DNA from: a virus
Taxonomy: Duplodnaviria; Heunggongvirae; Uroviricota; Caudoviricetes
Direction: 5' to 3' (one strand)
Length of the DNA: 64,000 nt
Virus record (IMG/VR): IMGVR_UViG_3300025310_000004
Coordinates: 59,759 to 123,758 of that record
Shown here: positions 1-64,000 of the stretch, in pieces
Layout of the letters: each line of letters opens with the position of its first letter
How positions within the stretch are numbered: position 1 is the stretch's first letter
Program-made: the position numbers and the translations under genes
The notes under the pieces: model-generated
Seen by the model: only the letters and a program-made list of their open reading frames with translations
The model's database searches: none
What the model was told of the DNA's origin: nothing

Positions 1-163
1 GGCTGCGTGACCTTCTCTACGAGCGTGACGCTGAGATCAGGCGGCTCAAGGAGCAGATCAAGATGGAGCACGCTTGGAAGGCGTCTGAGGTCGAACGCCT
101 CTCTGGGTCGCTCGCTCCATGCGTCTGCCCAACCTGCACGGAGCCGCTGTACGCGGACGTGAC

Positions 164-580
164 ATGAGGTTGCTGGTCTGTGGCTCGCGTGATTGGACCG
201 ACCGTCGCATCTTCGGGATCGTCCTTCGTGGCTTCTTGGATCGCGAGGGCGATGGCTTGGAGATCATCGAGGGCTGTGCTCGTGGCGCTGACGCCATGGC
301 GGAGGAGTTCGCTGAGAGGTTCGGCCTCGTCTGCCACCACTATCCGGCCAAGTGGAACGACTACCCCAAGGCCGAACGCTGGCGCGCTGGGCATGATCGC
401 AACCGTGCGATGCTTGAGCGGGGGAAGCCGGACATGGTGGTTGCCTTCAAGGACACTCTGTCGGACGATCTTCGCCGTGGTGGCACTGAGAACATGGTGC
501 GGATTGCTAAGGAGTCTGGAATCCCCACCATGGTTGTCGGATCAGGACCGTCTCTTGGTCGCCGTCCCAGCAGTCGATGA
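164..580 (+). CDS. DUF2493/SLOG-family (YspA/LOG-like Rossmann) protein
   Basis: ORF 119..580 with internal start MRLLVCGSRDW. The CGSRDW and GCARGAD motifs are typical of the DUF2493 SLOG fold. Confidence 0.5.
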   Translation: MRLLVCGSRDWTDRRIFGIVLRGFLDREGDGLEIIEGCARGADAMAEEFAERFGLVCHHYPAKWNDYPKAERWRAGHDRNRAMLERGKPDMVVAFKDTLSDDLRRGGTENMVRIAKESGIPTMVVGSGPSLGRRPSSR

Positions 581-628
581 CTGACGAACCTGTCCGACAC
601 GGCTAGCGTTAGGGGGTCGGGTTGAGAC

Positions 629-1732
629 GTGAGGATGAAGATGGCCCTGCCCCGCAAGGATGTTCCACCGCGCCAGACCGTGCGACCAGATCGCGCGACT
701 CGTGGTCCGATCCGCAGGACCTCCTCCCCATTCTCATTCGCCACCGACTCGAAGCCTGAGAAGCGCGTGCCGTTCAAGGTCCTAGCCCACGTCCACCTCT
801 ACCCACCGTCCCACAATGCTGGGGCGGAGTGGATGCTTCATGCTCTCCTGAGGTACGGCAAGGAAGTCCGTGGGTGGGACATCCAGGTCATCACCGACCA
901 CCTCCCCGAGCGTTCGGACGAGTGGCAGGGGATCAAGGTTCGCCACGATCGCAACGTTCAGCGCCTCGCGCTCGACTATCGCTTCTGCAACGTCGTCATC
1001 ACCCACCTTGATGCCACCCGCAAGGCGATCGACCTGTCGGCGAGGTCGGGGCGTCCCTTGGTGCACATGATCCATAATGACGCTCAGTTGGCCTATCACC
1101 GAGTCCAGCGACGCAATGCCGCCCTGGTCATCTACAACAGCGAGTGGATCAAGAAGGCTGTGGCCTGGCAGGGTCCTGGTGTCGTCTTGCATCCTCCGAC
1201 TCGGATTGCTGACTACGAAACTGACCCGGTTGGGTCGCACGTTTCGTTGCTCAACCTCTCTGCCGCCAAGGGCGCTTCCACCTTCTACGAAGTGGCGAGG
1301 CGAAATCCAGCGATTGAGTTCTTGGGTGTCCGTGGCTCTTACGGCCACCAAGAGCAACCACCCACCGAACTGCCCAATGTCGAGATCATCGACAACCAGG
1401 CTGATGTGGTTGGCCAGGTCTACAGTCGGACTCGCGTGCTGCTCGTCCCGAGCCACTACGAGTCATGGGGCAGGGTCGCCGTCGAGGCAGCATGTTCTGG
1501 TATCCCATCGATCTGTGCTCCAACCCCTGGGCTGCGTGAGGCTGGCGTCGCTGCCGCCTACGTCGATCCAGATGACACCGCTGAGTGGAACAAGCAACTA
1601 CGCCGACTCATGCGGAGCCAGGGCGCGTGGGAGGAGGCGAGTGGCGTCGCCAAGCAAAGGGCTGTCGAGTTGGACAAGATCGCCGAGGAGCAGTTGGCCG
1701 AAACGGCCGAAGCGATGGAGGCACTCGGATGA
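629..1732 (+). CDS. glycosyltransferase, GT4 family (GT-B fold)
   Basis: 367-aa ORF. The C-terminus VLLVPSHYESWGRVAVEAACSGIPSICAPTPGLRE matches the GT1/GT4 EX7E region. Confidence 0.7.
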   Translation: MRMKMALPRKDVPPRQTVRPDRATRGPIRRTSSPFSFATDSKPEKRVPFKVLAHVHLYPPSHNAGAEWMLHALLRYGKEVRGWDIQVITDHLPERSDEWQGIKVRHDRNVQRLALDYRFCNVVITHLDATRKAIDLSARSGRPLVHMIHNDAQLAYHRVQRRNAALVIYNSEWIKKAVAWQGPGVVLHPPTRIADYETDPVGSHVSLLNLSAAKGASTFYEVARRNPAIEFLGVRGSYGHQEQPPTELPNVEIIDNQADVVGQVYSRTRVLLVPSHYESWGRVAVEAACSGIPSICAPTPGLREAGVAAAYVDPDDTAEWNKQLRRLMRSQGAWEEASGVAKQRAVELDKIAEEQLAETAEAMEALG

Positions 1733-2427
1733 GGAAGGCAGGGCAGTACCTCATCACCGGATGCGGACACCAGGGGACCGGATGGATGGCCCGAGCGATG
1801 AACCTGCTCGGCCACGCCACGGGCCATGAGTGGGTCTACAACTTCCGCGACGAACCTCGTTGGGCGAACCTGCAGGGTGAGAGTTCTTGGCCAGCAGCAG
1901 CCAAGATCACCGAGATGCGCCGACCCATGGCAGTGATGCACCTGACCCGTCACCCCATGGATGTTGTGGCCTCGATCCACAACTCGAACTTCCTGCGATC
2001 GAACTGCACATGCGGGCATGAGCCAGATGCTCACCGAGGTGAGCCGTATGTGCAGTACGTCTTGGCCGAGTTCCCCGACCTGTGGGACATCCAGCCAGAC
2101 GAGGTGCGTGCCACGGCCTGGGTGATCATGTGGAATCGCCTTGTCGAGTCCAACGCCAAGGATCGCTTCTATCGCAAGTTCAAGATCGAGGACGTGTCAT
2201 CGCAGCCATCTGAGTTGGTACGGGCCGCCCTGTTCCTCACTGGCATCGTCCACTCCGAGGAGTTGGCCGTTGAGGTGCAGTCGTTGATCCCGAGCAACTT
2301 CAACACTCACCGACACAACCCCGAACCCATCCTCACGATGGACGATCTTCCGGCTGGGTACTGGCGCGACCAACTCCGACTCCTGATCAACGACTACGGC
2401 TATGGAGACACCGATGGAAGTCAATGA
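1729..2427 (+). CDS. hypothetical protein, weak sulfotransferase-like P-loop (ITGCGHQGTGW)
   Basis: Internal ATG at 1729 forms an ATGA overlap with the upstream stop. Codon usage is coding-like. Similarity is weak. Confidence 0.4.
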   Translation: MRKAGQYLITGCGHQGTGWMARAMNLLGHATGHEWVYNFRDEPRWANLQGESSWPAAAKITEMRRPMAVMHLTRHPMDVVASIHNSNFLRSNCTCGHEPDAHRGEPYVQYVLAEFPDLWDIQPDEVRATAWVIMWNRLVESNAKDRFYRKFKIEDVSSQPSELVRAALFLTGIVHSEELAVEVQSLIPSNFNTHRHNPEPILTMDDLPAGYWRDQLRLLINDYGYGDTDGSQ

Positions 2428-3079
2428 GGTCGCAAGGGCTTGGGAGCAGGCCGCGAAGTCCGACAAGGCGCAGGGCTACATCCACCCTGCAGGCAACCTG
2501 GGCGATGATGCCTACGAGCAGTCGGGGCAGGAGTCTGCCGTCGCTTTGATGTCTGCAGTCTCCCCTTACCTCGGGATGCTCCCAACCGACCCGAAGGTCC
2601 TCGACTTCGGCTGTGGTGACGGCAGGGTGCTCAAGTACGTCGCTCAGGAGTTCACTGACATCTGGGGGGCTGACGCTTCGGCCACCATGCTTGAGCGCCT
2701 TGCCCGTCGCGTGCCAGAGGCCAAGCGCATCCAATCGACGGCAGCAGATGGGGCGATGGATGGCATGGGGTTCAACTTGATCTACTCCTGGGCCGTGTTC
2801 ATCCACCATGACCATTCCGGCGGCCGAGACATGTTGGTGGGGCTCGCCAACGCGGCGGCACCTGGGGCGATCCTGGCCGTCCAGATTCCCTGCTACGAGG
2901 TTGCTCGCGAGCGTGATGGGTGGATCGATGTCACCGTGTGGACCGAGACGCTGATCTACGCAGCGGCCAAGAGGGCTGGGCTGGCGGTTGTCGAGTTGCA
3001 CAAGTGCCCAGGTGAGTTCTCGTATGAGAACGTCGGGGAGAACCACTTCAAGGTTCAGGTGTTTCGCAAGCAGCCTTAG
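2402..3079 (+). CDS. class I SAM-dependent methyltransferase
   Basis: Motif I VLDFGCGDGRVLKYV, followed by an acidic motif II region. Confidence 0.7.
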   Translation: METPMEVNEVARAWEQAAKSDKAQGYIHPAGNLGDDAYEQSGQESAVALMSAVSPYLGMLPTDPKVLDFGCGDGRVLKYVAQEFTDIWGADASATMLERLARRVPEAKRIQSTAADGAMDGMGFNLIYSWAVFIHHDHSGGRDMLVGLANAAAPGAILAVQIPCYEVARERDGWIDVTVWTETLIYAAAKRAGLAVVELHKCPGEFSYENVGENHFKVQVFRKQP

Positions 3080-3332
3080 GGCGTCGATTCCGACGTAGGC
3101 GAGCCTCGCGGCGTCGCTCATCTTGGTCCATGCCGCCCCAGATGCCAAAGCGCTCACCGTTGGACAGCGCTTCGTCCAGGCACTCCATCCGCACCGGGCA
3201 GCGATAGCAGATCGCCTTGGCCTCTCGGGCTAGGGCTAGATTCCGCTCAGGGAAGAAGATGCGTAGTTCTTCCCCTAGGCAAGCAGCCTCATCGCGCCAT
3301 GCGCCCATCGTCTTGGGCCTGCGGGCGGCCAT
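3048..3332 (-). CDS. whiB: WhiB-family (Wbl) transcription factor
   Basis: 94 aa with four Cys (C..x..CYRCPVRMEC) plus GIWGG and a basic C-terminal tail. Confidence 0.8.
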   Translation of the reverse strand: MAARRPKTMGAWRDEAACLGEELRIFFPERNLALAREAKAICYRCPVRMECLDEALSNGERFGIWGGMDQDERRREARLRRNRRPKAACETPEP

Positions 3333-3335
3333 GTC

Positions 3336-3650
3336 TCATTCCTGCGAGCGGCATCGCTTGCACGACCCACTGCACTTCCCGCCCATGGTCTGCACGGGCG
3401 AACGCAAAGCGAGCAACCGATGGAACTGGTTGGTCAACTCGGGCCACACCGCCTCAAGGACTGTCCTGACCACGCAGGTGTCGCACGAACATCCGTAGCC
3501 TTCATAGGCGCTGTCGTACAGCACCATGAGCGCAGCCTTGGCTGCATCTTCGGCGACTGAGAATCGCTGCCAGAAGTCGTCGTCCCACAACTCGTCGCCG
3601 AGCGCCGTGTCGAGTGAAGCGACCTCGCCGTTCTCATCTTGCATGGACAT
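3336..3650 (-). CDS. hypothetical protein (CxC..C cluster)
   Basis: 104-aa ORF with a GAAAGG SD upstream of the ATG. Confidence 0.5.
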   Translation of the reverse strand: MSMQDENGEVASLDTALGDELWDDDFWQRFSVAEDAAKAALMVLYDSAYEGYGCSCDTCVVRTVLEAVWPELTNQFHRLLALRSPVQTMGGKCSGSCKRCRSQE

Positions 3651-3671
3651 GCCTTTCAGCGTACTTGTGGG

Positions 3672-3821
3672 TCAGTCCCACATCGCGGCAGCAGATCGCC
3701 TGTAGCCAGCAGGACAGTCGCAGAGGGCGGAGCCGTTCTTCTCGTCGTACTTCAAGCCCGTCCCGCCACAGTTCTCACACCTGGGTGGCTTGGGCTGGTT
3801 GTCAGCCTTCTTCGTGGCCAT
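3672..3821 (-). CDS. small Zn-ribbon protein (49 aa, MATKKADNQPKPPRCENCGG...CDCPAGY)
   Basis: Hand-translated. GGAGG SD 6 nt upstream. CxxC...CxC pattern. Below the ORF-track size cutoff. Confidence 0.35.
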   Translation of the reverse strand: MATKKADNQPKPPRCENCGGTGLKYDEKNGSALCDCPAGYRRSAAAMWD

Positions 3822-3882
3822 CCTTGCCTCCCGGTGTCGGGCGGCAAGATACTATCGAAACCCTACCAAGGCAAGGAATGTG

Positions 3883-4245
3883 TCAAGAGAGGGCTTCGCT
3901 ATCGTCTGTCCAGCCGGACGCGTCGATTGCGGCCTCGATGATCTCGATGTGCTCGTTGGGTGGAATCGGCACCGCCTCAACGTTGAGCATGAGCCACTTG
4001 AGGGCTTCCCACATGCGGTCTGCTTCGGCGAACAACTCCTGCACATGGTGATGGTCGAGCACCGTCTCCACGACGCGTCGTGCCGCCTCTCCCTCATCCA
4101 TATCGAGGAAGTCGATGCCCGACCCGTCGGGGCGCTCAACGATGATGTCGCCCTCGATGTGGATGGGCGCTTCTCGGCTCTTGGCGAGGTCTTGCAGGGA
4201 AACAGCGATGGCGGCGATGCGGTTGAAGTCGAGCCGCCCCGTCAT
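3883..4245 (-). CDS. hypothetical protein
   Basis: Start MTGRLDFNRI. ATGA overlap with the upstream gene. The longer ORF N-terminus is out-of-frame junk. Confidence 0.5.
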   Translation of the reverse strand: MTGRLDFNRIAAIAVSLQDLAKSREAPIHIEGDIIVERPDGSGIDFLDMDEGEAARRVVETVLDHHHVQELFAEADRMWEALKWLMLNVEAVPIPPNEHIEIIEAAIDASGWTDDSEALS

Positions 4246-4427
4246 GAGCCGCTCCCGACAGGGCGCACCTTGTAGACGGGGGTCTGGGTCACGGTCGTCC
4301 CGTGGACCCTGATCTCCATGCGCTCCTCGATGATCTCGTAGTCGCCATCGGCGAACGAGCCGAGTTGCGCCATGGTGTAGAACCTGTCGAAGTCGATGAT
4401 CTCGATGGGCTTCTTCGTAGTGGCCAT
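4242..4427 (-). CDS. hypothetical small protein (MATTKKPIEIIDFDRFY...)
   Basis: AAGGAG SD before the ATG at 4427. 61 aa. Confidence 0.5.
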   Translation of the reverse strand: MATTKKPIEIIDFDRFYTMAQLGSFADGDYEIIEERMEIRVHGTTVTQTPVYKVRPVGSGS

Positions 4428-4483
4428 GGTGATCTCCTTTCGTTGGCGGAGTTGCCATGATACAACACAGGTGCGACACCGAC

Positions 4484-4505
4484 TGTCGCACCCATCGTGT
4501 AGGGT
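4484..4505 (+). promoter_or_regulatory. conserved phage promoter motif TGTCGCACCC-N6-TAGGGT (copy 1)
   Basis: Motif immediately upstream of the GTG start at 4506/4512. It forms an inverted repeat with GTGCGACA at 4471-4478. Confidence 0.5.
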
Positions 4506-5375
4506 GTGCGCGTGCAAGAAGTCGAGGCAGCAGAGCGGAAGTTGCCCAAGGGCCTGTCCCCCTCCTCGATGGAGATGTACCACCAGTGCCCAAGGCGCTT
4601 CGAGGTCCAGAAGATCGATGGTGGTTACGAGCCATCCGGGTATCCGGCCCTGCTCGGCACCTTCGTGCACCGCATCCTTGAGTTGTTGATGCAGCATCCT
4701 CCCGAGGAGCGCACCATCGAAACGGCCAAGGAGTGCGCCAAGAAGGCATGGCCTGAGACGGATGCCGACCCGGACTTCCAACTCCTGCAGTTGGATGAGG
4801 ATGCCAAGCGCAAGTTCCGTTGGTCAGGCTGGCACTCGGTGGAGAACTACTTCACCATGGAGGACCCGAAGTCAGTCGAGGTCGAAGCAACTGAGCAGTG
4901 GGTGGAGGCTCGGATCAACGGGGTGCTGATGCGCGGCATCATCGACCGTCTCGACCGCAACGACACCGGCCAACTCGTCATCTCTGACTACAAGAACGGC
5001 AAGGTCCCCGGTGAGCGCTATCGAGGCTCCAAGTGGGAGCAGTTGGCCTTCTACGCCGCGGTGGTTCAGGACAACCTCGGGATCACTCCCGTCCAAGGAC
5101 GCCTCATCTTCACCGCCCACGGCGAGGTGCTTGAAACCCCGATCAATGACGCTTCGGTCACCAAGGTCATCACCAAGGTCACCGCCACATGGTCAGACAT
5201 CGAGGCCGACTTCCATGAGCGTGGATTCAGGGCGACGCCCAACAACCTCTGCGGGTGGTGTCCGATCCTTCCGGGGTGCCCCGAAGGGATGGCGCACTGC
5301 TACATGCAGATGAAGAAGGGGCGGCTCAAGCAGACTGCTCCTGGTTACGCCGTCGTTCAGCAGTTGTCACGCTGA
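4506..5375 (+). CDS. Cas4/RecB-family PD-(D/E)xK exonuclease with Fe-S cysteines
   Basis: N-terminal YHQCPRRFE, ISDYKNGK (DxK motif), and C-terminal CGWCPILPGC three-Cys cluster. Confidence 0.75.
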   Translation: MRVQEVEAAERKLPKGLSPSSMEMYHQCPRRFEVQKIDGGYEPSGYPALLGTFVHRILELLMQHPPEERTIETAKECAKKAWPETDADPDFQLLQLDEDAKRKFRWSGWHSVENYFTMEDPKSVEVEATEQWVEARINGVLMRGIIDRLDRNDTGQLVISDYKNGKVPGERYRGSKWEQLAFYAAVVQDNLGITPVQGRLIFTAHGEVLETPINDASVTKVITKVTATWSDIEADFHERGFRATPNNLCGWCPILPGCPEGMAHCYMQMKKGRLKQTAPGYAVVQQLSR

Positions 5376-5476
5376 GCAAACCCATCCCGTCGAGAACGCC
5401 GACGGCGATGTTGGTGACGGCCTCCATCTCGGAGAGGGTCAGCGAGATTGATCCGTTGACCTGAGCCCTCTGTAGA

Positions 5477-6004
5477 TCAGCCCGCATCAGTCCCTTGAAG
5501 GTCATCTCCGTCTCGGTCATGTCGTGCCCCCAACCGTTCGTAGTCGGGGTCACCTGCCCTGATGACCAACCCGATCTCTCGGGCCTTCGCAGGGTGATCC
5601 TCGACCCAGCCATTGCAGAAGTTGCATGCCGGGACCAGATTATCCCTGTTGACCAGGCTGCCGCCGTCTGATCGCTTGCGAAGTTCGTGGATGCCTTCGA
5701 TGCGTCCTCGGCAGTGGCGAGCATCAGCCTCGCCGTAGTGCTCAAGTACCGGACCGATCTCGCAGCCAAACCCAGCCTCGACCAACTGCTTGATGAGGGG
5801 GATGCGGTCGTCCTGCATGACGCGCTGACGCTTCTCTGAGCGCTTCTTCAACTCGGTGCGCTTCAACTCGCCGCCACTCTTGAGGCCAGAACCGGACTGC
5901 AAGCCCTTCTTGGTCTTGAGTGGCGTCTTGCGCTTCGGTGGACCTGACCGCTTCACCAGACAGACTCGCCGTGCGATGCCTTGTGCAGAGCGATGGGCCA
6001 CCAC
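5477..6004 (-). CDS. HNH endonuclease
   Basis: HELRKRSDGGSLVNRDNLVPACNFCNGW HNH motif with a basic N-terminus. The alternative start at 5818 is possible. Confidence 0.65.
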   Translation of the reverse strand: MVAHRSAQGIARRVCLVKRSGPPKRKTPLKTKKGLQSGSGLKSGGELKRTELKKRSEKRQRVMQDDRIPLIKQLVEAGFGCEIGPVLEHYGEADARHCRGRIEGIHELRKRSDGGSLVNRDNLVPACNFCNGWVEDHPAKAREIGLVIRAGDPDYERLGARHDRDGDDLQGTDAG

Positions 6005-6153
6005 CCACGAGGCTTACCCTCGTCGTCGGTTCTCATCTTCCAAGTCTGACCACAGTGCTTGCACCAGCAGCGATCCGACAGGTACTTCATCCCGTAGGCG
6101 TGATCGCAGTCCTTGACTGGCGGCGTAGGCCCATAGGGGCGTCGCCCGCTCAC
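5953..6153 (-). CDS. small Cys/His-rich hypothetical protein
   Basis: 66-aa ORF with CDH..CWCKHC. It overlaps the long HNH start. Confidence 0.3.
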   Translation of the reverse strand: MSGRRPYGPTPPVKDCDHAYGMKYLSDRCWCKHCGQTWKMRTDDEGKPRGWWPIALHKASHGESVW

Positions 6154-6210
6154 GGCCTCAGCACCCTAGGGAACGAGGAAGGGGGTGAGCCGAAGCCCAC
6201 CCCCACTCGA

Positions 6211-6723
6211 TCAGAACGGTTCCTCGTTGGGGTCGTAGTCGGGCTGCGACTGACCACGACGGCTGCCGCCATCGCTGCCACGGCGGCTACCGCCGCCATC
6301 GCCGCCCCGACGACCACCACCACTGCCACGTCGTGACGACTGCTCATGGCCCTCGTCCCTCCGCTCGTTCTTGGTGATGTCGGTGGTTGCCCACCGCAGG
6401 GAGGGGCCGATGTCGTCGGCGACGACATCCACCTTGGAGCGGTTCTCGCCCGTCTCCTTGTCCTCCCAGGTGCGGAACTGCAACCGGCCCTCAACGATGA
6501 CCCGATCGCCCTTCTGGATGGATTCCGCCACGTTCTCCGCGAGGTCACGCCAAGCGGTCACGTCGAAGAAGTGGGCTTCCTCCTGCCACTCGCCATCCTG
6601 CTGCCAGCGCCGGTTGACGGCGAGGCCGAATGAAGCGAGGGCCGCTCCACCGTTGGTGAACCTCAACTCGGGGTCCCGAGTCACGTTCCCAACGAGGACG
6701 ACGCTGTTTCCTGATGCTGCCAT
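6211..6723 (-). CDS. ssb: single-stranded DNA-binding protein
   Basis: OB-fold N-terminus, Gly/Arg-rich linker and acidic tail DYDPNEEPF. Confidence 0.8.
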   Translation of the reverse strand: MAASGNSVVLVGNVTRDPELRFTNGGAALASFGLAVNRRWQQDGEWQEEAHFFDVTAWRDLAENVAESIQKGDRVIVEGRLQFRTWEDKETGENRSKVDVVADDIGPSLRWATTDITKNERRDEGHEQSSRRGSGGGRRGGDGGGSRRGSDGGSRRGQSQPDYDPNEEPF

Positions 6724-6832
6724 GCTTCACACTCCGTGATTGAGTCGCTGTTGCTTAGTCGGTGGCATCACCGTGGCGGCGACGCTAAGCCCGTGGGCAG
6801 AACGTTGTCAAGAGGTGCCACCAACACCTTGG

Positions 6833-7156
6833 TCAGAAGGGGTCGTTGGGGCCAACCTGGGGTGGCTCCACCATGGGTGGCAACGGCCCTTCGTCCAAGA
6901 CCTTCATCTCGACCTCGACATCGCGATCGAATTGCTCGCGTGTCTTGCCGAGGTGGGCGATGGTGTCGTCCACCATCTGCTGCCACCACTCCGACGCTTC
7001 GTTGTAGCCACCCACCAAGGCGGTGTTGATCACCATGATCCCGTAGGGGTGAGCGTTGGCGCGCAGGCAATCGGTGCAGTAGGCGACGCTCATGGGGACG
7101 CCGGGCACAGAAGCGACTCCGACTTCCTCATGTTCGCCGCAGACATCGCATGCCAT
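6833..7156 (-). CDS. Zn-ribbon hypothetical protein (MACDVCGEHEE...CTDC)
   Basis: Internal start at 7156 overlaps the upstream stop (TGATG). Confidence 0.45.
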   Translation of the reverse strand: MACDVCGEHEEVGVASVPGVPMSVAYCTDCLRANAHPYGIMVINTALVGGYNEASEWWQQMVDDTIAHLGKTREQFDRDVEVEMKVLDEGPLPPMVEPPQVGPNDPF

Positions 7157-7560
7157 CAGAAGGGTTCCCCCTGGTTGACCCGATCCAGGGTCAACTGCAC
7201 CCCAGGGTTGTTGGGGTGGTCGGGGTTGATCTGCACCATGGTGATGGATGCCTGCCACTGCTCTCCGCCATCGATCAGGGGGGCAAGACGCTCAGCCACG
7301 GTGCGCGGGACGTGCCCGATCATGCCCTGGTTGCCCAGGGATGGCACATGCACCTCAATGGCGTTGGCGTCGAACTCGTTGTTGGGGTTGCGGATGAGCA
7401 CTGCCGGAAGTGGCTCAGGATCGGTTCCCTGGCCGAACTTCGCTGGCGTCGTCAGGAAGCGCTCAGCCGCGATGTCATTGAGGCGGAAGATGTTACCGGG
7501 GTAGCCCGGCACGAAGGTGACGCCGACCACCTTGGTCTTGAACTGATCGGGCAGAGCCAT
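7156..7560 (-). CDS. HIRAN-domain protein
   Basis: VVGVTFV..., NPNNEFDANAIEV and GHVPRTVAERLAPLIDGG match the HIRAN consensus. Confidence 0.6.
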   Translation of the reverse strand: MALPDQFKTKVVGVTFVPGYPGNIFRLNDIAAERFLTTPAKFGQGTDPEPLPAVLIRNPNNEFDANAIEVHVPSLGNQGMIGHVPRTVAERLAPLIDGGEQWQASITMVQINPDHPNNPGVQLTLDRVNQGEPF

Positions 7561-8291
7561 CAGGACGGCCCCTCGAACCAGGAGTCGATCTCAACGAGGT
7601 CCTCAGGGGTCCACGCGTTGGGGTCGTCGGGGATGTCGTTCGCCCGCAGGAACTTGTCGAGGTCGCGACGATCACGCTCGTTGAGGCCCTCGACCTCCTC
7701 CAACAACTTGTCGAAGTCGATGGGCTTGGTGTCGCCCGACGGCTCGTCCTCCACCACCTCGGCGTCAACGATCGAGTCGTCGCCGGAGTTGATGTCCGTC
7801 TCGTAGCCCCTGGTGTCGGCAGCGGGCTGCACGTCATCGTCGGTGGCATCATGGTCAACGTCGGGACGACCATCGTCGTCGGCGTCACGGCCGCCAGCCT
7901 CGATCTCAAGCGGTGCCGGTCCCGCGGTGAGGGCCTGCCCTGACCCGATGGCCGCCACCTCAGCGTTGCGCTGACGCCACAGCACCAGGGCCTTGAGGTC
8001 CTTGAGGTCGTCGGGGTACCCAGCCTTCTTGAGTGCCCGCCCCAGGGTCTTGGTGCACGCGACGACCCACTCGTCAGGGTCCTTGCGCTTCGGTGCCTCC
8101 TTGTAGGCAACGATCGGCTCCTGACCAGGGATGTGGATGGTGCAGACGCAGAAGTTGCCATCGCCGCCGTACTCGGACGGGATGCCGATGACGGTCCCCT
8201 TCTTCAACTCGAACTCGTGGGTGGCCCGAGGATGGTCCTCAAGCAGCAGCCCCCAACGCAGTCCTGGGCTGGCAAACGTCTCGATGCTCAT
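7560..8291 (-). CDS. hypothetical protein with acidic C-terminal half
   Basis: 243-aa ORF that starts the leftward operon. Confidence 0.55.
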   Translation of the reverse strand: MSIETFASPGLRWGLLLEDHPRATHEFELKKGTVIGIPSEYGGDGNFCVCTIHIPGQEPIVAYKEAPKRKDPDEWVVACTKTLGRALKKAGYPDDLKDLKALVLWRQRNAEVAAIGSGQALTAGPAPLEIEAGGRDADDDGRPDVDHDATDDDVQPAADTRGYETDINSGDDSIVDAEVVEDEPSGDTKPIDFDKLLEEVEGLNERDRRDLDKFLRANDIPDDPNAWTPEDLVEIDSWFEGPS

Positions 8292-8417
8292 AGCGCTCCT
8301 TGTCTGGGCAGGTGAACGGGGTTACTTTAGCAGGGGGGTGTGACACCCCTCCTGAGGCCCCCTGGTCAAGTGGGGCTGGGCTACGCTGTTGTCTGAATCT
8401 GTCGAGAGAGGTGCCGC

Positions 8418-11400
8418 GTGCCACGATCTGGCCCACTGCGTCGAGTCCAACTGATGACCAACCGGCGCTTGGCGGGGTTTGCCATGGCGCGCCCACAGGC
8501 ATCGGCCTACGCCACCACTGCGGCCCTCACCAAGATCGGCGACATCAAGGCCCCCTACGGCACCGTCGAGGCGTGGCAGCGCGACGCTTACGGCTACTAC
8601 GAGGTCATCGGTGAGGTCGGGTACATCATCGGCATGACGGCCAACACGGTGGCCGCGTGCGAGATCAGGCCCATCGAGGTGGACAACGAGGTTGCCCCCG
8701 GTGGATGGCGAGAGACGGGCGATGAGCGCGTCCTGCGGGTGTGGAATGCCCTCGTTGGACCTCGCGGCGGCAAGGCCGAGTTGTATCGCAAGGCGTCCAT
8801 GAACCTGCAGATCGCGGGCGAGTGCTTCTTGCTCGGCTCGCCGATGGAGGACGAGTTCGGTCGTGAGGCTGGCATCTCCTGGGAGTTCATCTCCCCCGAG
8901 GAGTTGAAGGTCGAGAACTACGGCCGCACCATCAAGCGCAACATGGGTGGCTACGGGGGTCAGCAGATCGTTGACCTCGATCCTGACGCCCACTACATCG
9001 CCCGGCTATGGCGTTCTGACCCAAGGTTCTCAGACCGCCCCGACTGTGCACTCAAGCACGTCCTTCCCATCTGCCGTGAGGTCGTTGTTCTCACCCAGGT
9101 GGTCGATGCCATCGCCAAGTCGCGACTGCCTGCCGGAATCCTGTTCGTCCCCGACGAGATGTCGTTCGGCCCCTACGACGAGACTGAGGACGACAGCGAC
9201 AACACCGACGAGATCGATCCGTTCACCCAGGAACTCATCGACCACCTGACCGCTCCCATCGAGGATCGTACCTCGGCTGCGTCGCTGGTCCCGCTGCTCA
9301 TGCGCGGTCCGGCCGAGTTCTTCGACAAGGTGAAGTTGATCGACATTGCCAAGGAACTCGACACGCTCTACATGGAGTTGCGTCAGGAGGCAATTCATCG
9401 TCTCGCTACCGGCCTGGACGTTCCGCCCGAGATCATGGAAGGCAAGGGCGGCCTCAACCACTGGTGCTTCGATGACCAGACCGAGGTGCTCACCACTGAG
9501 GGGTGGAAGTGCCTCGATGAGTTCGAGGTCGGCGACGTGGTGCTGTCGCTCAACCATGAGACTGGCACCACTGAATGGCGTCCGTCTGTGGACATGTACG
9601 TGGCTGACGTGGTGGATGAGCCGATGTTGAGCATCGAGGGTGATCGTCATTCGTCGTTGACCACGATGGATCACCGTTGGCCCACTCTCCACAGGGTGCG
9701 GGAGAATGTGGTTGACCCCGAGACGGGTCGTAAGACCTCTCGCGTTGTCGGCCAAGAGCGCATCTGGACCACCAGCGAGAAGTTGAACTCCAACGACTCA
9801 CTGATTGTTGGTGCCCGTTCATCGGAGCAGCCCGCCGAGCAGAAGTGGTCTGACGAGTTGGTCGAGGTGGCTGCTTGGCTGTGGACCGAGGGCAATATTC
9901 GGTTCCGTCATCAACGCGTGTCTCCGCAAATCGGCATCTGGCAGTCCATCAAGGTGAATCCTGACAACGTGGCCAGGATCAGGGCGGCGTTGACCGGGGT
10001 GTTTGGACCAGCCCTTGAATCTCTTACTGATGGTGAGGTTGGTCGGCCGACCGGCGATCGCCGTGAGGCGGCCTGGGTAGAGCGGATTCAGCCAGGTCGC
10101 CCCGATATGGTTGAGTTCAGGCTCAACGCCTCGGCGGCTGACGCCCTTGTTGGGTTGTTTGACGACCCCGCCCGCAAGGTCCTCAAGTTGGATTTCATCC
10201 GCGATCTCACCGTGGCGCAGTTGGAACTGTTCATCGACACCTCCATTCGAGCGGATGGCACTGTCTTGCCAGCCGGGACCATTCACATCACGCAATCCGA
10301 CCCCGACCGGCTCGCGCCGTTGGAGTTGGCCGCCATCCTTTCGGGCCGTTCCACCCACCTGTATGAAACGAAGCAGAACGGCACCATGCTGTCGATCTCA
10401 CCAAAGACGACTTTCACCCTGAGCCGCAAGCAGTTGCGGGTTGTGGACTACACGGGTCGCATCTGGTGCCCCACGGTTCCACCTTATCACAGTGTTCTGA
10501 TTCGGCGAAATGGAAAGGTTGCATTTACTGGACAAACCGGCTACAACATCGACGCGGACTTCATCTCCAAGCACGTCTCCCCCCTCGGTGACATGCTCTC
10601 GGAGTTCCTCACCTCGGCCTACCTGCGACCCATGCTGGTGGAGTTCGAGGACATGTCCGAAGATGAGGCATCGCAGTATCGCCTCCTGTTCGACCCCAGC
10701 CGCATCACGTCGCGTACCGACACCGGCCCCAATGCTCGTGCCGCCTACGACCGCACCGAGTTGTCTCGCGTCGCCTACCTGCGTGAGTCGGGCTTTGACG
10801 AGGCCGACGCTCCTGACTACGACGAGCGCAAGGAGCGTGACCTTCGCAGCCTGATGGCCGCCGAGCCGATCATCTTCGGCCCGCAGGTGATGGGCATGCT
10901 GTACCCCGAACTTGAGGGTGAACTCACCCTGCCGGAGAGCAGCGGCGGCAACGACGGGGGCGATCCCGGCAACCCGACTGACGTTCCTGAGCGCAAGAAC
11001 GACACGGGGCCATCATCGCGTCCCGTCATCGACAACGAGACGGGTCAGGACGAGCCGATGCCACGGGGTCCATCTGGGCCTCGCATGGAAGAAACCATCA
11101 TCGATCGGCTCGCTACCGGGGCAGACGCGGCCCTTGAGCGTGCCCTTGAGCGCGCTGGCAACAGGGTGCTGTCCAAGATGAATGGTGCCCACGTCTCGAT
11201 GAAGGACCGCTTCAAGTCCACCCCCAAGACCGAGATCATCTCTGGCGTCAGCGATCGCGAGTTGAGTCAACTTGGGTTGACGCTGACCGACCTGTTCGCT
11301 GGTTCGTGGGACAACCTGGCCGTTCGCGGCAAGGGTTGGCTGCGTCAGCACTTCATCGATCAGGGCATCGACAACTTCACCGCCGACGAGAAGGCAGCGA

Positions 11401-11546
11401 TGGTCATGAACTGTCTGCTCGCACTTCTTGAGGTTGAGGCCATGTCTGCGATGCAGCGCCCCCTGAGGGTTGGGCCGAACGGCTTGCGGGTCCCCAACGA
11501 GATGATCGAGCAGGCCCTTGAGCAGCACGAGAGGATTCCGACATGA
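8418..11546 (+). CDS. portal protein interrupted by an intein (Hint + LAGLIDADG-like endonuclease)
   Basis: 1042 aa. Portal-like exteins surround an insert that begins CFDDQTEVLTTEGW and has a WCP motif near its end. Confidence 0.6.
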   Translation: MPRSGPLRRVQLMTNRRLAGFAMARPQASAYATTAALTKIGDIKAPYGTVEAWQRDAYGYYEVIGEVGYIIGMTANTVAACEIRPIEVDNEVAPGGWRETGDERVLRVWNALVGPRGGKAELYRKASMNLQIAGECFLLGSPMEDEFGREAGISWEFISPEELKVENYGRTIKRNMGGYGGQQIVDLDPDAHYIARLWRSDPRFSDRPDCALKHVLPICREVVVLTQVVDAIAKSRLPAGILFVPDEMSFGPYDETEDDSDNTDEIDPFTQELIDHLTAPIEDRTSAASLVPLLMRGPAEFFDKVKLIDIAKELDTLYMELRQEAIHRLATGLDVPPEIMEGKGGLNHWCFDDQTEVLTTEGWKCLDEFEVGDVVLSLNHETGTTEWRPSVDMYVADVVDEPMLSIEGDRHSSLTTMDHRWPTLHRVRENVVDPETGRKTSRVVGQERIWTTSEKLNSNDSLIVGARSSEQPAEQKWSDELVEVAAWLWTEGNIRFRHQRVSPQIGIWQSIKVNPDNVARIRAALTGVFGPALESLTDGEVGRPTGDRREAAWVERIQPGRPDMVEFRLNASAADALVGLFDDPARKVLKLDFIRDLTVAQLELFIDTSIRADGTVLPAGTIHITQSDPDRLAPLELAAILSGRSTHLYETKQNGTMLSISPKTTFTLSRKQLRVVDYTGRIWCPTVPPYHSVLIRRNGKVAFTGQTGYNIDADFISKHVSPLGDMLSEFLTSAYLRPMLVEFEDMSEDEASQYRLLFDPSRITSRTDTGPNARAAYDRTELSRVAYLRESGFDEADAPDYDERKERDLRSLMAAEPIIFGPQVMGMLYPELEGELTLPESSGGNDGGDPGNPTDVPERKNDTGPSSRPVIDNETGQDEPMPRGPSGPRMEETIIDRLATGADAALERALERAGNRVLSKMNGAHVSMKDRFKSTPKTEIISGVSDRELSQLGLTLTDLFAGSWDNLAVRGKGWLRQHFIDQGIDNFTADEKAAMVMNCLLALLEVEAMSAMQRPLRVGPNGLRVPNEMIEQALEQHERIPT

Positions 11547-14500
11547 GCGGCAAGCGTTGGCTGGGGGTTGAGGCTGCTGCTGCTCGGCTCAAGGCTTCCT
11601 ACGCCGCCGATCAGCCCGACCACTCCGCCGGGATCATGGCGTGCGTGCGACCGAACGATCCAGGTCGGTTTGTTGTTGAGGGCGGCACCCCCGAGGAGGA
11701 GGTGCACCTCACCTTGGCCTACTTCGGCAAGGTGACCGACGAGGAGTGGACCGATTCAGCGCGCCAGCAGATCGCCGAGGTCATCTCGGCTGAGATCGCT
11801 GCTGACCGTGAGCCGATCCATGGCGAGATCACAGCCGTCACCACCTTCGAGTTGGCTGGCGAAGATGAACCGCCTCTCGTCTTGTTGGTTGATGCCCCTG
11901 GGCTTGGGGAGATGCGTGCGGCTCTCGTCAAGTCGGTCAACTCGGCCCTGGGTTCCGACCAGGAGATCAAGTCCAATCACGACTTCATGCCCCACATCAC
12001 CTTGTGTTACGGGGCGAATGACAGCGAGGAAGCCTTTGCCGAGGGACTCATCGGCGAGAAGGTGACCTTCGATTCGGTCGAACTTGTGTGGGGTACCGAG
12101 TCCTCCGTATGGCCCTTGGGGTCAAATCGATCCGATGCCATCTCTGACTCTGAGGCCGAGAACGGGCTACGATTTGAGGACACGAATGCCCCGCAGTTCG
12201 CTGAGCCAGGTGCCCAGGAGGGTGAGATGCCTTACGAGATCGTGGAGAAGCACCCTGAGTGCAGCGCGGGCGACCCCTACGCGGTCGTCAAGTCTGACGA
12301 CGGGGAACTGATGGGCTGCCATCCCAGCCGCCAGGATGCGGAGGAGCAGATGGCTGCTCTGTACCAGGCCGAGGAGGGCAAGGAGGAGGACTCCATCGAG
12401 GCTTCGGCCGATCCGCTAGCCATCGTGATCGGCGACGAGCCGACTCGTGATGAGCGCCTAGCGGCGATCGATGAGTTCGTTGCACCGAAGAACGGTGCTG
12501 GTGGCGGGGGCGCGAGCGACGACGAGGACGAGGAGGATGACTCTGAGTCCGAGGATGAGGTGGAGATCGAGGTTGAGGTCAAGGATTCCGAGTCCGACGA
12601 CGAGGAGTCCGACGACGAGGAGGACATGGACGCCGAGGGCTCGGCTGAGTTCCAGGCCGTGGCGATCCACCACACCCCGACTTCCGATGGGCCGTGGGAC
12701 GGTCCGGCCAACGAGGCTCGTGCCAAGTCCGGCGAGAGCGAGGACTACTACCGGAACATCTTCGCGTGGCAGGACCCCGAGGGTGACCCTGAGACGAAGG
12801 CTGCCTGGCGGTTCATCCACCACGAGGTGAGCGAGGACGGCACCCCTGGTGCCGCCAACCTGCGCGCCTGCTCGACCGGCATCGGCGTGCTCAACGGTGG
12901 GCGCGGCGGGACCACGATCCCTGCCGCCGACCGCGAGGGTGTCTATCGCCACCTGGCAGCCCACCTGGCCGATGCCGAGAAGGAGGTCCCCGAGTTGACC
13001 TCCCTAGAGGGTGGCGAGGCCATGGAGGCGGAGAGCACCGCTGAGTTCAAGGCCGTCCCCTCGCACGACACCGCCACCATCGACCCGCCCACCTTCACTG
13101 AGTGGGACGGCGATGAGGCGGCCAAGCGTGCCCGGTCCGGCGAGACGCCTGACTACTACAACAAGATTTACGCGTGGGTTGACTCCAACGGTGACCCCAC
13201 CAACAAGACCTCCTACAAGTTCCCGCACCACGTCGTGTCCGAGTCCGGTGAGCCTGGTGCAGCCGTCGTCTGGGCCGTCCACTCCTCGATCGCCGTGATC
13301 GATGACTCGACCATCCCGACGAGCGACTACCAGGGGGTCTACAACCACCTCGCCAGGCACCTGCGTGATGCTGGTGTCGAGGACATCCCCGAGTTGGGCG
13401 AGGACGTTGCATCCATCGATGAGGTGCGTGCGGCGATCGCCACGATGCGCGCTCGGTTCCACGCCATGGCCGCCAAGGCCGTGCAGGAGGCTTCCGTGTC
13501 CAAGTCCGACATCACCGCATCCGACGACCTAGCCCTAGTGGGCGAGGTGGTTCGTCGTTGGTTCGAGTCCGTCGCCAAGTCCGAGGCCAAGGCCGTCGAG
13601 TCCGACGCAGCCTTCGCTGCCGATGACGAGGCAGCCATCTCCGACTGCCCCTGCCACGATGGCGTCCTAGAGGACGGGGCTACCCACACCGAGGGATGCC
13701 CCTTCGCCAAGTGCGACGACGAGATGGCCGAGGAGGCACCCGAGGGCGAGGAGATGCCCCCGGAGGACGACGAGGTTGTGGTCGGCGACTTCAAGCGCGG
13801 CGACTACGAGTGGGAGGGTGTGCTCATCGTTGAGGGCCTACCCTCCGGCGACGGCCGCATGATCGATGAGGGTGCGCTCACCTGGCGTGAGTTGCCGGTT
13901 CCCCTCATGCTGCAGACCATCAACGCTGGTGGTCACGATGGTGCTGTCATCGCTGGTTCGATCCACGAGATCGAGCGAGTCGGCCACGAGATCGTTGGCC
14001 GCGGCTACTTCGACTCTGGTGAGGCTGGCCAGGAGGCCAAGCGTCTGCTGAGCGAGGGCACCATGCGCGGCGTGAGCGCCGACATCGATTCGGTGGTGGC
14101 CGAACTGCGCGACGAGTCTGGTGCCGACGTTGCCATGGAGGATGTGTTGTTCGGCGATCCCGGCAACGTCATGGAGGTGCTGACCGAGGGTCGCATCATG
14201 GGAGCGACGATGACGCCGTTCCCCGCCTTCCAAGAGGCACACCTCAAGGTCATCGGCAAGGATGATGTCGATGAGGACATGGTGCTGGTGGCTTCCGGCT
14301 CCAAGGCCGACGGTGAGGTCTGGCGCTTCACCAGCCCCTACCCGCTGGTTGGTCGGGGTGGAGAGTCCTACAAGGTCGAGAGCCTCGTGGCATCCGGTGG
14401 CACGGTCACCGAGTTGCCGGTTATCCCGGTCCACCCGCCGCTGGCGTGGTTCGCCGCCGAGGACCCGGAACTCGATCCCAACATGCCCTTCACGGTGTTC

Positions 14501-15232
14501 CCCAACGGACGCATCTACGGCCTCGTTGCTCGGTGGGGCACTTGCCACATCGGCTTCTCGGATCGTTGTGTCCAGGTGCCGCGGCCTCACGACGGCTACG
14601 CCAACTTCCGTTGTGGTCACGTCCTGACCGCAGAGGGCACGTTGGTCAGCACCGGCCCCATCTACGCCGACACCGTGCACCCCAGCCTCAAGATGAGCGC
14701 CAGCGACGCCCAGGCGTTCTACGCTCACACGGGTTGCGCTCTGGGTGATGTCGTGCTCTACGAGGGCGAGTTCGGCATCTTGGCCGCTGGTGCGGTCAAG
14801 TCCGATGCTCCCATCGAGGCAGTCAACCGCCTGCGCGCTGCCGGGGTTTCCCCCGACTGGCGCACCATCGATCGCAACCTTGAGATCGTCGGCCTGCTGT
14901 CGGTCAACGTCTCCGGGTTCCCGGTGTCCACCGCCCTCGTTGCGGCGGCTTCGGAGATCGGTGGCATCGTTCCCACGGTCGGCGGTGAGCCGAAGTGGGA
15001 GGTCGATCGTGGTGAGTTCACGTCGCTGGTGGCCGCTGGCTCGCTGATGCCGTGCACCAACTGCGGATCGCACTCCATCGACAACGGGACGGCTCTGGCC
15101 CTCCTTGAGATGCTGAACGATCACGCCATCAAGATCGCCGAGTTGAGCGAGGTTGTGCGCCCCTACCGCATGGAGCGGCTGGTGTCTCGCTTGACCGAAC
15201 TCGGCATCGGGAGTGATCGCTCCGACAGTTAG
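11543..15232 (+). CDS. polyprotein-like fusion: 2H phosphoesterase domain, 2x ~130-aa repeats, U35 prohead protease, C-terminal domain
   Basis: HLTLAY and HITLCY H-x-T/S-x motifs at the N-terminus. Repeats FQAVAIHHTPTSDGPWDG / FKAVPSHDTATIDPPTFTEWDG. Protease block EGVLIVEGLPSGDGRMID...PLMLQ..H. Confidence 0.6.
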   Translation: MSGKRWLGVEAAAARLKASYAADQPDHSAGIMACVRPNDPGRFVVEGGTPEEEVHLTLAYFGKVTDEEWTDSARQQIAEVISAEIAADREPIHGEITAVTTFELAGEDEPPLVLLVDAPGLGEMRAALVKSVNSALGSDQEIKSNHDFMPHITLCYGANDSEEAFAEGLIGEKVTFDSVELVWGTESSVWPLGSNRSDAISDSEAENGLRFEDTNAPQFAEPGAQEGEMPYEIVEKHPECSAGDPYAVVKSDDGELMGCHPSRQDAEEQMAALYQAEEGKEEDSIEASADPLAIVIGDEPTRDERLAAIDEFVAPKNGAGGGGASDDEDEEDDSESEDEVEIEVEVKDSESDDEESDDEEDMDAEGSAEFQAVAIHHTPTSDGPWDGPANEARAKSGESEDYYRNIFAWQDPEGDPETKAAWRFIHHEVSEDGTPGAANLRACSTGIGVLNGGRGGTTIPAADREGVYRHLAAHLADAEKEVPELTSLEGGEAMEAESTAEFKAVPSHDTATIDPPTFTEWDGDEAAKRARSGETPDYYNKIYAWVDSNGDPTNKTSYKFPHHVVSESGEPGAAVVWAVHSSIAVIDDSTIPTSDYQGVYNHLARHLRDAGVEDIPELGEDVASIDEVRAAIATMRARFHAMAAKAVQEASVSKSDITASDDLALVGEVVRRWFESVAKSEAKAVESDAAFAADDEAAISDCPCHDGVLEDGATHTEGCPFAKCDDEMAEEAPEGEEMPPEDDEVVVGDFKRGDYEWEGVLIVEGLPSGDGRMIDEGALTWRELPVPLMLQTINAGGHDGAVIAGSIHEIERVGHEIVGRGYFDSGEAGQEAKRLLSEGTMRGVSADIDSVVAELRDESGADVAMEDVLFGDPGNVMEVLTEGRIMGATMTPFPAFQEAHLKVIGKDDVDEDMVLVASGSKADGEVWRFTSPYPLVGRGGESYKVESLVASGGTVTELPVIPVHPPLAWFAAEDPELDPNMPFTVFPNGRIYGLVARWGTCHIGFSDRCVQVPRPHDGYANFRCGHVLTAEGTLVSTGPIYADTVHPSLKMSASDAQAFYAHTGCALGDVVLYEGEFGILAAGAVKSDAPIEAVNRLRAAGVSPDWRTIDRNLEIVGLLSVNVSGFPVSTALVAAASEIGGIVPTVGGEPKWEVDRGEFTSLVAAGSLMPCTNCGSHSIDNGTALALLEMLNDHAIKIAELSEVVRPYRMERLVSRLTELGIGSDRSDS

Positions 15233-15291
15233 GCGCTCCATCGTCTAACATGGTCGGCGCGACCATAATGGTCTAACCAGGGGGTTCAGCC

Positions 15292-15624
15292 TTGGGGCTC
15301 GCCGACGAGATCAGTGCATCCCAGGAGAGTCTTTACCGGCGCAGCCGTTCAGCGGTTTGCTCGGTGAAGTTCATCCTCGACTATCTCTCTCCTGAGGACA
15401 GGAAGGCGCTCCAAGCCCTTCTTGACGACAAGCGCGTGTTCGGCACCTCCATTGCCGAGTTGCTCAACGGATGGGCACCCAAGGTGGAGATCGCTGCAGA
15501 AGATGAGAAGGACTCGGCGCGCTCTGCCGAACTCATTCATCTCGCTCAGTTGTGTGGCTCCATCTCCGATGGAACCGTTCAGCGCCATCGGCGCGGAAAG
15601 TGTCTCTGTGCTGAGGACGCCTGA
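15292..15624 (+). CDS. hypothetical protein
   Basis: 110-aa ORF with an AGGGGG SD. Confidence 0.45.
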   Translation: MGLADEISASQESLYRRSRSAVCSVKFILDYLSPEDRKALQALLDDKRVFGTSIAELLNGWAPKVEIAAEDEKDSARSAELIHLAQLCGSISDGTVQRHRRGKCLCAEDA

Positions 15625-16868
15625 TGGCCGACAAGCGTCTGACCGAGGACGTTCCTCAGTTGAGCATCATCAGCGACGCCAACCGGGTCGTCGCTGAGAC
15701 AGAGCGGCGAACCGTCAAGCACCCCAAGGGGTGGGAGCCTGGCGTCGCGTTCGATGGCCAAAGCGGCGTGATCTCGACCGGCCCGCGCACTGCCCCCAGC
15801 GCCCCCAGCGACAACGACTGGCTCGATCTGCTCGCCATCTGGAACCTCGACCCTGAGGTCTACGAGGTTGACCCCGACTACAACCCGGAGTTCCGAGCGT
15901 GGGACGCCAACATCGGTGGTGGAGAGGTTCAGCGGTTCTACTACTACAAGGCTCGTATCCGCCTGCGCCACCAGCGCTATGGCATCGATATGGACGAGGT
16001 GCTCGATGGCATCCGTCGGTGGAAGCGCCTCAGGGCAGTGCCCACCGGACCTCACTCGCTAGTCGTTCCTGTGTCGGACTGGCAGATCGGCAAGGGTGAT
16101 GGCGACGGCGTGCGCGGCACTGTCGATCGGATCATGACCTCCTTCGATCGGCTCGAAGATGTCATCGATGACCTCAAGCGCTCCAAGATCGGCCTTGAGT
16201 GCCTCTACTTGATCGGCATGGGCGACCTGATCGAGCAGTGCACCGGCAACTACCCGGCCCAGGCGTTCACCACCGAGTTGAATCGGCGCGAGCAGTTGCG
16301 ACTCACCTTCCGCTGCATGCGCGATGGAGCAGCACGTCTCTCGCGCAAGATGGATCGCATGGTGGTCGGTGGGGTCGCTGGCAACCACGGCGAGAACCGC
16401 ATCGACGGCAAGTTGTATACGACGCCCGGAGACAACGACGACCTGTTGGTGATCGAGATGGTCGCCAACGCTCTCTTGGAGAACGACGAAGCGTTCGGCC
16501 ACGTTTCGTTCGCCATCCCCGAGGAGAAGTTGTGGCTCGTGCTGGACATCTCCGGCGTTCCCGTCGGCTTCACTCATGGCCACCAAGCAGGACGTGGGGC
16601 TACTCCGCAGCAGAAGCAGAAGGAGTGGCTCAAGGACATGGCCTTCGGTGACCACGACATCGGCCAGGCCCGCATCGTGGTGACGGGCCACTACCACCAC
16701 TTGTCGGTGATCGATCACGGTCCCAAGGTGCACATCCAGTGCCCAGCGATGGATGGTGGGTCGCAGTGGTGGATCAACCGCACCGGATCGGACTCCTCCC
16801 CCGGCACCGCTTGTTTCGTCGTATCATCGGAGTACCGAATGGGGTTCGATCATCTCCGAGTGGTGTGA
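15624..16868 (+). CDS. calcineurin-like metallophosphoesterase (Mre11/SbcD-type motifs) with N-terminal extension
   Basis: GMGDLIE, AGNHGE, GHYHH and GH motifs. Confidence 0.6.
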   Translation: MADKRLTEDVPQLSIISDANRVVAETERRTVKHPKGWEPGVAFDGQSGVISTGPRTAPSAPSDNDWLDLLAIWNLDPEVYEVDPDYNPEFRAWDANIGGGEVQRFYYYKARIRLRHQRYGIDMDEVLDGIRRWKRLRAVPTGPHSLVVPVSDWQIGKGDGDGVRGTVDRIMTSFDRLEDVIDDLKRSKIGLECLYLIGMGDLIEQCTGNYPAQAFTTELNRREQLRLTFRCMRDGAARLSRKMDRMVVGGVAGNHGENRIDGKLYTTPGDNDDLLVIEMVANALLENDEAFGHVSFAIPEEKLWLVLDISGVPVGFTHGHQAGRGATPQQKQKEWLKDMAFGDHDIGQARIVVTGHYHHLSVIDHGPKVHIQCPAMDGGSQWWINRTGSDSSPGTACFVVSSEYRMGFDHLRVV

Positions 16869-17092
16869 TGGCTGGCGCAAACATCTTGGATCGCCTACAA
16901 AGAGACGACCATGACTGGCGAGCGCTAGTCGTCCTAGGGGCGTGCACATGGGAGATCACTGCGATCCTGTCGGGACGCCTGCCAACGATCACCGCAGTGT
17001 GGCATCGCTTTCGGACCCACCGTCTTGGGCGGCTTGGACTCTGGCTCGCTTTGGGGTGGCTGGTGGAGCACCTGTTCGGGGAGAACCGTTGA
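16868..17092 (+). CDS. small membrane protein (2 TM)
   Basis: ATGA overlap with the upstream gene. Hydrophobic segments. Confidence 0.45.
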   Translation: MAGANILDRLQRDDHDWRALVVLGACTWEITAILSGRLPTITAVWHRFRTHRLGRLGLWLALGWLVEHLFGENR

Positions 17093-17218
17093 TGGTGCCT
17101 TGCCTTGTCTGTGGGCAGGAGTATGATCCCATCCGGCATCGCTGGCTGAGCCCGTGTTGCCATGCGAAGGACACATGCTGCGAGGGGGAAGCCTGCCCCC
17201 TCCCCGAAGGGAGCACCT

Positions 17219-17815
17219 ATGCCGGAAGTCTTGATCGGAGTGGCGGGGTACGCGGGAGCAGGCAAGGACACCCTGGCTGACCTGCTGGTCGCTCACTTCG
17301 GGTTCACCAAGATGGCCTTTGCTGACCCGATGCGCGACATGGCGGCTGCCATCGATCCCATCGTGGGCTACCTCGATACCGAGGACCCCAACGAGGACGA
17401 GATCATCCGCTACACCGACGCCATCGAGTGGCATGGCTACACCGACGCCAAGGTGCTCTACCCCGAGATCAGGCGCTTCCTGCAGCGCCTCGGCACCGAG
17501 GCTGGCCGCGAGGGGCCGCTGGGTCAGGACATCTGGGTGAACGTCGGCATGGAGCGTGCCGAGGCTTACGACCGAGTGGTGTTCGCCGACACACGGTTCC
17601 GCAACGAGGCCGAGGCGATCAAGGCTCGCGGTGGGCGCACCATCCGCATCGAGCGCCCCGGCGTGGTCGCCCCCAACGACCACACCTCCGAGCATGACCT
17701 GGCGAAGTGGGACTTCGATCTGCACGTCAACAACAAGGGCACCATCGCCGACATGCTCCCGCGCCTCGAAGGCTTCTTCGCCCGCCACTTCCCCAGGGTC
17801 ATGCGAATCTCCTAG
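17219..17815 (+). CDS. P-loop kinase, dNMP kinase-like
   Basis: Walker A GVAGYAGAGKDT near the N-terminus. Resembles T4 gp1-type deoxynucleoside monophosphate kinases. Confidence 0.6.
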   Translation: MPEVLIGVAGYAGAGKDTLADLLVAHFGFTKMAFADPMRDMAAAIDPIVGYLDTEDPNEDEIIRYTDAIEWHGYTDAKVLYPEIRRFLQRLGTEAGREGPLGQDIWVNVGMERAEAYDRVVFADTRFRNEAEAIKARGGRTIRIERPGVVAPNDHTSEHDLAKWDFDLHVNNKGTIADMLPRLEGFFARHFPRVMRIS

Positions 17816-17819
17816 CCCG

Positions 17820-17841
17820 TGTCGCACCCAGGTGCCAAGGT
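17820..17841 (+). promoter_or_regulatory. conserved promoter motif TGTCGCACCC...CAAGGT (copy 2)
   Basis: Followed 7 nt later by the ATG at 17849 of a 16-codon ORF (MKRYSSSEVYSYSSSS). Confidence 0.4.
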
Positions 17842-17897
17842 GGTCCCCATGAAGCGCTACTCCTCCTCCGAGGTCTATTCCTACTCATCGAGTAGTT

Positions 17898-17925
17898 GAG
17901 CGAGCGCGTTCTCTGGCGCTCGCTC
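17898..17925 (+). terminator. perfect 10-bp hairpin GAGCGAGCGC-gttctctg-GCGCTCGCTC
   Basis: Seen directly. No U-tract follows. Confidence 0.4.
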
Positions 17926-17931
17926 TCACGA

Positions 17932-18017
17932 GAGGGTGCGCCGGAGTTGGAGAGCCGGGTTTGGCTGTAAACCAGATGGCACTGCCTGAGGGGGTTCGAT
18001 TCCCTCCACCCTCACCA
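17932..18017 (+). tRNA. tRNA-Tyr(GTA), class II, CCA encoded
   Basis: Acceptor GAGGGTG/CACCCTC. Anticodon loop CTGTAAA. T-arm GGGGG-TTCGATT-CCCTC. Confidence 0.7.
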
Positions 18018-18077
18018 CTTAGGTCCGTGGCGGAAACACTGCTCCTAGGGCAGAGAAACCGCAGCGGACCTAAGCAT

Positions 18078-18164
18078 GGAAGGTCAACCAGACAGGCGTG
18101 CTGGGACTCCCTGCTAAGGAGTTCGCCCCTTCCGGGGGGTGGGGTTCGAGTCTTCGGCCTTCCG
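18078..18164 (+). tRNA. tRNA-Ser(GCT)
   Basis: Acceptor GGAAGGT/GCCTTCC. Anticodon loop CTGCTAA. Long variable arm. No CCA. Confidence 0.6.
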
Positions 18165-18247
18165 CCGGAACGAACGTACCGATCTAGTTTTCGAGTCAGG
18201 TCAGTGAGCCTGCTCCGTACTGGAATCGGTACGGTCGTGCCGGACAT

Positions 18248-18337
18248 GGAGAGTCAACCGGGCAGGCGTACCGGCGCTCGTTGGAAGCGAGTTGGCACCT
18301 TCACGGGTGTGGGGTTCGAGTCCTCGGCTCTCCGCCA
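18248..18337 (+). tRNA. tRNA-Ser(GGA), CCA encoded
   Basis: Acceptor GGAGAGT/GCTCTCC. Anticodon loop TTGGAAG. Confidence 0.6.
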
Positions 18338-18338
18338 A

Positions 18339-18426
18339 GGAGAGTGAACCGGACAGGCGTGCCGGGACCGTCTCGAAAGCGGATCGCCCCTCCGGGGGTG
18401 GGGTTCAAGTCCTCCGCTCTCCGCCA
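18339..18426 (+). tRNA. tRNA-Ser(CGA), CCA encoded
   Basis: Anticodon loop CTCGAAA. Same acceptor as Ser(GGA). Confidence 0.55.
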
Positions 18427-18427
18427 C

Positions 18428-18515
18428 GGAAGGTCAACCCGACAGGCGTGCGGGCACCGCCTTGAAAGCGGATGGGGGCATCAGCCCTGGGGTTCGAGTC
18501 CTCGGCCTTCCGCCA
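18428..18515 (+). tRNA. tRNA-Ser(TGA), CCA encoded
   Basis: Anticodon loop CTTGAAA. Acceptor GGAAGGT/GCCTTCC. Confidence 0.55.
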
Positions 18516-19008
18516 TCTCTCGCTTGGTGAGCCGAGCGACGTAGGAGTGGTCCATGCTCAACTCCTCAGCGATCGCCCGGTAGGTCCATCCCTGGGAGCG
18601 CAACTCCACCATGCGGCGCAAGTCGTCGGGCGTCGTCCGGCGATACCCGGAGAAGTTGTCTCCCGCCGCCTTGCGGGCTCGGTACTCCCGCATGTAGGTG
18701 GCCTTCGCCGATGTCGATGGCACCCTGGGGTTGGTGGGCCTCGGCTTGCGGGTCGCGACCTTCTTGACGGGAGGGCTTGCGGCCTGCTCTGTCTTGGTGG
18801 CCTTCTTCCTCCTGGCGCACACCGAACAAGCGCAGTCGTTGCGACCTCGACACCGATGATGTGAGCCGGAGAGGCAGTTGGTGCAGGTGATCACGCCGCC
18901 ACCATAGCAATCCACTGAGACATGTCGCACCCATGATGTATGGTGTGGACCCCGACGAAAGGAGGCCCCCATGATCGACCTGCACGCTCTATTCGCACCC
19001 GACGACAT
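18481..19008 (-). CDS. Zn-finger + C-terminal HTH (sigma-70 region-4/LuxR-like) regulator
   Basis: N-terminal Cys clusters, basic linker and WTYRAIAEELSMDHSYVARL. The 3' end overlaps tRNA-Ser on the opposite strand. Confidence 0.55.
   Translation of the reverse strand: MSSGANRACRSIMGASFRRGPHHTSWVRHVSVDCYGGGVITCTNCLSGSHHRCRGRNDCACSVCARRKKATKTEQAASPPVKKVATRKPRPTNPRVPSTSAKATYMREYRARKAAGDNFSGYRRTTPDDLRRMVELRSQGWTYRAIAEELSMDHSYVARLTKREMAEGRGLEPQG
18923..18944 (+). promoter_or_regulatory. conserved promoter motif TGTCGCACCC-N6-TATGGT (copy 3)
   Basis: This copy has a ~20-nt leader with GAAAGGAGG SD before the ATG at 18971. Confidence 0.45.
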
Positions 19009-19849
19009 CCAGGCCGCTCTGGACGCTGGGCACCTGCTCTCGCAGACCCACCCCGAGTTCGACCTGACGATCTACAACTACTCGTCGCTGTGCCAGATCA
19101 GCCGCGCCTGGACCCCGGTCACCTCGTCGTGCCGGGGCATGATCGTCGGTCCCGACGGCAAGGTGCTGGCTCGGCCGTTCCCGAAGCGCTACAATCATCA
19201 GATGGCGCGATTCTCAAGCACCCCCGAAGCCGCAGCGATCGATCACGAGTTCTTTGGGACCGGGAAGCCCGAGGCTGATTGGCTAGCCGGGCTTGTGGCG
19301 GCGGATGGCTGCATCAAGAACGAGAAGTTCTGGACCATCACACAGTCGGGGGATCACGGACTTGAGTTGATTGAAGCGGTCAGGGGCATGATCAACCATG
19401 GCCTGTCTGTTGGTCACTACAAGCCCAAGCGGGGACGAGTGGCTCATTCGATCTACGTTCCGTCGGCCCAGATGGTGGCAGACCTGGCGACCAACTACAG
19501 CATCACGCCCCGTAAGAGCCTCACGTTGACTCCCCCCACATTGGACGAAAGTCGGTTCTCTAACTTCCTGAGGGGCTACATCGACGGAGACGGCACCGTG
19601 GGGAGATACTCGGTGGGGCGCTGTCCGAACTACCTGATCGTATGCTTGGTCGGAACCGAGGACTTCATCGAATCGGTACACCACCTCAACGAGTCCGGGC
19701 GCGTGAGGGAACTCAAGAGGGCCAAGAATACTTGGGAGATCAGGTTCAACGGGAATCACGCCGTTGACTTCTGTCGTCGGACATATGCGGCTGGGAGCGA
19801 CCTTCCTGTCACGACCAAGGCGAAGAAGGCTTTGGGAGCAATCGGATGA
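18971..19849 (+). CDS. LAGLIDADG homing endonuclease fused to a duplicated RNA-ligase N-terminal segment
   Basis: The first ~100 aa parallel the N-terminus of ORF 19846 (HPEFDL.IYNY...CRG.IV). Then LAGLVAADGCI and LRGYIDGDGTV dodecapeptide motifs. Confidence 0.6.
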   Translation: MIDLHALFAPDDIQAALDAGHLLSQTHPEFDLTIYNYSSLCQISRAWTPVTSSCRGMIVGPDGKVLARPFPKRYNHQMARFSSTPEAAAIDHEFFGTGKPEADWLAGLVAADGCIKNEKFWTITQSGDHGLELIEAVRGMINHGLSVGHYKPKRGRVAHSIYVPSAQMVADLATNYSITPRKSLTLTPPTLDESRFSNFLRGYIDGDGTVGRYSVGRCPNYLIVCLVGTEDFIESVHHLNESGRVRELKRAKNTWEIRFNGNHAVDFCRRTYAAGSDLPVTTKAKKALGAIG

Positions 19850-20940
19850 ATCACATTGGCGAGTTCTTGGATTTGGCCTCCCTGGATGCCCACATCGAAG
19901 CGGGCAACATCTCTCGATCCCCACATCACGAATTCGACCTCTACGTCCTGAACTACACGAACCAGGCGCAGTTCTCTCGCTCGTGGGACAACGAGACGCT
20001 TAATTGCCGGGGCCTGATTGTTGACTCGGGCGGTCTGGTCGTTGCTCGAAGTTGGGCCAAGTTCTTCAACCACACCGAGACGGCCGTCCCCAAGTACGCC
20101 CTGACCACGCCGCCCATCGTCACCGAGAAGATGGATGGCTCGCTGGGGATCATCTACCAGCGTCCCGATGGGCGCTTCGCCGTCGCCACGCGTGGCTCGT
20201 TCGCGTCTGACCAGGCCGTCTGGGCAACGCAGTGGCTCACCGTCGAGATGCCGGGGTTCATCCAGCCTGCTGGTGTGACCACCCTGGTGGAGATCATCTA
20301 CCCCGAGAACCGGATCGTTGTGGACTACGGCGACCGTGCGGAGTTGGTGCTGCTGGGTGCCATCAACATCGCCACCGGAGCCGACATCCCCCTGTGGGAG
20401 ATCGACTGGTGGCCTGGTGCTCGCGCCGAGATGCACACCGGCATCGGCCACATGGACGACGTGTACCGCTTCGCGACGGGCAACGAGAAGGAGAACGATG
20501 AGGGCATCGTGGCGGTCTGGTACCGCCCCGGCGAGCCGTCGTTCCGGCTCAAGGTGAAGCACCCCGAGTACGTCCGGCTCCACCGGATCATCACGGGCAT
20601 CAATACCAAGCGCGTCTGGGAGGTGCTGGCTTCTGGCGGCGACTTCTACGACGTACTGGATCGTGTCCCCGACGAGTTCTACGGCTGGGTCAAGGGGGTC
20701 ATCACTGACCTCCGCAACCAGTACCAGGACATCGAGGATGCGGTCTATGAGCAGTTCCAGATCATCTGCCTCAACACCGACGACGGCGACCGCAAGGGCT
20801 TCGCCGCCAAGGCCAAGGCCACGCCGTGGCCGGGGTTGATGTTCGCCCTGCTCGATGGCAAGGACATCGAGCGTGCCATCTGGGACATGATCAAGCCCAA
20901 GGCCGAGAAGCCCTTCGCTGACCAGGGTGAGGACACCTGA
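19846..20940 (+). CDS. RNA ligase (Rnl-type nucleotidyltransferase)
   Basis: KMDGSLG motif I lysine. Sits beside a Pnkp gene. Confidence 0.7.
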   Translation: MNHIGEFLDLASLDAHIEAGNISRSPHHEFDLYVLNYTNQAQFSRSWDNETLNCRGLIVDSGGLVVARSWAKFFNHTETAVPKYALTTPPIVTEKMDGSLGIIYQRPDGRFAVATRGSFASDQAVWATQWLTVEMPGFIQPAGVTTLVEIIYPENRIVVDYGDRAELVLLGAINIATGADIPLWEIDWWPGARAEMHTGIGHMDDVYRFATGNEKENDEGIVAVWYRPGEPSFRLKVKHPEYVRLHRIITGINTKRVWEVLASGGDFYDVLDRVPDEFYGWVKGVITDLRNQYQDIEDAVYEQFQIICLNTDDGDRKGFAAKAKATPWPGLMFALLDGKDIERAIWDMIKPKAEKPFADQGEDT

Positions 20941-21006
20941 TCCTCCCCTGGTCAGTGTCGCAGTGGTGTGCTACTATCACGCCACGCCAAGAGAGAGGAG
21001 ACACCC

Positions 21007-21864
21007 ATGGCACGACTCATCATCACCCGAGGTCTACCGGCATCGGGCAAGTCCACCTGGGCGATCGAGCAGATCGCCAAGAACCCCGGTCGCACCATCC
21101 GTGTCAACCGGGATGACATCCGCGCCTCGATCCATGGCGGCGGCAAGTGGTCCAAGACCAAGGAGAAGGCGACCGTTGCAGTTCGCGACGCCATGATCCG
21201 TGCTGGTCTGGCGCAGGGCCTCACGGTCATCTGCGACGACACGAACCTGCCCCAGAAGGTCGTGGACGACCTGACCTTCCTGGCGCACGAGGCCAAGGCC
21301 GATGTGCTGGTGCAGGACTTCACCCACGTCTCGCCCGAGGAGTGCATCAAGCGTGACCTCGCCCGTGAGCGCACGGTGGGGGCCGAGGTCATCATGCGGT
21401 GGTACAACGACTTTCTCAAGCCGGACATGACCGTCACCGTGGATGAGTCCAAGCCCAAGTGCGTCATCGTGGACGTGGACGGCACCCTCGCCCTCCACGT
21501 CGCTCGCGGCCCCTTCGAGTACGACAAGTGCTCGACGGACGCTCCCAATCCCCGTGTGGTCGAGTTGATCAAGATGCTCCGCTCGACCTACGAGGTGGTG
21601 GTGTGCTCTGGCCGTGAGGGCACCGATCAGTGCCGCGCTGACACCATCGAGTGGCTGCAGCGTCACGGCATCACCTTCTCGGGGTTCTTCATGCGCCCCG
21701 AGGGTGACATGCGGAAGGACGCCATCATCAAGCGCGAGATTCTGGAACGGGACATCCTCCCGCGCTGGAACCCTGTGCTGGTGGTGGACGACCGCGATCA
21801 GGTCGTCCGCATGTGGCGCGATGCCGGGCTGACCTGCTGGCAGGTCGCCGACGGCAACTTCTGA
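21007..21864 (+). CDS. pnkp: polynucleotide kinase-phosphatase (T4 Pnkp-like)
   Basis: N-terminal P-loop GLPASGKST and C-terminal HAD motif VIVDVDGTLA. Confidence 0.8.
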   Translation: MARLIITRGLPASGKSTWAIEQIAKNPGRTIRVNRDDIRASIHGGGKWSKTKEKATVAVRDAMIRAGLAQGLTVICDDTNLPQKVVDDLTFLAHEAKADVLVQDFTHVSPEECIKRDLARERTVGAEVIMRWYNDFLKPDMTVTVDESKPKCVIVDVDGTLALHVARGPFEYDKCSTDAPNPRVVELIKMLRSTYEVVVCSGREGTDQCRADTIEWLQRHGITFSGFFMRPEGDMRKDAIIKREILERDILPRWNPVLVVDDRDQVVRMWRDAGLTCWQVADGNF

Positions 21865-21870
21865 GAGCCG

Positions 21871-21912
21871 CCCCCTGTTGTAGTCCTGTCGATCAGGTGC
21901 TACAACAGGGGG
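21871..21912 (+). promoter_or_regulatory. perfect 13-bp hairpin ending 2 nt before the WhiB-like ATG
   Basis: CCCCCTGTTGTAG-(16 nt)-CTACAACAGGGGG. The 3' arm contains the AGGGGG SD. Confidence 0.4.
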
Positions 21913-21914
21913 CC

Positions 21915-22145
21915 ATGCTCGAACCTCCCGCATGGCACGCCTTCGCCAACTGCCGGGGTTGTGACCCCGACCTGTTCTTCCCCCAACGAGGTGAATCGAC
22001 CAGGGAGGCCAAGGCGGTGTGTGCTGGGTGCGTGGTGCGCGAGGACTGCCTTGCCGACAGCGTTAGTGAGAAGTTCGGCATCTGGGGTGGCCTGAGCGAG
22101 CGTGAGCGACGCCGCATCCGCAGGCGGATCGCCCTCGCTGGATAA
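21915..22145 (+). CDS. WhiB-like (Wbl) protein
   Basis: CRGC, CAGCVVREDC and FGIWGG. Confidence 0.7.
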   Translation: MLEPPAWHAFANCRGCDPDLFFPQRGESTREAKAVCAGCVVREDCLADSVSEKFGIWGGLSERERRRIRRRIALAG

Positions 22146-22157
22146 CCCCTTGCGCTG

Positions 22158-22180
22158 GTGTCGCACCCGTGTGCTAGGGT
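22158..22180 (+). promoter_or_regulatory. conserved promoter motif GTGTCGCACCCGTGTGCTAGGGT (copy 4)
   Basis: TGcTAGGGT extended -10, with the ATG at 22188 seven nt downstream (leaderless 28-codon ORF). Confidence 0.5.
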
Positions 22181-22307
22181 CGTAGACATGTTCAGGTCCA
22201 GCGACTTCCGCGAACGAGATCAGCGCCGCTCCCGGCGTTGGCGTCGCGATGCGCGACCTGAGGAGCGCAACTAACCCGTACCCCTCATATCCGGGTGCGG
22301 GAATCAT

Positions 22308-22378
22308 CCCCCCGGAGACATAGGGTGCGTCACCTGCCTCTCAAGCAGGAGAATCGGGTTCGAGTCCCGGCGGGGGGA
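22308..22378 (+). tRNA. tRNA-Glu(CTC)
   Basis: Acceptor CCCCCCG/CGGGGGG. Anticodon loop CTCTCAA. Confidence 0.6.
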
Positions 22379-22381
22379 CTA

Positions 22382-22464
22382 GGGAGTGTGGTGGTCGCGT
22401 GAGCACCATCCCGAGTCAGGAACAACACCAGTGGATCGGTGCCTGACGAGTTGGAGCACTCCCT
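22382..22464 (+). ncRNA. atypical tRNA-like element (acceptor and D-stem pair, no canonical T-loop or anticodon loop)
   Basis: GGGAGTG...CACTCCC 7-bp acceptor, with internal helices GTCAGG/CCTGAC and CACC/GGTG. Confidence 0.3.
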
Positions 22465-22473
22465 CACAACCTA

Positions 22474-22549
22474 GGTCCGTTGGTGTAGTGGTCTTGCACG
22501 TTGGCTTGTCACGCCAAAGGAATTGGGGGTTCGATTCCCCTACGGACCG
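22474..22549 (+). tRNA. tRNA-Asp(GTC)
   Basis: Acceptor GGTCCGT/ACGGACC. Anticodon loop TTGTCAC. Confidence 0.7.
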
Positions 22550-22599
22550 CGTAACTCCCTGGTGAGCCTCTCACCGAAGCGCCCAGGGAGAGAGAACAA

Positions 22600-22671
22600 G
22601 CCCCAGGAGACGTATGGCGAGTCGCCGGACTTTCAATCCGGTTGTAGCGGGTTCGATTCCCGTCTGGGGTA
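22600..22671 (+). tRNA. tRNA-Glu(TTC)
   Basis: Anticodon stem CCGGA/TCCGG. Anticodon loop CTTTCAA. Confidence 0.6.
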
Positions 22672-22684
22672 CGCAACAACACAT

Positions 22685-22754
22685 AGGCCAGCCACAGGGT
22701 GGACGGGAGTCTCCAAAACTCCTAGGCAGGGTTCGAGTCCCTGTTGGCCTGCCA
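22685..22754 (+). tRNA. tRNA-Trp(CCA) with shortened D-arm, CCA encoded
   Basis: Anticodon stem GGAGT/ACTCC. Anticodon loop CTCCAAA. Only 14 nt between acceptor and anticodon stem. Confidence 0.5.
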
Positions 22755-22755
22755 A

Positions 22756-22832
22756 GCGCCCGTGGTCTAATGGATTAGGACACTTGACTACGAATCAAGA
22801 GGCTGCAGGTTCGAGTCCTGCCGGGCGCGCCA
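22756..22832 (+). tRNA. tRNA-Arg(ACG), CCA encoded
   Basis: Acceptor GCGCCCG/CGGGCGC. Anticodon loop CTACGAA. Confidence 0.75.
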
Positions 22833-22833
22833 A

Positions 22834-22906
22834 CCCGATGTAACTCAGCGGAGAGAGTGCCGTCTTGCGAAGGCGGAAGTCGCAGGTTCGACTCCTGCCA
22901 TCGGGG
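22834..22906 (+). tRNA. tRNA-Arg(GCG)
   Basis: Acceptor CCCGATG/CATCGGG. Anticodon loop TTGCGAA. Confidence 0.6.
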
Positions 22907-22922
22907 CTTGACAACAGAACTT

Positions 22923-22997
22923 CCCCCGTTGGTGAAACGGAGATCACGGCGTCGTCCGAAGGCGCAGTTCCAGGTTCGATTCCTGGGTGGGGGGCCA
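22923..22997 (+). tRNA. tRNA-Arg(CCG), CCA encoded
   Basis: D-stem GTGA/TCAC. Anticodon loop GTCCGAA. Confidence 0.55.
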
Positions 22998-23075
22998 CCG
23001 GGTAGGGGTGACGGCTTGGAAGCACGCCGGTCTGGGGGACCGGAGGACGCGGGTTCAAATCCCGCCTACCCGACC
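22998..23075 (+). tRNA. tRNA-Pro(GGG), CCA encoded
   Basis: Acceptor CGGGTAG/CTACCCG. Anticodon loop CTGGGGG. Confidence 0.6.
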
Positions 23076-23079
23076 AGAA

Positions 23080-23445
23080 CTACTTGCGACGAAGGTACTT
23101 CCAGACTCGTGAGTCCGAATCAAACAGGTGCTTGAGGAACCATGCGAAGAAGGTCACGACTCCACCAGCGATGATCGCCGTCCAGACCGGAGACTCTCCG
23201 GCGACGTACTGGATGTGCTCGGTGAGAGTGTCGCCGCCGCTGTCGTTGATGAGCGCTGGGACCTCGATGGCGAAGAAGCCGACGACGGCGCTCACCAGCC
23301 AGATCACCCAGGCGATCGTCCAGCCCTTGCGAGGCTGATCCCCCTCGGGAGTGGGCGGCTTCTTGGCAAGGAAGGCCATGCGCCCCACGAAGGCCGCTCC
23401 ACCCAGAAGGGCTACCGTGAGCAGGGTGGTGGCGACGACATCCAT
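23080..23445 (-). CDS. small membrane protein (3-4 TM)
   Basis: Hydrophobic ORF. The long N-terminus would overlap tRNA-Arg, so the shorter MDVV start is preferred. Confidence 0.45.
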   Translation of the reverse strand: MDVVATTLLTVALLGGAAFVGRMAFLAKKPPTPEGDQPRKGWTIAWVIWLVSAVVGFFAIEVPALINDSGGDTLTEHIQYVAGESPVWTAIIAGGVVTFFAWFLKHLFDSDSRVWKYLRRK

Positions 23446-23462
23446 AGCGCAAGCGTACTCTC

Positions 23463-23534
23463 GCCCTCGTGGTGGAAGGGATACCACGGCTCTCTCCTAA
23501 AGAGCAGGTCTGGGTTCGAGTCCCAGCGAGGGCG
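23463..23534 (+). tRNA. tRNA-Arg(CCT)
   Basis: Acceptor GCCCTCG/CGAGGGC. Anticodon loop CTCCTAA. Confidence 0.7.
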
Positions 23535-23540
23535 CTACAA

Positions 23541-23612
23541 GCCTCCGTCGTCCAACGGATAGGACACCCGCCCTCTAAGCGGTGGATGCGGGTTCGACTC
23601 CTGCCGGGGGCG
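23541..23612 (+). tRNA. tRNA-Arg(TCT)-like (C33, weak anticodon stem)
   Basis: Anticodon loop CCTCTAA. The alternative register CTCTAAG would give a CTA anticodon. Confidence 0.4.
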
Positions 23613-23614
23613 CT

Positions 23615-23635
23615 GTCGCACTCAAGTAGTACGAT
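23615..23635 (+). promoter_or_regulatory. promoter motif variant TGTCGCACTC...TAGTACGAT (copy 5)
   Basis: GTG start at 23643, seven nt after TACGAT. Confidence 0.4.
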
Positions 23636-23642
23636 CTGTTGC

Positions 23643-24407
23643 GTGATCGGTGAAGTTGAGTTCGAGGTACCAGACCTTGCCGAGCCAATCAGGGCTTGGA
23701 GATGTTGGCTGCTGGATGGCGACTTCGCTACGCCCATCTTGAAGTCGCCTCAGTCTGGTGTCATCTGGCCGCCAGTGAACGGGTGGCCGAGCGCAGTGAT
23801 TCGTGATCCTGAGCGCAACTACATCACCGCGACGTGTCGGAACGTGACGGGACCTTGTGGGTCATCGCCGTCGGCATCGCGAGATGGTCACCGTGGGGTC
23901 GGTTGTGGCATCTACGCCTACAAGACCGTCGAGGACCTGGCGTGGGATTGGCCTCTTGCTGGCTTGAGCCGCTTCTCCCCCATGAACCTGCTTCCCCCAC
24001 CGTGGGCGCAAGTGGTGTGGGGCCGTGTGCTGTTGTGGGGTCGCGTGTTCGAGCACGATCGTGGCTATCGGGCTGAGTTCGCTCGCATCGACTCGTTGGT
24101 GAGCGTGCCAAACCTTGGCTTCCTGTCGGACGACAAGTTGCTTGATGTCGCCAAGTTCTACGGGGTTCCCTACGAGGTGCTCACCACCGTGTCCAAGGCC
24201 GACCTCGAAGCGGCGGCGTTGGCTCGCGAGAACGAGATGGTGGAGCGGATCAATGCCGCCTACACCAGCCTCGGGGTAGCCCTGGACAACTTGGTTGATG
24301 TGATGACGCGTGGCATGACCCAGATGGTCAAGAGCGTGGCGGATGCCATCGAGCGCTTCAATGCCACCTACGGCAAGGGCGACGACAAGGAGGATGACGA
24401 TGGGTGA
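23643..24407 (+). CDS. hypothetical protein
   Basis: The ORF-track N-terminus overlaps tRNAs, so I trimmed it to the leaderless GTG after the promoter motif. Confidence 0.5.
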   Translation: MIGEVEFEVPDLAEPIRAWRCWLLDGDFATPILKSPQSGVIWPPVNGWPSAVIRDPERNYITATCRNVTGPCGSSPSASRDGHRGVGCGIYAYKTVEDLAWDWPLAGLSRFSPMNLLPPPWAQVVWGRVLLWGRVFEHDRGYRAEFARIDSLVSVPNLGFLSDDKLLDVAKFYGVPYEVLTTVSKADLEAAALARENEMVERINAAYTSLGVALDNLVDVMTRGMTQMVKSVADAIERFNATYGKGDDKEDDDG

Positions 24408-24534
24408 GATCGGAGAGCCGGTGCGTGAGGAGCCATGGCAGGTCCCCGCACCGCCAACGCATGAGCCGGTGAAGGAGCCTTCCCCTGAGCCGGTCGAGCA
24501 GCCCGAGCCTGAGCGCCCCCTGATTCCCGCCTGA
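24394..24534 (+). CDS. small Pro/Glu-rich hypothetical protein
   Basis: Internal ATG overlaps the upstream gene end. Confidence 0.3.
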   Translation: MTMGEIGEPVREEPWQVPAPPTHEPVKEPSPEPVEQPEPERPLIPA

Positions 24535-24538
24535 TCGA

Positions 24539-24560
24539 TGTCGCACCCGGCTGCTATGTT
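24539..24560 (+). promoter_or_regulatory. conserved promoter motif TGTCGCACCC-N6-TGcTATGTT (copy 6)
   Basis: ATG at 24567, six nt after the -10. Confidence 0.5.
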
Positions 24561-24566
24561 GCAGCC

Positions 24567-25256
24567 ATGAACGTGATCCTGCAAGGGGTTGTCGGCTCAA
24601 CCGCCTACGGCCTCGCTACCCCAACTTCCGACATCGACCGCCTCGGCGTGTTCCAAGCCCGCACCTCTGAGTTGCTGGGCCTGCATCCGCCCAAGGAGTC
24701 GCGCGTCTCGACCAACCCGGACGTGACCCACCACGAGTTGGGCAAGTTCGTGAAGTTGTGCCTGGCGAACAACCCCACGGTGATGGAGTTGCTCTGGCTT
24801 GACGAGTACGAGGTGATGACCCCCCTGGGTGAGCGCCTCATCGAGCATCGTCAGTCCTTCATGTCGCAGCGCATCCGCAAGACCTACGGTGGCTATGCCC
24901 GCCAGCAGTTCGAGCGGCTGATGCGTCGTGAGGAGGCCGAGCCGGGCGCTGGCTTCGCTGCCGACCTCAAGAAGCGCACCGAGAAGCACGCCCGCCACTG
25001 CTACCGCCTCATCCTGCAGGGCACCCATGCGCTTCGCACGGGTGAGTTGCGGGTGCGGCTGACTTCTGAGGAAGTTCAGATGTGCCGTGAGGCTGGGCTG
25101 ATGGCAGCCAATGACGTGGTGGAGTTCGGCAAGTCCGTCGAGATCGCCATGGCCGAGTTCGATGCCACCCCCACGGACCTCCCTGAGCATCCCGACGATG
25201 CGGACGCGAACTCGATGCTCGTGGTGGCTCGCACGCTCGATCTCACCGCTCCCTGA
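24567..25256 (+). CDS. Pol-beta-superfamily nucleotidyltransferase
   Basis: VVGSTAYGLATPTSDIDRLGVF GS..D.D motif. Confidence 0.65.
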   Translation: MNVILQGVVGSTAYGLATPTSDIDRLGVFQARTSELLGLHPPKESRVSTNPDVTHHELGKFVKLCLANNPTVMELLWLDEYEVMTPLGERLIEHRQSFMSQRIRKTYGGYARQQFERLMRREEAEPGAGFAADLKKRTEKHARHCYRLILQGTHALRTGELRVRLTSEEVQMCREAGLMAANDVVEFGKSVEIAMAEFDATPTDLPEHPDDADANSMLVVARTLDLTAP

Positions 25257-25273
25257 GAAACTCCTTGCGCGGG

Positions 25274-25295
25274 TGTCGCACCCAGGTGCTAAGGT
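25274..25295 (+). promoter_or_regulatory. conserved promoter motif TGTCGCACCC-N6-TGcTAAGGT (copy 7)
   Basis: Upstream of a 27-codon ORF (ATG ~25340, AGGAGG SD) and the tRNA cluster. Confidence 0.45.
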
Positions 25296-25439
25296 GATCG
25301 AAGAACGCATCGAGCGTTGAGCCACAGGAGGTGACCCAAATGCGAGCGTGTACGAGCATCACAACTGAGATGACCGGCGCTGGCATGGGGATTCCCGTAG
25401 GCTCCGGTCGATTTACCGGCTGACGCTGGTAGCCCAGGT

Positions 25440-25515
25440 CGCGGCTGGGTGAAACGGTTTCCACGCCTGGCTCATAACCAGGAGACATCCGGTTCGACTC
25501 CGGTAGCCGCCACCA
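25440..25515 (+). tRNA. tRNA-Met(CAT), initiator-like (C1·C72 mismatch, A73), CCA encoded
   Basis: Acceptor CGCGGCT/AGCCGCC. Anticodon stem CCTGG/CCAGG. Anticodon loop CTCATAA. Confidence 0.55.
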
Positions 25516-25648
25516 ACCTGCCAGACCGATGATGGGACGCCCACCGAATGACCCGGAGGCGAAACCCGGAGGTCTGACTCCCGACGAGATGGTGCAGGCC
25601 ACTTGTCGGACTCGGGTGAGGGGGCTTCGGCCCCCCACCCGACACCAT

Positions 25649-25722
25649 GGGGCAGCATGTACCAAGGCGGGCGACAGTGCTTTGCAAGCACCGTGTGGTG
25701 GGTTCGATTCCCACCTGCTCCA
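25649..25722 (+). tRNA. tRNA-Ala(TGC) with G3·U70
   Basis: Acceptor GGGGCAG/CTGCTCC. Anticodon loop TTTGCAA. T-arm GTGGG-TTCGATT-CCCAC. Confidence 0.6.
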
Positions 25723-25781
25723 CTGCAGCAGGGTCACCTGCGAGCAAGCGATCATTGACAACTGAATAGGTCTACACAGAT

Positions 25782-25849
25782 GGGGCACGCGCAGGGCGCA
25801 CGCGTCGCTGGCAGCGAAGCATCGCGGGGTTCGAGTCCCCGGTGCTCCA
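25782..25849 (+). pseudogene. tRNA-Ala-like pseudo-tRNA lacking an anticodon loop
   Basis: Acceptor GGGGCAC/GTGCTCC with G3·U70 and a canonical T-arm. Only 36 nt separate them: helix TCGCT/AGCGA with a 3-nt loop. Confidence 0.4.
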
Positions 25850-26029
25850 CTGTGGGGAAGGCCGACGGACAAGGCTTAGGCCCGTGAGAGCGTCAGTACG
25901 AACGTGGGAGGACTTCGGTCCGCTTCACCACGCGGAGGCGTTCAAGCCGGGGTGGGTAGCGAGTGGTCGAGTTCTTCCCCCACCAAGGTCGTGGTACGGC
26001 TCCGGGCAACCGGGCCGCCACGGCCTCGT

Positions 26030-26104
26030 GCGGCATAGGTGTTACGGGTTGCATACCTGCCTTCCAAGCAGAGGGACGGGGTTCGAGTCCCCGATGCCGC
26101 TCCA
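26030..26104 (+). tRNA. tRNA-Gly(TCC), CCA encoded
   Basis: Acceptor GCGGCAT/ATGCCGC. Anticodon loop CTTCCAA. Confidence 0.65.
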
Positions 26105-26217
26105 ACCCCATGGATCGGAGTCGCTACCCGCTCCATGCGTCGCCCTACTGCTGACGGGGGCGTGAAGGTGATACCCCACGAGAGTGTGCACGCTCGACCG
26201 GGGCACGTCGGCTCCAA

Positions 26218-26292
26218 GCGTTCAAGGTGTTCCTGGCTGCACGCCACCTTGCCATGGTGGAGGAGGGGGTTCGAGTCCCCCTGGACGCTCCA
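26218..26292 (+). tRNA. tRNA-Gly(GCC), CCA encoded
   Basis: Anticodon stem CCACC/GGTGG. Anticodon loop TTGCCAT. Confidence 0.7.
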
Positions 26293-26293
26293 A

Positions 26294-26369
26294 GGTTCTC
26301 AGGTGTCCGGTTGGATCGGCACGACGGTCTGAAAAGCCGTAGGGCTGGGTTCGAGTCCCAGGGGAACCA
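26294..26369 (+). tRNA. tRNA-Phe(GAA)
   Basis: Anticodon stem ACGGT/GCCGT. Anticodon loop CTGAAAA. Confidence 0.7.
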
Positions 26370-26374
26370 CACAA

Positions 26375-26414
26375 GGTGTTTCCACTGTTTCCTCTGGCGG
26401 AAACAGGAAACACC
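26375..26414 (+). other. long imperfect hairpin in tRNA spacer (GGTGTTTCC..GGAAACACC)
   Basis: About 16 bp of pairing around the loop tctggc. Confidence 0.4.
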
Positions 26415-26421
26415 GAGGACA

Positions 26422-26499
26422 TGCACGGGTAGCGCCAAGCGGCAAAGGCACCTCCTTCACACGGAGGGGATCGTGGGTTCGAGTCCCACCCCGTGTACC
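26422..26499 (+). tRNA. tRNA-Val(CAC), CCA encoded
   Basis: Anticodon stem CCTCC/GGAGG. Anticodon loop TTCACAC. Confidence 0.7.
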
Positions 26500-26500
26500 A

Positions 26501-26577
26501 AGCGCCGGTGCCCGAGCGGCCTAAGGGGGCGGCCTGCAAAGCCGTACTACGGGGGTTCAAATCCCCCCCGGCGCTCC
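26501..26577 (+). tRNA. tRNA-Cys(GCA), CCA encoded
   Basis: Acceptor GCGCCGG/CCGGCGC. Anticodon loop CTGCAAA. Confidence 0.65.
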
Positions 26578-26682
26578 ATCGCAAGAACTCCCACCCGAGC
26601 ACTCGGGGGTGGATCGAGTAACAAGGACCCATCGTCCCCCGCTTCGGCCGGATCGGTGCTAGGAACCCACTGAGTGCGTCAC

Positions 26683-26762
26683 CGGGGCGTATACCCTCCG
26701 TCTGATAAGCGGTAGAAAGGTTAGTTGGTGACACGGAGGTTCAAATCCTCCCGCCCCGACCA
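26683..26762 (+). tRNA. atypical tRNA (possible Ile-GAT loop CTGATAA; D-region too short, long extra region), CCA encoded
   Basis: Acceptor CGGGGCG/CGCCCCG and a canonical T-arm. The internal region does not fold canonically. Confidence 0.3.
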
Positions 26763-26763
26763 T

Positions 26764-26925
26764 GGTGAGAGACAGGAAGGTACGAGGGTTCGATTCCCTC
26801 ACGCTCCACTCGTGGGGCGTCCGGTGGACTCCGGTGAAGTCGGTTCGATTCCGACGCCCCGTAGGGGTGATGGTCACGAATAGGGTCGCTCCCGCCGAGG
26901 TGGTTCGACTCCACCACTCTCACCA
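26764..26925 (+). ncRNA. three tandem tRNA-like T-arm/acceptor minihelices enclosed by an 8-bp terminal helix, ending CCA
   Basis: T-arms at ~26784, 26851 and 26905, spaced 54-67 nt apart. 5' GGTGAGAG pairs with 3' CTCTCACC. Confidence 0.4.
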
Positions 26926-26931
26926 GATCAT

Positions 26932-27008
26932 GCACGGGTGGCCAAGTCTGGTAAGGCCCCTCCATGACACGGAGGAAACCGCGGGTTCAAATCCCGCCTC
27001 GTGCACCA
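26932..27008 (+). tRNA. tRNA-Val(GAC), CCA encoded
   Basis: Anticodon loop ATGACAC. T-arm GCGGG-TTCAAAT-CCCGC. Confidence 0.65.
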
Positions 27009-27009
27009 C

Positions 27010-27083
27010 TGCGCCGAAGTCGATTGGCGAGACAGCGGCCTCATAAGCCGTGGTAGAGGGTTCGATTCCCTCCGGCGCGACCA
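27010..27083 (+). tRNA. tRNA-Met/Ile2(CAT), CCA encoded
   Basis: Anticodon stem GCGGC/GCCGT. Anticodon loop CTCATAA. Confidence 0.6.
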
Positions 27084-27084
27084 C

Positions 27085-27159
27085 GCACCCAAGGTCTAGA
27101 CGGCGAGACGGCGGCATGGTAAGCCGCAGAGCGGGGTTCAAGTCCCCGTGGGTGCTCCA
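27085..27159 (+). tRNA. tRNA-Thr(GGT), CCA encoded
   Basis: Acceptor GCACCCA/TGGGTGC. Anticodon loop ATGGTAA. Confidence 0.7.
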
Positions 27160-27160
27160 C

Positions 27161-27235
27161 GCACTGGAAGCATGAATGGTGATGCGGCTGTCTCGTAAAC
27201 AGCAGAACCGGGTTCGATTCCCGGCCGGTGCTCCA
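27161..27235 (+). tRNA. tRNA-Thr(CGT), CCA encoded
   Basis: D-stem GCAT/ATGC. Anticodon loop CTCGTAA. Confidence 0.75.
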
Positions 27236-27236
27236 T

Positions 27237-27308
27237 GCCGTTGGCCCTGGTGGGCGCGCCGCCGTTGTACCGCGGTTACCTCGGGTTCGATCCCTGGCGA
27301 CGGCTCCA
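27237..27308 (+). tRNA. atypical tRNA: reduced D-arm and apparent 9-nt anticodon loop (CGTTGTACC), CCA encoded
   Basis: Acceptor GCCGTTG/CGACGGC. T-loop TTCGATC. Confidence 0.35.
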
Positions 27309-27360
27309 AGCACTAGACATCGTTAGACCTGTTCAGTTGTCTGCCCTCAAGGAGACAGAT

Positions 27361-27995
27361 CATGCGAGTTGAGATTCGCCCCGGTGAAGGGGGTGAGGAC
27401 GCCCAGCGCTTCGCCAAGGAGTGCCTTTGACGCGTTCTGCAAGGCGGCCCGCCGACGTGGGCTTGAGCCAGCAGTCAGCGAGTCCGCTCGCACCATGATC
27501 TTGGAGATCGCCGACATCTCCTTCCTTGAGCCCTTCGTCGGCACCCACCGCGTGCAGCGCATCCCCAAGGGGGAGCAGCGCCGTCACACCTCGACGGCCA
27601 CGGTTGCGATCGTCGGCCAGGTAGACAATGACGACTTCATCCCCGATGAGGAAATCGAGGAGCGGTTCGATCGCGGTGGCGGCAAGGGTGGCCAGCACCA
27701 GAACACCACCGACTCGGCGGTGACCCTCACCCACACCCCCACCGGGATCACGGTCCACATCGAGGGACGCAAGCAGTGGGGCAACCGCCAGGAAGCACGT
27801 CGGGTGCTATCCGAACGGGTAGCAGCCCATCGCCGAGCAGAGGCGTTGCGGATGTGCAACGACCAGCGGCGCGCCCAGATCAACCCGGAGCGCTCCGCCA
27901 AGTCGTTCACCCACAACACTCAGCGCAACGAGGTGGTGGACCACGACTCGGGTCGGTCGTGGCGGCTCACCGAGTTCCATAAGGGCAAGTTCTGA
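27361..27995 (+). CDS. prfH-like: class-I release-factor homologue lacking domain 1 (RF-H/PrfH-like); full length requires +1 frameshift at CUU UGA C
   Basis: Frame A gives MRVEIRPGEGGEDAQRFAKECL then TGA. The +1 frame continues DAFCKAARRRG...HRVQRIP...GGQHQNTTDSAVTLTHTPTGI. AAGGAG sits 3 nt upstream of CTT. Confidence 0.65.
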
Positions 27996-28017
27996 TGTCA
28001 CAGCCATCCGCTATGGT

Positions 28018-28827
28018 GTGCCGATGGCCAGGATGCTCGTACTCGGTGACACGCACGGCGACGTGAAGTTCTTGGAGCGCGCCTGCCGGATGGCCGTGAA
28101 GTCCGACTGCGACCGCATCGTCCAGGTCGGCGATTGGGGCTTCCTGTGGCCAGGAGCGAAGAACGATCGCCTCAAGGCGATCACCAACGTGTTGGCGCAG
28201 TTCGACCTCCACATGTTCTTCCTCGACGGCAACCATGAGTGGTATGGCCGCTTGGAGGAGATGGGGGCGACCCCCGATGCTCCCCACATGGTTGCGCTGT
28301 CGGATCGGGTCGCCTACTTGCCTCGTGGCTTCACTTGGGCTTGGGGCGGCGTGACCTTCATGTCGCTTGGCGGTGCCTTCTCCATCGACCAGGACCAGCG
28401 GACCAAGTTCATCGACTATTGGCCCCAGGAGACGATCCGTTACGCGGACGCTGACCGTGCCATTGCCGCTGGGCATGTGGACGTGATGTTCACCCACGAC
28501 GTTCCCGAGGGCGTTGTCAAGTTGGAGGCGATGCTGCATCGCGCCAGTGATCACTACCGGAGGTCCTACGGGGCCAAGTGGAACTACAAGTTGGACCCCG
28601 GCAGCCGGGCCAACCGCAAGACGTTGCGCGCCGTCGTTGACGAGGTGCAGCCCTTCTTGCTGATCCACGGCCACTACCACTGGCGCTACGACGACACCTT
28701 GGTGGGCGAGGACTACACCACCGAGGTGCGCGGCCTTGACTGCAACGGCTCGGGCGAGAGGGCCTGGGGAGTCGTGGATACGGCCGATGTCTTGAGATGG
28801 AGACTTGTCGTTGACGACGACGAATGA
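28018..28827 (+). CDS. calcineurin-like metallophosphoesterase
   Basis: GDTHGD, GDWG, DGNHE and GHYH motifs. Confidence 0.75.
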   Translation: MPMARMLVLGDTHGDVKFLERACRMAVKSDCDRIVQVGDWGFLWPGAKNDRLKAITNVLAQFDLHMFFLDGNHEWYGRLEEMGATPDAPHMVALSDRVAYLPRGFTWAWGGVTFMSLGGAFSIDQDQRTKFIDYWPQETIRYADADRAIAAGHVDVMFTHDVPEGVVKLEAMLHRASDHYRRSYGAKWNYKLDPGSRANRKTLRAVVDEVQPFLLIHGHYHWRYDDTLVGEDYTTEVRGLDCNGSGERAWGVVDTADVLRWRLVVDDDE

Positions 28828-28987
28828 GGACATCCAGCAGCACCCGCTCCACCGGGTGGTGGTGGGGGCGTTGAAGGACACCATCAACATGCACGGCCCC
28901 ATCACCCCCGAGTGGATCGGGTCTGCCGCCAAGCGGATCACGGCTGCCGTGGTGGCCGAGCAGAAGAAGTCTGCGGAAACCTCTTGA
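28805..28987 (+). CDS. small hypothetical protein
   Basis: 60-aa ORF with a TTG start overlapping the upstream gene. Confidence 0.3.
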   Translation: MSLTTTNEDIQQHPLHRVVVGALKDTINMHGPITPEWIGSAAKRITAAVVAEQKKSAETS

Positions 28988-28991
28988 TCGA

Positions 28992-29013
28992 GTGTCGCAC
29001 CCGTGTGCTAGGG
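28992..29013 (+). promoter_or_regulatory. conserved promoter motif TGTCGCACCCGTGTGCTAGGGT (copy 8)
   Basis: Identical to copy 4. ATG at 29021 of a 33-codon ORF, then the Leu tRNA cluster. Confidence 0.5.
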
Positions 29014-29158
29014 TCGTAGACATGTACCGATTGCTCCCCCTCCTACGGCCACTCAAGGCCAAGCCTGGGCATCAGCGCCCGCGCCATGCTGCGCGACCGC
29101 TGAATCCCCAGCAACAGGGGTAGAGCACCTTCTCTCCCCCTGTGGCCTGAGAAGGTCT

Positions 29159-29242
29159 TGCGGGGGTGGCGTAACTGGCAGCCGCGCCGGGTTTAGGTCC
29201 CGGTGGCCGAGAGGTCGTGAGGGTTCGAGTCCCTCCTCCCGC
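29159..29242 (+). tRNA. tRNA-Leu(TAG)
   Basis: Anticodon stem CCGGG/CCCGG. Anticodon loop TTTAGGT. 15-nt variable arm. Confidence 0.65.
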
Positions 29243-29246
29243 ACCG

Positions 29247-29333
29247 AGTGCCCGTGGCGGAACTGGTAGACGCGTTGTCCTCAGAAGGCAATGTCCGCAA
29301 GGGCGTGAGGGTTCGACTCCCTCCGGGCACACC
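29247..29333 (+). tRNA. tRNA-Leu(CAG), CCA encoded
   Basis: Acceptor GTGCCCG/CGGGCAC. Anticodon loop CTCAGAA. Confidence 0.7.
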
Positions 29334-29334
29334 A

Positions 29335-29420
29335 AGTCAGCATGGTGGAATGGTAGACACGCCGTCTTGAGGGGGCGGTGGCCGCAAGGTCGTGAGGGTT
29401 CGACTCCCTCTGCTGACACC
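29335..29420 (+). tRNA. tRNA-Leu(GAG), CCA encoded
   Basis: Acceptor GTCAGCA/TGCTGAC. Anticodon loop TTGAGGG. Confidence 0.7.
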
Positions 29421-29445
29421 AAACGCAAGAAACGCAACAAGATCA

Positions 29446-29527
29446 AGCCCGAGTGGCGGAACTGGCAGACGCGCTCGTCTCAAGAACGAGTGACCTAGGT
29501 CGTGTGGGTTCGACTCCCACCTCGGGC
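29446..29527 (+). tRNA. tRNA-Leu(CAA)
   Basis: Anticodon stem CTCGT/ACGAG. Anticodon loop CTCAAGA. Confidence 0.7.
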
Positions 29528-29560
29528 ACGCAAGGCTCTTTGACAACAGAAGATCACCGA

Positions 29561-29585
29561 TACAACGGGACGGGGTGACGGCTTG
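29561..29585 (+). repeat. duplicated 5' fragment of tRNA-Pro(CGG) (CAACGGGACGGGGTGACGGCTTGG)
   Basis: 24/25 identity with 30021-30045 at the start of the intact tRNA-Pro downstream of the HNH gene. Confidence 0.6.
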
Positions 29586-29600
29586 GATTAGACGGCAACG

Positions 29601-29606
29601 CTATAA
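29601..29606 (+). promoter_or_regulatory. perfect TATAAT -10 box 8 nt upstream of HNH ATG
   Basis: Seen directly. The surrounding sequence has lower GC. Confidence 0.4.
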
Positions 29607-29614
29607 TCTAATCC

Positions 29615-30037
29615 ATGACGATCACCCAGAAGTGCAAGCGCTGCGGAAAGCGGCGTGAACACGGACTCCGACGCAATGGCAGTGCTCAGGCGTACTGCCG
29701 TCAGTGTCAGAGGGAATACAGCAAGAGTCACTACGAAACCAACAAGGGTTCGTACAACGGCAGGAGGTTGAAGCACCAACGGCAGCGACGCCAAGACGGA
29801 TACAAGATCACGAACTCGGCCAAGGATCGCCCTTGCGTCGATTGCGGGGTCAAGTACCCGACCTACGTCATGCAGTTCGATCATCGGGACCCGACGACCA
29901 AGAACTTCACGATTGCCACCCATGTTCGCAATGGTGGCTCCTTGAAGGCGCTGATCGCCGAGATCGAGAAGTGTGACGTGGTTTGTGCGAATTGTCATGC
30001 CGAAAGGACGCATCAACAACGCAACGGGACGGGGTGA
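29615..30037 (+). CDS. HNH homing endonuclease
   Basis: MQFDHRDP and CANCHAERTH HNH motif. The gene has lower GC than its flanks. Confidence 0.8.
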   Translation: MTITQKCKRCGKRREHGLRRNGSAQAYCRQCQREYSKSHYETNKGSYNGRRLKHQRQRRQDGYKITNSAKDRPCVDCGVKYPTYVMQFDHRDPTTKNFTIATHVRNGGSLKALIAEIEKCDVVCANCHAERTHQQRNGTG

Positions 30038-30102
30038 CGGTTTGGTTGCACGCCGCGTTCGGGACGCGGAGGTCGCGGGTTCAAATCCCGCCGTCCCGAC
30101 CA
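30025..30102 (+). tRNA. tRNA-Pro(CGG), CCA encoded
   Basis: Acceptor CGGGACG/CGTCCCG. Anticodon loop TTCGGGA. The 5' end overlaps the HNH stop. Confidence 0.65.
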
Positions 30103-30103
30103 T

Positions 30104-30176
30104 CGGAAGGTGGTGACAAGCGCACAGCGGCCGTTGGGGCCGCAGGACCGGGGGTAGCGTCCCGGCTTTCCGACCA
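30104..30176 (+). pseudogene. cloverleaf tRNA-like with non-canonical loops (T-loop GGTAGCGT, anticodon loop CGTTGGG), CCA encoded
   Basis: Acceptor CGGAAGG/CTTTCCG. All four helices are present. Confidence 0.35.
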
Positions 30177-30177
30177 A

Positions 30178-30249
30178 CGGGTAGGTGCCGGATGGCAAGG
30201 CACTCGGTTTGGGGCCGAGACTAAGGAGGTTCGATTCCTCTCTACCCGA
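30178..30249 (+). tRNA. tRNA-Pro(TGG)
   Basis: Anticodon stem CTCGG/CCGAG. Anticodon loop TTTGGGG. Confidence 0.65.
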
Positions 30250-30254
30250 CTTGA

Positions 30255-30323
30255 TCGATGGTGGCCGCAATTGGTAGCGGTAGCCCGACGGGGTTTGTGC
30301 GGGTTCGAGTCCCGTCCATCGAT
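30255..30323 (+). pseudogene. tRNA-like with canonical acceptor/T-arm but collapsed anticodon arm
   Basis: Acceptor TCGATGG/CCATCGA and T-arm GCGGG-TTCGAGT-CCCGT. Internal CCCGACGGG. Confidence 0.3.
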
Positions 30324-30330
30324 CAACCAT

Positions 30331-30406
30331 TCCGGGGAAGGTTGATGGCATCCTGCCCGCACTCTGAATGCGGACCACGTTGGTTCGATTCCAACCCCCG
30401 GAGCCA
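30331..30406 (+). tRNA. tRNA-Gln(CTG), CCA encoded
   Basis: Anticodon stem CCGCA/TGCGG. Anticodon loop CTCTGAA. Confidence 0.7.
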
Positions 30407-30407
30407 T

Positions 30408-30483
30408 GGTGACCGGAGCCGGATGGAGAGGCGCTTGGTTGTGACCCAAGCAGCAGGGGGTTCGATTCCCCTCGGTCACCCCA
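30408..30483 (+). tRNA. tRNA-His(GTG) with encoded G-1 and C73, CCA encoded
   Basis: G-1 + GTGACCG/CGGTCAC. Anticodon loop TTGTGAC. Confidence 0.7.
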
Positions 30484-30487
30484 TCGA

Positions 30488-30562
30488 TCGGGAGTGGTGT
30501 AACGGCAGCACGCGAGGCTTTGAACCTCGTAGGTGAGGGTTCGAGTCCTTCCTCCCGAGCCA
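30488..30562 (+). tRNA. tRNA-Gln(TTG), CCA encoded
   Basis: Acceptor TCGGGAG/CTCCCGA. Anticodon loop CTTTGAA. Confidence 0.7.
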
Positions 30563-30591
30563 ACGTCACAGCGACATGATACTATAGGAGA

Positions 30592-30744
30592 ATGCTAGGT
30601 AACCGAAAGAACCGAGGTCGCCACGGCGATAGGTACTGCCCCTACGGGTGCTGCCGCAGCCTGGTGACCGGCAAGAAGTCCAAGACCCGCCGCATCTTGC
30701 GGACCCGCGACAAGCGGGCCTGGGTCAAGGACCAGCGCAACTGA
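30592..30744 (+). CDS. small basic Cys-containing protein (50 aa)
   Basis: AGGAG SD. MLGNRKNRGRHGDRYCPYGCCRS... Below the ORF-track cutoff. Confidence 0.3.
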   Translation: MLGNRKNRGRHGDRYCPYGCCRSLVTGKKSKTRRILRTRDKRAWVKDQRN

Positions 30745-30748
30745 TCGT

Positions 30749-30824
30749 TCCGGGGTGGCCGATAGGCAAGGCGGCTCCCTGTTAAGGAGTTTCAATGTGG
30801 GTTCGAGTCCCACCCCCGGAGCCA
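30749..30824 (+). tRNA. tRNA-Asn(GTT), CCA encoded
   Basis: Anticodon loop CTGTTAA. T-arm GTGGG-TTCGAGT-CCCAC. Confidence 0.7.
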
Positions 30825-30825
30825 A

Positions 30826-30900
30826 CCCGAGATGGCGTAGCAGGCAACGCGGCTGGCCGTTAACCAGCAGTGGGGGGTTCAAGTCCTTCTCTCGGGGCCA
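30826..30900 (+). tRNA. tRNA with GTT anticodon and C33 (second Asn-like), CCA encoded
   Basis: Anticodon stem GCTGG/CCAGC. Anticodon loop CCGTTAA. Confidence 0.45.
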
Positions 30901-30901
30901 T

Positions 30902-30979
30902 CCAGGTGTAGCAAACGTTGGCATTGCACCCGCCTCTTAAGCGGACTAAACGTGGGTTCGATTCCCGCCGCCTGGACCA
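30902..30979 (+). tRNA. tRNA-Lys(CTT), CCA encoded
   Basis: Anticodon loop CTCTTAA. T-arm GTGGG-TTCGATT-CCCGC. Confidence 0.6.
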
Positions 30980-30980
30980 A

Positions 30981-31055
30981 CCGCCTCAAGCATTGATGGT
31001 GATGCACCCGACTCTTAATCGGGAGAGCAGGTTTCGAGTACCTGGGGGCGGACCA
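30981..31055 (+). tRNA. tRNA-Lys(CTT) second copy, CCA encoded
   Basis: D-stem GCAT/ATGC. Anticodon stem CCCGA/TCGGG. Anticodon loop CTCTTAA. Confidence 0.6.
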
Positions 31056-31086
31056 TGAGAACGAAACCAACGCCAACTCCAATCTC

Positions 31087-31158
31087 GGGGGTATGGCGTA
31101 GCGGTAGCGCACCGGACTTTTAATCCGAGAGGCCAGGGTTCGATCCCCTGTGCCCCCA
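31087..31158 (+). tRNA. tRNA-Lys(TTT)
   Basis: Acceptor GGGGGTA/TGCCCCC. Anticodon loop CTTTTAA. Confidence 0.6.
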
Positions 31159-31179
31159 CTGCACCCAGGAGGTGACCCA

Positions 31180-31323
31180 TGGCGAAGTATCTTCGCAAGG
31201 CGCAGGAGCGCCTGGCCAAGCGCATCAAGGCATACGAGGAGGACACCAAGGGTGCCTCTGGCAAGTCCTCCGGCCGCAAGCGGCCCGGCAGCCTCAAGAC
31301 GCGCCGCTAGATAAGGGTGTCAT
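31180..31323 (+). CDS. small basic protein (47 aa, MAKYLRKAQERLAKRIKAYEED...)
   Basis: AGGAGG SD. Below the ORF-track cutoff. Confidence 0.35.
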
Positions 31324-31339
31324 CAAGACGCGACACCAG

Positions 31340-31361
31340 TGTCGCACCCAGGCGCTAGGAT
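31340..31361 (+). promoter_or_regulatory. conserved promoter motif TGTCGCACCC-N6-TAGGAT (copy 9)
   Basis: ATG at 31369 seven nt downstream. Preceded by a GGTGTC/GACACC hairpin. Confidence 0.5.
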
Positions 31362-31368
31362 CGTCGCC

Positions 31369-31626
31369 ATGTACGGGTTCATGCTGTTCCTGGCCACGGT
31401 CGCCCTCGTAGCCTTCATTGTGGTCGCTTGCCTCGGCATCCGTTCGCAGTGGCGGGCGATGAGGGCATCCAGCGTCACGATCAAGCATGGCGAGGTTGAT
31501 CACAACCATCGAGAGATGGCTCGCCTGCTTGACGCCATGCTGGTCCAAGACGAGATGGTCCCGTACCTCAACGCTCACCACCGTGACCGCGCGAAGCAGT
31601 TGGTGGATGAGTTCCACTCCCCCTGA
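31369..31626 (+). CDS. small membrane protein (1 TM)
   Basis: MYGFMLFLATVALVAFIVVACLGI. Confidence 0.5.
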   Translation: MYGFMLFLATVALVAFIVVACLGIRSQWRAMRASSVTIKHGEVDHNHREMARLLDAMLVQDEMVPYLNAHHRDRAKQLVDEFHSP

Positions 31627-31636
31627 AAGGACCATC

Positions 31637-32542
31637 ATGAAGTACCGCTTGGCTGCGGTGTTCGCAGCACTTGTCGTCGTGCTCGCAGGTTGCACCTACG
31701 ACTCGACACAGAGCGACGAGGTGTCGTGCGCCTACGGTGGCGGCCCCTTCGAGTCGCCGCAGTTGAAGGAGGAACTCGACCCTGGATCGGGCCGCTCCTT
31801 CATCGGGGTGTTCGATGACACCTACCACTACCCGACTTCCCAGCGCACCTACGACATCAGCCCCGTCGAGGGCGAGGGTGACGAGCCGTCTCGCTCCGAC
31901 CTGATCATGGCACCGTCGTCTGACGACATCCGCATGGAGGTCGGCATGATCGTGCGGTTCAAGTTGAACACCAACATCGTGTGCGAGTTCCACGAGCAGG
32001 TCGGCCGCAAGTACGACGCCTGGACCGACGAGGGTTGGCGCAACATGCTGCGCGAGACGTTCCGTCGTCCCCTTGAGCGCTCGATTCAGGAGACGGTGCG
32101 TCGCAACGAGGGCCGCGCTCTCTACTCCAACGCTGATCTTCTGATCGAGGTCGAGCGTCAGGTCGGCACCGGACTCAAGGACAACATCAACCGCACCCTT
32201 GGTGCCGACTACTTCTGTGGCCCCGGCTTCCAGCATGGCGAGGAAGCCTGCCCCGAGTTCGAGGTGACGCTCACCCATCTGCAGCCCTCGGACCCATCGG
32301 CCCTGGTGGCCTTCGAGGCCGTCGAGATCGAGAAGGCCAACACCGCCGCGGCAGAGCAGAAGGTGCTCACCGCCGAGCAGGAGGCCCTCGCGATTCAGGA
32401 GTTGCAGGACGTGATGGCAAACGGCGGCAGCGCTGTGGCCCTGCTCGAAGCCGTGCGGTCCGGCAAGGTCACCTTCTGGGTGATCGATGGTGAGGGCCTG
32501 TCCGTGCAGGCACCTCCTCCCACGACGACCCCTGGTGGCTGA
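31637..32542 (+). CDS. lipoprotein with SPFH/band-7-like C-terminal region
   Basis: Lipobox LAGC after the signal peptide. AEQKVLTAEQEALAIQELQ region. Confidence 0.5.
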   Translation: MKYRLAAVFAALVVVLAGCTYDSTQSDEVSCAYGGGPFESPQLKEELDPGSGRSFIGVFDDTYHYPTSQRTYDISPVEGEGDEPSRSDLIMAPSSDDIRMEVGMIVRFKLNTNIVCEFHEQVGRKYDAWTDEGWRNMLRETFRRPLERSIQETVRRNEGRALYSNADLLIEVERQVGTGLKDNINRTLGADYFCGPGFQHGEEACPEFEVTLTHLQPSDPSALVAFEAVEIEKANTAAAEQKVLTAEQEALAIQELQDVMANGGSAVALLEAVRSGKVTFWVIDGEGLSVQAPPPTTTPGG

Positions 32543-33036
32543 TGAGCGACCTGGCGTCTGAGCGCACCTGCTGGGACTGCTTCTTCATGGAGCAGGTCGA
32601 TCTTGCGGCCAAGCAGTCCACCTGCAGGACGCGCCACGTTGGTGGCGTGCTGGTGCGAGGCAACCGCATCGTTGCTCAGGGCTTCAACGGCAACCTCCCT
32701 GGTCACCCTCACTGTGACCAGGGAGGTTGCGACCGTTGTGCCGACCGAGCGCGAGGCATCGGCGAGTCCGGTGAGGCCCTGGGTGCATGTCTGTGCGTCC
32801 ATGCCGAGCAGAACATCGTCTCCTACTGCGCCCGCAACGGCATCTCGATGGCCGACACCACGATCTACCTGCCGTGCAACCCGTGCTTGGACTGCATGAA
32901 GTTGATCGTCTCGGCCGGGGTGAGCGAGATCGTGTTCCGCGACCGCTACCCATCGACGTTTATCTTGGTGCGTCGCGTCGCCGAGGTGTCCGGGGTGACC
33001 ATGCGGTTCGCCTCGTGCAACTGCACCACCGAGTAG
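32542..33036 (+). CDS. dCMP/cytidine deaminase-family zinc enzyme
   Basis: HAEQN and PCNPCLDC zinc motifs. Confidence 0.8.
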   Translation: MSDLASERTCWDCFFMEQVDLAAKQSTCRTRHVGGVLVRGNRIVAQGFNGNLPGHPHCDQGGCDRCADRARGIGESGEALGACLCVHAEQNIVSYCARNGISMADTTIYLPCNPCLDCMKLIVSAGVSEIVFRDRYPSTFILVRRVAEVSGVTMRFASCNCTTE

Positions 33037-33099
33037 GTCGTTCGGATCATCTTCCGAGAAACCCCTTGCAGGTGTCTCACTCGTTTGCTAGAGTTTGCT

Positions 33100-33790
33100 C
33101 TAGTTCGCAAGACCCCAGACCGCAAGGACGGGGCACTACAACTGAATAGATCGCAGCAGCAGCGTTGCGTAGGAACGGGTTACTTCTCCTGTTAAGAGAG
33201 TGGAGAGGGTTCGACTCCCTCCGGGGCCGCCAACATGGTCCCGTGGTGTAACGGCCAGCACACTAACCGTCACCTGATCCGCCGAGTTCTCGCTGCTGCT
33301 CAATCGCACGACGACGTTGCGAAGCGTTGGGATACTTCCGGTACCACTTTCACCGGGCCTACCTCGTGGTCGAGGACCTGCACTCCGTTGCAGGAAGTGG
33401 GGTTCGATTCCCCGGCTCTCCTCCTGATGCGCCAAGTTCTCGTCGTCGCACCACCTCGGTGGCGATGCGTAGCGTTGGGATACTTCGGTAACACAGGTTC
33501 GACTCCTGTCGGCCAGAGCAATCTGGTTTGGCCCCACTTCGGAGGGGCATCGAGTCCTCGGACTCAACAGCACTCCTGATGCGCCAAGTTCACGCCACCA
33601 AGATGTGGGACGTTGCGAAGGTCCGGGTTACTTCTGGCTTCCAATCAGACCCAACACCTGTACCGACGAGTTCTCGTCCCCTCAACCGCTGGTGGCGGTG
33701 GCGATGCGAAGCCATGGGTTACTTCATCTTGGAACGAACACCTGCGGCGACCAAGTTCACGCCACTGCACCCAGCCCAACCGAAAGGAGC
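33100..33790 (+). ncRNA. tandem array of Y-RNA-like repeats with tRNA-like T-arm modules upstream of Ro60 gene
   Basis: Four to five ~150-bp units share GTTGCG(A/T)AG..GGGTTACTTC and CCTGATGCGCCAAGTTC. T-arms at ~33204, 33397 and 33494. Confidence 0.5.
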
Positions 33791-33796
33791 ACCACC

Positions 33797-35404
33797 ATGG
33801 CCAAGTTCTCGAACACCAAGCCCGCGCCGCGCAAGCGTGCGACGGCCCCGACGAAGGTGACCGGCACCCGCCTCGCTACGCACGAGGGCGGCACCGGCTA
33901 CGCCAAGGACGACAAGACGGCCCTCTACACGCTGGCCGTCACCAACATGGTCGGCGAGCCGACCTTCTACGAGTCCGGCAAGGACCGTGACGACCGCTTC
34001 CGCACCCTGGTGCGGCGCGTGACCACGCAGGACCCCACCTGGGTCGCCGGGTTCATCGGCTTCCTCCGCAACGAGGCCAACATGCGGTCGGCATCGATCG
34101 TCGTGGCTGCCGAGGCGGCCAAGACCCTGCTCGACCTGCGCGCCAAGGGCGTCGAGGTGGACGGCAACGTGCGCTCAATCATCGCTTCGGCGTGCGAACG
34201 TGCCGATGAGCCTGCAGAGATGCTGGGCTACTGGCTCGCCAACTACGGCCGCGCCCTGCCCATGGGCGTCAAGCGCGGCATCGGCGACGCGGCTGTGCGT
34301 CTCTACACCGAGCGCAACGCTCTCAAGTACGACGGCGGAAGCCGTGGCGTGCGGATGGGCGACGTGCTCAACCTGACCCACCCCACCCCTGGTGCGGCCT
34401 GGCAGTCGGACCTGTTCCGCTACCTGCTGGACCGCCGTCACGGGCACGCCGAGGGCGTGGTCCCCGAGACGCTGGCGACCATCCTCGCCGCAACCGACCT
34501 CGACGCGACCCCCGAGGGTCAGCGTCGTGCGCTCCTGCGTGAGCGTGGCCCCGAGGCTCTGGCCGACGCGGGCTACACCTGGGAGCGCCTGAGCGGCTGG
34601 CTGCCCGGCGGCATGGACGCCGAGGCGTGGGAGGCCATCATCCCCTCGATGGGGTATATGGCCCTGCTGCGGAACCTCCGCAACTTCGAGCAGGCCAAGG
34701 TGGAGAAGGCCGTCCTCAAGGGCGTGGCCGACCACCTGGCTGACCCCGAGGCTGTGGCCAAGAGCCGTCAGTTCCCGTACCGCTTCTTCTCGGCGTGGAA
34801 GGCGTCGGGCAGCACCTTCTTCGGTGCTGCGCTTGAAGCGGCGCTGGACGAGTCGGTCAAGAACCTCCCGATCTTCTCGGGGCGCACCCTGGTCGCCATC
34901 GACACCAGCGGCTCGATGCAGTCGCCCGTGTCGGGCCGCAGCCAGGCGCAGTGCTACGAGGTGGGCGCGCTGTTCGGCTCTGCCGTGGCCGCTCGCTCCG
35001 ACTGCGACGTGATCCTCTACGCGGATCGCTGGGACTGGTTCACCCCCGAGGTGTCCGTCCTGCGTTCGGTGGAGAAGGTCCGTCGTCTGATCGGCGAGGT
35101 CGGGTACGGCACCAACACCTGGCCGTCCGTCGCCCAGGCGTTCGCCAACAAGGGCGGCTATGACCGCATCGTGGTCATGACCGACTGCCAGGACCACCCG
35201 GCTCGTGGTGGCCTCTACGGCCACCGCGACACCAGCACGCTGCCGGATGTCCCGATCTACGTCTGGGACCTCCGCGGCTACGAGGCCACCAACATCGACA
35301 ACACGCCGGGGCGCTACCTGTTCGGAGGCTTCTCCGACGCGGCGTTCAAGATGATCGCTCTCATCGAGCGCGGTCAGAACGCCGAGTGGCCCTGGCTCGA
35401 CTGA
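33797..35404 (+). CDS. rsr: Ro60/Rsr orthologue (TROVE domain + vWA domain)
   Basis: N-terminal TROVE-like region and C-terminal vWA MIDAS DTSGSM. GAAAGGAG SD. Confidence 0.75.
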   Translation: MAKFSNTKPAPRKRATAPTKVTGTRLATHEGGTGYAKDDKTALYTLAVTNMVGEPTFYESGKDRDDRFRTLVRRVTTQDPTWVAGFIGFLRNEANMRSASIVVAAEAAKTLLDLRAKGVEVDGNVRSIIASACERADEPAEMLGYWLANYGRALPMGVKRGIGDAAVRLYTERNALKYDGGSRGVRMGDVLNLTHPTPGAAWQSDLFRYLLDRRHGHAEGVVPETLATILAATDLDATPEGQRRALLRERGPEALADAGYTWERLSGWLPGGMDAEAWEAIIPSMGYMALLRNLRNFEQAKVEKAVLKGVADHLADPEAVAKSRQFPYRFFSAWKASGSTFFGAALEAALDESVKNLPIFSGRTLVAIDTSGSMQSPVSGRSQAQCYEVGALFGSAVAARSDCDVILYADRWDWFTPEVSVLRSVEKVRRLIGEVGYGTNTWPSVAQAFANKGGYDRIVVMTDCQDHPARGGLYGHRDTSTLPDVPIYVWDLRGYEATNIDNTPGRYLFGGFSDAAFKMIALIERGQNAEWPWLD

Positions 35405-35476
35405 GCACAACGCTCACCATGAAGTGCATGAAGCCCCTCCCCACCGGGAGGGGCTTCTGCCGTTACAGGAGACAAT

Positions 35477-35677
35477 ATGCAACTCAACGGACACAAGATC
35501 AGGCGGCTACGCGAAGATGCCGGGATGACTGCACGGGACCTTTGCCGAGCCGCCTCGATCTCACCACCCTTCTTGAGCCAGATCGAAGGTGGCACTCGCA
35601 ACTGCTCGCCCCCGGTGGCAGCACGACTCGCAGCAGCACTTGAAGTAGCCATCGTGGACTTGAGGGAGGACGACTGA
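35477..35677 (+). CDS. XRE-family HTH transcriptional regulator
   Basis: LREDAGMTARDLCRAASISPPFLSQIEGG. Confidence 0.7.
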   Translation: MQLNGHKIRRLREDAGMTARDLCRAASISPPFLSQIEGGTRNCSPPVAARLAAALEVAIVDLREDD

Positions 35678-36138
35678 TGAAGCGACCGTGGCGCTTGATC
35701 CTTGAGGTGGGGAACCCTGATAGCCCGAGGGCTATCACTAGCAATCAGCCAGCAGAGGTGATCGAGCCAGCGAAGCCATCTCTCGACGCGGTGTGGCCGA
35801 TGTTGGTCGATGCCCGTCACAAGTTGATCGACGCCATGGCCAACGGTGCCGACTCCAAGGTGGCTGACACCAACTCGTGGATCGGTGGTGCTCTGGCCGC
35901 TGCAGCCGTCCTCACCGGCAACTCGGCAGAGGCACTGAGGGACAGGCTCTTGGCCGAGGTACCTACGCCGTCGTCCACGAACCCCTACGAGCGCCTTGGT
36001 GAGTTCCGCTCCACCGAGCGTCGTCGTCCTTCCCCTCCACCCGGAGCGCCCAAGCCGATTGACCCGGCCACGCTCACCCCTGAGGAGCGGGAAGAACTCG
36101 GGATCGTGATGCCGGAGGACGACGCGGCTGAACCATAG
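35677..36138 (+). CDS. hypothetical protein
   Basis: 153-aa ORF with ATGA overlap. Confidence 0.5.
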   Translation: MKRPWRLILEVGNPDSPRAITSNQPAEVIEPAKPSLDAVWPMLVDARHKLIDAMANGADSKVADTNSWIGGALAAAAVLTGNSAEALRDRLLAEVPTPSSTNPYERLGEFRSTERRRPSPPPGAPKPIDPATLTPEEREELGIVMPEDDAAEP

Positions 36139-36190
36139 ACATTAGCAATGGCACCCGGTATGCTTATTACATCATTTGTGCTAGGAGGTC

Positions 36191-36433
36191 GTGATGCCCA
36201 ACATCATGAGCGACACCAAGGACAACAGCACCGCTGCCATCATCGCTCGCGAGGCCATCGCTCTTGCCGAGGAACTCGATCAGATTCGGTCGATCTACGG
36301 TGACGAGTGCTGGACCACGGTGAAGCGCGCCCTGCACATGGACCCCACGTTGGAGTGGCACGACACCATCGAACGCGCCCTCACGGATTGGGAGTCTGCT
36401 CACCCACGGTTCGACCCCAGCACGATCTTCTGA
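36191..36433 (+). CDS. hypothetical protein
   Basis: 80-aa ORF with an AGGAGG SD. Confidence 0.5.
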   Translation: MMPNIMSDTKDNSTAAIIAREAIALAEELDQIRSIYGDECWTTVKRALHMDPTLEWHDTIERALTDWESAHPRFDPSTIF

Positions 36434-36632
36434 CAGTCGCAGTTGCGGGAACTTCGGATTTCTGCTCACCCATCCACACACCCACTCGGTTGGCTCGCAT
36501 ATATTAGGAACCAATCCGCTCGTGGACTAAGAACCACGGTGGTGGTAGGTCGCAACCTAGTTGCGGCAAGAGGGAACGGCGTAGCCGGGCCTTCGAGCCA
36601 GAAAGCAACCGACGCAAACCGGAGGCAACCAA

Positions 36633-38594
36633 GTGGAGCCGATTCAGATTCCTGAGGACCTCGCGGGTCTATCGGATGAGGAACTGACTTCCCTAGGCGT
36701 TGAGATCAGGGAGCGTGTCGAGGGTCTGGCCGAGGAGGCCCGCACTTCCGACGAGGCTCTGTCTCAGGTCGAGGGACTCATTTCCGACTTCGATCGGATC
36801 AACGAGGAACTCAACAACCGTGAGGAGGCCGCAGCGAACCGCTCGGCTCGCCTCGATGCCGCTCTTGAGCGGTTTGGTCCTGCCGAGGGCGAGGACACCG
36901 ACGAGGCCACCGAGGAGGCCGTCGCCGAGGAGGCCGAGCAGGACTCGGCTGACGAGGAGGCTGCAGCCGAGGAGGACACCGAGGTGAGCGAGGACGCTGA
37001 GGCCGATGCTGATGCTGTCGCCGCTTCCACCGAGGACGAGGCCACCGCCGAGTTCACCGCTGAGGACAGCACCGACACCCCGGATGAGGCACCCGCCGAG
37101 TCCACCACCGAGTTCACCGCCGAGGTGGAGGCCCCTGAGGCCGCTGCTGAGGAGTTCAACGCCGAGGACAACCAGTCCGAGGACTTCACCACCGAGGACG
37201 AGCAGTCCGACGAGTTCACCAACGAGGAGGTCACCGAAGTGGCTGCTTCTGACGACCGGACCCCCAAGGTGTCTCGCCTGCGCGAGCGTCGCCCGGAGGC
37301 TGTCGCCCCCCGCTCCCAGGTGGAGCGGGCCGGTGCCACCCTTGCGGCCCGCTTCGCTGGCGGCAACACCGTCGAGGGTCAGCCCATCGACATCCCCACG
37401 CTGGCCCAGGCCATCGTGGACAAGCGCCTAGCCATGGGCAACGTGCCCAGCGGCATCTTCGACAAGATCACCGTGGCCTCCGCCACGATGGAGTTCGGCG
37501 ATGACGTGGTTGGCGGCGGTGCCCAGGAGAACTTCTCCACCCTGCGCCGGGTCGCCGAGCGCAACACCCAGGTCCGCGAGGAGATCACCGCTCTGGTGGC
37601 CTCCGGCGGCGTCTGCGCCCCGTTGGAGCCGTCCTACGACTTCTTCCGGCTGGCAGAGGCCATGGACCCGGTTGAGCGGTGCCTCGGCACCGTCGGCGCT
37701 CCCCGTGGAGGCATCCGCTACATCCAGCCGCCGGACTGGCGTGACGCCTGCGCTGGCGTCCGGGTCACCACCGAGGCTGAGGACGCCGCTGGCTACGTCA
37801 GCCAGGGTGGCCCCACCCCTGACAAGCCCTGCGTGGCCGTCGAGTGTCCTCCGATCTTGGAGTGCCGCGTCGATGCCGTCTCGCAGTGCGTGACCTTCGG
37901 CAACCTGAACTACCGGGTGTTCCCCGAGCAGGTTGAGGCGTTCCTGGCCGATCTGTCGGTGTGCTTCTCCGAGACGAAGGAGATTTTCTACCTCGACGCG
38001 ATCGACGCCGCCTCGACCCCGGTGACCGCTGGTCCCTCCCCCTACGGCGCTTCCCGCGCTGCGGCCTACGACCTGTCGGTGGCCGCCGCCAACTACCGCC
38101 GTCGTCACCACATGTCGCCGGATGCGACCTTGACGGTGCTCCTGCCCTCCTGGGCGATCGAGTTCCTCAAGATCGACATGCTCAACGACCACTCGTTGGG
38201 CCTGGCGAACTGGTGCCTGTCCGACGCCGACGTTGCTTGCTGGTTCGCCCAGAACAACCTCGACGTGTGCTTCTACTACGACTCGGCCACTGGTGCTGGC
38301 CAGGCGTTCAACGACATCCAGGCTCCTGGTGCCATCAACCAGTGGCCTGACACCATGGTGTCGTACATGTTCGCCCCCGGCACCTTCGTCCGGCTCGACG
38401 CAGGCACGCTCGATGTCGGCCTCATCCGCGACAGCGCCCTCAACGGCACCAACGACCTGCAACTGTTCGCTGAGCAGTGGATTCAGGTCTGCAAGGTCGG
38501 CATCGAGTCGCTCCGCATCGAGCACACCCTGTGCCCGACGGGTGCGGCAACCGAGCCGGTCCCGCCGCTGGTCTGCGCTGCAGGCGTCTCCTGA
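36633..38594 (+). CDS. major capsid protein (HK97-like C-terminal region) with long N-terminal coiled-coil/acidic scaffold-like domain
   Basis: N-terminal ~250 aa are coiled-coil plus Glu/Asp-rich repeats. The C-terminal ~400 aa look capsid-like. Confidence 0.5.
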   Translation: MEPIQIPEDLAGLSDEELTSLGVEIRERVEGLAEEARTSDEALSQVEGLISDFDRINEELNNREEAAANRSARLDAALERFGPAEGEDTDEATEEAVAEEAEQDSADEEAAAEEDTEVSEDAEADADAVAASTEDEATAEFTAEDSTDTPDEAPAESTTEFTAEVEAPEAAAEEFNAEDNQSEDFTTEDEQSDEFTNEEVTEVAASDDRTPKVSRLRERRPEAVAPRSQVERAGATLAARFAGGNTVEGQPIDIPTLAQAIVDKRLAMGNVPSGIFDKITVASATMEFGDDVVGGGAQENFSTLRRVAERNTQVREEITALVASGGVCAPLEPSYDFFRLAEAMDPVERCLGTVGAPRGGIRYIQPPDWRDACAGVRVTTEAEDAAGYVSQGGPTPDKPCVAVECPPILECRVDAVSQCVTFGNLNYRVFPEQVEAFLADLSVCFSETKEIFYLDAIDAASTPVTAGPSPYGASRAAAYDLSVAAANYRRRHHMSPDATLTVLLPSWAIEFLKIDMLNDHSLGLANWCLSDADVACWFAQNNLDVCFYYDSATGAGQAFNDIQAPGAINQWPDTMVSYMFAPGTFVRLDAGTLDVGLIRDSALNGTNDLQLFAEQWIQVCKVGIESLRIEHTLCPTGAATEPVPPLVCAAGVS

Positions 38595-38640
38595 TCGCCT
38601 GGTCGCACTCGATCGTCTAGTACGATCACCTGCATGAGAT

Positions 38641-38668
38641 GGGCCGGGTGGCTTCGGCCACCCGGCCC
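38641..38668 (+). terminator. strong hairpin GGGCCGGGTGG-CTTCGG-CCACCCGGCCC after capsid gene
   Basis: Seen directly. Confidence 0.5.
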
Positions 38669-38709
38669 TCATGCGTTAGGACCGAAGCACTCAACGAGGG
38701 GATAACCGC

Positions 38710-39945
38710 ATGGGTATCGCACCTGAAACTGTCGTGGCCCCTCCGGCTACCACGCCGCCGCTGCACTCGTTGATTGCGTCGGCGGTCGTTGTCGATGAGC
38801 CGGAGGGTTCTCGGTGGGAGGCTGGCTTCTCCTTCCAGCCCGAGAACTGCATTGAGGCTGAGGCATGGAACCCATGTGGTGAGTGCAACCCAGCCATTCT
38901 CTATCTCTACATCTGCGCCGGGTCGGGCACCTTCACCGTCACTTGGTACGGCGAGTCCACCCCCGCGCTGCCCTACAACGTCTCGGCCGAGGACTTCGAG
39001 ACGGCTCTCAACGACCTGATCCTCGTGGCCCTAGGTTCTCCCGAGGTGGTCGTGGAGGTTACGGGCGGCCCTGGTGCACCCAGCGAGCCCGAGCCCTACA
39101 TCATCACCCTGTCTGGCCCCATCCTCGACACCTACTGCGAGACGGGAGTTCCTCCGGCCTTCGAGCCATTCACCACCGACGGCGATCTTGCTGATGGCGA
39201 GTGCAAGAACACCGTCTACGGTGGCACGTTCCAAGAGCCTGGTCCCTACAAGGTCAACAAGAAGTCCTACGACGGCAACCAGGATGAGGTGGACTACGAG
39301 CCCTTCATCATCGAGGTGCCCTACACCTGCTCGACGTTCGGCTTCCAGGCGGCCGACTACGAGAAGCGCGCTCGTCGGCAGTTGATGGCGACGATGCACA
39401 AGGCGTTGGAGAACGAGTTCTGGACGGGCTCGATCAACCCCACCAACCTTTCGCTGGTTGGCTCGACGCCCAACGACGACGCCCACATCCTCAACCCTGG
39501 TGGGGCGGCTGCTCCGGTTGCGGTTAGCCCCGGCGTCGCCCTCATGCTGCTGTCCCAGGCGCTCGCGAACTGCGGCTCCGGTGGACGCGGCATGATCCAT
39601 GCCACTCCGGCCACCGTTGAGCGCTGGATCAACCTCACCAACGTCCGCTGTGACGACAAGTTGATCCAGACCTGCTCGCGTGGCGACATCATCGTCAACG
39701 GATCGGGCTACCCCGGCACCGGCCCCGAGGGCCAGCCAGCGCCCGGCCCCAACGAGGTGTGGGCCTACGCCACCGGCATGGTCAACATCCGACTCGGTGA
39801 TCCTGAGGTGTACCCCAAGGAGTTCGCCGAGGCGATCGACCGCAAGACCAACACCGTGACCTACCGAGGAGAGATCGTCGCATCTGCTGTTCATGATCTG
39901 TGCTGCTCGTTCGCAGTCCTGATCGACCTGTGCGGCACGGTCTGA
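38710..39945 (+). CDS. hypothetical structural protein (Cys-rich)
   Basis: 411-aa ORF in the structural block. Confidence 0.45.
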   Translation: MGIAPETVVAPPATTPPLHSLIASAVVVDEPEGSRWEAGFSFQPENCIEAEAWNPCGECNPAILYLYICAGSGTFTVTWYGESTPALPYNVSAEDFETALNDLILVALGSPEVVVEVTGGPGAPSEPEPYIITLSGPILDTYCETGVPPAFEPFTTDGDLADGECKNTVYGGTFQEPGPYKVNKKSYDGNQDEVDYEPFIIEVPYTCSTFGFQAADYEKRARRQLMATMHKALENEFWTGSINPTNLSLVGSTPNDDAHILNPGGAAAPVAVSPGVALMLLSQALANCGSGGRGMIHATPATVERWINLTNVRCDDKLIQTCSRGDIIVNGSGYPGTGPEGQPAPGPNEVWAYATGMVNIRLGDPEVYPKEFAEAIDRKTNTVTYRGEIVASAVHDLCCSFAVLIDLCGTV

Positions 39946-39955
39946 GGGGGTCCAG

Positions 39956-40498
39956 ATGAGCCTCGGCGCTCCCATCCCAGAGTGCGTCGTCAGCCCCGGC
40001 GACAACTGCCTGCCAGTGCAGGTCATGGTGCTGTGCGATCAGCACCCACCGCCCGACGCTGGTGATGGCGCTCTCGTTCCCTTCATCCGTGAGTTCCAGT
40101 TCAACTGCGACACGGGTGCTCTGATCGGGTTCAACGACTACGACTTCGATGGTGCTCCCTACTCGGTCATCGGCACCGTGCAGGACTGCGCCGCGTCTGC
40201 TGTGGTCGATGCCGACAACCCGGTCAACATTCGACGCGAGAACTTGGTCGGCCCTTCTGCCTGGTCGCCGTCGCCTTGCACCATCGCCGTGACGGTGAAG
40301 GTGCGTGCCGTTGGTGTGGCTGGATCGGTCACCTTCACCGACGAACAGGGAATCGTCTCGGACATGTTCGTTGGTGACGAGGAGTCATGGCGTTCGCCGA
40401 GCGACGTTCCCTTCTACGGCTCCGCTACCGTCACCCTCACCGACCCCGGCGACCTCGTGACCGTCATCTGGTCCGAGGTGCCTGGATGCGCGGGCTGA
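39956..40498 (+). CDS. repeat-motif protein, paralogue of the two downstream fibre-like genes
   Basis: Shares the VLCD...NDYDFDGAPYSVIGTV motif. Confidence 0.45.
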   Translation: MSLGAPIPECVVSPGDNCLPVQVMVLCDQHPPPDAGDGALVPFIREFQFNCDTGALIGFNDYDFDGAPYSVIGTVQDCAASAVVDADNPVNIRRENLVGPSAWSPSPCTIAVTVKVRAVGVAGSVTFTDEQGIVSDMFVGDEESWRSPSDVPFYGSATVTLTDPGDLVTVIWSEVPGCAG

Positions 40499-40516
40499 TG
40501 TGGGAGGATAGGTGAC

Positions 40517-42175
40517 ATGGCAGGTGCCCCCATCCCCAACTCTGAGTGCGCTGATGGCGGCTGCCCCGAGTTGACCACTTCGATCGCCACGACGGGTCTT
40601 TGTCTCGATGACAACACGCCCATCGCGATCGTTGTCACGCGGGACTGCGATGGCGTAGTCACCGAAGATGGCTGGCTTGACCTGACCACCGGCACCTTCA
40701 CCGCTGGTCCTCCGCCGCCCGGAACCTCTGCCTGCACCACCGACAACTACGACTTCGCCCTCTCGGGCTGGCTCTGCGACATCTTGCCTGACGGCTCGGT
40801 GGCTGGCATCGCCCTAGTTCAGATCGAGCGTGACGGCTCGGGTGCTGTCATCGGCATCACCCTGATTGGTGTCGATGGACTGCCGTATGTCCCGGTCGGC
40901 ACGATGACGCGCTGCCCCGAGGATCGGCTTGCTGCTGAGGTGCTTTGCGACGCCGGAGCGGCCAACACGCCCTTCGTGCGCTTCTACACCTACAGCCCCG
41001 TCGGATCGATCCCGGCTCGTGACACCGATCTCGATGGCAACCCCTACGTCGTGGTTGGTCCGGTCGTTCGGTGCCTCACTGAGATCGATGACTCGACCCC
41101 GGTCGATGTCAACGTCACCAACACTCCGCTGCCCATCTCCGATGGTGGTGGATCGATCACTGTCGATGGGACGGTTGACGTTGGGAACTTCCCCGACGAT
41201 GCCGAGTTCTTGATCCTCTGCGACTTCCCGCCGCTGTTCCCGAACGCGACGGTGGTCCCGTTCCTACGTCGGTATGACGTGGACGATGCCGGTGTGGTCA
41301 CCACGACCGATACCGACCTCGATGGAGTGACGCCGTATGTCCCCACCGTTGGCGGGGCCGTCTCGATCTGTGATGTCGCCTACCAGGACTTCGAGCCAGA
41401 GGTGCTCTGCGACTTCGGGAACGCCAACACGCAGTTCCTTCGTCGCTACCGCGATACGGCCCTTGGTGTTCTGACCACCGACACCGACCTCGATGGCACC
41501 ACCCCTTACGTCGTGGTTGGCCCGGTTGGCACCTGCGCCGATGTGACCGGAACGGTTGATGTCGGCAACTGGCGCGATGACGCCGAGTACGCGGTTCTGT
41601 GCGACCTTGGTGCCGCCAACACGCCCTTCGTCCGTCGCTACGACGTGAGCGATACCGGAGTGGTCACCACCACGGACACGGCCCTAGACGGAACGACCCC
41701 CTACGTTGTGGTCGGCCCCGCTGGCATCTGCCCGGTGTCGGGCTCCGTTTCTGTGTCGTCGCTCCCCGAGCCCGTCAGCGTGGATGACAACGGCGGCTCG
41801 CTCACGGTGGACACCGACGGCGGGCCACTCGACGTTGCGATCGACACCGCTGCTGGCGACACGATCCGCATGGGCCGCGTGCGCCTGAACGGTGCTGGCG
41901 CTTCGTGGACCTTCGCCTCTACCGGAGGTGGACGCGTCAAGTCCGTCACCGTGATCTGCCTCGATGATGGAGTCGCTGGCGGTCCCGGCGCTGGCTCTGA
42001 CGTGACCGTGATCGACAGTTTCACCAACTCATTCGACATGAACACCGGACAGACGTTCTCTTGGTCAACCGACGCCATTGACGACGAGTTGACCGACGGA
42101 GCAGCCTTCACGGTGGTGCTCGGTCCAGGTGGGGCGAACGCCTATGTCGATGTTCTCTGGACGGAGGTGCTCTGA
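40517..42175 (+). CDS. tail fibre-like protein with ~6 tandem ~45-aa repeats
   Basis: Repeats of (V/L)LCD.G(A/N)ANT.F(V/L)RRY...TDTDLDG(T)TPYVVVGPV. Confidence 0.5.
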   Translation: MAGAPIPNSECADGGCPELTTSIATTGLCLDDNTPIAIVVTRDCDGVVTEDGWLDLTTGTFTAGPPPPGTSACTTDNYDFALSGWLCDILPDGSVAGIALVQIERDGSGAVIGITLIGVDGLPYVPVGTMTRCPEDRLAAEVLCDAGAANTPFVRFYTYSPVGSIPARDTDLDGNPYVVVGPVVRCLTEIDDSTPVDVNVTNTPLPISDGGGSITVDGTVDVGNFPDDAEFLILCDFPPLFPNATVVPFLRRYDVDDAGVVTTTDTDLDGVTPYVPTVGGAVSICDVAYQDFEPEVLCDFGNANTQFLRRYRDTALGVLTTDTDLDGTTPYVVVGPVGTCADVTGTVDVGNWRDDAEYAVLCDLGAANTPFVRRYDVSDTGVVTTTDTALDGTTPYVVVGPAGICPVSGSVSVSSLPEPVSVDDNGGSLTVDTDGGPLDVAIDTAAGDTIRMGRVRLNGAGASWTFASTGGGRVKSVTVICLDDGVAGGPGAGSDVTVIDSFTNSFDMNTGQTFSWSTDAIDDELTDGAAFTVVLGPGGANAYVDVLWTEVL

Positions 42176-43707
42176 TGCCTACGAGTGGCAGTGCAGGCGT
42201 TCCCGAGCCGCTTTCCGTTGACGTTGACGACTCGACTCCGGTCCAGGTCAGCGTGCAGGAGCCGGTGTCGGTCGATGACAACGGCGGCAGCCTGACCGTC
42301 GATGGTGCGGTCACCGTCTCGGGTGGCCCGGTGTCGGTCACCGACGGCGGTGGTTCGCTCACCGTGGACGGCACTGTGGACGTGGGGAACTTCCCATCCG
42401 ATCGCGAGTTGGAAGTTCTCTGCGACGCTGGCGCTGCCAACACAGTGTTCTTGCGGCGCTACAACGTCACCCCTGCCGGGGTGGTCACTTCCACCGACAC
42501 CCTGCTCGACGGCACGACCGCCTACGTTCCAGTCGGCCCTGTCGTCGTGTGTGCGTCGGGTGGTTCGACTGGTGACGACTTCGAGATCGTGGAGATGTGC
42601 GACTCGATCCCGCAGCAGGAGTTGTGGGCAATCCAGCAGGACGGGGCCAACTACGACCTGATCGAGACGAATCCGCTCGACGGCACTACCACGGTCCTGC
42701 TCAACAACTTCACCACTCAGAACGTCAATGCTCTTGCGTGGGTGCCTGAGCGGCGGCGGCTCTACGGACGCACGCAGTCCGGGGCCGGGGCGAACAACGT
42801 GTGGGAGATCGACCCGTATGCCCCGAGCGCCGCGGTGATCGGAACTGTCACCGGCCTTCCCGCTGGGACATGGATCTTCGGGGCTTACGATCCGCACACG
42901 CAGCGGTGGATCGTCGGCGGCAACAGCCTGCCCCTCTACGGAATCGACCTGAACACCCTCGTTGCTGAGCGAGCATCGACCTTCACCCTCCCGGCGGGCG
43001 GCTCGGGCGACATCGCCTTCGATCAGTGCGGTCGCTGCTACGTCTCGTCCGATGGGGTCATCACCCGCTACAACTCCCTGTTCGATGGTTCGCCGACGAC
43101 GATCGCCACCGTCCCCAACAACGGCTCGGGCTTCGCTGGCGCGGGCTACTGGAAGGACGGCTTCTACGTCGGCACTTTCAGCAACGGGGAAGTGTTCTCG
43201 GTCAACACGTCCACCGGCCAGATCACCACGGGCCTCGGCCCGATCGGTGGTGGCACGCTGATCGACTTCGCTGCCGATCCACGCAGTGTGTTCACCGTCC
43301 CGTTCCATCGGGTCTGGAACCTGACCGACGGCACCTTCACCGACACCGACGCGAACGGCGACCCATACACCATCGAGGGCGAGGTCGCGATCGGTCGCTG
43401 CCCCTGGTGCTGCGACTGCGGAGAGCCTGGCGACCGTCCCTACGGCAACCCGGTCGCGACGCTCGTCACGACCATCACCTCGGGTGGGTCGATCGTTACT
43501 TCCGTATCCGCTCGCCGAGTCTTGGTGTTCTTCGAGGCACAGCCGGGTGCCGGACGCGACACCATCAACGGGTCGATCCTGCCGGACACCACTACCGACA
43601 CGGTGCTGACCTTCGGAAGTCTGGATGCTCCGGGGCACGTTCCGCCGCTGACGATCGCCACTCCCGGTGGGTCCGGCCGTGAGATCATGGTGATTCAGGA
43701 GTTCTGA
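42175..43707 (+). CDS. tail fibre-like protein (N-terminal repeat units as in 40517, distinct C-terminal domain)
   Basis: The same repeat motif, then a Gly-rich beta-rich C-terminus. Confidence 0.5.
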   Translation: MPTSGSAGVPEPLSVDVDDSTPVQVSVQEPVSVDDNGGSLTVDGAVTVSGGPVSVTDGGGSLTVDGTVDVGNFPSDRELEVLCDAGAANTVFLRRYNVTPAGVVTSTDTLLDGTTAYVPVGPVVVCASGGSTGDDFEIVEMCDSIPQQELWAIQQDGANYDLIETNPLDGTTTVLLNNFTTQNVNALAWVPERRRLYGRTQSGAGANNVWEIDPYAPSAAVIGTVTGLPAGTWIFGAYDPHTQRWIVGGNSLPLYGIDLNTLVAERASTFTLPAGGSGDIAFDQCGRCYVSSDGVITRYNSLFDGSPTTIATVPNNGSGFAGAGYWKDGFYVGTFSNGEVFSVNTSTGQITTGLGPIGGGTLIDFAADPRSVFTVPFHRVWNLTDGTFTDTDANGDPYTIEGEVAIGRCPWCCDCGEPGDRPYGNPVATLVTTITSGGSIVTSVSARRVLVFFEAQPGAGRDTINGSILPDTTTDTVLTFGSLDAPGHVPPLTIATPGGSGREIMVIQEF

Positions 43708-44099
43708 TGACGCGCTACTGGAAGATCGGCAACAACACTCTCGGAACGTCGAACGACGACGTTGACTTGGCGGTGCTCGAACCGGCTGCCGAGGAGTTGA
43801 CCTTCGCCGAGTATGAGCAAGCGCAGGCCGACCTCACCGCGCTTCTCGGCAGCGCATCGCCCCCGGTTACGACTTCCCTTGCTGGTAACGGACAGTCGTA
43901 TGCAACCAACCCTTCCGCACGGAAGGTGACCGTTCAGGTCATCGCCCCCACTGGTGGCCCATCTCGGGCGCGCCCTACCGTTGATGGAACCCCGGTTGCT
44001 GGTGGCGCTGGATCGTTCGTCTACGACCAGCCTGGTCATGCGCTCGTCATCAAGACGAACGCCGGGAACAACGACGTGGTGATCGTGGAGGAGTTCTGA
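43707..44099 (+). CDS. hypothetical protein
   Basis: ATGA overlap. 130 aa. Confidence 0.45.
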   Translation: MTRYWKIGNNTLGTSNDDVDLAVLEPAAEELTFAEYEQAQADLTALLGSASPPVTTSLAGNGQSYATNPSARKVTVQVIAPTGGPSRARPTVDGTPVAGGAGSFVYDQPGHALVIKTNAGNNDVVIVEEF

Positions 44100-44566
44100 T
44101 GGCATCCGCAGACGAGATTCTCAGCCTCGACCGCTCCTACTTCCGCGTCATCGCTCGCGCCAACGGGACCCTGCAGGTCACCGCCATCGCAGCCACCATC
44201 GACCATGGTGACGAGTCGGACATCACCGACTTCGTTGAGACGCAGATGAACAACCCCGCCGTCGCCCCGATCTTGCAGGGTGGCGAGATGCGCTGGGAGT
44301 CGAGCGGCATCATCGCCTTGCTACTCACTGACCCGACCGACCAGAAGCAGGTCCTCATGCGGGACTTCCTGTTCATGGCCATGATCTCGGGTCGGTTCCG
44401 CCCCAGCGAGGGGACCCAGAAGTTGATCTGGGCCGACGCTGCTACCGGGGTGCAGCCCACCTATCCGCCCGTTCCTGACGAGTGGTGGGTTGAGTTGGAT
44501 GCGGGGACCGCTCCGCCGATGGATCAGTACGGCGCTTGGTACATGGCCTGGGTCGCTGCTCAGTAG
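44099..44566 (+). CDS. hypothetical protein
   Basis: 155 aa. Confidence 0.45.
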   Translation: MASADEILSLDRSYFRVIARANGTLQVTAIAATIDHGDESDITDFVETQMNNPAVAPILQGGEMRWESSGIIALLLTDPTDQKQVLMRDFLFMAMISGRFRPSEGTQKLIWADAATGVQPTYPPVPDEWWVELDAGTAPPMDQYGAWYMAWVAAQ

Positions 44567-44607
44567 GCCATGGTGCCGATGGCACCCGGAAGTGGGATAC
44601 TTGAGTC

Positions 44608-45567
44608 GTGGCTATCTGCTGTCCGAAGTCGATCAAGGCGTGCGCCATCAGGATCACGCGCCTGAACGCTTCTGACGTTCCCCTAGACCCACTCACCCCC
44701 AACAGCCGCATCCAGACCGCTGGGTTCATGGAGTTGAACCTGTCGCCAGACATCATCGTTGGTGAGGTCACCGACATTGCCACGACGTGCGGAGACATCT
44801 GCATCTCGCACAACGATTGCGATGTGGTCAAGGGCTTCGAGTTGGAACTCAAGTTGTGCGGCGTCCCGTTGCCCGTCCTAGAGATGCTCACCGGGATCAC
44901 GTTGCTTGATGACGGGATGGGCAACTTCGTCGGTGGCGCTCTACGGGAAGGCAAGAGCAACACCTGCAACAACGACCCCAAGATGTTGGAGTTGTGGACG
45001 AAGAACGCCGACAAGGGAACCTGCGACATCGACGGCGTGCCGACCAACCTTTGGGTGCATTGGGTTCTGCCAAGGACCATCAAGTGGGAGATCACCGGGG
45101 GACTGAACTTCACCAGGGGGCCGCTTGAGTTCACCTTGTCGGGCTACGCAGAGAACAACCCCAACTGGTATCCGTCGCTGCCTGGTTCGACCTTCCCGTC
45201 CTATGTGCCAGGAGGTGGCGATCCATCAGGATTCCCAACCGGGCCGCCTTCCCCGGTGTTGCCCGACGGCATCGCCGCCGACCCATGGACGCTCAGTGAC
45301 CAGATGGTCATTCAGCAGGCTGGCCCGTTGGCATGGAAGTGCGTCAACGCTCTCCCGTCGCCGATCAACGATTGCGACTACCTCCCCTACGAGCCACCCG
45401 GCGGCTGCACCCCAGATGCTTTCTCGGAGGACTTCTGTGGCGCTGGGGCGGTTGGCTCACCATGGGCCGATTGGGAGCGCTTCGGCGATCCCCTCGACCC
45501 GACGCTCGGCCCACTTGTTCGTTCCGGCGCTTGCAGCGTCGAGCCTGACGAGGAGGGTTGTTCGTAG
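44608..45567 (+). CDS. Cys-rich structural protein, paralogue A (MAICCPKSIKACA...)
   Basis: About 60% identical over ~260 aa to ORF 48472..49269. Confidence 0.5.
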   Translation: MAICCPKSIKACAIRITRLNASDVPLDPLTPNSRIQTAGFMELNLSPDIIVGEVTDIATTCGDICISHNDCDVVKGFELELKLCGVPLPVLEMLTGITLLDDGMGNFVGGALREGKSNTCNNDPKMLELWTKNADKGTCDIDGVPTNLWVHWVLPRTIKWEITGGLNFTRGPLEFTLSGYAENNPNWYPSLPGSTFPSYVPGGGDPSGFPTGPPSPVLPDGIAADPWTLSDQMVIQQAGPLAWKCVNALPSPINDCDYLPYEPPGGCTPDAFSEDFCGAGAVGSPWADWERFGDPLDPTLGPLVRSGACSVEPDEEGCS

Positions 45568-46778
45568 TCATGACGATCCAACGATCGATGGTCCCCATCC
45601 TCTCGGAGTGCTGTGGAGAGGTCTGTCAAACAGCGCGCCTCGGCGGCATCTGGCGTTGGGAAACCTTCACCAACTTCGAGAGTGCTCGCACACAGCGCCT
45701 CGGAATCATCTTCACCAACGGTGAGTCCTACATCTTCGACTACGAATACTTCATCGAATACATCACGATCGATGGCGGGACCTTCTACAGCGACAGCCTC
45801 GGAGGGGACTTCGAGGGCAATGTTCCGGGTGGTGGCAATTGGGATGTTGGCATCTATCGCTACTCGGGTGACGTTTACTCGCCAGACCCACCTGAGCCAC
45901 CTCTAGAGGGATCGAACTATGAGTTGTCGGTGAGTTGGTGTCCGGCTTGCGAGAACGGCATCACCTGCACCATCGAGTTCGACGGCGTTCCGTATCAGTC
46001 GTTCACGATCGAAGATGCCTGCGAGCCTCGGTACGACTTCGAGTGTGATGTCGAGTTGGCCTGCTCGCCTCAGACCGTCATCGGCAATGACATGAGCACG
46101 ACGACCGACCTGTTCGTCACGGTCACCGATTTCGGTGGCGGCCTCTACCAACTCATCATCGATGACCTCAACGCGAGTGGGCTCTGGACGGACCCGCTTG
46201 CCTACTACAGCCCTACCTATACGACGCCGACTACTCCGATTCCGAACCTCTACAGTGGCGCTGGGTTCATGTGCTACGACTGCACAACCGACCTTGGCTA
46301 CCTGTTCTCGCCATACCGGCTTTGGCACCTTGTTGACCCCAACGATGGTGATGCTCCGTACACGCTGCCCATCGAAGTCTCCGGCGCTGGATTCGGAGCC
46401 ATCTTCGGAATTAGCACGGGAGCGATCGGTCTGCAGGCTCAGATCGACTACGACTTCTCGAACCCAGATGGCGAATGCGACGACCTCAACGTGTTGAAGG
46501 CCCAGGCTCAGGCCCTCCTCGATGCCTGGGTGACGCAGTTTGGTTCCGGCAACGTCGTGCAGGTCAGGAACGCTACGGCAACATCTGTTGATTGCTATGG
46601 ATACCGCGAACAGCAACTTCCTGGCACGATCATGGATGTCGCCAATCTTGGAGTTGCCGTCAACCCGTATTTCTGCGCGGAACCTGTTCCATCGAATGTC
46701 ACCTCATTCGAGGTCGAGTGTGGTGACTTGCCGGTGAGTCCGAACATCGTTGAGTGGGTCTACAATCCACCCACCTAG
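45558..46778 (+). CDS. hypothetical structural protein
   Basis: 406-aa ORF. Confidence 0.5.
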   Translation: MFVVMTIQRSMVPILSECCGEVCQTARLGGIWRWETFTNFESARTQRLGIIFTNGESYIFDYEYFIEYITIDGGTFYSDSLGGDFEGNVPGGGNWDVGIYRYSGDVYSPDPPEPPLEGSNYELSVSWCPACENGITCTIEFDGVPYQSFTIEDACEPRYDFECDVELACSPQTVIGNDMSTTTDLFVTVTDFGGGLYQLIIDDLNASGLWTDPLAYYSPTYTTPTTPIPNLYSGAGFMCYDCTTDLGYLFSPYRLWHLVDPNDGDAPYTLPIEVSGAGFGAIFGISTGAIGLQAQIDYDFSNPDGECDDLNVLKAQAQALLDAWVTQFGSGNVVQVRNATATSVDCYGYREQQLPGTIMDVANLGVAVNPYFCAEPVPSNVTSFEVECGDLPVSPNIVEWVYNPPT

Positions 46779-46781
46779 GAG

Positions 46782-47291
46782 ATGAGCATGGCAGAGCAAG
46801 TTTCGCGACTAGGGGTCCCACCGCCCTGGCTCGATCGCGCCAAGGCTGCGGCTGAGCAGAGGAACGCCAACGCTGATCTGTTCGTTGTTGGCGCACCATC
46901 GAGCGGAACGCGCCTGTTCACCCGCCTCATGGGAGAGTCAGGGTTGACCGTTGTTCACGACCACTCGCATGGTCATGTCGATCGTCCGCTCCTCAAGGTT
47001 GTCTGCATCGAGCGCGACCGCGATGCGGTGGTCGCGTCATGCCTGGCACGAACCGACTCTCCGGTGTTCACCGCCATCACCACCCAGGCCGAAGCCGAAG
47101 CCTTCGTTGACGAGCGCCAAGCCCGAGTCCGCAACAAGTACCCCACTCGGCCCTTCGCCTCGTTCGAGGCCCTTGTTGCTGATCGCGACGCTGAACTCGA
47201 TCGCATCGCTGACGCCCTCGGGATGCCTCACTGGCAGGCGACCGAGGTGGTCACCGACGAGAACGCCAAGCATCTGCTCAAGAGGAAGTGA
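46782..47291 (+). CDS. sulfotransferase-like P-loop protein
   Basis: FVVGAPSSGTRLFTRLM PAPS-binding-like loop. Confidence 0.4.
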   Translation: MSMAEQVSRLGVPPPWLDRAKAAAEQRNANADLFVVGAPSSGTRLFTRLMGESGLTVVHDHSHGHVDRPLLKVVCIERDRDAVVASCLARTDSPVFTAITTQAEAEAFVDERQARVRNKYPTRPFASFEALVADRDAELDRIADALGMPHWQATEVVTDENAKHLLKRK

Positions 47292-47545
47292 TGGCACTTC
47301 TCGAAGCGCACATCGGTGACGATTGGACCATCACCTTGGTCAACCGCACCGGCCACCCCGAGAACTTCTTCGTCTCGGGGGCGTTGAGCGATGTCTACAT
47401 CAACCTGGACGGCAACACGAGGTACTCGACAAACCTTAGGCCGCGTCCAGAATCGACTATTGTGGAAGTGCGCCACGAAGGGCCTGATGGCCGAGTCCTA
47501 GCCCATCGGCGACTAGATCAAGAGGACGATGCAGATGTCTCGTGA
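47288..47545 (+). CDS. hypothetical protein
   Basis: 85 aa, overlapping start. Confidence 0.4.
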   Translation: MMALLEAHIGDDWTITLVNRTGHPENFFVSGALSDVYINLDGNTRYSTNLRPRPESTIVEVRHEGPDGRVLAHRRLDQEDDADVS

Positions 47546-48056
47546 AGCAACCAGGCAGGAAGTCGAGGATTTCCTTGCCACCCCACATGACGAGTTGCAG
47601 ACGGGATGGGCCAACAAGGTCCTAGAAGCCGCTGATGAGGCTCGCTTCTGGGTGACCGAGGATGGCGGCAACATCATCGGCCTTGGCATCCTGGCCAAGT
47701 TCTCCACCGAGCACGCCGATCCGGCTGGCTGGTGGATTCCGCTGGTCTGGACTGACCCCGCCTACCGGCCTGACCACTACGCGTGGGAGATGGCCGACGC
47801 TGGCATCGCGAGCCTCGCCGCCGAAGGCCACACCTTCCGCTGGAAGGACTGCATGGGTCCCGATCTCTGCGGTGGTCGATGCACGCCCTATGTGGCCAGC
47901 ATCGATCGCAGCCCCGACGACGTGCCCTACGGGCCTGGCACCGGGGGCTACCTACCTACTTCTCGTCCGTTCCGTCTCCTCAATCACAACCACACCCAGG
48001 GGTTCATCCTATATGTGGTGACCGACGAGGTTGACACTGATTGGGAGCCAGCCTGA
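47529..48056 (+). CDS. hypothetical protein
   Basis: 175 aa. Confidence 0.45.
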   Translation: MQMSREATRQEVEDFLATPHDELQTGWANKVLEAADEARFWVTEDGGNIIGLGILAKFSTEHADPAGWWIPLVWTDPAYRPDHYAWEMADAGIASLAAEGHTFRWKDCMGPDLCGGRCTPYVASIDRSPDDVPYGPGTGGYLPTSRPFRLLNHNHTQGFILYVVTDEVDTDWEPA

Positions 48057-48406
48057 TGGGTCGATACAGCCGTTACCCCGCCGTCAATCGTGAGGTTCCT
48101 TCGGAGGACCCGGAGGAACTCATCGATAGCGAGGAGGAACCGGAGGAACCGACCTACACCGAGCCGGTCGAGGTCGCTCCCGAGGTTGATGACGTTGTTG
48201 TCTCCGAGCCCGACACCGAGGTGTCGAATGAGGGCGACAACCAGGATGGGGTCGATTGGCCCTCTCCGACCGCCCTGGGTGAGATGTCAACCAGGGAGGT
48301 GCTCAAGTGGGTTGGTGACGACCCTGATCGGGCAGCCTATGCGGCAGGCGTCGAGGAGGCTGGCCGAGAGCGCAAGACGCTCCTCCGCAAGTTGCGTGGA
48401 GCATAG
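48041..48406 (+). CDS. acidic hypothetical protein
   Basis: 121 aa, Glu/Asp-rich. Confidence 0.4.
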   Translation: MGASLMGRYSRYPAVNREVPSEDPEELIDSEEEPEEPTYTEPVEVAPEVDDVVVSEPDTEVSNEGDNQDGVDWPSPTALGEMSTREVLKWVGDDPDRAAYAAGVEEAGRERKTLLRKLRGA

Positions 48407-48471
48407 ACACACCTGCAAGGGACACCAGCCTACAATGGCGGTGATCGGTCAAGCCTAGGAGGCAAAGACAC

Positions 48472-49269
48472 ATGGCAATCTGCTGCCCCAAGTCCATCAA
48501 GGCGTGTGCCATGCGGATCACGCGCCAGGACGAGTGCGACATCGCCCTCGATCCCCTAGTCCCCAACAGCCGCATCCAGACGGCAGGCTTCATGGAGTTG
48601 AACCTGTCGCCGGATGTTGAGTCTGGTGAGGACATCACCACCAAGAACGCCTGCGGCGACATCTGCATCCGTGACAAGGACTGCGACCGCCTCAAGGGCT
48701 TCGAGGTCGAACTCAAGTTGTGCGGCGTCCCCCTACCCGTGATCGAGATGCTCACGGGCGCCACGCTCCTATCTGACGGTGCCGGTGGGTTCAACGGCGC
48801 CGTCATGCGGGAGTCCAAGGACGCCGCGTGCGAGAACTCCAAGGCGTTGGAGTTCTGGTCCAAGAACGCTGACAAGGGCGTGTGCGCCGTGGATGGTTCG
48901 ATCTCGAACCTCTACATCCATTGGGTGCTCCCACGCACGATCAATTGGGAGATCAGTGGTGGCCTGAACTTCACCACCGGCCCCCTTGAGATCACCTTGA
49001 TGGGCTACGCCGAGAACAACCCGCTGTGGTTCCCGTCGTACCCCGGTGTGGACTTCCCGTCCTACGTCCCCGGTGGTGGCGATCCCACCAGCCACCCGGT
49101 CGGCCCGCCCCCGCCCGTCCTGCCTCCGCAGGTCACGGCGGACCCGTGGACCTTGGCCGACCAGGCAGCCATCCAGGCGGGCGGCCCGCTGGCCTGGAAG
49201 TGCGTCCCGGCTCTCCCGACGCCGATCGATGACTGCGGCTACGTCCCGGTCACGGCGGCTTCTTCCTGA
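48472..49269 (+). CDS. Cys-rich structural protein, paralogue B
   Basis: Same N-terminus MAICCPKSIKACA.RITR as ORF 44608. Confidence 0.5.
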   Translation: MAICCPKSIKACAMRITRQDECDIALDPLVPNSRIQTAGFMELNLSPDVESGEDITTKNACGDICIRDKDCDRLKGFEVELKLCGVPLPVIEMLTGATLLSDGAGGFNGAVMRESKDAACENSKALEFWSKNADKGVCAVDGSISNLYIHWVLPRTINWEISGGLNFTTGPLEITLMGYAENNPLWFPSYPGVDFPSYVPGGGDPTSHPVGPPPPVLPPQVTADPWTLADQAAIQAGGPLAWKCVPALPTPIDDCGYVPVTAASS

Positions 49270-49367
49270 GCCAAGCACTCCCAGCGACCGATCCAGCAGC
49301 CCCCCGCTTCGGCGGGGGGCTGTTCGCGTTACCCCGTTCCTTAGCGTCGCAGGCGCGGTATACGATC

Positions 49368-49871
49368 ATGGCTATGTACGAGCGAGTCCTTCTTCTCAAC
49401 GCAACTTACGAGCCGATCTGCGTCGTGTCGCTCAAGCGCGCCGTCGTGCTGGTCCTCGCCGAGAAGGCCGAGGTCGTCTCTGCACGCGACCGCGAGGTGC
49501 GCTCGGCCTCGTTCGTCCTAGATGCACCCTCGGTCATCCGCCTGGTGCGCTACGTCAACGTGCCGCGCTTCCGCAAGGCGTATCTGAGTCGTCGCACCAT
49601 CCTGCAGCGCGACAACCACGAGTGCTGCTACTGCGGCAAGCGCGCTACCACGATGGACCACATCATGCCCCGTAGCCGCGGCGGCCAGCACTCGTGGACC
49701 AACGTGGTTGCCTGCTGCTTCGACTGCAACCAGGCCAAGGACAACAAGACCCCCGAGGAGATGGGCTGGAAGATGCGGTACCAGCCCTTCGAGCCCGAGG
49801 GCAACCGTCGCATCGTGCTGATCGTTGGTCACCTCGACCCCGCGTGGGAGGAGTGGGTCGCGGTAGCCTGA
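49368..49871 (+). CDS. HNH endonuclease
   Basis: CCYCGK...DHIMPRSRGG...CCFDCNQAK. Confidence 0.75.
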   Translation: MAMYERVLLLNATYEPICVVSLKRAVVLVLAEKAEVVSARDREVRSASFVLDAPSVIRLVRYVNVPRFRKAYLSRRTILQRDNHECCYCGKRATTMDHIMPRSRGGQHSWTNVVACCFDCNQAKDNKTPEEMGWKMRYQPFEPEGNRRIVLIVGHLDPAWEEWVAVA

Positions 49872-49979
49872 GTTGGCCTCGTGACACCAGAAGAAGGCGC
49901 TCCATGCCGGGGGCGCCTTCTTCTGGTGTCACACCCTCATGGTGGAATAGGGTTCCCATCCGACAGAAGGGAGCCAACC

Positions 49980-50534
49980 ATGGCACGAGAGAGGGACACT
50001 CAGAGAAGCCGCCTGTACGCATCCGAGAACTTCCTGCAGGCCCGAGGGCCGCGCCACGAGACGGTCGAGGAGATGCAGGCGTATGTGGACCGGCTGCTGC
50101 GAAGCGCCTGGTTCAAGCGCCGCTGGCCCCGCACGGCAAGCGGTGGCATTGGGGTGTGCGATGGCCGAGGCAGGAGCCACGCCTGCGCCACCACCGATTG
50201 GGCGCAGCGCATCATCAAGATGCCCCGGTGGAGCCGCTCGCGGGCTGTGGTGTTGCACGAGATCGCTCACCACTGCACCGACGAGGCCCACGGGGTTCGG
50301 GACGTGGCTGCCCACGGGTGGCAGTTCGCCGCCACCCTGCTCGAACTCGTCACCCACGAGATGGGGGCCGAGGCAGGTCAGGACCTCAAGGCGTCCTACA
50401 AGGCGAAGAAGGTCCGCTACAAGGCACCCCGCCAGCGCAAGCCGCTCACCGAGGAGCAGAAGGCTGTCCTGCGGGAGAGGATGGCCGTCGCTAGAGCGGC
50501 AAAGGCCGCCAAGGTACACTCGGTGGAGGTCTGA
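49980..50534 (+). CDS. HExxH zinc-metallopeptidase-like protein (SprT-like)
   Basis: VVLHEIAHHCTDEAHG. The internal MARERD start is preferred. Confidence 0.5.
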   Translation: MARERDTQRSRLYASENFLQARGPRHETVEEMQAYVDRLLRSAWFKRRWPRTASGGIGVCDGRGRSHACATTDWAQRIIKMPRWSRSRAVVLHEIAHHCTDEAHGVRDVAAHGWQFAATLLELVTHEMGAEAGQDLKASYKAKKVRYKAPRQRKPLTEEQKAVLRERMAVARAAKAAKVHSVEV

Positions 50535-50553
50535 ACAACCACCGAGGTGTCGA

Positions 50554-51027
50554 ATGGCCGCTTCACCAGCCCAAGTCCCATGTGAGCCGTGCGTCCCCAC
50601 CGACCTTGCGCGCCTGTGGGCCAAGATCGAGAAGGCCCCCTCCGGGTGCTGGGAATGGACCGGCGGTCTGAGTGCTGGACGTTATGGGCATCTCAAGTGG
50701 GGAGGGAGGCTTCGGAAGGCCCACGTTGTGATGTACGAGTTGTACGTCGCTCGGGTTCCTGACGGTTTGGAGTTGGATCATCTCTGTGAGAACACAATCT
50801 GCGTGAATCCCAATCATCTTGAGCCGGTCACTCATGCTGAGAACATGAGGCACGCTGCCCCTCGGGTGTCTGCGGCGCTCCGGGCCATCACTGAGTGCCC
50901 TAGCGGCCATCCCTACGACGAGGCCAACACCTACATTCGGCCCAACGACGGGCATCGCCAGTGTCGGGCGTGCCAGCGACTTCGAGATCGTCGTCGTTAC
51001 CACGCCAGGAAGAAGGAGGTCGCCTGA
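50554..51027 (+). CDS. HNH endonuclease (HNH_3 type)
   Basis: GYGHLKW...ELDHLCENTICVNPNHLEPVTHAEN. Its N-terminus resembles that of the downstream gene. Confidence 0.7.
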   Translation: MAASPAQVPCEPCVPTDLARLWAKIEKAPSGCWEWTGGLSAGRYGHLKWGGRLRKAHVVMYELYVARVPDGLELDHLCENTICVNPNHLEPVTHAENMRHAAPRVSAALRAITECPSGHPYDEANTYIRPNDGHRQCRACQRLRDRRRYHARKKEVA

Positions 51028-51857
51028 TGGCCGCTCCACCCGAGCAGGTGCCGTGTAGTCCATGGACCACCCCTGAGGAGGTCCGTGAGTGCTGTGGCGG
51101 GCTAGACCCGGCCTTCGACCTGACCGACGCTATCACGTTCGCCTCGGCGATCCTGTTCCGCCTATCGGGACGGCAGTTCCCTGGCGAGTGTGAGCGCACG
51201 GTCTGGCCGTGCTCGGGGGATAATTGCGGCTGTGGCTGTGCTCAGGGTGGGGCGGTGTCCTACCTGGGCAACGACTGGTGGTGGACCTGGCACTCCTATC
51301 CGGCATGGCCCGTTCCCAACGGCTCTGGTGATGGCTTCGTCAACTGCGGTCGATGCTGCGGGGAGTGCTGCATCCCCAAGTTGGCGCTTCCCTCGACGGT
51401 CAACGAGATCGTGGAGGTGGTCATCGACGGCGTGGTGCTCGACCCGAGCGCGTACGCGATCGAGGCGTACCGCTGGTTGGTTCGTGTTGATGGCGAGGGA
51501 TGGCCCTGCACCAACGACTTGACCGGCGATGTTGGCGACCCTGGCACCTGGACGGTCACCTACCGCTACGGCAAGCCCGTGCCCGCTGACGGCCGTATCG
51601 CTGCAGCCATCTTCGCCTGCCAGATCGCTCTCAACCGTTGCGGTGGCGACTCCTGCCTCCCCCAGCGCCTCAAGGAGATCACCCGCCAGGGTGTCGATAT
51701 GGCCTTTGCCGACCCCCTAGAGTTCTTGGACAAGGGTCAGACCGGCATCTACGAGGTGGACCTCTGGCTGCAGTCGGTCAACCCCTCCAAGTTGAAGCGG
51801 CGCTCGCGCTTGCACCGCCCCGACAAGCCCAAGAACATCACGACCTACACTGGCTGA
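51027..51857 (+). CDS. Cys-rich hypothetical structural protein
   Basis: TGATGG overlap. Start MAAPPEQVPCSPW. Confidence 0.5.
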   Translation: MAAPPEQVPCSPWTTPEEVRECCGGLDPAFDLTDAITFASAILFRLSGRQFPGECERTVWPCSGDNCGCGCAQGGAVSYLGNDWWWTWHSYPAWPVPNGSGDGFVNCGRCCGECCIPKLALPSTVNEIVEVVIDGVVLDPSAYAIEAYRWLVRVDGEGWPCTNDLTGDVGDPGTWTVTYRYGKPVPADGRIAAAIFACQIALNRCGGDSCLPQRLKEITRQGVDMAFADPLEFLDKGQTGIYEVDLWLQSVNPSKLKRRSRLHRPDKPKNITTYTG

Positions 51858-52426
51858 TGGCACTCCTCAACCCCACCCACATCAACGACATGATGCAGGC
51901 CATGCTCGACGTGGCTTGCAACTGCCTTGAGAACACGCCTCTCGGCGCGCCCGCCGACTGCTACATCAGCCACAACCAACCGCCGGATGACTGCTGTGAC
52001 TTCCTGGCGATCTGGTTGGAGCGCATCCGCCCTCGCGTCGGCTTCGAGAACGCTCAATACATCACGGGCGAGAAGGTCTGGGCCAAGTGCGGTGACATCG
52101 GCGGCGTGGCCGACATTGCTCTGCGCCTCATGCGTCCGTGCTTCCCAACGCTCAAGGACAACGCCACCAATCCCTTCCCGTCGGCCACCGAGATGCAGGC
52201 GGCCACGGAGAACCTGCTGATCGATGTCCAGGTGCTCCGGTGCTGCATCTCGGCGTCGTACTGTGCCGGGCTGCTGTTCCCTGACACCCCCGACGCTGAC
52301 TGCCTCGAACTTGCCATTGGCGACATCGTTCCTGCTGGCCCTCGTGGTGGGTGCGCTGGCTGGACTCTCTACTTCGCGATCGAACTCGACTCGTGCTGGT
52401 ACGGGGACCTGCCTACATCATCTTGA
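51857..52426 (+). CDS. hypothetical protein
   Basis: TGATGG overlap. 189 aa. Confidence 0.5.
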   Translation: MALLNPTHINDMMQAMLDVACNCLENTPLGAPADCYISHNQPPDDCCDFLAIWLERIRPRVGFENAQYITGEKVWAKCGDIGGVADIALRLMRPCFPTLKDNATNPFPSATEMQAATENLLIDVQVLRCCISASYCAGLLFPDTPDADCLELAIGDIVPAGPRGGCAGWTLYFAIELDSCWYGDLPTSS

Positions 52427-52437
52427 GGGGGTAGGCG

Positions 52438-52863
52438 ATGGCAGCCAACATCAGCGTCCGCCTCGACATCGATCTCAAGATTGATCAGGCGGCCCTGAAC
52501 TTGATGCTCCAAAGCCCGCGCGGATTGGTGGGCGAATACATCTACCGCATGGGCCTACTCGCTACGGCCGAGGCGCGTCAACGCGCCCCGGTCAAGACGG
52601 GGGCGCTTAAGTCCAGCATCGGGATGATTCGTGGGGTGGGTGGCGTCCCTGCCGCCGTCGAGATCACGGCCAACATCTCCTACGCCCTGGCCGTACATAA
52701 TGGGGTCGGGGCCAGGACGATCAATGCCAAGCCAGGGGGCCTGCTCAGGTTCCCCAACAAGGCCGGGATCATCGTCTACGCTCCTCAGGTCCACCAAGGG
52801 CCTCGGGCCGCCAATCCCTTCCTCTGGGATGCCCTCGTGGATGCTGTGGCGGCCATGGCTTGA
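52438..52863 (+). CDS. HK97 gp10-family head-tail/tail-completion protein
   Basis: APVKTGALKSSI motif. Confidence 0.55.
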   Translation: MAANISVRLDIDLKIDQAALNLMLQSPRGLVGEYIYRMGLLATAEARQRAPVKTGALKSSIGMIRGVGGVPAAVEITANISYALAVHNGVGARTINAKPGGLLRFPNKAGIIVYAPQVHQGPRAANPFLWDALVDAVAAMA

Positions 52864-53336
52864 TGTCTGATAGGGTTGACATCAACAGTCCACCGAAAGG
52901 AACCAACATGAGCGACGTGCAGACCTCGGGCACCGAGGGTACCCCCGTGGATACCTCCGATTCGGCTTCCGCCGAGGTGACCGCGCAGCCCATCAAGGGC
53001 GGCGAGTTGAACCCTGAGGGCTACGAAGCCATGAAGGCCGAGGCCAAGGAGGACGACGGTACCACCGAGGTCGAGATTCGTGACCAGACCTTCAAGGTCG
53101 TCGCCAACCTCCCCGGAATCGTGCTGCTCGACCTCGGCGTTGCGTCTGACCCCTCGGCAACCCAGGGTGAGCAGTTGCGTGCCCTGCGCGAGTTCCTCAA
53201 GTCGGCTATCGCCCCCGAGGACCTCGGTCGCTTCGAGCACTTCCTCCGCACGGCTCAGCCCACTATCTACATCGATGAACTGAACAAGATCGTGGAGAAG
53301 TTGCTGGCGGTGATCGGCGGACGCCCTACCGAGTAG
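52860..53336 (+). CDS. tail assembly chaperone-like acidic protein
   Basis: Position immediately upstream of the tape measure gene. Confidence 0.45.
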   Translation: MMSDRVDINSPPKGTNMSDVQTSGTEGTPVDTSDSASAEVTAQPIKGGELNPEGYEAMKAEAKEDDGTTEVEIRDQTFKVVANLPGIVLLDLGVASDPSATQGEQLRALREFLKSAIAPEDLGRFEHFLRTAQPTIYIDELNKIVEKLLAVIGGRPTE

Positions 53337-53356
53337 TCAACTCCCTTTCGGTCTGG

Positions 53357-53644
53357 GTGTTGGCTAACATCTACGAGGTCGATGGACGCCTCGTTGAGAC
53401 GGGCCGGAGGCTGGTCGATCTATCGGCGTTGGAACTGCTCAACTTCGCCTACTCGATCTTGATGAAGGACGCTACGCAGGAGGGTCGGCAACGCATCAAT
53501 GCCGTTCTTGAGGGTCGTGTCGGGCCTAATGGGGGTATCCTGGTGGATGACGACACGCTGCCTGAGGCCCTGCAGGGGATGGAAGCGCCGTCCTGGTGGT
53601 CAGATGATCACGACCCATTCGCTGAGCAGCATAGAATCGGGTAG
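53357..53644 (+). CDS. possible second tail assembly chaperone ORF (T-like)
   Basis: Short ORF between the chaperone and the tape measure gene. Confidence 0.35.
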   Translation: MLANIYEVDGRLVETGRRLVDLSALELLNFAYSILMKDATQEGRQRINAVLEGRVGPNGGILVDDDTLPEALQGMEAPSWWSDDHDPFAEQHRIG

Positions 53645-53666
53645 TACCCTGCTCCCGAGGTAGGCC

Positions 53667-56600
53667 ATGGCGAACGTCGTCGGCTCAGCCACAATCCGCA
53701 TCATCCCTGACACTTCGGGATTCAGCGCGGCTCTGCGCGGCCAACTCAACACCCTGACGAGCCAGGTCGGCGCCATGGGTGGCCGGAACATCACCGGCAA
53801 CCTATCAACCCAACTCAACACGCTGGGCACGAGCCTAGACCGGACTGGCACCAGGGCAGCCCTCGTCGGACAGGCGTTCACCTACGGCCTGACTCGGCCA
53901 CTCATCCGTGCTGGCGAGGCCATCATCGGAGTGGCTGCCGACTTCGATGAAGCGGCCCGGACCGTGGCCGCCGTCACCATCCCCGACCCCATCGAGGGTG
54001 TCTTTGAGTCGATGGACATGTTCGAGGGACGCGTCCAGCAATACAAGGACTCGGCTCGCGAGATGGCGCGCGAAACGGTGTTCTCCTCGACCGAGGTCGA
54101 GAAGGCATACGTTGACTTGGCTCGTGCCGGTCTGACGAGCGCCGATCAACTCGAATCAGTCATCGGGACCGTCGCCAACGTGGCTCTGGTCGAGGGTGGC
54201 TCGATGGCCGATTTCAGCGACAAACTCGTCCAAATCTTCACCGGCTTCGGCGGCAACTTCGAGGAGGTCGGCGAGCAGTACGAAACCATCTTCGGTGATG
54301 TCCGAGCCACCACGGCCGATCTGACTGCTGAGTTCGAGCACATGGGCGACATCCTGGCCCTGACCTCGCAGCGCACCGTCACCGACATCACCGACCTGGC
54401 CGTGGCCTTCCGTTACGCCGGTCCCACCGCCAAGGCCGCTGGCTTGTCCTTCGAGGAGACGGCCGCCGGTCTTGGCCTGCTTGCTCAGGCGGGTTTCAGC
54501 GCCAGCATGGGCGGCACGGCCCTTCGTGGCATCATCACCCGTCTAGCCATCCCAACGAAGTTGAGTGAGGAAATCTTCGAGAAGTTCGGGATGACCATGG
54601 AGCAGGCGTTCCAACCTGAGAACGCAGCCAGGTTGCAGGACACCCTGCACTCCATGGGCGTGGCGCAAGAGGAAATCGATGAGATCATGGCTGGTGGCGC
54701 CCAGGGCTTCAGGGAGGCCCAGGACGCGATCGCCGAATATGGATTCGAGGTGTTCGACGCCGCTGGCAACATGAGGCCACTCGTTGACATCGTTGAGGAG
54801 TTCGTTGACAAGGGCGCCCGCGTTGGTGACATCAGCAAGGTGTTCGGTCAACGCGCTGGTCCCGCCTTCCAGGGCCTCATGGACAACTTGCCAGCCCTGC
54901 AGCGCTTGACCGTCGAACTCGACGGCGCCGAGGGCGCTCTCGACCGTATGGCCGAGCGGATGAAAACGTCTGCGTCGGTTCAGTTCAAGTTGCTCAAGAA
55001 CTCCTTGATCGAGTTGGCCATCGCCTTCGGTGAGTCTGGCGTGCTCAAGTTCTTCTCCGACTTGGCAGCCGATCTTCGCGACTTCGCTCTGGGGCTGGCT
55101 GACACCAATCCCCAGATTCTCAAGATCGTTGGGGCTGTGGCTGCCCTTGTCGCGGCCATCGGACCTGTCGGCCTCGTCTTTGGGCTGTGGACTCAGGGCC
55201 TTGGCAAGTTCATCCAGTTTCTTGGCTTCGTCGTGAGTGGGCCAATCGGGGCCTTCGTGGCGGCCATGACCGTCATTGGGGCCACCATCGGGTTCCTGAT
55301 CTCAAGGTCGGAGGCCCTCGGGACAGCCTTCGGCGCTCTTTTCGACTCCATTATGACGGTGGTCGGACCTATCGCCGAACAATTCGGTCGCTTCATCGCA
55401 GGGGTCGTTGGGGGTATTGGCAAACTTGCCGAGATGCTTGGCAACTACCTAGCACCAGCAGTTGCGGATACAGCGGACAAGATCAACGATTGGGTGGAGG
55501 GCGGCGGCCTATTCAAGTTCCTATCCGACTCGATCAATTGGGTGGGCGACCTAGCGAACAAGGTGTTTGACCTTTGGCAGCAGTTCAAGTTGGCTGGCGG
55601 TCTTGAGACAGTTGAGAACGGTCTCAGCGCGGTCAGGGAGGCCGCTGATCGCCTTGTCGCTATTTTCATTGATCTCTGGGATGCGTCACAACCCATCTTC
55701 ACCAATCTTCTCCCCGCTCTCAGAGATGTAGGGAGTGCCCTAGCGACTACTGTCGGCGCCGCCTTTGTTGTTGCCTGGAATGCGGCTTCTGGATTTCTCA
55801 GCGCCATTGAACTGCTTGTTGACGTGCTCAAGCCCGTGCTGGGATTCTTGGGCGACAACCTGACCAACGTCCTTCAAATCTTGGTCATGTGGTTCCTACG
55901 GACACGTTCAAGCATCGACCAAGCGGTCATTGGGTTTGGACGCCTAGGGCAAGCGGCTGATAGGTCCCTAGGCATGTTCGGGAACTTCTTTGGGGGGGCC
56001 GCTCAACGAGTCGATGGGTTCACCCTGAGGGTTTCGGACGCAGTAGCGCGTGTGTCTGTAGCCCTGACGACGATGAGCGCGAGCGCCTCGGTGGCCGCCG
56101 GTAGGTTTAGTGCGGCCATTTTCAGGATGGGGGATCGCGCCGGGTCCATCCTTAGAGGGTTGTCGAGAGGGTTCCAGACCTTCGCCAATGTGACCAAGAA
56201 TGTGATGGCAAACTCCTCAGCCATTCTTTCTGGGTTCTTCGCTGGCCAGATGGCAGCACAGGCAACCACCTTCAAGGATAAGATCGTCTCGCTGGGAACA
56301 GTATTCGTTTCGATGGCTACATCTATCGCCATGCTTCCCGGCCCCGCCGGATTGGCGTTGGCCGTCCTCACAGGCATCGCTGCCATCATGGGGAACCTGC
56401 TGGGAAAGGCCGAGGAATGGGACGCCCTCACCTTCGACATGGGCGGGAGCATCCGAACCCTTTCCGCTGAGTTCGAGAAGATGGGCACTACGGACATGCC
56501 CATTGGCCAGACTCTCGATGCCTTCAATGACCAACTTGAAGGCATGGACCCGCGCAATGTTGCCATCATGAAGAACAACATCGAGGAGTTGGGGTTCTCG

Positions 56601-59600
56601 ATGACGGACCTCGGTGAAGCCTTCATGGGCGGCGAAGAAGAAGTCGCCAAGTTCGTTGACACGTTGGGCCAGACCTTCGCTGATCAGGTCATGGCCGGGA
56701 CCATTGAGTCGGAGAGGTTTGGAATCACCGTTCGACGTTCATTCGGGATGGGCGACAGGGGGCCAGAAGAATACGCCACGGCCTGGGGGGACATTGCCAC
56801 GGAGATTGGCAAGGCCGGTGACGAACTGTTCTACGTCACCGTTAACGGCGAGAAGGTGGGGGAAGGGTTCACTGACGCGGCCGGTGCCGCTACGCGACTC
56901 AAGGAAATCTTCGACAAGGACTTCTTGGGTCAAGCCGTCAGAGACTTCGGGACCGCTATCGACGCCGCTCGTGACAAGTTCGATGCCACTCGGACCATCC
57001 AGCGATTGGTGATGGCCGAACAGACCGACCTCAACGAACGGGCCAAGGGGTGGAGCACCCGCATTGAGGAAGCCAATTCTGGCCTAGACCGAGCACGCAG
57101 CAAGATCGCCAATCTGTTCAAGGGTCCAGACGATCCGGCTGAGGCCACGGCGAGACTTTTCGAGTCAATCGATCAGAGCATCGCAAGCCTCATGATCGAC
57201 GGCAACCTCATGCTCACGCCCCCGGACCCCACGTCCCCTCAGGCCGGGGCTTGGTACGACTCCATGGAGCAAATCACGGGTAATGCCCAGCAAGTCCTTG
57301 CGGGCATTGCACTTGAAATCCCCCCCGTTGCCCCACCCGAGATCAAGCGTGCCGAGTTCGAGCGGCGCTTCGGCGAGATGCGGGCCATCTACATGAGCGC
57401 TCTGCAGCGGCCCGTTGCCGAGGGCGGTCGAGGCATGACTCAGACTCAGGCCAACGAGTTCCTCAACACGATCATGCCGATGCCGTCCGAGGAGCAGATC
57501 ACCGCGTGGCTGGGCGATCAGGACATCGTGGCTGCACAAATCCCAGATTTGGCTCGCATTTTCAACCTTCCAGCCAGCGGGGAACGCATCGATGCGTTCG
57601 TCAACATCCAGAGCATGATTACCGGGCCTCTTGACCCCAACGCCCAGGGCGACCTGGCGTCGGTGTTGCGTACCGGCAACATCGACGTACTCGCTCGCAT
57701 CAACTTGGCCTTGGAGGAGGGCGTAGGACTCCCAGCGGGGATGACCTCTGCCACCCTTGCCAACCTGTTGGCCACCGGTCAGTTGGGTATCAGCCAGTAC
57801 GATGCCTTTATCAATGTTTGGCCAAGTGTGAATGGCCTTGAATCGCTCTCCGAGCAGCAGCGATCCATCATCACGGCTGCCTTTGCTCGTGGAAATGTCA
57901 CGGACACGCAGCAGATCAATTCCTATTTGAGCGTGTTCCAGAACCCACTTCCACCAGGGTTGACCTACGACATGCTCACAGCGCTCCTTGGGTTTGATGT
58001 GATTGAACCCAAGCAGTTGACTGCCTATGTCAACCTCCTTGGTGGCGCTCTCCCCACGGGATGGAATGCAGAGAAAATCAACCAACTGCTCACCACCGGC
58101 AACATGAGCCTTGGCCAAGTTGAAGTCTTTCTGAGAGTGATCCCAGAAATCCCGGTAATCGCAGGACTTGACCCAGCCCAGGTGCAGGACTTGGTGCAGA
58201 AGATGGCAGGTAGCGGGGCTACTCAGCAGCAGATCAACGCGACCCTGAACATCATCTCAGGCGACCCGGCCAAGTTCGCTGAAATCCAGTCGATCTTGAA
58301 CGCCGGGCTTAACCCCGTAAAGATTCCGGTCTACTTCGATGTGCAGAATGCCAACCCGAACATGACTCCCCAGCAGATCGTCGAGTTGATCAACTTTGCC
58401 GCTGGGTTCAACTTCGCTGAGGGCGGCATCGTCACTTCGGAAACCTTCGCTCGCATCGGCGAGGATGGCCCCGAGGTGGTCATCCCGCTGACGAAGCCCG
58501 ATCGTGCTGCCTCACTCATGGCCGACTCTGGCCTGTATCAGTTCGCGTTCAAGACGGCCATGGCTGGTGGGGTTCCACCCGGCATCATCAACATCGCCAA
58601 TGCAACCCCCTACTCGGGGTTCGTGATCGACCCCAACGCCCTCCCGGCCCCTGCTGCCGTTGGCGGCGGTGGCCCCGTCAGCATGACGCTGCCCGGAGCC
58701 ACCGTCAGCGGAGCAGTGCCCCCCGTGACGGACGTGTTGGTGAACGTCGTCTTGGTGCTGGTTGGGGCGGAATTGGTACTGGCAACCTTCTCGGCGATCG
58801 TCAACTCTGCTCTGGCTATGGCCGGGACGATTGGGTCGGCCTTCGCCATCATGAACATCCAGACGATCGAATCGCTGCAGGGCGTCATGGGAACCCTGTT
58901 GCAGATCATCTCCATCACCCCCGCCCTCTTGGAAATGGTTGCCACCATCGGGGCGGGCTTCACTTCTATGGCATTTGTAGTGGTGACTGCGATTACGGCC
59001 ATCGTCCAGGCTTTGTCCCTCATCCCTATTGTCATGGCATCGGTTGGAGAGTCCATCGCCCGTGGCTTCTCTCGCCCCTTCAATCTCATCGCTTCGTCGG
59101 TGTGGAACCCCTTCGCCTCCTTCATCAACTCCGCAGCCACGGCTCTCGGCCTTGGTCCACTTCTCCCCACGGGTCTTTCCATCCCCGTGTTCCACAAGGG
59201 TGGCATCGTTGGCGACGCCACCGGGGATTCCTACGACGGATCGCGCAGCACCACCCAGGACGAGGTGTTCGCCCTTCTGCAGAAGGGCGAGGGCGTCATG
59301 TCCAAGCAGATGATGGCGAACATGACGGCTGCACAGATCAGCGCCTTCAAGAAGGGCGAGAAGCGTTGGTGGGCAGTTGGCGGTCCCTACGAGTCCGGCA
59401 AGGGCCAGGCCGGGACGCGGATCGATTCTGGGTACGCCTACAACTCGCCGGACATCCCGAACTTCGAGCAGACCAAGGCGTTCTACGAGGGCACCATCAA
59501 GCCGCTCATCGGATCGGTGACGACCGCCTACCCAGGCAACCTGGCCGCCAACATTGGCGGGACCTCGATGAGCCGTCTGGGCGACGCTGCCGTGGAATAC

Positions 59601-60377
59601 ACCCGCGGTTACACCGATCGGATGACCGAGGAGCAGCAGAAGTACCTCGTGCAGATCGGGCTTCCGCCGGACTTCGACATCGACGGCGCCCTCCCGGCTG
59701 GATTCGACCTTGCTGAGTGGCGCTCGTTCCTGGGGGCCAACAAGAAGCCTGGGAGTTGGCCGTTCATCGCCGCCTACCTGAATGCTGCCGGGATTCCCTT
59801 CCTGACCAACTCGACGCTACGTCCCGGTGATGTCGGCTCTTACCACGCCTCGGGTCGCGCCATCGACCTCGGTGCCCCTGGTGACGCCAACTACGACTCG
59901 CCCGGACTTCTTCGCATCAACCATGCCCTGGCCCCCCTGCTGGGCGTGCTGGCCGAGTTGATCTACTCCGGCCCCGGCGGCATCAGTGACAAGGCATACG
60001 ACGCCGGGACGATGGCGCAACACCACAACCACGTCCACGCCGCCCTGCGCGATGGCGGGATCGTTCAGGACCTCGTGTACGCCATGCTTGGCGAGGACGG
60101 CCCCGAGGTGGTCATCCCGCTGAACGACCCCAACCGCGCTCTGAGCCTGGCTCGTCGCTCGGGACTGCTGCGCACGCTGCAGGGCGCCCAGAACCGTTCC
60201 ACCTCCTACTCGCCCCCCTCGGCCGTATCGGACGCCCGGAGTGCCACCACAGGTGGCGACGACGACGGAATCCTGGGCGGCGCCGGCAACACCTACCACA
60301 TCCACGGCATCTCCTGGGACCAGGCCCGCAAGAAGATCGAGAACAGGGATCGGGCGGCCCTTCGCCGCCGCCGCTAG
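53667..60377 (+). CDS. tape measure protein
   Basis: 2236 aa with helical/Ala-rich repeats and TM segments. Duplicated motif GGIV..FARIGEDGPEVVIPL. C-terminal zinc-peptidase-like H..D...HNHVH. Confidence 0.9.
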   Translation: MANVVGSATIRIIPDTSGFSAALRGQLNTLTSQVGAMGGRNITGNLSTQLNTLGTSLDRTGTRAALVGQAFTYGLTRPLIRAGEAIIGVAADFDEAARTVAAVTIPDPIEGVFESMDMFEGRVQQYKDSAREMARETVFSSTEVEKAYVDLARAGLTSADQLESVIGTVANVALVEGGSMADFSDKLVQIFTGFGGNFEEVGEQYETIFGDVRATTADLTAEFEHMGDILALTSQRTVTDITDLAVAFRYAGPTAKAAGLSFEETAAGLGLLAQAGFSASMGGTALRGIITRLAIPTKLSEEIFEKFGMTMEQAFQPENAARLQDTLHSMGVAQEEIDEIMAGGAQGFREAQDAIAEYGFEVFDAAGNMRPLVDIVEEFVDKGARVGDISKVFGQRAGPAFQGLMDNLPALQRLTVELDGAEGALDRMAERMKTSASVQFKLLKNSLIELAIAFGESGVLKFFSDLAADLRDFALGLADTNPQILKIVGAVAALVAAIGPVGLVFGLWTQGLGKFIQFLGFVVSGPIGAFVAAMTVIGATIGFLISRSEALGTAFGALFDSIMTVVGPIAEQFGRFIAGVVGGIGKLAEMLGNYLAPAVADTADKINDWVEGGGLFKFLSDSINWVGDLANKVFDLWQQFKLAGGLETVENGLSAVREAADRLVAIFIDLWDASQPIFTNLLPALRDVGSALATTVGAAFVVAWNAASGFLSAIELLVDVLKPVLGFLGDNLTNVLQILVMWFLRTRSSIDQAVIGFGRLGQAADRSLGMFGNFFGGAAQRVDGFTLRVSDAVARVSVALTTMSASASVAAGRFSAAIFRMGDRAGSILRGLSRGFQTFANVTKNVMANSSAILSGFFAGQMAAQATTFKDKIVSLGTVFVSMATSIAMLPGPAGLALAVLTGIAAIMGNLLGKAEEWDALTFDMGGSIRTLSAEFEKMGTTDMPIGQTLDAFNDQLEGMDPRNVAIMKNNIEELGFSMTDLGEAFMGGEEEVAKFVDTLGQTFADQVMAGTIESERFGITVRRSFGMGDRGPEEYATAWGDIATEIGKAGDELFYVTVNGEKVGEGFTDAAGAATRLKEIFDKDFLGQAVRDFGTAIDAARDKFDATRTIQRLVMAEQTDLNERAKGWSTRIEEANSGLDRARSKIANLFKGPDDPAEATARLFESIDQSIASLMIDGNLMLTPPDPTSPQAGAWYDSMEQITGNAQQVLAGIALEIPPVAPPEIKRAEFERRFGEMRAIYMSALQRPVAEGGRGMTQTQANEFLNTIMPMPSEEQITAWLGDQDIVAAQIPDLARIFNLPASGERIDAFVNIQSMITGPLDPNAQGDLASVLRTGNIDVLARINLALEEGVGLPAGMTSATLANLLATGQLGISQYDAFINVWPSVNGLESLSEQQRSIITAAFARGNVTDTQQINSYLSVFQNPLPPGLTYDMLTALLGFDVIEPKQLTAYVNLLGGALPTGWNAEKINQLLTTGNMSLGQVEVFLRVIPEIPVIAGLDPAQVQDLVQKMAGSGATQQQINATLNIISGDPAKFAEIQSILNAGLNPVKIPVYFDVQNANPNMTPQQIVELINFAAGFNFAEGGIVTSETFARIGEDGPEVVIPLTKPDRAASLMADSGLYQFAFKTAMAGGVPPGIINIANATPYSGFVIDPNALPAPAAVGGGGPVSMTLPGATVSGAVPPVTDVLVNVVLVLVGAELVLATFSAIVNSALAMAGTIGSAFAIMNIQTIESLQGVMGTLLQIISITPALLEMVATIGAGFTSMAFVVVTAITAIVQALSLIPIVMASVGESIARGFSRPFNLIASSVWNPFASFINSAATALGLGPLLPTGLSIPVFHKGGIVGDATGDSYDGSRSTTQDEVFALLQKGEGVMSKQMMANMTAAQISAFKKGEKRWWAVGGPYESGKGQAGTRIDSGYAYNSPDIPNFEQTKAFYEGTIKPLIGSVTTAYPGNLAANIGGTSMSRLGDAAVEYTRGYTDRMTEEQQKYLVQIGLPPDFDIDGALPAGFDLAEWRSFLGANKKPGSWPFIAAYLNAAGIPFLTNSTLRPGDVGSYHASGRAIDLGAPGDANYDSPGLLRINHALAPLLGVLAELIYSGPGGISDKAYDAGTMAQHHNHVHAALRDGGIVQDLVYAMLGEDGPEVVIPLNDPNRALSLARRSGLLRTLQGAQNRSTSYSPPSAVSDARSATTGGDDDGILGGAGNTYHIHGISWDQARKKIENRDRAALRRRR

Positions 60378-60458
60378 GGAGAACGCCCCTGATGGCGATT
60401 TGCGCGATCATGTAGGGGATAGCGTCTCAGTTGGATCGACGCATCGAAGGCGACCACC

Positions 60459-63400
60459 GTGTATTCAGGGTACCTCTACTTCAACTCCACCGAGATCGCC
60501 AACAACCAACGCGTCGTCGCGTACCTGAACGGCAACCCGTCCCTGGGAATCCCTGGCCTCAAGAGCCCGAACCTCTCGGTGTCTCCGTCCTGTGGGTGTG
60601 ACGCACTGTGCCTCTATTGTGACCAGGGCTCCGGGGAGGGCGGTGCCTTCGTTTCTCCGAAGTTGGATGACGCCCCCTGGTACGACCCAGACGTGCCAGA
60701 TTCGGAGTCCTTCGCTGGATTCTTCATCGAGGACATCACCGGGTTCGACTCGGTAGTGAGGCGCGATTTCTCTGATGGGGCGATCTCGGGCGGATCGCTT
60801 GGGCCACTTCGCCTGTCGGGTCGCTGCATGACCGTCACCGGATGGCTGATGGCCTCCACTTGCTGTGGCGCTGAGTACGGGTTGCGCTGGCTGCAGGAAG
60901 CGCTCATGGGCAACGTGTGCGATGAGTGCGCCTACGGCGATCTCTACATGATCAAGTGCTGCCCCCCCGAGGGGGACACCTGCCACACGGTAGAAGTCGG
61001 CGCGACGGACACGGTGCCAGACACCACCGTCCCCTTCTCGGTCACCAACAACGCCGACGGCACCTACACCTTCTTCATCGATGATGCCCTGCAGGCAAAC
61101 CTGATCTCCGATCCAGACGGGCTCATCAACAACACCGATGGACCGATCCCCGCCTGCTATGGGGCCGGGAACACCTTCCGCTTCGTCCTGGCGGATGACC
61201 TGGGGGCCATCTTCACCTTCCTCATCCCGTTCGAGGCCATCACGTCTGCCGTCACTTCACCGTCGGGTAACGGGGCCGACATGACCTTCGTTGTTGACAC
61301 CAACGTCGTGGGTTCTTGTGATGACGTGGTTCGCAGCATCGAGAAGTTCACCACCCAGGTGACCGAGTACCTCTCCACCTACTCCTCAGCCGAGTTGGTC
61401 GATCTCACGTCGCCGACGCAGGTGCGGTGCTTCGAGACGCGTGAGGGCTACAACCCAGACGACTACGTTCGTCTCCTCCATCGCGTTGGCCTCACCGAAG
61501 GTCCGACGGTCTTGGAGCGCCTCGGCACTTGCTGTGAGTCCAACTGCGGATGCGTCTACCTCAAGGTGGAGTTCACGCTGTGCTCGGAGTCTCCCTACAT
61601 CTTCTCCGACATCGATTGGTGCATCGAGGGCGAAACCTTCGACTTCGATGAGTGCTACTGCCTCGACACCCGCAGGCTGTGCAACATCTGCTCCACTCAG
61701 GACGCGACCAAGTTCGTTGAGCGTGAGACGCGGCGTCCCAACTGCCCGATCACGTTGAGGTACGACCAGACGTGGTGTCCTGAGCAGTGGCCGGATGGGG
61801 TTGAGGACTGCCCTCCGGTTGACTGCCTTCTGACCATCGGAAGCCTTGAGGAGTTCGAGCCGGAGGACAACTCCGAGACGACCACTGGAACGGCAACGGG
61901 TGAGAACACCCTGTTGGTCAACCTCAATGCCGACTTCACTTGGTCGCCTATTGGCTTCAACCCCGAGGATGGGTTCCCGCCCGACTTTGCCGATCTCTAC
62001 CTGTTCAACGGCGGCAACTGCTGGCAGCCCTTCGAGAATCCCTACAGCGTCGATGGCGGCACTAGCGATTGCGACTACTTCGTAACGCTTGGGCCTCCTG
62101 GCTCCTACACATGGTCGCCGTTCTTGTGGAACCCGGTTGCCACCGGATTCCCACCCGAGCCATGCGCCATCTCGATCGTGCCAAGCCTGTGCGAGTGCCC
62201 CACCACTTCGCCTCGCCCCGAGCCGCCCGACACTGATCCCCCAACGCCTGACCCGGTGATCGATTGCGGTGGGGGCATCTGGTACAACCCCGAGGACTGC
62301 ACGCGTGGGTGCGACCCGTGCGGAGCCTGCAACACCTGCAAGCCAGACTGTGGCACCGATGGTGAGCCCATCAGGGCTCCGATCAGGTTGATCTGGAACA
62401 AGGCCAACAACACCTATCGGTTCGAGATTCTCACCTTCGTCACTGGTGCTGGCGGTGTCACCGGCTACGGCAACATCGACTGCTTCGAGATCACCGAGTA
62501 CGTCGTTGAGGGAGTGAAGCCCTGTTTGGTTCGCCTGATCTACGACGAGGGAACCAAGTCTCAAACGTGGGAACCCATTCGTTGGTCTGGATCGCTGCCA
62601 GCCCCATCGGACTGCGATTGCATCCAGATCGCTGAGATCGTTGTCAACAAGACGGAAACGCTTGATTGCGTTGATGCCACGGACTGCCCGATCAACGTGC
62701 AGTGCGATGTCGAGTGGCGTCCCGAGGACTGCACCACCCGTCAGGCCATGTGCGCGTTCTTCTACCGCCTCAACGGATCACCACCGTTCGTCCCTCCGAC
62801 TACTCCGACCTTCTCCGACGTTCCCACCAGCAACGCCTTCTACACCGAGATCGAGTGGGCCTATGCCCAGGGGCTCACTGATGGCTTCGGGGATGGAACG
62901 TTCCGTCCCGAGAACTCGGTGTCTCGTCAGGCGGCGGCTGCCTTCTTCTATCGCGACGCTGGTGAACCGGCCTTCACCCTCCCCTACAACCAGACCTTCT
63001 CCGACGTTGACCCGACCCACCCCTTCTACACCGAGATCGAGTGGGTGGCGGATCAGTGCATCTTCTTCGGGTATGGCGACGGGACCTACCGCCCTGAGGA
63101 CTGCCTGACGCGTCGCTCGGCCGCCATCACCATCTACCGATACGGTGGCGGAAAGCCTTCGTACTCTGACGTTGACCAGACCCACCCGTTCTTCAATGAG
63201 ATCGAGTGGGCTCGCGACCAGCGCATCTTCTGTGGGTACGGGGATGGCACTTTCCAGCCTGGGAACGATCTGTCGCGCCGGATCGCTGCGGTCAACTTCT
63301 ACCGCGATGCAGGGGAGCCTGCGTTCGTTCCTCCTGGCGTCCCGACCTTCTTGGATGTCCCCACCACCGATCCTCAGTACCTTGAGATCGAGTGGGCCTA

Positions 63401-64000
63401 TGCCCAGAACATCTTCGATGGTTTCCCTGGTCCGAACTTCCAGCCTGACGCCGACCTGTCGCGCCAGGCCGCAGCCGCAGCGTTCTATCGCTACAACGGG
63501 TCACCAGCCTTCGTTCCCCCTGGCGTTCCCACCTACACGGATGTCCCCCTGATCCACCCCTTCTATCTTGAGATCGAGTGGTGCACCTTCGCATCCATCA
63601 TGTTCGGCTTCGGCGATGGCACGTTCCGACCCACCGATCCGACCACGCGTCAGTCGATGGCTACCTTCTTCTACCGCAATGCTGGCAGCCCTCCCTACGC
63701 TCCTGTTGTCTACACCCCGACGCTGCCTCCCCACTTCTTCGATGTGCCTGAAACCGATCCTCAGTTCCAGCAGATCGAGTGGATGTACGACCAGGGGATC
63801 GGGTTCGGCTTCGTGGCATCGAAGTCCTGGCAGCCCATTGGTTGGGCTCTCGATCCCGATGCGGCCTTCCCTCCCGAGAACTGCAACCTCTACATCGCCA
63901 CGATCAACGGCGAGGAACCGGACACCAGCCCTATCAAGGAGTTGGTGGAGGTTCCATGGGATGAGTTCGTTCCCGACTGTGGGCCGTTCCCATCCGCCCC
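60459..64000 (+). CDS. minor tail protein with six C-terminal SLH-like repeats (3' partial)
   Basis: No stop from the GTG at 60459 to the window end. Repeats F.DV....PFY.EIEW...Q.I..GYGDGTFRP....SR..AA..FYR begin at ~62790. Confidence 0.6.
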   Translation, partial: MYSGYLYFNSTEIANNQRVVAYLNGNPSLGIPGLKSPNLSVSPSCGCDALCLYCDQGSGEGGAFVSPKLDDAPWYDPDVPDSESFAGFFIEDITGFDSVVRRDFSDGAISGGSLGPLRLSGRCMTVTGWLMASTCCGAEYGLRWLQEALMGNVCDECAYGDLYMIKCCPPEGDTCHTVEVGATDTVPDTTVPFSVTNNADGTYTFFIDDALQANLISDPDGLINNTDGPIPACYGAGNTFRFVLADDLGAIFTFLIPFEAITSAVTSPSGNGADMTFVVDTNVVGSCDDVVRSIEKFTTQVTEYLSTYSSAELVDLTSPTQVRCFETREGYNPDDYVRLLHRVGLTEGPTVLERLGTCCESNCGCVYLKVEFTLCSESPYIFSDIDWCIEGETFDFDECYCLDTRRLCNICSTQDATKFVERETRRPNCPITLRYDQTWCPEQWPDGVEDCPPVDCLLTIGSLEEFEPEDNSETTTGTATGENTLLVNLNADFTWSPIGFNPEDGFPPDFADLYLFNGGNCWQPFENPYSVDGGTSDCDYFVTLGPPGSYTWSPFLWNPVATGFPPEPCAISIVPSLCECPTTSPRPEPPDTDPPTPDPVIDCGGGIWYNPEDCTRGCDPCGACNTCKPDCGTDGEPIRAPIRLIWNKANNTYRFEILTFVTGAGGVTGYGNIDCFEITEYVVEGVKPCLVRLIYDEGTKSQTWEPIRWSGSLPAPSDCDCIQIAEIVVNKTETLDCVDATDCPINVQCDVEWRPEDCTTRQAMCAFFYRLNGSPPFVPPTTPTFSDVPTSNAFYTEIEWAYAQGLTDGFGDGTFRPENSVSRQAAAAFFYRDAGEPAFTLPYNQTFSDVDPTHPFYTEIEWVADQCIFFGYGDGTYRPEDCLTRRSAAITIYRYGGGKPSYSDVDQTHPFFNEIEWARDQRIFCGYGDGTFQPGNDLSRRIAAVNFYRDAGEPAFVPPGVPTFLDVPTTDPQYLEIEWAYAQNIFDGFPGPNFQPDADLSRQAAAAAFYRYNGSPAFVPPGVPTYTDVPLIHPFYLEIEWCTFASIMFGFGDGTFRPTDPTTRQSMATFFYRNAGSPPYAPVVYTPTLPPHFFDVPETDPQFQQIEWMYDQGIGFGFVASKSWQPIGWALDPDAAFPPENCNLYIATINGEEPDTSPIKELVEVPWDEFVPDCGPFPSA

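Follow-up and report, generated by a model that had tools for sequence, protein, structure and literature searches.

The RDF intein of mycobacteriophage Bethlehem resides in a phosphoesterase (gp51/gp52) and carries an in-frame LAGLIDADG homing endonuclease (HEN). Complete splicing of this intein has been shown, its endonuclease is toxic in E. coli, and mutation of its penultimate Gly to His slows splicing (Kelley et al. 2016, PMC5050341). Inteins within phage portal genes are likewise on record, in two catalogues (PMC5050341; bioRxiv 10.1101/2025.01.02.630785). Among actinophages, Gordonia phage Woes gp8 is a portal protein annotated 'contains intein', and Woes, GX15bay, and P0004 carry inteins of the family described below in other portal contexts. 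Gordonia phage Belphegor gp9 (PV366776) belongs to the same portal family as the protein analysed here and is interrupted at the same point, NHW/C...N/SAWSLDE (a slash marks a splice junction); its intein has the CWCTG signature and 40% identity to ours, and the record bears no intein annotation.

Certain features of the present element have counterparts in other described systems. The class 3 inteins MP-Be 'DnaB' (Bethlehem gp11 TerL), Msm DnaBi1, and Mch DnaB1 share with it the WCT triplet and a Ser/Thr at position +1, are associated with phages, and have a similar spacing between block F position 4 (F:4) and the intein terminus; unlike it, they have neither a nucleophile at the N-terminus nor the Thr of block B, and they retain a His-Asn terminus. 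The Pyrococcus abyssi (Pab) PolII, Methanoculleus marisnigri (Mma) PolII, and Chilo iridescent virus (CIV) RNR inteins end, like ours, in Gln in place of Asn, and splicing via Gln cyclisation has been demonstrated for them (PMC4031507). These three belong to unrelated lineages and hosts, and in our intein the Gln is paired with a penultimate Gly and a Cys at F:4.

We analysed a 64,000-nucleotide stretch of a Caudoviricetes virus record (the window), in which a portal gene is interrupted in frame (Table 1). The portal reading frame is open already at GTG 8418 and closes with TGA at 11544..11546. From ATG 8454, the start in public gene calls, it encodes a 1030-aa precursor, and an identical protein with this start is present on contigs of two SRA runs; products initiated at GTG 8418 or ATG 8484 had no exact match on public contigs. 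The recurrence of the identical 1030-aa protein in independent metagenomes establishes that the portal-intein sequence is real. Megablast of window positions 1-25000 against phage genomes gave no match, and a portal-based scan of genome contigs gave no relative.

Table 1. Features of the interrupted portal gene (window coordinates; residues are numbered within the intein)
Feature	Coordinates	Strand	Remarks
Portal precursor gene	8454..11546	+	phrog_776 portal match, E 1.9e-92, split into two stretches
N-extein, end ...GKGGLNHW	8454..9464	+	phrog_776 profile positions 13-343
Intein, 357 aa, Cys1 to Gln357	9465..10535	+	Ends set by comparison with portals lacking an intein and with 14 homologous inteins
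Splicing block A, CFDDQTEVLTTEGW	9465..9506	+	Cys1 at 9465..9467
Splicing block B, GDRHSSLTTMDHRWP	9639..9683	+	Thr67 (B:7), His70 (B:10), Trp72 (B:12)
LAGLIDADG homing-endonuclease domain, in frame (predicted)	9813..10424	+	Approximately intein residues 117-320; alpha/beta around helices 130-142 and 250-264
LAGLIDADG motif 1, LVEVAAWLWTEGNI	9858..9899	+	Glu142, putative catalytic acid
LAGLIDADG motif 2, AQLELFIDTSIRADGT	10215..10262	+	Asp264, putative catalytic acid
Splicing block F, RIWCPTVPPYHSVLIRRNG	10458..10514	+	Cys335 (F:4) at 10467..10469
Splicing block G, KVAFTGQ/T	10515..10538	+	Thr355 (G:5), Gly356 (G:6), Gln357 (G:7; CAA, 10533..10535), Thr+1 (ACC, 10536..10538)
C-extein, start TGYNIDADF...	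10536..11543	+	phrog_776 profile positions 347-558, E 6.5e-24

The two flanks form one contiguous portal, as had been supposed in the preliminary description made from the sequence alone. When the insert was removed in silico at the junction NHW/TGYNIDADF, the spliced protein gave one uninterrupted match to phrog_776, in which residues 19-580 align with positions 13-558 of the 620-position profile; its E-value, 6e-100, is better than that of the unspliced protein (E 1.9e-92). The Asn-His-Trp at the end of the N-extein is invariant in the four portals aligned, and the start of the C-extein aligns with intein-less portals, which cross the junction without a break: NHW/TGWLLDENAIK in Pam4 and NHW/SAWQADESAIK in Pointis. 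The insert therefore lies in frame in a conserved host protein whose flanks are contiguous after its removal, as expected of an intein, and the intein-less insertion site is predicted to read ...GGCAAGGGCGGCCTCAACCACTGG/ACCGGCTACAACATCGACGCGGAC.... Against Pfam, the spliced portal gave a sub-threshold Phage_portal match alone (E 0.055), which spans the junction, and against PDB sequences it gave no match.

The intein-less portals, together with 14 homologous inteins that all end in F/Y-T-G-N, fix the boundaries of the intein. The preliminary description had placed it at 9470-10520 with a length of ~350 aa; the intein itself stands, and its coordinates shift to 9465..10535 (357 aa). The proposed start at the block A sequence was exact. 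The sequence near which the insert was thought to end, WCPTVPPYHSVLIRRN, is present at 10464..10511, but the terminus lies eight residues later, at FTGQ/T and not at IRRN. Cys1 in block A and Thr67-x-x-His70 in block B supply the N-terminal nucleophile and the TxxH motif expected of an intein. In place of the canonical His-Asn, the absence of which had been correctly anticipated, the terminus is Gly356-Gln357, though the Thr+1 nucleophile is present. Antisense open reading frames overlap the intein on the minus strand (9819..10358 and 9030..9755). No other intein of this family was found within the window, nor any mini-intein like that of L010.

An AlphaFold (AF2) model of the intein was obtained with high confidence (pLDDT 92.6, pTM 0.89), and the predicted fold is that of a Hint domain interrupted by an endonuclease. 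In Foldseek searches with the full-length intein, the best PDB matches were HEN-bearing inteins (E 1e-14 to 1e-12), with TliVMA (7qsu) first at E 9.5e-15, followed by PI-SceI (1vde) and PI-PfuI (1dq3). These inteins share the Hint plus LAGLIDADG architecture of the model (TM ~0.55-0.63) at a sequence identity of just 10-13%. All three are of the canonical class 1 type, with an Asp at F:4 and a His-Asn terminus, unlike the intein studied here.

The central domain of the model matched I-DmoI and I-SceI (Foldseek E ~1e-5). The LAGLIDADG-like segment VAAWLWTEGNI, which had been singled out from the sequence, is present at 9867..9899 and belongs to the first of two motifs in an I-DmoI-like predicted fold; in the model, strands come after each of the two helices (residues 130-142 and 250-264), the alpha-beta-beta-alpha-beta-beta-alpha arrangement of a two-motif, pseudo-dimeric LAGLIDADG enzyme. 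The in-frame endonuclease domain is a confidently predicted LAGLIDADG HEN fold. With the Pfam model LAGLIDADG_3, our intein gave no match, the Pinkcreek intein scored 27.6 bits (cut-off 22.5), and the Woes intein scored 20.2 bits; in the latter two the model aligned with the stretch homologous to motif 2.

Searches with curated profiles gave a weaker outcome. A Hint-domain HMM hit had been suggested as a check on the intein, and the only matches obtained were below cut-off: Pfam PT-HINT, Hint_2, and Hint aligned with E-values of 0.0075-0.16, all on the first ~50 residues. An NCBIfam scan of the whole portal protein gave no match, and thus no curated Hint or intein HMM scored above threshold. 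A phmmer search of PDB sequences with the intein returned only noise and a weak match to a bacterial intein-like (BIL) domain, and a profile search returned only weak N-terminal matches to mini-inteins; neither distinguishes between the splicing classes. We give the sub-threshold Hint scores little weight because the whole-intein fold is predicted to be that of an intein and because homology to a spliced intein extends end to end. The family profile aligned with the Bethlehem RDF intein by hhalign with a probability of 99.4% (E 4e-21; 1-342 versus 1-317), which, like the Foldseek result (E 1e-14), lies well beyond chance; the two bear out the earlier proposal of an intein with an endonuclease inside the portal gene. 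Like our intein, the RDF intein has Cys1, TxxH, ...VWC... at F:4, and an in-frame LAGLIDADG HEN; it ends ...LTGN/S, and the Thr at G:5 and the penultimate Gly are therefore common to the two. It differs in its metallophosphoesterase host, a Val at B:12, the Asn end, and an identity of only ~23%. Hmmsearch of the family profile against our intein gave E 6e-139, a value that arises partly by construction because the profile alignment includes this same intein.

The family to which the intein belongs is very large, with members in phages and metagenomes and thousands of metagenomic cluster representatives. Its signature consists of Cys1, TxxH-x-W in block B, W-Cys at F:4, Thr-Gly-Asn in block G, and Ser/Thr at +1. 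Conservation was counted over the 141 closest family domains, drawn from representatives of 50%-identity clusters. Cys1 and His B:10 are present in all 141 domains, Thr B:7 and Trp B:12 in 139 each, and Cys F:4 in 140; in block G, Thr G:5 and Gly G:6 each occur in 139, and G:7 is Asn in 139 and Gln in two. The +1 residue is Ser, Thr, or Cys without exception (Ser or Thr in 134 of 141). The motif 1 acid is Glu in 132 domains and Asp in six (138 in total), and the motif 2 Asp is present in 135. At least 48 of the 141 domains are located at the NHW portal site, and the same element is found in unrelated host proteins: TerL, DNA polymerase, gp55, a methyltransferase, and a phosphoesterase. The view that portal inteins are rarer than terminase inteins holds for cultured actinophages (6 PORT versus ~89 terminase-type; PMC5050341), but portal inteins have already been catalogued and are abundant in metagenomes.

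Belphegor, Woes, and other such portal inteins end in Gly-Asn, whereas the intein studied here ends in Gly-Gln. Four Gln-ended inteins were found, which form a single clade in a neighbor-joining tree with identities down to 54%, and for this reason we regard the Gln terminus as retained. A block F His (PPYH) was considered as a residue co-varying with the terminal Gln and was rejected; P0151 lacks the PPYH His. Functional inteins in which the G:6 His is replaced or the G:7 Asn is changed to Gln are both documented (PMC4031507, PMC5050341).

Comparison with a relative from IMG/VR (L010) provided a measure of selection. The inteins are 75% identical and the conserved parts of the exteins 57-58%; synonymous sites are saturated, intein dN is low, and dN/dS over the HEN is ~0.12. 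The intein coding sequence contains no frameshift or stop codon, and the intein is under purifying selection. Its composition is foreign to the host portal gene: GC3 is 0.71 in the intein and 0.80-0.82 in the exteins of the window, and 0.61 in the intein and 0.49-0.53 in the exteins of the lower-GC relative. The stronger conservation of the intein relative to its host gene, and a GC3 that falls between those of the two hosts, suggest ongoing homing among diverged phages.

Taken together, the segment 9465..10535 is very probably a bifunctional intein, in which a Hint domain is split by an in-frame, two-motif LAGLIDADG HEN, inserted at the portal site NHW/[S/T]. Splicing, the identity of the initiating cysteine, Gln cyclisation, and endonuclease activity are what we infer from these comparisons, as follows. 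The portal gene would be translated into the 1030-aa precursor, and Cys1 would form a thioester with Trp(-1), assisted by Thr67-x-x-His70 of block B. The N-extein would then be transferred onto Thr+1, and Gln357 would cyclise to a glutarimide with cleavage of the C-terminal junction, presumably without help from a penultimate His since that position is occupied by Gly356. A last O-to-N shift would yield a portal of 673 aa joined at ...GGLNHW-TGYNIDADF.... During co-infection, the endonuclease, whose putative metal-binding acids are Glu142 and Asp264, may cut intein-less portal alleles at the NHW/T or NHW/S site, and repair of the cut allele would copy the intein in, which constitutes homing.

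Initiation by Cys1 is not secure because the literature treats the invariant WCT triplet as the hallmark of class 3 inteins. A WCT-like block F had been noted from the sequence, and the case proved stronger than claimed: Trp72 (B:12), Cys335 (F:4), and Thr355 (G:5) occupy all three positions. By sequence, the family thus has the N-terminal residues of class 1 alongside the class 3 triplet; our intein has the Cys1, TxxH, and +1 nucleophile of class 1 with a Cys in place of the usual Asp at F:4, and the triplet of class 3 together with a Cys at position 1, where class 3 inteins have no Cys, Ser, or Thr. The same intein might therefore follow a class 3 route, with Cys335 attacking the N-terminal junction to give a branched thioester at block F from which the N-extein passes to Thr+1; Cys1 would be dispensable or would serve another role, for example as a redox switch with Cys335. 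The complete and nearly invariant triplet agrees with such a route, as does the predominance of Ser or Thr at +1 in the family, the class 3 preference (PMC2807308). In most family members Cys F:4 and the terminal residue are spaced 21 residues apart, a value also seen in MP-Be, Msm DnaB-1, and Mle DnaB; in our intein the spacing is 22. [quoted passage not shown] Against the class 3 route, Cys1 is invariant and the Thr B:7 that 'spring-loads' class 1 inteins is nearly so, yet both are lost in proven class 3 inteins (Pro1/Ser62 in MP-Be, Ala1/Asp62 in Msm DnaBi1). Moreover, hhalign of the family with MP-Be, the one class 3 prototype compared, gave a probability of 9.6% and covered the HEN region only, in contrast to the alignment with the RDF intein, which is class 1 in the literature, and Gosselin et al. 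place portal inteins in the class 1 tree. We regard the class 3 route as possible but rather unlikely. A further, more speculative idea, which we consider doubtful, is that this family with Cys1, WCT, and a penultimate Gly is neither plain class 1 nor class 3 and uses both invariant cysteines, with a His-independent glutarimide formed in the Gly-Gln clade. A Cys1 thioester might be relayed via Cys F:4 to a weak Ser/Thr at +1, or a Cys1-Cys335 redox gate might control portal maturation. If this were true, the Gly-Gln clade would resolve a branched intermediate, and the family would link the class 1 and class 3 mechanisms from within an essential virion protein.

Other readings deny splicing altogether. 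The Gly-Gln terminus is non-canonical at both positions, and in the PolII inteins of Pab and Mma a terminal Gln makes splicing slower (PMC4031507); the change from Asn to Gln and the loss of the penultimate His could thus have killed C-terminal cleavage, leaving a decayed intein in a portal pseudogene or in a phage dependent on a helper. We consider decay very unlikely. Gly at G:6 is the normal residue of the family and outperforms His in the related RDF intein, Gln is kept throughout its four-sequence clade, and the remaining catalytic residues are all intact. Low dN against saturated dS and a reading frame free of frameshifts and stops likewise speak against decay, as do the essential role of the portal, a virion protein encoded by a single-copy gene, and the presence of an identical protein in independent metagenomes. 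The sub-threshold scores with curated intein and Hint HMMs could also be taken to mean that the insert is a non-splicing domain, an endonuclease or Hint-like decoration that remains in the mature portal. This appears extremely improbable given the predicted Hint fold with nucleophiles at each junction, the interruption of the invariant NHW motif, the end-to-end homology to an intein proven to splice, and the occurrence of the element in the unrelated host proteins listed above. We therefore return to the bifunctional, splicing intein as the preferred reading.

We conclude that the intein is real and, as a mobile element of a large phage family that has already been catalogued, rather ordinary; its Gly-Gln terminus is the main oddity. 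It does not represent a new kind of element, portal inteins having already been catalogued. The portal gene of this uncultured phage is best annotated as encoding a mature portal of 673 aa together with a mobile intein of 357 aa, in place of a single 1030-aa portal. The same correction is due for several GenBank entries in which relatives of the intein lack annotation: Belphegor gp9, Pinkcreek gp135, and the TerL genes of GMA3 and GordTnk2. Because the family is large and uniform, and combines class 1 N-terminal machinery with WCT and a Gly-Gln subclade, it offers a convenient natural test set for asking which residues set the route of splicing and in what way Gln can cyclise when no penultimate His is present.

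Alignment of the window ORF with the intein-less portals of Arthrobacter phage Pointis and Pseudanabaena phage Pam4 and the intein-bearing portal of Gordonia phage Belphegor placed the insert between an invariant N-H-W and T/S-[GA]-[WY] (junctions, with a slash at the insertion point: window, NHW/TGYNIDADF; Pam4, NHW/TGWLLDENAIK; Pointis, NHW/SAWQADESAIK). All 14 homologous inteins begin with Cys and end in F/Y-T-G-N, followed by S, T or C; from the portal alignment and these homologues, the intein was assigned to ORF residues C350 to Q706 (357 aa). The portal intein of the preliminary description is thus confirmed and its motifs were recovered, but the C-terminal end that it gave (…IRRN) is 8 residues too early and falls within block F. 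When the insert was removed in silico, the spliced product (685 aa from GTG 8418, 673 aa from ATG 8454) matched phrog_776 in a single unbroken stretch (residues 19-580 on profile 13-558, E 6e-100), so the flanks do form one contiguous portal, and the intein withstands the refuting condition named in the preliminary description. Public gene calls start the portal gene at ATG 8454 (1030 aa), and exactly this protein is encoded on contigs of two independent SRA runs, which excludes an error of assembly or sequencing as the source of the sequence and of its unusual terminus.

Curated HMMs hardly recognise this intein: the matches of three Pfam Hint models coincide on its first ~50 residues, with E of 0.0075-0.16, and the NCBIfam search returned no match to it, so the Hint-domain match proposed earlier as a check was obtained only below threshold. 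The structure predicted from an 11-sequence alignment was confident (pLDDT 92.6, pTM 0.89), and its top full-length PDB matches are endonuclease-bearing inteins, TliVMA (7qsu, E 9.5e-15), PI-SceI and PI-PfuI. The central domain alone matches the LAGLIDADG enzymes I-DmoI and I-SceI in structure comparison; the LAGLIDADG segment first picked out by eye belongs to one of two such helices, both of which keep their acidic residue, and Pfam LAGLIDADG_3 matches the equivalent region in the Pinkcreek and Woes homologues. The element has the canonical architecture of an intein, in which a two-motif LAGLIDADG homing endonuclease sits in frame within a Hint domain, and the intein interpretation is supported.

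Coordinates of the portal intein, neighbouring genes and related inteins
Sequence	Feature	Position	Strand	Remarks
Window	Exonuclease-like ORF	4506..5375		
Window	Divergent genes	7156..8291 and upstream	-	HIRAN-domain protein, 7156..7560; SSB
Window	Portal gene ORF	8418..11546	+	phrog_776 in two pieces, E 1.9e-92
Window	Empty mini-intein site	9063..9083		LPI/CREV
Window	Intein	9465..10535		
Window	N-terminal motif	9465..9506		CFDDQTEVLTTEGW
Window	LAGLIDADG helix 1	9867..9899 (VAAWLWTEGNI)		LVEVAAWLWT-E142-GNI
Window	LAGLIDADG helix 2			AQLELFIDTSIRA-D264-GT
Window	Block F	10458..10514		
Window	C-terminal motif	10464..10511		WCPTVPPYHSVLIRRN
Window	Last intein codon	10533..10535		CAA (Gln)
Window	Thr+1	10536..10538		
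Window	1229-aa gene	11543..15232	+	C-terminal half matches head-maturation-protease and portal-labelled phrogs
Window	Exonuclease-like ORF	15624..16868		
Window	Major head protein	36633..38594		
Window	Tape measure protein	53667..60377		2236 aa
L010	Second intein	3149..3592		148 aa
L001	Intein, Belphegor gp9	3646..4641		
L004	Intein, Pinkcreek gp135	1561..2583		
L005	Intein, GMA3 TerL	1768..2778		
L006	Intein, GordTnk2 TerL	1501..2472		
L009	Intein, Synechococcus phage B23 gp289	1558..2577		T4-like late sigma factor gp55 homologue

The window DNA is phage (portal, head and tape measure genes), and megablast of its positions 1-25000 found no near relative among 50,697 deposited phage genomes. 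The start codon of the 1229-aa gene overlaps the stop codon of the portal gene (ATGA); at its N-terminus the product carries a 2',5'-RNA-ligase/2H-like domain (phrog_2659, with a weak match to Pfam 2_5_RNA_ligase2), followed by a long acidic low-complexity stretch, and it contains a ~110-aa domain twice in tandem (...YYRNIFAWQDPEGDP...HHEVSEDG... and ...YYNKIYAWVDSNGDP...HHVVSESG...). With the HIRAN protein and SSB, annotated from gene calls on an identical Logan contig (L012), and the two exonuclease-like ORFs nearby, replication/repair genes directly flank the head module.

By tblastn, the intein family is present in only 39 deposited phage genomes. Its hosts are portals (Belphegor, Woes-like phages, GX15bay), TerL (GMA3, GordTnk2, GordDuk1), DNA polymerases (Pseudomonas KIL phages, Escherichia phages), T4-like gp55 (Synechococcus phage B23), a DNA methyltransferase and Pinkcreek gp135. 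The Woes gp8 record already says 'contains intein'; the five inteins tabulated from other GenBank phage records (L001, L004, L005, L006 and L009) are unannotated, and one of them lies in a Bixzunavirus 'hypothetical protein' adjoining baseplate J. Searched with a profile, 1.84 billion cluster representatives yielded 18,705 matches at E<=1e-3, of which 2,963 reached E<=1e-30; both counts are upper bounds because the profile held some extein columns. Across the 141 full-length intein domains within the best 150 matches, the signature is strikingly uniform: Cys1 and His B:10 in all 141, Cys F:4 in 140, Thr B:7, Trp B:12, Thr G:5 and Gly G:6 in 139 each, Asn (139) or Gln (2) at G:7, and Ser (83), Thr (51) or Cys (7) at +1. 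Since 48 of these domains directly follow NHW, the portal site used in the window (54 with the SHW/AHW/THW variants), this portal allele is common in nature.

In this family Gly is the usual residue at G:6, whereas few members have Gln at G:7. The four Gln-ended inteins, those of the window, its IMG/VR relative L010 (75% identity) and the two metagenomic representatives P0047 (69%) and P0151 (54%), fall into one clade of an NJ tree, and the sister of this clade is an Asn-ended intein whose portal is of the same TGYN type. A change from Asn to Gln takes two nucleotide substitutions; that Gln has been kept over divergence down to 54% identity argues that it works, as does its location in the gene for the portal, which tailed phages require for head assembly. 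Gln-terminated inteins of Pab PolII and CIV RNR are known to splice (PMC4031507). In block F of the Gln clade, the conserved G-T-W-[LF]-A-R-R has become S/T-V-x-I/V-R/S-R, and the Trp to Val change may compensate for the longer C-terminal Gln. A one-residue insertion with His in block F (PPYH / PPHH) is shared by the window and L010.

Between the window and L010, identity is 75% in the intein versus 57-58% in conserved extein parts and 39% in the C-terminal tail. Saturation has been reached at synonymous sites (pS 0.67-0.88); dN/dS is ~0.09 over the whole intein and ~0.12 over its endonuclease domain, and the endonuclease is being maintained. The window intein has GC 0.59 and GC3 0.71, versus GC 0.63 and GC3 0.80-0.82 in both exteins, with minima in the C-terminal segment of the Hint domain (GC3 0.56); in the lower-GC relative the same intein has GC3 0.61 versus 0.49-0.53 in the exteins. 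The identity and GC3 contrasts agree that the history of the intein has been partly independent of that of its host gene, as expected of an element still spreading by homing. The portal of L010, the closest relative (IMGVR_UViG_3300020233_000057), contains a second, unrelated intein, a classical mini-intein (CVAEGELV...VWDLTVPGPANFIVQGVVVHN/C) inserted at LPI/CREIVLL; the window has this site empty with Cys+1 present (LPICREVVVL), and one portal lineage thus has two independent intein insertion sites.

Portal inteins are already known from published surveys, and the window intein adds to a known kind of element. They were reported from cluster C1 mycobacteriophages (6 PORT versus 50+6+33 terminase-type; PMC5050341) and fall into five groups of the class 1 tree in an actinophage survey of 784 inteins, in which loss of the penultimate His is common among phage class 1 inteins (bioRxiv 10.1101/2025.01.02.630785). 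Distinguishing features of the window intein are its Gly-Gln end, its uncultured phage lineage and the mixed class 1 / WCT signature that it shares with the whole family.

The family resembles class 1 inteins in its invariant Cys1 and block B Thr, whereas the complete WCT triplet (Trp72, Cys335 and Thr355 in the window) and the Ser/Thr preference at +1 are class 3 features (PMC2807308). From end to end, the family profile aligned with the phosphoesterase (RDF) intein of Bethlehem, the closest characterised relative (hhalign probability 99.4%, E 4e-21, 1-342 versus 1-317). The match of the profile to the class 3 prototype MP-Be (Bethlehem gp11 TerL; Pro1, Ser62, His65, Trp67, Cys320, Thr339-His-Asn341/Thr) was weak and confined to the endonuclease region (probability 9.6%). 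The RDF intein, with ...VWC... in block F and a C-terminus of ...LTGN/S, was treated as class 1 by Kelley et al.; it splices to completion, more slowly when the penultimate Gly is changed to His, and its endonuclease proved toxic to E. coli (PMC5050341). The block B Thr 'spring-loads' residue 1 and has been lost from proven class 3 inteins (PMC6195587).

We consider a class 1 route probable for the window intein, in which a thioester would form at Cys1, the N-extein would be transferred to Thr+1, Gln357 would cyclise and an O-to-N shift would follow. Class 3-type initiation by Cys335, or a relay through both cysteines, seems rather unlikely. Neither textbook scheme explains the near-perfect conservation of both Cys1 and Cys F:4; among the 37 WCT inteins of Tori et al., three had Ser1 or Cys1 and were deferred to a later study (PMC2807308). 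It is doubtful that the large family uses both cysteines; if it does, the family would stand between class 1 and class 3 inteins in its mechanism.

Follow-up and report, generated by a model that had tools for sequence, protein, structure and literature searches.

The stretch of DNA analysed here, a window of 64,000 nucleotides, belongs to a large (~171 kb), uncultured phage whose head genes are related to those of actinobacteriophages. Within its head module, next to the portal gene, lies a single long ORF that joins a phosphoesterase domain, two copies of a histidine-rich module and a prohead protease in one head-assembly fusion protein. Its features, together with those of the portal and major head protein (MCP) genes to which the text refers, are the following:

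8418..11546, plus strand: upstream portal gene, 1042 aa, with a Hint/intein-like insert (phrog_776, E 2e-92, in two stretches)
11543..15232, plus strand: whole fusion ORF, head-assembly fusion protein of 1229 aa (ORF reading)
11600..12127, plus strand: 2H phosphoesterase domain, aa 20-195 (Pfam, PHROG, motifs, hhalign)
11705-11713, plus strand: 2H catalytic motif 1, H55-L-T57
11993-12001, plus strand: 2H catalytic motif 2, H151-I-T153
12218..12442, plus strand: small conserved domain, aa 226-300 (PYEIVEKHPEC...GCH...ALY; phrog_3684, E 1e-4)
12506..12640, plus strand: acidic low-complexity linker, D/E/S-rich, aa 322-366 (sequence reading)
12644..13018, plus strand: repeat module copy 1 (R1), aa 368-492
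13037..13411, plus strand: repeat module copy 2 (R2), aa 499-623
13412..13798, plus strand: linker, aa 624-752, in which the short sequence DDLALVGEVVRRWFE is conserved, and which also has a Cys/His cluster and another acidic region
13802..14281, plus strand: D1, divergent HK97-type (MEROPS S78, formerly U35) prohead serine protease, aa 754-913
13934-13936, plus strand: invariant H798 of D1
14075-14077, plus strand: invariant S845 of D1
14285..14299, plus strand: LVASG motif 1, aa 915-919, candidate cleavage site, kept in 17 of 22 homologues
14384..14398, plus strand: LVASG motif 2, aa 948-952, candidate cleavage site, kept in 18 of 22 homologues
14423..14938, plus strand: D2, aa 961-1132, the second domain conserved in actinophage 'capsid maturation protease' proteins (phrog_18402, phrog_21470)
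14936..14950, plus strand: LVAAA motif 3, aa 1132-1136, candidate cleavage site, kept in 14 of 22 homologues
15026..15040, plus strand: LVAAG motif 4, aa 1162-1166, candidate cleavage site, kept in 21 of 22 homologues
15083..15199, plus strand: C-terminal long helix, aa ~1181-1219, preceded by CxxC (AF2 helix 437-475 of the model of aa 745-1229)
37593..37607, plus strand: LVASG in the major head protein (ORF 36633-38594), aa 321-325

The portal gene and the fusion ORF are translationally coupled, with the ATG of the second overlapping the stop codon of the first (ATGA) and a GAGAGGA ribosome-binding site 5′ of the start. A previous sequence-only reading of this DNA had described positions 11543-15232 as one long fusion, as is indeed the case, and had named two genes joined by a sequencing error as one outcome that would overturn it. 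The odd length and mixed domain content of the ORF are the sole prompt for regarding it as an artefact in which two or more genes were fused by faulty sequencing or assembly, and no support for such an origin was found. The exact protein (P0001) is also encoded on a ~171 kb contig, and the identical 1229-aa sequence is present in JGI, ENA and Logan assemblies. Moreover, at least six independent metagenomic homologues (P0002, P0003, P0005, P0006, P0011 and P0012), with identities of 42-85% over 97-99% of the query, are each encoded as one polypeptide on separate contigs, whereas the cultured phage Kithara carries the 2H-D1-D2 part in a single annotated gene. No long exact DNA repeats were found in the fusion ORF, and a megablast of its DNA against 50,697 phage genomes gave no match. 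The recurrence of the full-length architecture in independent homologues thus indicates that the ORF does not result from a frameshift error, an explanation that can be taken as effectively refuted.

The N-terminal 2H (LigT-like) domain proposed in the sequence-only reading is confirmed by several lines of evidence, as are its paired HxT motifs. The Pfam family PF13563 (2_5_RNA_ligase2) matches aa 49-183 above its gathering score (32.9 bits against 27, E 8e-8), and PHROG families annotated as 'RNA ligase' match the domain as well (phrog_2659, E 5.5e-21). Motif 1 is invariant in 22 homologues, and motif 2 reads HxT in 20 of them and HxC in the other 2. When the family profile was compared with known 2H proteins through hhalign, both motifs fell in register with those of E. 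coli ThpR (probability 95.5%, E 1.4e-8) and of T4 Acb1 (probability 88.9%, E 2.4e-6), so that the domain is, as far as profile alignments tell, slightly closer to ThpR than to Acb1. The score against the NCBIfam equivalog model of ThpR, TIGR02258, stays at 22.2 bits for a cutoff of 65.7, and the domain is therefore not a ThpR equivalog. A single-sequence PDB search with the domain returned only chance-level matches. Judging from its motifs, the phosphoesterase would be catalytically intact.

Between the 2H domain and the repeats lies a small conserved domain (aa 226-300), weakly matched by phrog_80 ('head maturation protease'), for which Pfam and NCBIfam scans gave nothing meaningful. BLAST segments covering q184-300 recur in many homologues, and the same small domain is also found at the N-terminus of other head-protease proteins. 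The acidic linker that had been noticed after the 2H domain is present at about aa 322-366, a gap-rich region that is poorly conserved among homologues. In the case of the second linker, the Cys/His cluster corresponds to CPCH...CPFAKC (aa ~701-724), and a search of aa 651-756 against PHROGs gave no match.

The tandem repeat of ~130 aa seen in the sequence-only reading is real, as R1 and R2 share 49% identity over 127 aa (E 7e-38); the profile check proposed for it gave no PDB counterpart, as both single-sequence and profile searches yielded chance-level matches. At the DNA level the two copies show at most 74% identity over 62 nt, and this divergence, together with the lack of long exact repeats, indicates that the duplication is old and not an assembly artefact. 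The module follows the pattern H-x-T-x-T...HH...H-x3-H, in which five histidines are invariant or nearly so (H376, H426, H427, H470 and H474 in R1; H508, H562, H563, H602 and H606 in R2), a degree of conservation that suggests a metal or catalytic site. R1 contains the loop LNGGRGGTTIP, whereas in R2 this glycine-rich loop is replaced by VIDDSTIP; relatives with two copies exist, and a divergent copy of the R2 type also occurs in relatives. The AF2 model of the module is compact and confident (pLDDT 92.6). Neither Pfam nor NCBIfam contains anything meaningful for it, and neither copy matched any PHROG.

The module is widespread, with a family of ~2,900 sequence clusters and 54-70% identity across at least 8 bacterial phyla (the genome-contig scan with the module used 8 close sequences). 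In a sample of 100 module-bearing proteins, ~90 are fused to a prohead protease (S78 in 69, S49 in 13, ClpP in 7 and Mu gpI in 1), so that its partners include at least four unrelated families of capsid-maturation proteases, to which HK97-fold capsid proteins must be added; in other proteins it is placed after the protease and before the MCP, or N-terminally on an MCP. Among 50,697 cultured phage genomes it was found in only 2. Free-standing copies of 118-120 aa map to non-phage chromosomal contexts in bacteria and to a non-structural region of Moorella phage MTATph1. A reading of the module as a scaffold or delta domain was considered and is unlikely, in view of its conservation across phyla and of the free-standing cellular copies.

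The C-terminal third of the protein is its assembly machine and comprises D1, D2 and the terminal helix. The U35/S78-type prohead protease anticipated from the sequence is supported by its assemblin/gp21-like fold and by its predicted catalytic residues, H798 and S845, both invariant in 22 homologues, although Pfam Peptidase_S78 is blind to it: PF04586 had no match at E<=0.1 in the whole protein, nor at E<=1 in any of 22 homologues of the protease region. By hhalign, D1 aligns with S78 domains with P values of 2e-4 to 5e-3, His and Ser included, and its similarity to HK97 gp4 is modest (P 3e-4, probability ~40%), with S845 on S114 and H798 one residue off H65. PDB searches with the protease region, both single-sequence and profile, gave chance-level matches only, and Pfam and NCBIfam scans of D1 and D2 returned nothing meaningful. 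After the protease there are ~310 residues, and not the 500 first counted, which consist of D2 and a tail ending in the helix. D2 matches phrog_18402 and phrog_21470 (E 5e-23 to 4e-40), is folded in the AF2 model, and keeps H1002, H1046, S1103, D1105, W1106 and R1107 (SPDWR) invariant. With hhalign it shows no signal against S78 domains, HK97 gp4 or T4 gp21, and only E 0.05 against D1; in the head module of Lilbeanie, D2 is the sole candidate for a protease-like domain. The final helix, of ~40 predicted residues, is a candidate capsid-targeting tail on the basis of analogy with the HK97 gp4 C-terminus. Its PDB matches are only weak ones of coiled-coil type, and PHROGs gave no match to the tail.

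A short motif, LVA(S/A)G, may link this region to head maturation. Four copies are observed where 0.04 would be expected, a number reached in none of 5000 shuffles, and each of them lies in an AF2-disordered linker (pLDDT <50 in the case of aa 907-955), so placed that they flank D2. In the MCP, LVASG separates a coiled-coil/acidic half at the N-terminus from the half with the HK97 fold, at the place expected for the maturation cut, and the equivalent ALVAAGGWCAP occurs at aa 301-323 of the MCP in three relatives, the phages Kithara and Lilbeanie and the related contig L025. On these sequence grounds the motifs are likely cleavage sites of the protease, and they predict where it would cut both the protease protein and the major head protein of this phage lineage. 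Residues 1-914 contain no LVA(S/A)G motif, so that, by the motif alone, the 2H domain, the modules and D1 would stay joined in a fragment of ~100 kDa; for this reason the term polyprotein, used in the sequence-only reading, may overstate the processing.

As for the genomic setting, the insert of the portal has a weak PT-HINT match, and the same portal in the homologous contig L024 a faint one to Intein_splicing. The order of portal and fusion gene is kept in L024 and in phage Kithara, whereas Lilbeanie and L025 have other genes between them. The MCP gene is located 21 kb downstream of the fusion gene, past an island of RNA-repair genes embedded in a tRNA array (4.6-24 kb downstream), which encodes an Rnl1 ligase adjoined by a T4-type Pnkp, RlaP, Ro60/TROVE and 37 tRNA genes. 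Genes for a 2H protein and a dNMP kinase also lie next to a cluster of tRNAs in T4, a synteny that is probably a coincidence.

The presence of an RNA-end-processing domain in a head-assembly protein had been regarded as unexpected, but several precedents exist. Fusions of 2H domains to MuF and portal domains were described by Iyer et al. 2017 (PMC5512222), who predicted packaging and injection for them, and in Doherty et al. 2025 (bioRxiv 10.1101/2025.08.21.671373) 13 of 75 viral 2H PDEs have extra domains, including proteases. Similar combinations are found among the relatives of the protein: MuF, 2H and protease occur together in P0022-P0024, P0027, P0060-P0062 and P0080, and Mu gpI is joined to 2H in P0118. 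Like the MuF- and portal-fused forms of PMC5512222, the protein described here bears a 2H domain with intact HxT/S motifs on a head-internal morphogenetic protein encoded by late genes beside the portal, and some of its relatives carry a MuF domain too. It differs from them in that the carrier is a maturation protease with two copies of an unnamed module, and in the RNA-ligase/Pnkp island nearby, an association not found in PMC5512222. A Pfam scan gave no MuF match (PF04233) in this protein, which therefore fits the theme of MuF/polyvalent effectors, with an effector-type enzyme domain among virion genes and coupled to the portal gene, but is not itself a MuF-domain protein.

Cultured relatives with the fusion are Curtobacterium phage Kithara, whose gp23 (867 aa, annotated as 'RNA ligase') has the same 2H-D1-D2 order directly after the portal, and Gordonia phage Lilbeanie, whose gp16 (550 aa, 'RNA ligase' in GenBank and 'head maturation protease' in RefSeq) is a D2-2H protein. 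Both share LVA(S/A)(G/A) motifs in their linkers and MCPs, but they lack the repeat module, show only ~33% identity in the protease region, and have genomes of 59-63 kb compared to ~171 kb here. The fusion is thus one more case of effector-type enzymes on head-interior proteins, a theme already proposed and already annotated in cultured actinophages. As for better known systems, the protease is comparable to HK97 gp4, T4 gp21 and herpesvirus assemblin; gp4 has no D2 and is five times shorter than the fusion protein, and its Pfam family, Peptidase_S78, misses D1. T4 Acb1 (gene 57B), which degrades CBASS cyclic nucleotides, belongs to the same superfamily with both catalytic motifs aligned, but is a free-standing protein of 152 aa, and the domain described here is slightly nearer to ThpR. 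The internal proteins and Alt of T4 follow the same proposed logic, in which cargo enters the prohead, is released there by the protease of the head (gp21) and is ejected with the DNA. The T4 cargo consists of separate proteins with a short N-terminal capsid-targeting sequence, whereas in this phage it would be covalently part of the protease protein.

Taken together, the gene is best read, with a probability of roughly 55%, as a capsid-maturation protease extended N-terminally by passengers that are carried into the head and delivered to the host. These passengers make up the N-terminal two thirds of the protein and comprise the 2H domain, the small Cys/His domain and the two diverged five-histidine modules. 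The fusion gene would be translated together with the portal gene. HK97 gp4 reportedly enters the procapsid through its C-terminal part (Duda, Oh and Hendrix 2013), and in a similar way the C-terminal part of the fusion protein would draw it into the assembling procapsid, so that the passengers would enter too. Once activated, the protease would cut at the LVA(S/A)G motifs flanking D2, and between the scaffold-like and shell-forming halves of the MCP. The folded passengers, presumably too large for the capsid pores, would stay inside and reach the next host along with the DNA. There, the 2H domain would hydrolyse 2′,3′-cyclic or 2′-5′ phosphodiester substrates, the likeliest of them being nucleotide immune signals, as with T4 Acb1, or cleaved RNA ends. 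That the virion may contain the 2H domain, as already suggested in the sequence-only reading, is a reasonable but tentative expectation, and the recurrent fusion of 2H domains to head-internal proteins, in varied order, matches the model of polyvalent and MuF-fused effectors put forward by Iyer et al. 2017.

Two other explanations have to be weighed against delivery of the passengers. The 2H domain could act in the cytoplasm of the infected cell in tRNA or RNA repair, opening 2′,3′-cyclic phosphate ends for Rnl1, with the protease fusion serving only for co-expression and the domain being released, or active, before assembly. A complete repair island lies downstream in the tRNA array, contig L024 has a kinase and an RNA ligase ~9 kb downstream of its fusion gene, ThpR, an RNA cyclic phosphodiesterase, gives the best profile alignment, and Iyer et al. 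2021 (PMC7824862) proposed that 2H enzymes of jumbo phages clear cyclic ends for ATP-grasp ligases. However, the Pnkp beside Rnl1 already supplies end-healing, so that the 2H domain is not needed for tRNA repair, and contig L025 shows no RNA ligase or tRNA-repair gene in the 10 kb available on each side of its fusion gene. Co-expression cannot explain the repeated fusion of 2H to MuF, to a portal-adjacent protease and to Mu gpI either; Iyer et al. 2017 (PMC5512222) reported no case of an RNA ligase associated with the 2H versions in MuF and polyvalent proteins, and a position among late, structural genes is poor timing for tRNA repair during infection. A role in repair is regarded as unlikely, although the repair island, and the RNA ligase near the fusion gene of L024, keep it in consideration.

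The second explanation would keep the passengers, or at least both histidine-rich modules, in the service of head assembly, where they would control or slow the activation of the protease, attach to the inside of the capsid or serve as scaffold, to be degraded and expelled at maturation with nothing delivered. This idea draws on the frequent fusion of the module to prohead proteases, on its position where scaffold and delta domains lie (the protease-MCP gap and the MCP N-terminus), and on the resemblance between the acidic low-complexity linkers and the acidic N-terminal half of the MCP. Against it, the module stays conserved across phyla while the proteases and MCPs joined to it are of unrelated families, which makes a shared protein-protein interface unlikely; the free-standing copies in chromosomes and in MTATph1 are also at odds with a purely morphogenetic task, and the conserved catalytic motifs of the 2H domain favour an enzymatic over a structural use. 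A function confined to assembly seems, on balance, improbable.

In contrast to the passenger theme as such, what is new here is the repeat unit, a widespread and strongly conserved histidine-rich domain, unnamed in current domain libraries and without a solved structural relative, that is almost always found on prohead proteases. We tentatively propose that this tandem module of ~120 aa represents an undescribed domain family that accompanies these proteases. If so, many uncultured phages and prophages would carry one and the same conserved unit, a small enzyme or a ligand binder, in their procapsids, either as a delivered factor or as a general switch for protease activation, and knowing what the module binds or catalyses would offer insight into the control of capsid maturation or the contents of phage heads. 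In the phage described here the module would have been duplicated and its function split between the two copies, as the loss of the glycine-rich loop in R2 suggests.

The open reading frame at 11543-15232 (+) encodes a 1229-aa fusion protein in which, as a sequence-only reading had noted, a 2H domain, a tandem repeat and a prohead protease share one chain. The fusion is confirmed with a single correction to its domain map, namely that about 310 residues follow the protease domain, and not 500 as had been claimed. Six homologues (P0002, P0003, P0005, P0006, P0011 and P0012; 42-85% identity) span 97-99% of the protein as a single chain, which rules out a sequencing artefact or two joined genes. 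The protein is organised as follows:

aa 20-195: 2H domain, with PF13563 and PHROG matches
aa ~226-300: small Cys/His domain, recurring in homologues
aa ~322-366: acidic linker
aa 368-492: repeat R1
aa 499-623: repeat R2
between R2 and D1: linker with a CPCH...CPFAKC cluster (aa ~701-724, window 13640-13715)
aa 754-913: D1, the protease domain, then a disordered linker
aa 961-1132: D2, a second conserved domain, then a disordered stretch
aa 1171-1174: CTNC (window 15053-15064), just ahead of the C-terminal helix
aa ~1181-1219: C-terminal helix of about 40 residues

The two linker cysteine clusters (CPCH...CPFAKC and CTNC) may be small zinc sites; the CxxC is conserved among close relatives only.

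The prediction of an N-terminal 2H domain is solid. PF13563 matches it with 32.9 bits, over the Pfam gathering score of 27, and PHROG 'RNA ligase' families do so at E 5.5e-21. Of its two motifs, H55-L-T57 and H151-I-T153, the first is invariant among 22 aligned homologous domains, and the second reads HxT in 20 and HxC in two of them. Both motifs are in register when the family profile is compared with E. coli ThpR (probability 95.5%, E 1.4e-8) and T4 Acb1 (probability 88.9%, E 2.4e-6).

The assignment of D1 as a prohead protease also holds, although the Pfam Peptidase_S78 model matches D1 neither in the fusion protein nor in its 22 homologues, as conserved residues and profile comparison agree on it. 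H798 and S845, invariant in the D1 family, lie 47 residues apart; in HK97 gp4, H65 and S114 are separated by 49. Comparison by hhalign with bona fide S78 domains from other matches (P 2e-4 to 5e-3) places His on His and Ser on Ser, and comparison with gp4 (P 3e-4 over 121 columns) places S845 on S114, with H798 one residue off H65, beside a gap. In 871 actinophage genomes, 'capsid maturation protease' is the typical annotation of the region that matches aa ~755-1228. D2 has invariant residues of its own (H1002, H1046, S1103, D1105, W1106 and R1107), and its profile shows no detectable similarity to S78, gp4 or gp21. In the Gordonia phage Lilbeanie, gp16 (5938-7590 of locus L001; 'RNA ligase' in GenBank, 'head maturation protease' in RefSeq) contains D2 and 2H without D1 or an S78 domain, and no protease-like domain other than D2 was found in the 13.5-kb head region, so that either D2 itself is the protease or that of this phage is unrecognised.

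The window is part of a large phage, with no DNA-level relatives among 50,697 cultured phage genomes; a protein identical to the fusion product (P0001) is encoded by a contig about 171 kb long. The surrounding genes are:

8418-11546: portal gene (1042 aa; phrog_776, E 2e-92), its PHROG match split in two stretches
15624-16868 and 17162-17815: Metallophos/exonuclease-like gene and T4 gp1-type dNMP kinase, after the 2H-bearing gene and before the tRNAs
17932-31159: 37 tRNA genes
18971-19849: LAGLIDADG endonuclease-like ORF
19846-20940: Rnl1-type RNA ligase
20968-21864: T4-type Pnkp
24567-25256: RlaP nucleotidyltransferase
27369-27995: RF-1-domain protein
28018-28827: Metallophos protein
33605-35404: Ro60/TROVE protein
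36633-38594: major head protein (MCP) gene, 21 kb downstream of the fusion ORF

The ATG of the fusion gene, preceded by GAGAGGA, overlaps the TGA of the portal gene (ATGA). The portal match seems to be split because a Hint/intein-like insert, at about aa 355 to 700 (CFDDQTEVLTTEGW...), interrupts the protein; the 1194-aa portal of the relative on contig L024 gives a faint Intein_splicing match, and on this contig the intein-bearing portal is again followed by the fusion gene and a dNMP kinase. The tRNA genes form several clusters covering most amino acids, and the array sits between the portal/protease genes and the MCP gene, so that about 21 kb separates the two parts of the head module. In T4 (locus L022), the 2H gene 57B (Acb1) adjoins gene 1 (dNMP kinase), ipI and a tRNA cluster, and dNMP kinase also comes after the fusion gene on the related contigs L024 and L025. 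The neighbourhood shared with T4 may be a coincidence.

Two features offer useful new leads, a predicted cleavage motif and the conserved histidine-rich repeat module. The motif, LVA[SA][GAS], occurs four times in the fusion protein (aa 915, 948, 1132 and 1162), against an expected number of 0.04 and with none of 5000 shuffles reaching four. All copies fall in linkers flanking D2 that AlphaFold predicts to be disordered, and 17, 18, 14 and 21 of 22 homologues, respectively, keep them in place, in linkers that are otherwise variable. In Lilbeanie gp16, a copy separates D2 from the 2H domain. Maturation-protease sites would be expected to show such a pattern, and the copies could be regarded as candidate sites. 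Since aa 1-914 hold no copy, processing might leave the 2H domain, the modules and D1 joined. The 653-aa MCP has an N-terminal half (~320 aa) of coiled coil and five extremely acidic repeats ([AED][ED]F[TN]xE), with EITALVASGGVCAP at aa 321, between this half and the HK97-fold half. The position of LVASG just ahead of the HK97 fold suggests that the N-terminal half would be a built-in scaffold cut off at maturation. The MCPs of Lilbeanie, the Curtobacterium phage Kithara and contig L025 carry ALVAAGGWCAP at aa 301-323.

While the domains had been read correctly, their combination had been called unexpected, and this part does not stand: a 2H domain in a head protein is a known theme, here newly varied. 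Iyer et al. 2017 (PMC5512222) described fusions of 2H domains with MuF and portal domains, proposing that virions deliver them as RNases or as enzymes that degrade 2'-5' or cyclic nucleotide signals, and according to Doherty et al. 2025 proteases are among the domains that viral 2H phosphodiesterases carry in addition. Kithara gp23 ('RNA ligase', 867 aa), encoded directly after the portal gene, has the order 2H-D1-D2, whereas Lilbeanie gp16 has D2-2H; in metagenomic relatives, the chain with 2H also carries MuF (as in P0022-P0024 and others) or Mu gpI (P0118). It is chiefly this variation in domain order and head-internal partners that argues for selection on putting 2H inside the head.

The identities of the domains stand on much firmer ground than their cell biology. 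A role of the 2H domain in RNA repair is kept alive by the full RNA-repair island (18971-35404), which lies within and after the tRNA array. However, end-healing is already supplied by Pnkp, no RNA-ligase gene occurs in the 10 kb on either side of the fusion gene on contig L025, and the consistent partner of 2H is a head-internal protein. For these reasons we favour, with a probability of roughly 0.55, a 2H domain that would be delivered with the virion and act early in the next infection, its likely substrates being immune nucleotides or RNA ends.

The least expected part of the protein is the repeat module. The tandem repeat reported earlier is real, with R1 and R2 49% identical (E 7e-38), and the duplication is old, as their DNA reaches 74% identity in short pieces only. 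An alignment of 78 copies shows H426, H427, a G, an A, H470 and H474 as invariant, and H376, T378, T380, W385 and D386 as nearly so. R2 keeps the five histidines and has lost the LNGGRGG loop; relatives carry the same R2-type copy, so both copies appear to be maintained. No family in Pfam, NCBIfam or PHROG covers the module and no PDB entry matches its sequence, while HMMER, run in full on 1.84 billion cluster representatives, matched 2,883 clusters at E<=0.001 (606 at E<=1e-30). Among 50,697 cultured phages, only two give a match to it, and a weak one. Its partners in 100 sampled proteins were Peptidase_S78 (69), S49 (13), ClpP (7), 2H (2) and Mu gpI (1); it also occurs between protease and HK97-fold capsid protein, as the N-terminal part of capsid proteins, or adjoining methyltransferases and XkdF-type protease. 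Its conserved histidines, and a conservation independent of the fusion partner, lead us to read it as a probable autonomous unit, ligand- or metal-binding or catalytic, rather than a scaffold.

Copies 54-70% identical to the module are found in Zixibacteria, Deltaproteobacteria, Bacillota, Chloroflexota, Acidimicrobiales, Dormibacterota, Acidobacteriota and other genomes, usually as 300-345-aa proteins made of module and S78. Free-standing genes of 118-120 aa also lie in chromosomal neighbourhoods without phage genes, among them single genes for 118-119-aa homologues on bacterial contigs of 0.8-2 Mb:

L003, 8001-8360
L006, 7001-7357
L007 and L008, 7001-7360

One free-standing copy is flanked by a nitroreductase gene and thyX, with haem-biosynthesis genes nearby, another adjoins Lsr2 and conjugative TraG/VirD4 genes, and Moorella phage MTATph1 has a further one in a non-structural part of its genome. 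Some further head proteins with the module have unusual passengers: precomputed Pfam domains show it in P0082 together with Peptidase_S78, a ferritin-like domain (PF00210) and a Hva1_TUDOR domain, and P0098 combines it with a D12 adenine methyltransferase, a second SAM methyltransferase and an XkdF-type protease.

What the first reader, a model, noticed from the sequence alone, without database searches (positions are those of the whole stretch)
17932..31158. Near-complete tRNA complement (~45 genes in six clusters) with an RNA ligase-Pnkp repair pair
By manual cloverleaf parsing I find Tyr, 4 Ser, 2 Glu, Asp, Trp, 5 Arg, 3 Pro, 2 Met, Ala, 2 Gly, Phe, 2 Val, Cys, 2 Thr, 4 Leu, 2 Gln, His, 2 Asn-like and 3 Lys, plus several atypical ones. 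About half encode CCA. An Rnl-type ligase and a T4-like Pnkp are adjacent at 19846-21864. The combination points to heavy investment in countering host tRNA depletion or anticodon nucleases.
Basis: partly seen in the sequence, partly recalled or inferred. Interest (0 to 1): 0.5.

Follow-up and report, generated by a model that had tools for sequence, protein, structure and literature searches.

The report
Phage tRNA island with frameshifted release factor
An uncultured actinobacterial phage carries about 43 tRNA genes with RNA-repair enzymes, which is a known kind of arrangement, but the same island also holds a shortened release-factor gene that can only be made complete through a +1 ribosomal frameshift of the type otherwise known from bacterial RF2.

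Summary
ARAGORN tRNAs on the + strand at 17932-31159. Six weaker candidates (Ser-CGA, Trp, Ala-GGC, Phe, Ile-GAT, Thr-TGT) sit where related phages have the same tRNA, giving about 43 genes for all 20 amino acids. CCA is encoded in about two-thirds, not half. The Rnl1-type ligase (19846-20940) and T4-type Pnkp (20968-21864) are real, with catalytic motifs intact.

Large tRNA arrays with Ro and repair enzymes are already annotated in actinophages such as Arthrobacter phage Atuin, so the finding as written is a new member of a known kind.

The unexpected part is a domain-1-less, RF1-like release factor (27362-27995). Its complete product requires a +1 frameshift at AAGGAG-N3-CUU UGA C, the prfB cassette. 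The same shift is required at the same protein position in 10 phage lineages. The joined product models as one fold (pLDDT 90.7). My searches found no prior report. A conserved tRNA-Pro-like RNA without an anticodon loop (30104-30176) is also present.

The parts
17932..18515 (+). tRNA cluster 1: Tyr-GTA, Ser-GCT, Ser-GGA, Ser-CGA (weak call), Ser-TGA, separated by structured hairpin spacers
18971..19849 (+). LAGLIDADG homing endonuclease ORF. Its first 76 residues are a diverged, position-matched copy of the ligase N-terminus.
   Evidence: Pfam PF14528; PHROG endonuclease plus RNA-ligase N-terminus; BLASTP 42% identity over residues 13-76 of both proteins, E 7e-15
19846..20940 (+). Rnl1-family (T4 RnlA-type) RNA ligase, motif I K95-M-D-G
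   Evidence: PF09511 52.9 bits; 40-43% identity to annotated actinophage RNA ligases; motif
20968..21864 (+). T4-type polynucleotide kinase/3'-phosphatase (Pnkp). P-loop GLPASGKS and HAD motif DVDGT. The real start is probably the ATG at 21007.
21813..22145 (+). WhiB-like regulator, which points to an actinobacterial host
   Evidence: PHROG 472, E 4.5e-23
22308..23613 (+). tRNA cluster 2: Glu-CTC, Asp, Glu-TTC, Trp-CCA (22685-22754, reduced D-arm), Arg-ACG, Arg-GCG, Arg-CCG, Pro-GGG, then a minus-strand ORF (23080-23487), then Arg-CCT and Arg-TCT
24567..25256 (+). RlaP (RNA-ligase-associated Pol-beta) nucleotidyltransferase, GS...DID motif
   Evidence: PF10127, E 1.1e-23; 45-48% identity to Streptomyces phage nucleotidyltransferases; motif
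25440..27308 (+). tRNA cluster 3: Met-CAT (initiator-like, with a 1:72 mismatch seen by eye), Ala-TGC, Ala-GGC, Gly-TCC, Gly-GCC, Phe-GAA, Val-CAC, Cys, aberrant Ile-GAT (26683-26762), tRNA fragments (26764-26926), Val-GAC, Met-CAT, Thr-GGT, Thr-CGT, Thr-TGT
27362..27430 (+). Release-factor ORF1 (frame 0): RBS AAGGAGA, ATG 27362, MRVEIRPGEGGEDAQRFAKECL, stop TGA at 27428-27430
27417..27431 (+). prfB-type +1 frameshift cassette: AGGAG, a 3-nt spacer (TGC), then CTT TGA C
   Evidence: Occurs once in the window; 0 of 100 shuffles contain it. Conserved in relatives.
27429..27995 (+). Release-factor ORF2 (+1 frame): rest of domain 2, the GGQ domain 3 and domain 4. The joined product is 210 aa.
   Evidence: PF00472 and PF03462; NCBIfam prfA above prfB above prfH; PDB sequence search; AlphaFold model and fold search
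28018..28827 (+). Calcineurin-type metallophosphoesterase (GDTHGD, GDWG, GNHE), syntenic in relatives
29160..29529 (+). tRNA cluster 4: Leu-TAG, Leu-CAG, Leu-GAG, Leu-CAA
29615..30037 (+). HNH homing endonuclease
   Evidence: PHROG 2255, E 1.2e-29
30025..30562 (+). tRNA cluster 5: Pro-CGG, Pro-TGG, Gln-CTG, His, Gln-TTG, with two anticodon-less tRNA-like RNAs interleaved
30104..30176 (+). Conserved tRNA-Pro-like RNA: C1:G72, A73 and encoded CCA, D-arm, a 6-bp stem capped by a 4-5-nt loop where the anticodon arm should be, and a non-canonical T-loop
   Evidence: Present in 4 lineages. All 84 cells pair, 7 of 21 pairs change on both sides, 0 of 500 shuffles reach the score, slid controls give at most 1. 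No Rfam hit.
30251..30329 (+). Second anticodon-less tRNA-like element: 11-bp closing stem plus CCA, canonical D- and T-arms, 5-bp stem with a GACG loop. Unique to this window.
30749..31159 (+). tRNA cluster 6: Asn-GTT x2, Lys-CTT x2, Lys-TTT
33153..33776 (+). Five tandem Y-RNA-like genes. Units 1-3 (about 150 nt) carry a tRNA-like module with a T-arm (YrlA-like). Units 4-5 (about 82 nt) are short (YrlB-like).
33818..35404 (+). Ro60 (TROVE plus vWA) homolog. The true start is ATG 33818 after the RBS GAAAGGAG, not 33605.

Best explanation
This is the translation-support island of an uncultured tailed phage of an actinobacterial host. About 43 tRNA genes lie on one strand in six clusters. They cover all 20 amino acids and essentially every codon the phage uses. 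They are interleaved with enzymes that heal and reseal broken RNA: Pnkp fixes the ends, RlaP re-adds lost 3' nucleotides, the Rnl1 ligase seals, and a metallophosphoesterase may act on ends. Homing endonucleases that shuffle the array are also present. A Ro60 protein with five Y RNAs follows downstream. Inferred mechanism: the phage supplies its own tRNA pool and repairs cleaved tRNAs, so its protein synthesis survives loss or cleavage of host tRNAs. Inside the island is a release factor derived from RF1 that lacks domain 1. Its first 22 codons are in frame 0 and end at UGA. The remaining 188 codons are in the +1 frame. The full protein is made only when a ribosome slips +1 at CUU UGA C, helped by a Shine-Dalgarno-like AGGAG 3 nt upstream, as in bacterial prfB. 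Inferred consequence: the factor is produced when termination at that stop codon is slow, meaning release-factor capacity is limiting. It then most likely adds stop-codon-dependent peptide release for a phage whose genes end mostly in UGA. Shown here: the genes, motifs, synteny, the frameshift requirement and the single fold of the joined product. Inferred: enzymatic activity on tRNA, the frameshift in vivo, and which codons the factor reads.
For: tRNAs: 37 by ARAGORN, 30 above the Rfam cut-off, 6 more supported by conserved gene order in relatives. Anticodons match both the commonest and the rare codons. ATA and TTA occur once each in 12,640 codons. Repair enzymes: Pfam hits, homology and intact catalytic motifs. 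The order dNMP kinase, Rnl1, Pnkp, RlaP, tRNAs, RF, metallophosphoesterase recurs in metagenomic relatives, with Thg1, PTH2, a second ligase or a tmRNA added in some. RlaP adds 1-2 nucleotides to damaged RNA 3' ends and was required to restore aminoacylation of over-trimmed repaired tRNA (PMC12776372 abstract). Release factor: the frame-0 leader MRVEIRPGEGG.DA..FA..CL is conserved and is homologous to the start of RF domain 2. The joined products align without a gap to single-frame homologs and to an RF1 fragment. The cassette occurs once in the window and in 0 of 100 shuffles. A +1 shift is needed at the same protein position in 10 lineages: CUU UGA C in 8, CUU UAA C in 1, AAA UGA G in 1. An SD-like element is always 3 nt upstream, even in a 38% GC lineage. 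In L002, L009 and L012 the +1 frame has stops just upstream, so no alternative start can include the leader. The AlphaFold model has pLDDT 90.7, and one helix (residues 12-31) crosses the junction. It superposes on ribosome-bound RF1 at TM 0.86-0.87. GGQ and the RF1 positions Q181, P184, H193 and T194 are kept. Of 30 window ORFs, 22 end in TGA, 8 in TAG and none in TAA.
Against: The host is unknown and no tRNA-targeting nuclease is in evidence. No expression, processing or charging data exist for any tRNA. Trp has a reduced D-arm, Ile-GAT is aberrant, and Thr-TGT scores poorly. The ligase is far below NCBIfam's equivalog cut-off (46.9 against 242.25 bits), so its substrate may differ from that of T4 Rnl1. 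For the release factor, the PxT codon-reading tripeptide is replaced (PKG) in a loop 2 residues shorter, so codon specificity cannot be read from sequence. One close relative uses UAA instead of UGA at the shift site, which weakens a strictly UGA/RF2-specific sensor. Lack of domain 1 and the RNA-repair neighbourhood resemble PrfH, a rescue factor and not a terminator. Frameshifting is inferred from comparative evidence only.
Confidence: 0.7

Rival explanations
1. The tRNA array only compensates for codon-usage differences between phage and host. It supplies tRNAs for codons that the phage uses more than the host does, and has nothing to do with defence or tRNA loss.
For: This is the classical explanation for phage tRNAs. 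A few tRNAs do serve rare codons: Lys-TTT for AAA at 1%, Arg-TCT for AGA at 2%, Thr-TGT for ACA at 3%.
Against: The set is essentially complete and includes tRNAs for the phage's commonest, GC-ending codons (GCC, GAC, GAG, TTC, GGC, ATC, AAG, CTG, AAC, CAG, CGC, ACC, TAC). A 63% GC actinobacterial host should already decode these well. The array is tightly and syntenically linked to RNA-repair enzymes.
Confidence: 0.15
2. The shortened release factor is not a stop-codon terminator. It is a PrfH-like rescue factor that frees ribosomes stalled by RNA damage, such as cleaved tRNA or rRNA or an empty or damaged A site, while the neighbouring ligase, Pnkp and RlaP repair the RNA.
For: Like PrfH it lacks domain 1 and sits among RNA-repair genes. 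PrfH with RtcB2 performs sequential rescue and repair of damaged ribosomes (PMC9304027). Some relatives add peptidyl-tRNA hydrolase PTH2 or a tmRNA next to it. The PxT motif is lost.
Against: It fails the PrfH model (53.6 against 166.65 bits). It is much closer to RF1 in sequence (112 against 36 bits) and in fold (TM 0.86 against 0.66). It keeps most RF1 stop-codon-reading residues, including the GG.(E/D)A helix tip, Q181, H193 and T194. There is no RtcB in the window. Gating its synthesis on a stop codon makes most sense if its job concerns termination.
Confidence: 0.3
3. The split release-factor gene is a decaying pseudogene or an assembly error, and the CTT TGA C is coincidental.
For: Gene callers annotate only the downstream ORF, with inconsistent starts giving 165-229 aa.
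Against: Ten independent assemblies from different samples need the same +1 shift at the same residue. Both halves are under protein-level conservation and the spacer varies synonymously. The cassette is not expected by chance. The joined product is a confident single fold.
Confidence: 0.03
4. The atypical tRNA-like pieces are all dead remnants of tRNA gene turnover driven by homing endonucleases, and have no function.
For: The three T-arm-containing pieces at 26764-26926 have no partners for a full cloverleaf. Relatives show similar isolated T-arm or D-arm fragments in their gaps. HNH and LAGLIDADG genes are present.
Against: The Pro-like element at 30104-30176 is kept at the same position in four diverged lineages, with compensatory changes in three helices. 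That indicates selection on its structure.
Confidence: 0.5

Closest known systems
Phage T4 Pnkp plus Rnl1 tRNA healing-and-sealing pathway (counter to the PrrC anticodon nuclease)
   Same: Adjacent, co-oriented bifunctional kinase/HAD-phosphatase (42-44% identity to T4-like pseT) and an Rnl1-family ligase with the KxDG motif.
   Different: The ligase is only distantly related to T4 RnlA (below the NCBIfam equivalog cut-off). Here the pair is joined by RlaP, a metallophosphoesterase and a full tRNA set. No cognate host nuclease is known.
Actinophage tRNA arrays (mycobacteriophage clusters C, M and V; Arthrobacter phage Atuin) and Mycobacterium tRNA array units
   Same: Dozens of same-strand tRNAs covering about 20 amino acids, interleaved with HNH endonucleases and small ORFs. 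Atuin also has Ro inside its array. Morgado and Vicente 2018 (PMC5966550) noted an RF-1-domain gene, Pth and tmRNA in some arrays.
   Different: No nucleotide-level match to any deposited phage. The major capsid protein is at most 36.5% identical over 69% of its length. The specific RF gene has no homolog in cultured actinophages. I found no description of a frameshift.
Bacterial prfB (RF2) autoregulatory +1 programmed frameshift
   Same: Short ORF1, shift site CUU U, in-frame UGA followed by C, and an SD-like stimulator 3 nt upstream. These are the features summarised in Atkins et al. 2016 (PMC5009743).
   Different: The gene is RF1-like, not RF2. It has no SPF motif. The shift lies in the domain-2 helix and not in domain 1, which is absent. 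It is phage-encoded. Variants with UAA or with AAA as the slippery codon exist.
PrfH (RF-H) with RtcB2 ribosome rescue-and-repair module
   Same: A release-factor paralog without domain 1, genetically linked to RNA ligase-based repair.
   Different: It fails the PrfH family model. It is closer to RF1 in sequence and fold. It is linked to Rnl1, Pnkp and RlaP and not to RtcB. It keeps most stop-codon-reading residues.
Ro60 with YrlA/YrlB Y RNAs (Chen et al. 2014, PMC4201824)
   Same: A TROVE protein immediately preceded on the same strand by RNAs with a long terminal stem. Three of them carry a tRNA-like module with a T-arm. Known in bacteria and mycobacteriophages.
   Different: There are five tandem copies. 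The stem motif is GCG(A/T)AG, not a literal GNCGAA(N)G. No Rfam family matched.

Membership tests
T4-type Pnkp/Rnl1 tRNA repair | Bifunctional Pnkp: N-terminal P-loop 5'-kinase plus C-terminal HAD (DxDxT) 3'-phosphatase | tested here: met
   AAA_33 66.9 bits plus HAD_PNKP 166.1 bits; GLPASGKS and DVDGT; 42-44% identity to pseT over 97%
T4-type Pnkp/Rnl1 tRNA repair | Rnl1-family ATP-dependent RNA ligase with the motif I lysine (KxDG) | tested here: met
   PF09511 52.9 bits against 28.3; K95MDG. The NCBIfam T4 RnlA equivalog score of 46.9 is far below its 242.25 cut-off, so this is family membership, not orthology.
T4-type Pnkp/Rnl1 tRNA repair | Acts on tRNA cleaved in the anticodon loop by a host nuclease | not testable with these tools
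   Host and nuclease are unknown. This needs biochemistry or genetics.
Phage tRNA array | Many (over 20) clustered, co-oriented tRNA genes recognised by independent tRNA finders | tested here: met
   37 by ARAGORN; 30 by Rfam at the gathering score
Phage tRNA array | Isotypes for all 20 amino acids | tested here: met
   17 amino acids from the firm calls. Trp, Phe and Ile come from weaker calls supported by synteny. The Ile gene is structurally aberrant.
prfB-type programmed +1 frameshift | Shift site CUU U followed by an in-frame UGA and then C | tested here: met
   CTT TGA C at 27425-27431; the same in 7 other lineages; variants CTT TAA C and AAA TGA G in two
prfB-type programmed +1 frameshift | Shine-Dalgarno-like stimulator 3 nt upstream of the shift codon | tested here: met
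   AAGGAG-TGC-CTT in the window; AGGAG, AGGAC, GGGGG or GAGGAG at the same spacing in all 10 lineages
prfB-type programmed +1 frameshift | Short ORF1, with the functional protein needing ORF1 plus ORF2 in the +1 frame | tested here: met
   A 22-codon ORF1 encodes the conserved start of domain 2. The alignment across the junction has no gap. One helix spans it in the model.
prfB-type programmed +1 frameshift | The gene encodes RF2 (SPF motif, full length, shift within domain 1) | tested here: not met
   prfA 109-111 bits against prfB 77.6; RF1 112 against RF2 65 bits; PKG at the PxT position; domain 1 absent
prfB-type programmed +1 frameshift | Frameshifting occurs in vivo and rises when release-factor activity is low | not testable with these tools
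   Needs a reporter assay, ribosome profiling or mass spectrometry
PrfH (RF-H) | Matches the PrfH family model (TIGR03072) | tested here: not met
   53.6 bits against a cut-off of 166.65, and only over the GGQ domain
PrfH (RF-H) | Release-factor paralog lacking domain 1 | tested here: met
   Aligns to RF1 residues 109-318 (T. thermophilus) and 113-336 (E. coli) only
PrfH (RF-H) | Operon partner RtcB ligase | tested here: not met
   No RtcB among the annotated ORFs of the island or in relatives' loci. The neighbours are Rnl1, Pnkp and RlaP.
Ro60/YrlA Y-RNA module | TROVE-domain Ro60 protein | tested here: met
   PF05731, E 9.3e-15, with vWA_Ro60 just below its cut-off; 35-44% identity to annotated actinophage Ro-like proteins
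Ro60/YrlA Y-RNA module | Y RNA genes adjacent to Ro on the same strand, with a terminal stem formed by the 5' and 3' ends | tested here: met
   Five units at 33153-33776. The conserved 5' block occurs exactly 5 times and only there. MFE folds pair the 5' and 3' blocks.
Ro60/YrlA Y-RNA module | GNCGAA(N0-1)G motif in the Ro-binding stem | tested here: inconclusive
   The units have TGCGAAG or TGCGTAG, which is close but not literal
Ro60/YrlA Y-RNA module | tRNA-like module (T-arm and D-arm) in at least one Y RNA | tested here: met
   Units 1-3 contain GGTTCGA(C/T)TCC T-arms, and unit 1 also a D-arm-like GTGGTGTAACGGCCAGCAC. Weak tRNA-like Rfam hits at 33355-33418 and 33172-33228.
Ro60/YrlA Y-RNA module | Match to a curated covariance model | tested here: not met
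   No Y-RNA family reached E of 10 or better in 31000-37000

The most novel reading that the evidence does not exclude
A clade of phages has taken an RF1-derived release factor, removed domain 1, altered the loop that reads the second stop-codon base, and independently evolved the RF2-style autoregulatory +1 frameshift (SD-N3-CUU UGA C) at a non-homologous place in the gene. The phage would then sense the cell's termination capacity. When that capacity is low, the phage makes its own factor, possibly one that reads UGA or all three stops. This would be the first known use of the prfB recoding cassette outside prfB.
Probability: 0.35. Interest if true: 0.8.

Novelty: new variant of a known kind. 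Interest (0 to 1): 0.55.

Why it matters
The tRNA array with Rnl1 and Pnkp adds one more, well-resolved example to the emerging view that phage tRNA sets and RNA-repair enzymes protect phage translation from host tRNA loss. It comes from a lineage with no cultured representative. The release-factor gene matters more. The CUU UGA C frameshift is a textbook case known from a single gene family, prfB. Finding the same device in a phage-borne, RF1-like, domain-1-less factor would mean two things. Termination capacity would be a resource that phages monitor and supplement. The cassette would also be a portable sensor that evolution has reinvented. This gives recoding and termination researchers a compact and directly testable system. 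It also warns annotators that these genes are routinely truncated by gene callers. The anticodon-less, CCA-ended tRNA-Pro-like RNA is a further candidate for a tRNA mimic of unknown role.

Tried and rejected
- **Nucleotide search against phages:** megablast of the 15-kb region against 50,697 phage records found nothing, so there was no close annotated reference.
- **Relaxed ARAGORN thresholds:** used alone they were rejected as evidence. At -ps90 and -ps80 ARAGORN called tRNAs inside ORFs, permuted tmRNAs, and a spurious 92-nt 'Trp' at 26772-26863.
- **A small or permuted tmRNA at 26684-26926:** considered because of G3:U70-type acceptor ends and weak Rfam tmRNA hits. Rejected because scores are far below threshold, there is no tag ORF, and relatives show comparable isolated tRNA fragments.
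- **PrfH membership of the RF gene:** tested and not met.
- **TadA identity for the deaminase at 32542-33036:** considered, but it scores as a dCMP/ComEB-type deaminase.
- **More copies of the Pro-like RNA:** a viral-contig pattern scan returned only the four known lineages, plus ordinary tRNA-Pro genes and chance hits.
- **Promoter and terminator scans:** no enrichment over shuffles.
- **First structure-prediction job:** It was redone with database sequences.

Full report
**1. The observation**

ARAGORN at default settings finds 37 tRNA genes. All are on the + strand, between 17932 and 31159. Rfam's tRNA model independently passes its gathering score for 30 of them.

The gaps between tRNAs and a relaxed ARAGORN run gave six more candidates:

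| Candidate | Coordinates | Support |
|---|---|---|
| Ser-CGA | 18339-18426 | relaxed ARAGORN; Rfam Sec-like 33.3 bits |
| Trp-CCA | 22685-22754 | found by eye, reduced D-arm, G73 and CCA; Rfam tRNA 23.5 bits on a short slice |
| Ala-GGC | 25782-25849 | relaxed ARAGORN; G3:U70 seen by eye |
| Phe-GAA | 26294-26370 | Rfam tRNA 28.9 bits against a cut-off of 29 |
| Ile-GAT | 26683-26762 | 31.7 bits on a slice, but no D-arm in the normal place and about 21 extra nucleotides after the anticodon arm |
| Thr-TGT | 27237-27308 | weak partial match, 17.7 bits |

Relaxed thresholds also produce obvious false calls, so I rest these six on comparative evidence. Metagenomic relatives (section 3) keep the same tRNA order: Glu-Asp-Glu-Trp-Arg..., Ala-Ala-Gly-Gly-Phe-Val-Cys-Ile-Val-Met-Thr-Thr, and so on. 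They carry the same isotype at each of these positions, mostly called at default thresholds. A short tRNA-Trp of about 70 nt is a clade feature, seen in L003, L008 and L009.

The total is 43 genes in six clusters.

CCA is encoded in 25 of the 37 firm genes and in 29-30 of all 43. That is about two-thirds, not half.

**2. The enzymes**

- ORF 19846-20940 is an Rnl1-family ligase (PF09511). It is 40-43% identical to annotated actinophage RNA ligases and has motif I K95MDG.
- ORF 20968-21864 is a T4-type Pnkp, with AAA_33 and HAD_PNKP domains. It is 42-44% identical to pseT of T4-like phages over 97% of its length. The P-loop and DVDGT motifs are intact.
  - an RlaP nucleotidyltransferase (24567-25256);
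  - a metallophosphoesterase (28018-28827);
  - a LAGLIDADG endonuclease (18971-19849) and an HNH endonuclease (29615-30037);
  - a WhiB regulator (21813-22145);
  - an RF-1-domain ORF (27369-27995).
- Downstream lie an SPFH protein, a dCMP-type deaminase and a Ro60/TROVE protein.

**3. What the phage is and what is already known**

The window encodes portal, major head, major tail and tape-measure proteins. It has no nucleotide match in 50,697 phage records. Its capsid protein is at most 36.5% identical to those of Arthrobacter phages Mimi, Racecar and Atuin. With WhiB and 63% GC, an actinobacterial host is likely.

Atuin has about 33 annotated tRNAs around a Ro-like gene. Ro-like, RlaP-like and RNA-ligase genes are annotated in many Streptomyces, Gordonia and Mycobacterium phages. 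tRNA arrays in Mycobacterium phages, plasmids and chromosomes have been surveyed (PMC5966550) and are discussed as possible anti-defence devices (PMC12803027). The finding as written is therefore a new member of a known kind.

**4. Codon analysis**

I counted 12,640 codons from 30 ORFs. The tRNA anticodons match the commonest codons as well as rare ones. With wobble only ATA, TTA (one occurrence each) and GTA (2% of Val) lack an obvious decoder. This favours replacement of the host tRNA pool over rare-codon supplementation.

Stop codons are TGA 22, TAG 8 and TAA 0.

**5. The release-factor gene**

The 208-aa ORF scores best against the C-terminal half of RF1. It fails the PrfH model (53.6 against 166.65 bits). 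It has no homolog in cultured actinophages.

A search of the large protein collection found a family of 165-230-aa proteins. Their contigs show conserved synteny: dNMP kinase, Rnl1, Pnkp, RlaP, tRNAs, RF, metallophosphoesterase. Thg1, PTH2, Band_7 or a tmRNA are added in some.

Reading the DNA upstream showed the following:
- A frame-0 ORF with a good RBS starts at 27362 and encodes MRVEIRPGEGGEDAQRFAKECL. This is the start of RF domain 2, including the GG.(E/D)A helix tip that reads the first stop-codon base in RF1.
- The ORF ends in TGA within AAGGAG-TGC-CTT TGA C.
- The rest of the protein continues in the +1 frame.

This is the prfB cassette as described in PMC5009743: CUU_U shift site, UGA followed by C, and an SD-like stimulator upstream.

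Evidence that it is a maintained recoding site:
- The cassette occurs once in the window and in 0 of 100 shuffles.
- A +1 shift is needed at the same residue in 10 lineages, down to 47-52% protein identity and 38% GC. The site is CUU UGA C in 8, CUU UAA C in 1 and AAA UGA G in 1. An SD-like element is always 3 nt upstream, and the spacer codon varies synonymously.
- In three lineages the +1 frame is closed just upstream, so no alternative start can capture the leader.
- The joined products align without a gap to single-frame homologs and to an RF1 fragment.
- The AlphaFold model of the joined 210-aa protein has pLDDT 90.7, with one helix (residues 12-31) crossing the junction.
- It superposes on ribosome-bound RF1 domains 2-4 (TM 0.86-0.87), compared with RF2 at 0.81 and PrfH at 0.66.

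The sequence search confirms that domain 1 is absent. Single-frame relatives sit in ordinary actinobacterial chromosomal contexts, so the frameshift appears specific to the phage clade.

GGQ and the RF1 positions Q181, P184, H193 and T194 are conserved. The PxT tripeptide reads PKG, in a loop two residues shorter. Codon specificity is therefore open.

Literature searches found only a passing mention of an 'RF-1 domain' gene in Mycobacterium tRNA arrays (PMC5966550). They found no report of a frameshift. The review of release-factor evolution does not mention phages or frameshifting.

**6. tRNA-like RNAs**

- **Pro-like RNA (30104-30176).** It lies between Pro-CGG and Pro-TGG and recurs in L002, L003 and L005.
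  - Structure: tRNA-Pro-type acceptor end (C1:G72, A73, encoded CCA), a D-arm, a 6-bp stem capped by only 4-5 nt instead of an anticodon arm, and a non-canonical T-loop.
  - Covariation: all 84 cells pair, 7 of 21 pairs change on both sides, 0 of 500 shuffles reach the score, and slid controls give at most 1.
  - No Rfam model matches it. It is absent from L008.
- **Second element (30251-30329).** It has an 11-bp closing stem, canonical D- and T-arms and a GACG-capped stem. It is unique to the window.
- **Fragments (26764-26926).** Three T-arm-containing pieces look like remnants, and relatives have similar fragments.

**7. Ro and Y RNAs**

Ro alignments start at about residue 36-65 of the long ORF. 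The real start is ATG 33818, after the RBS GAAAGGAG.

The 33153-33776 stretch holds five tandem units with invariant blocks: GCG(A/T)AG...GGG(A/T)TACTTC on the 5' side and AGTTC(T/A)CG on the 3' side. These blocks occur only there and pair as a terminal stem. Units 1-3 enclose a T-arm-containing tRNA-like module.

Atuin has comparable GTTACTTC and GTTCTC stems upstream of its Ro gene. This fits the YrlA/YrlB description (PMC4201824), but no curated model matched.

**8. Verdict**

As described, the finding is a known kind of phage island. The release factor that depends on a prfB-type frameshift is, as far as I could find, undescribed, and it raises the interest of the locus.

Noticed in passing
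window 27362-27995 (cassette 27417-27431): A domain-1-less RF1-like release factor that needs a prfB-type +1 frameshift (AAGGAG-N3-CTT TGA C). The requirement is conserved at the same protein position in 10 phage lineages, and gene callers truncate the gene.
   Followed up: yes
window 30104-30176; L003 13207-13279; L002 16337-16408; L005 17659-17733: A conserved, CCA-ended tRNA-Pro-like RNA with a 4-5-nt loop in place of the anticodon loop and a non-canonical T-loop. Covariation is strong in three helices. Its function is unknown.
   Followed up: yes
window 30251-30329: A second anticodon-less tRNA-like element: 11-bp closing stem plus CCA, canonical D- and T-arms, and a GACG-capped short stem. 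It is absent from relatives, which have only 14-17 nt there.
   Followed up: partly
window 33153-33776 and 33818-35404: Five tandem Y-RNA-like genes (three YrlA-like with a tRNA-like module, two short) directly upstream of a Ro60/TROVE gene. The true Ro start is 33818, so the long ORF from 33605 overlaps two of the RNAs.
   Followed up: yes
window 26764-26926 and 26579-26682: Three T-arm-containing tRNA fragments sit between Ile and Val-GAC. The spacer between Cys and Ile shares conserved blocks with L008 (for example TCGAGTAACA.GGACCCA and CTAGGAACCC.ACTGAGTGC), which suggests an unannotated structured element.
   Followed up: partly
window 18971-19849: The LAGLIDADG endonuclease ORF begins with a diverged copy (42% identity, residues 13-76) of the N-terminus of the adjacent RNA ligase. 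It looks like the footprint of a homing endonuclease invading a ligase gene.
   Followed up: partly
window 11543-15232: A 1229-aa protein has an N-terminal 2H phosphoesterase (2'-5' RNA ligase superfamily) domain fused to MuF, portal-associated or head-protease-like regions. It may be a virion-delivered RNA or cyclic-nucleotide phosphodiesterase.
   Followed up: no
window 22834-22907: tRNA-Arg with anticodon GCG lies next to Arg-ACG. Relatives have ACG or CCG there. A G34 version would read CGC/CGU without needing A34-to-I34 deamination by host TadA, and CGC is the commonest Arg codon (46%).
   Followed up: no
window 18018-18077, 18167-18247, 22380-22473, 22551-22599, 26371-26422: The spacers between tRNAs form long, nearly perfect hairpins or closed multi-stem structures. 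They may be processing signals.
   Followed up: no
window 25440-25515: One of the two CAT tRNAs starts CGCGG and has a 1:72 mismatch (C:C), like an initiator tRNA. The other (27010-27083) could be elongator Met or Ile2. This was not resolved.
   Followed up: partly
30 ORFs across the window: Stop-codon usage is TGA 22, TAG 8 and TAA 0. No suppressor tRNA and no sign of stop-codon reassignment were seen.
   Followed up: partly
L002 15920-16232; L005 17397-17557: Some relatives have tRNAs with Leu anticodons that are only 75-77 nt long, which means no long variable arm. Whether these are charged with leucine is unclear.
   Followed up: no
L002 5932-6702; L005 8182-8790; L012 4624-5006: The equivalent islands of relatives add Thg1 (tRNA-His guanylyltransferase), PTH2 (peptidyl-tRNA hydrolase) or a tmRNA. 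The island is a variable toolkit for tRNA and ribosome maintenance.
   Followed up: partly
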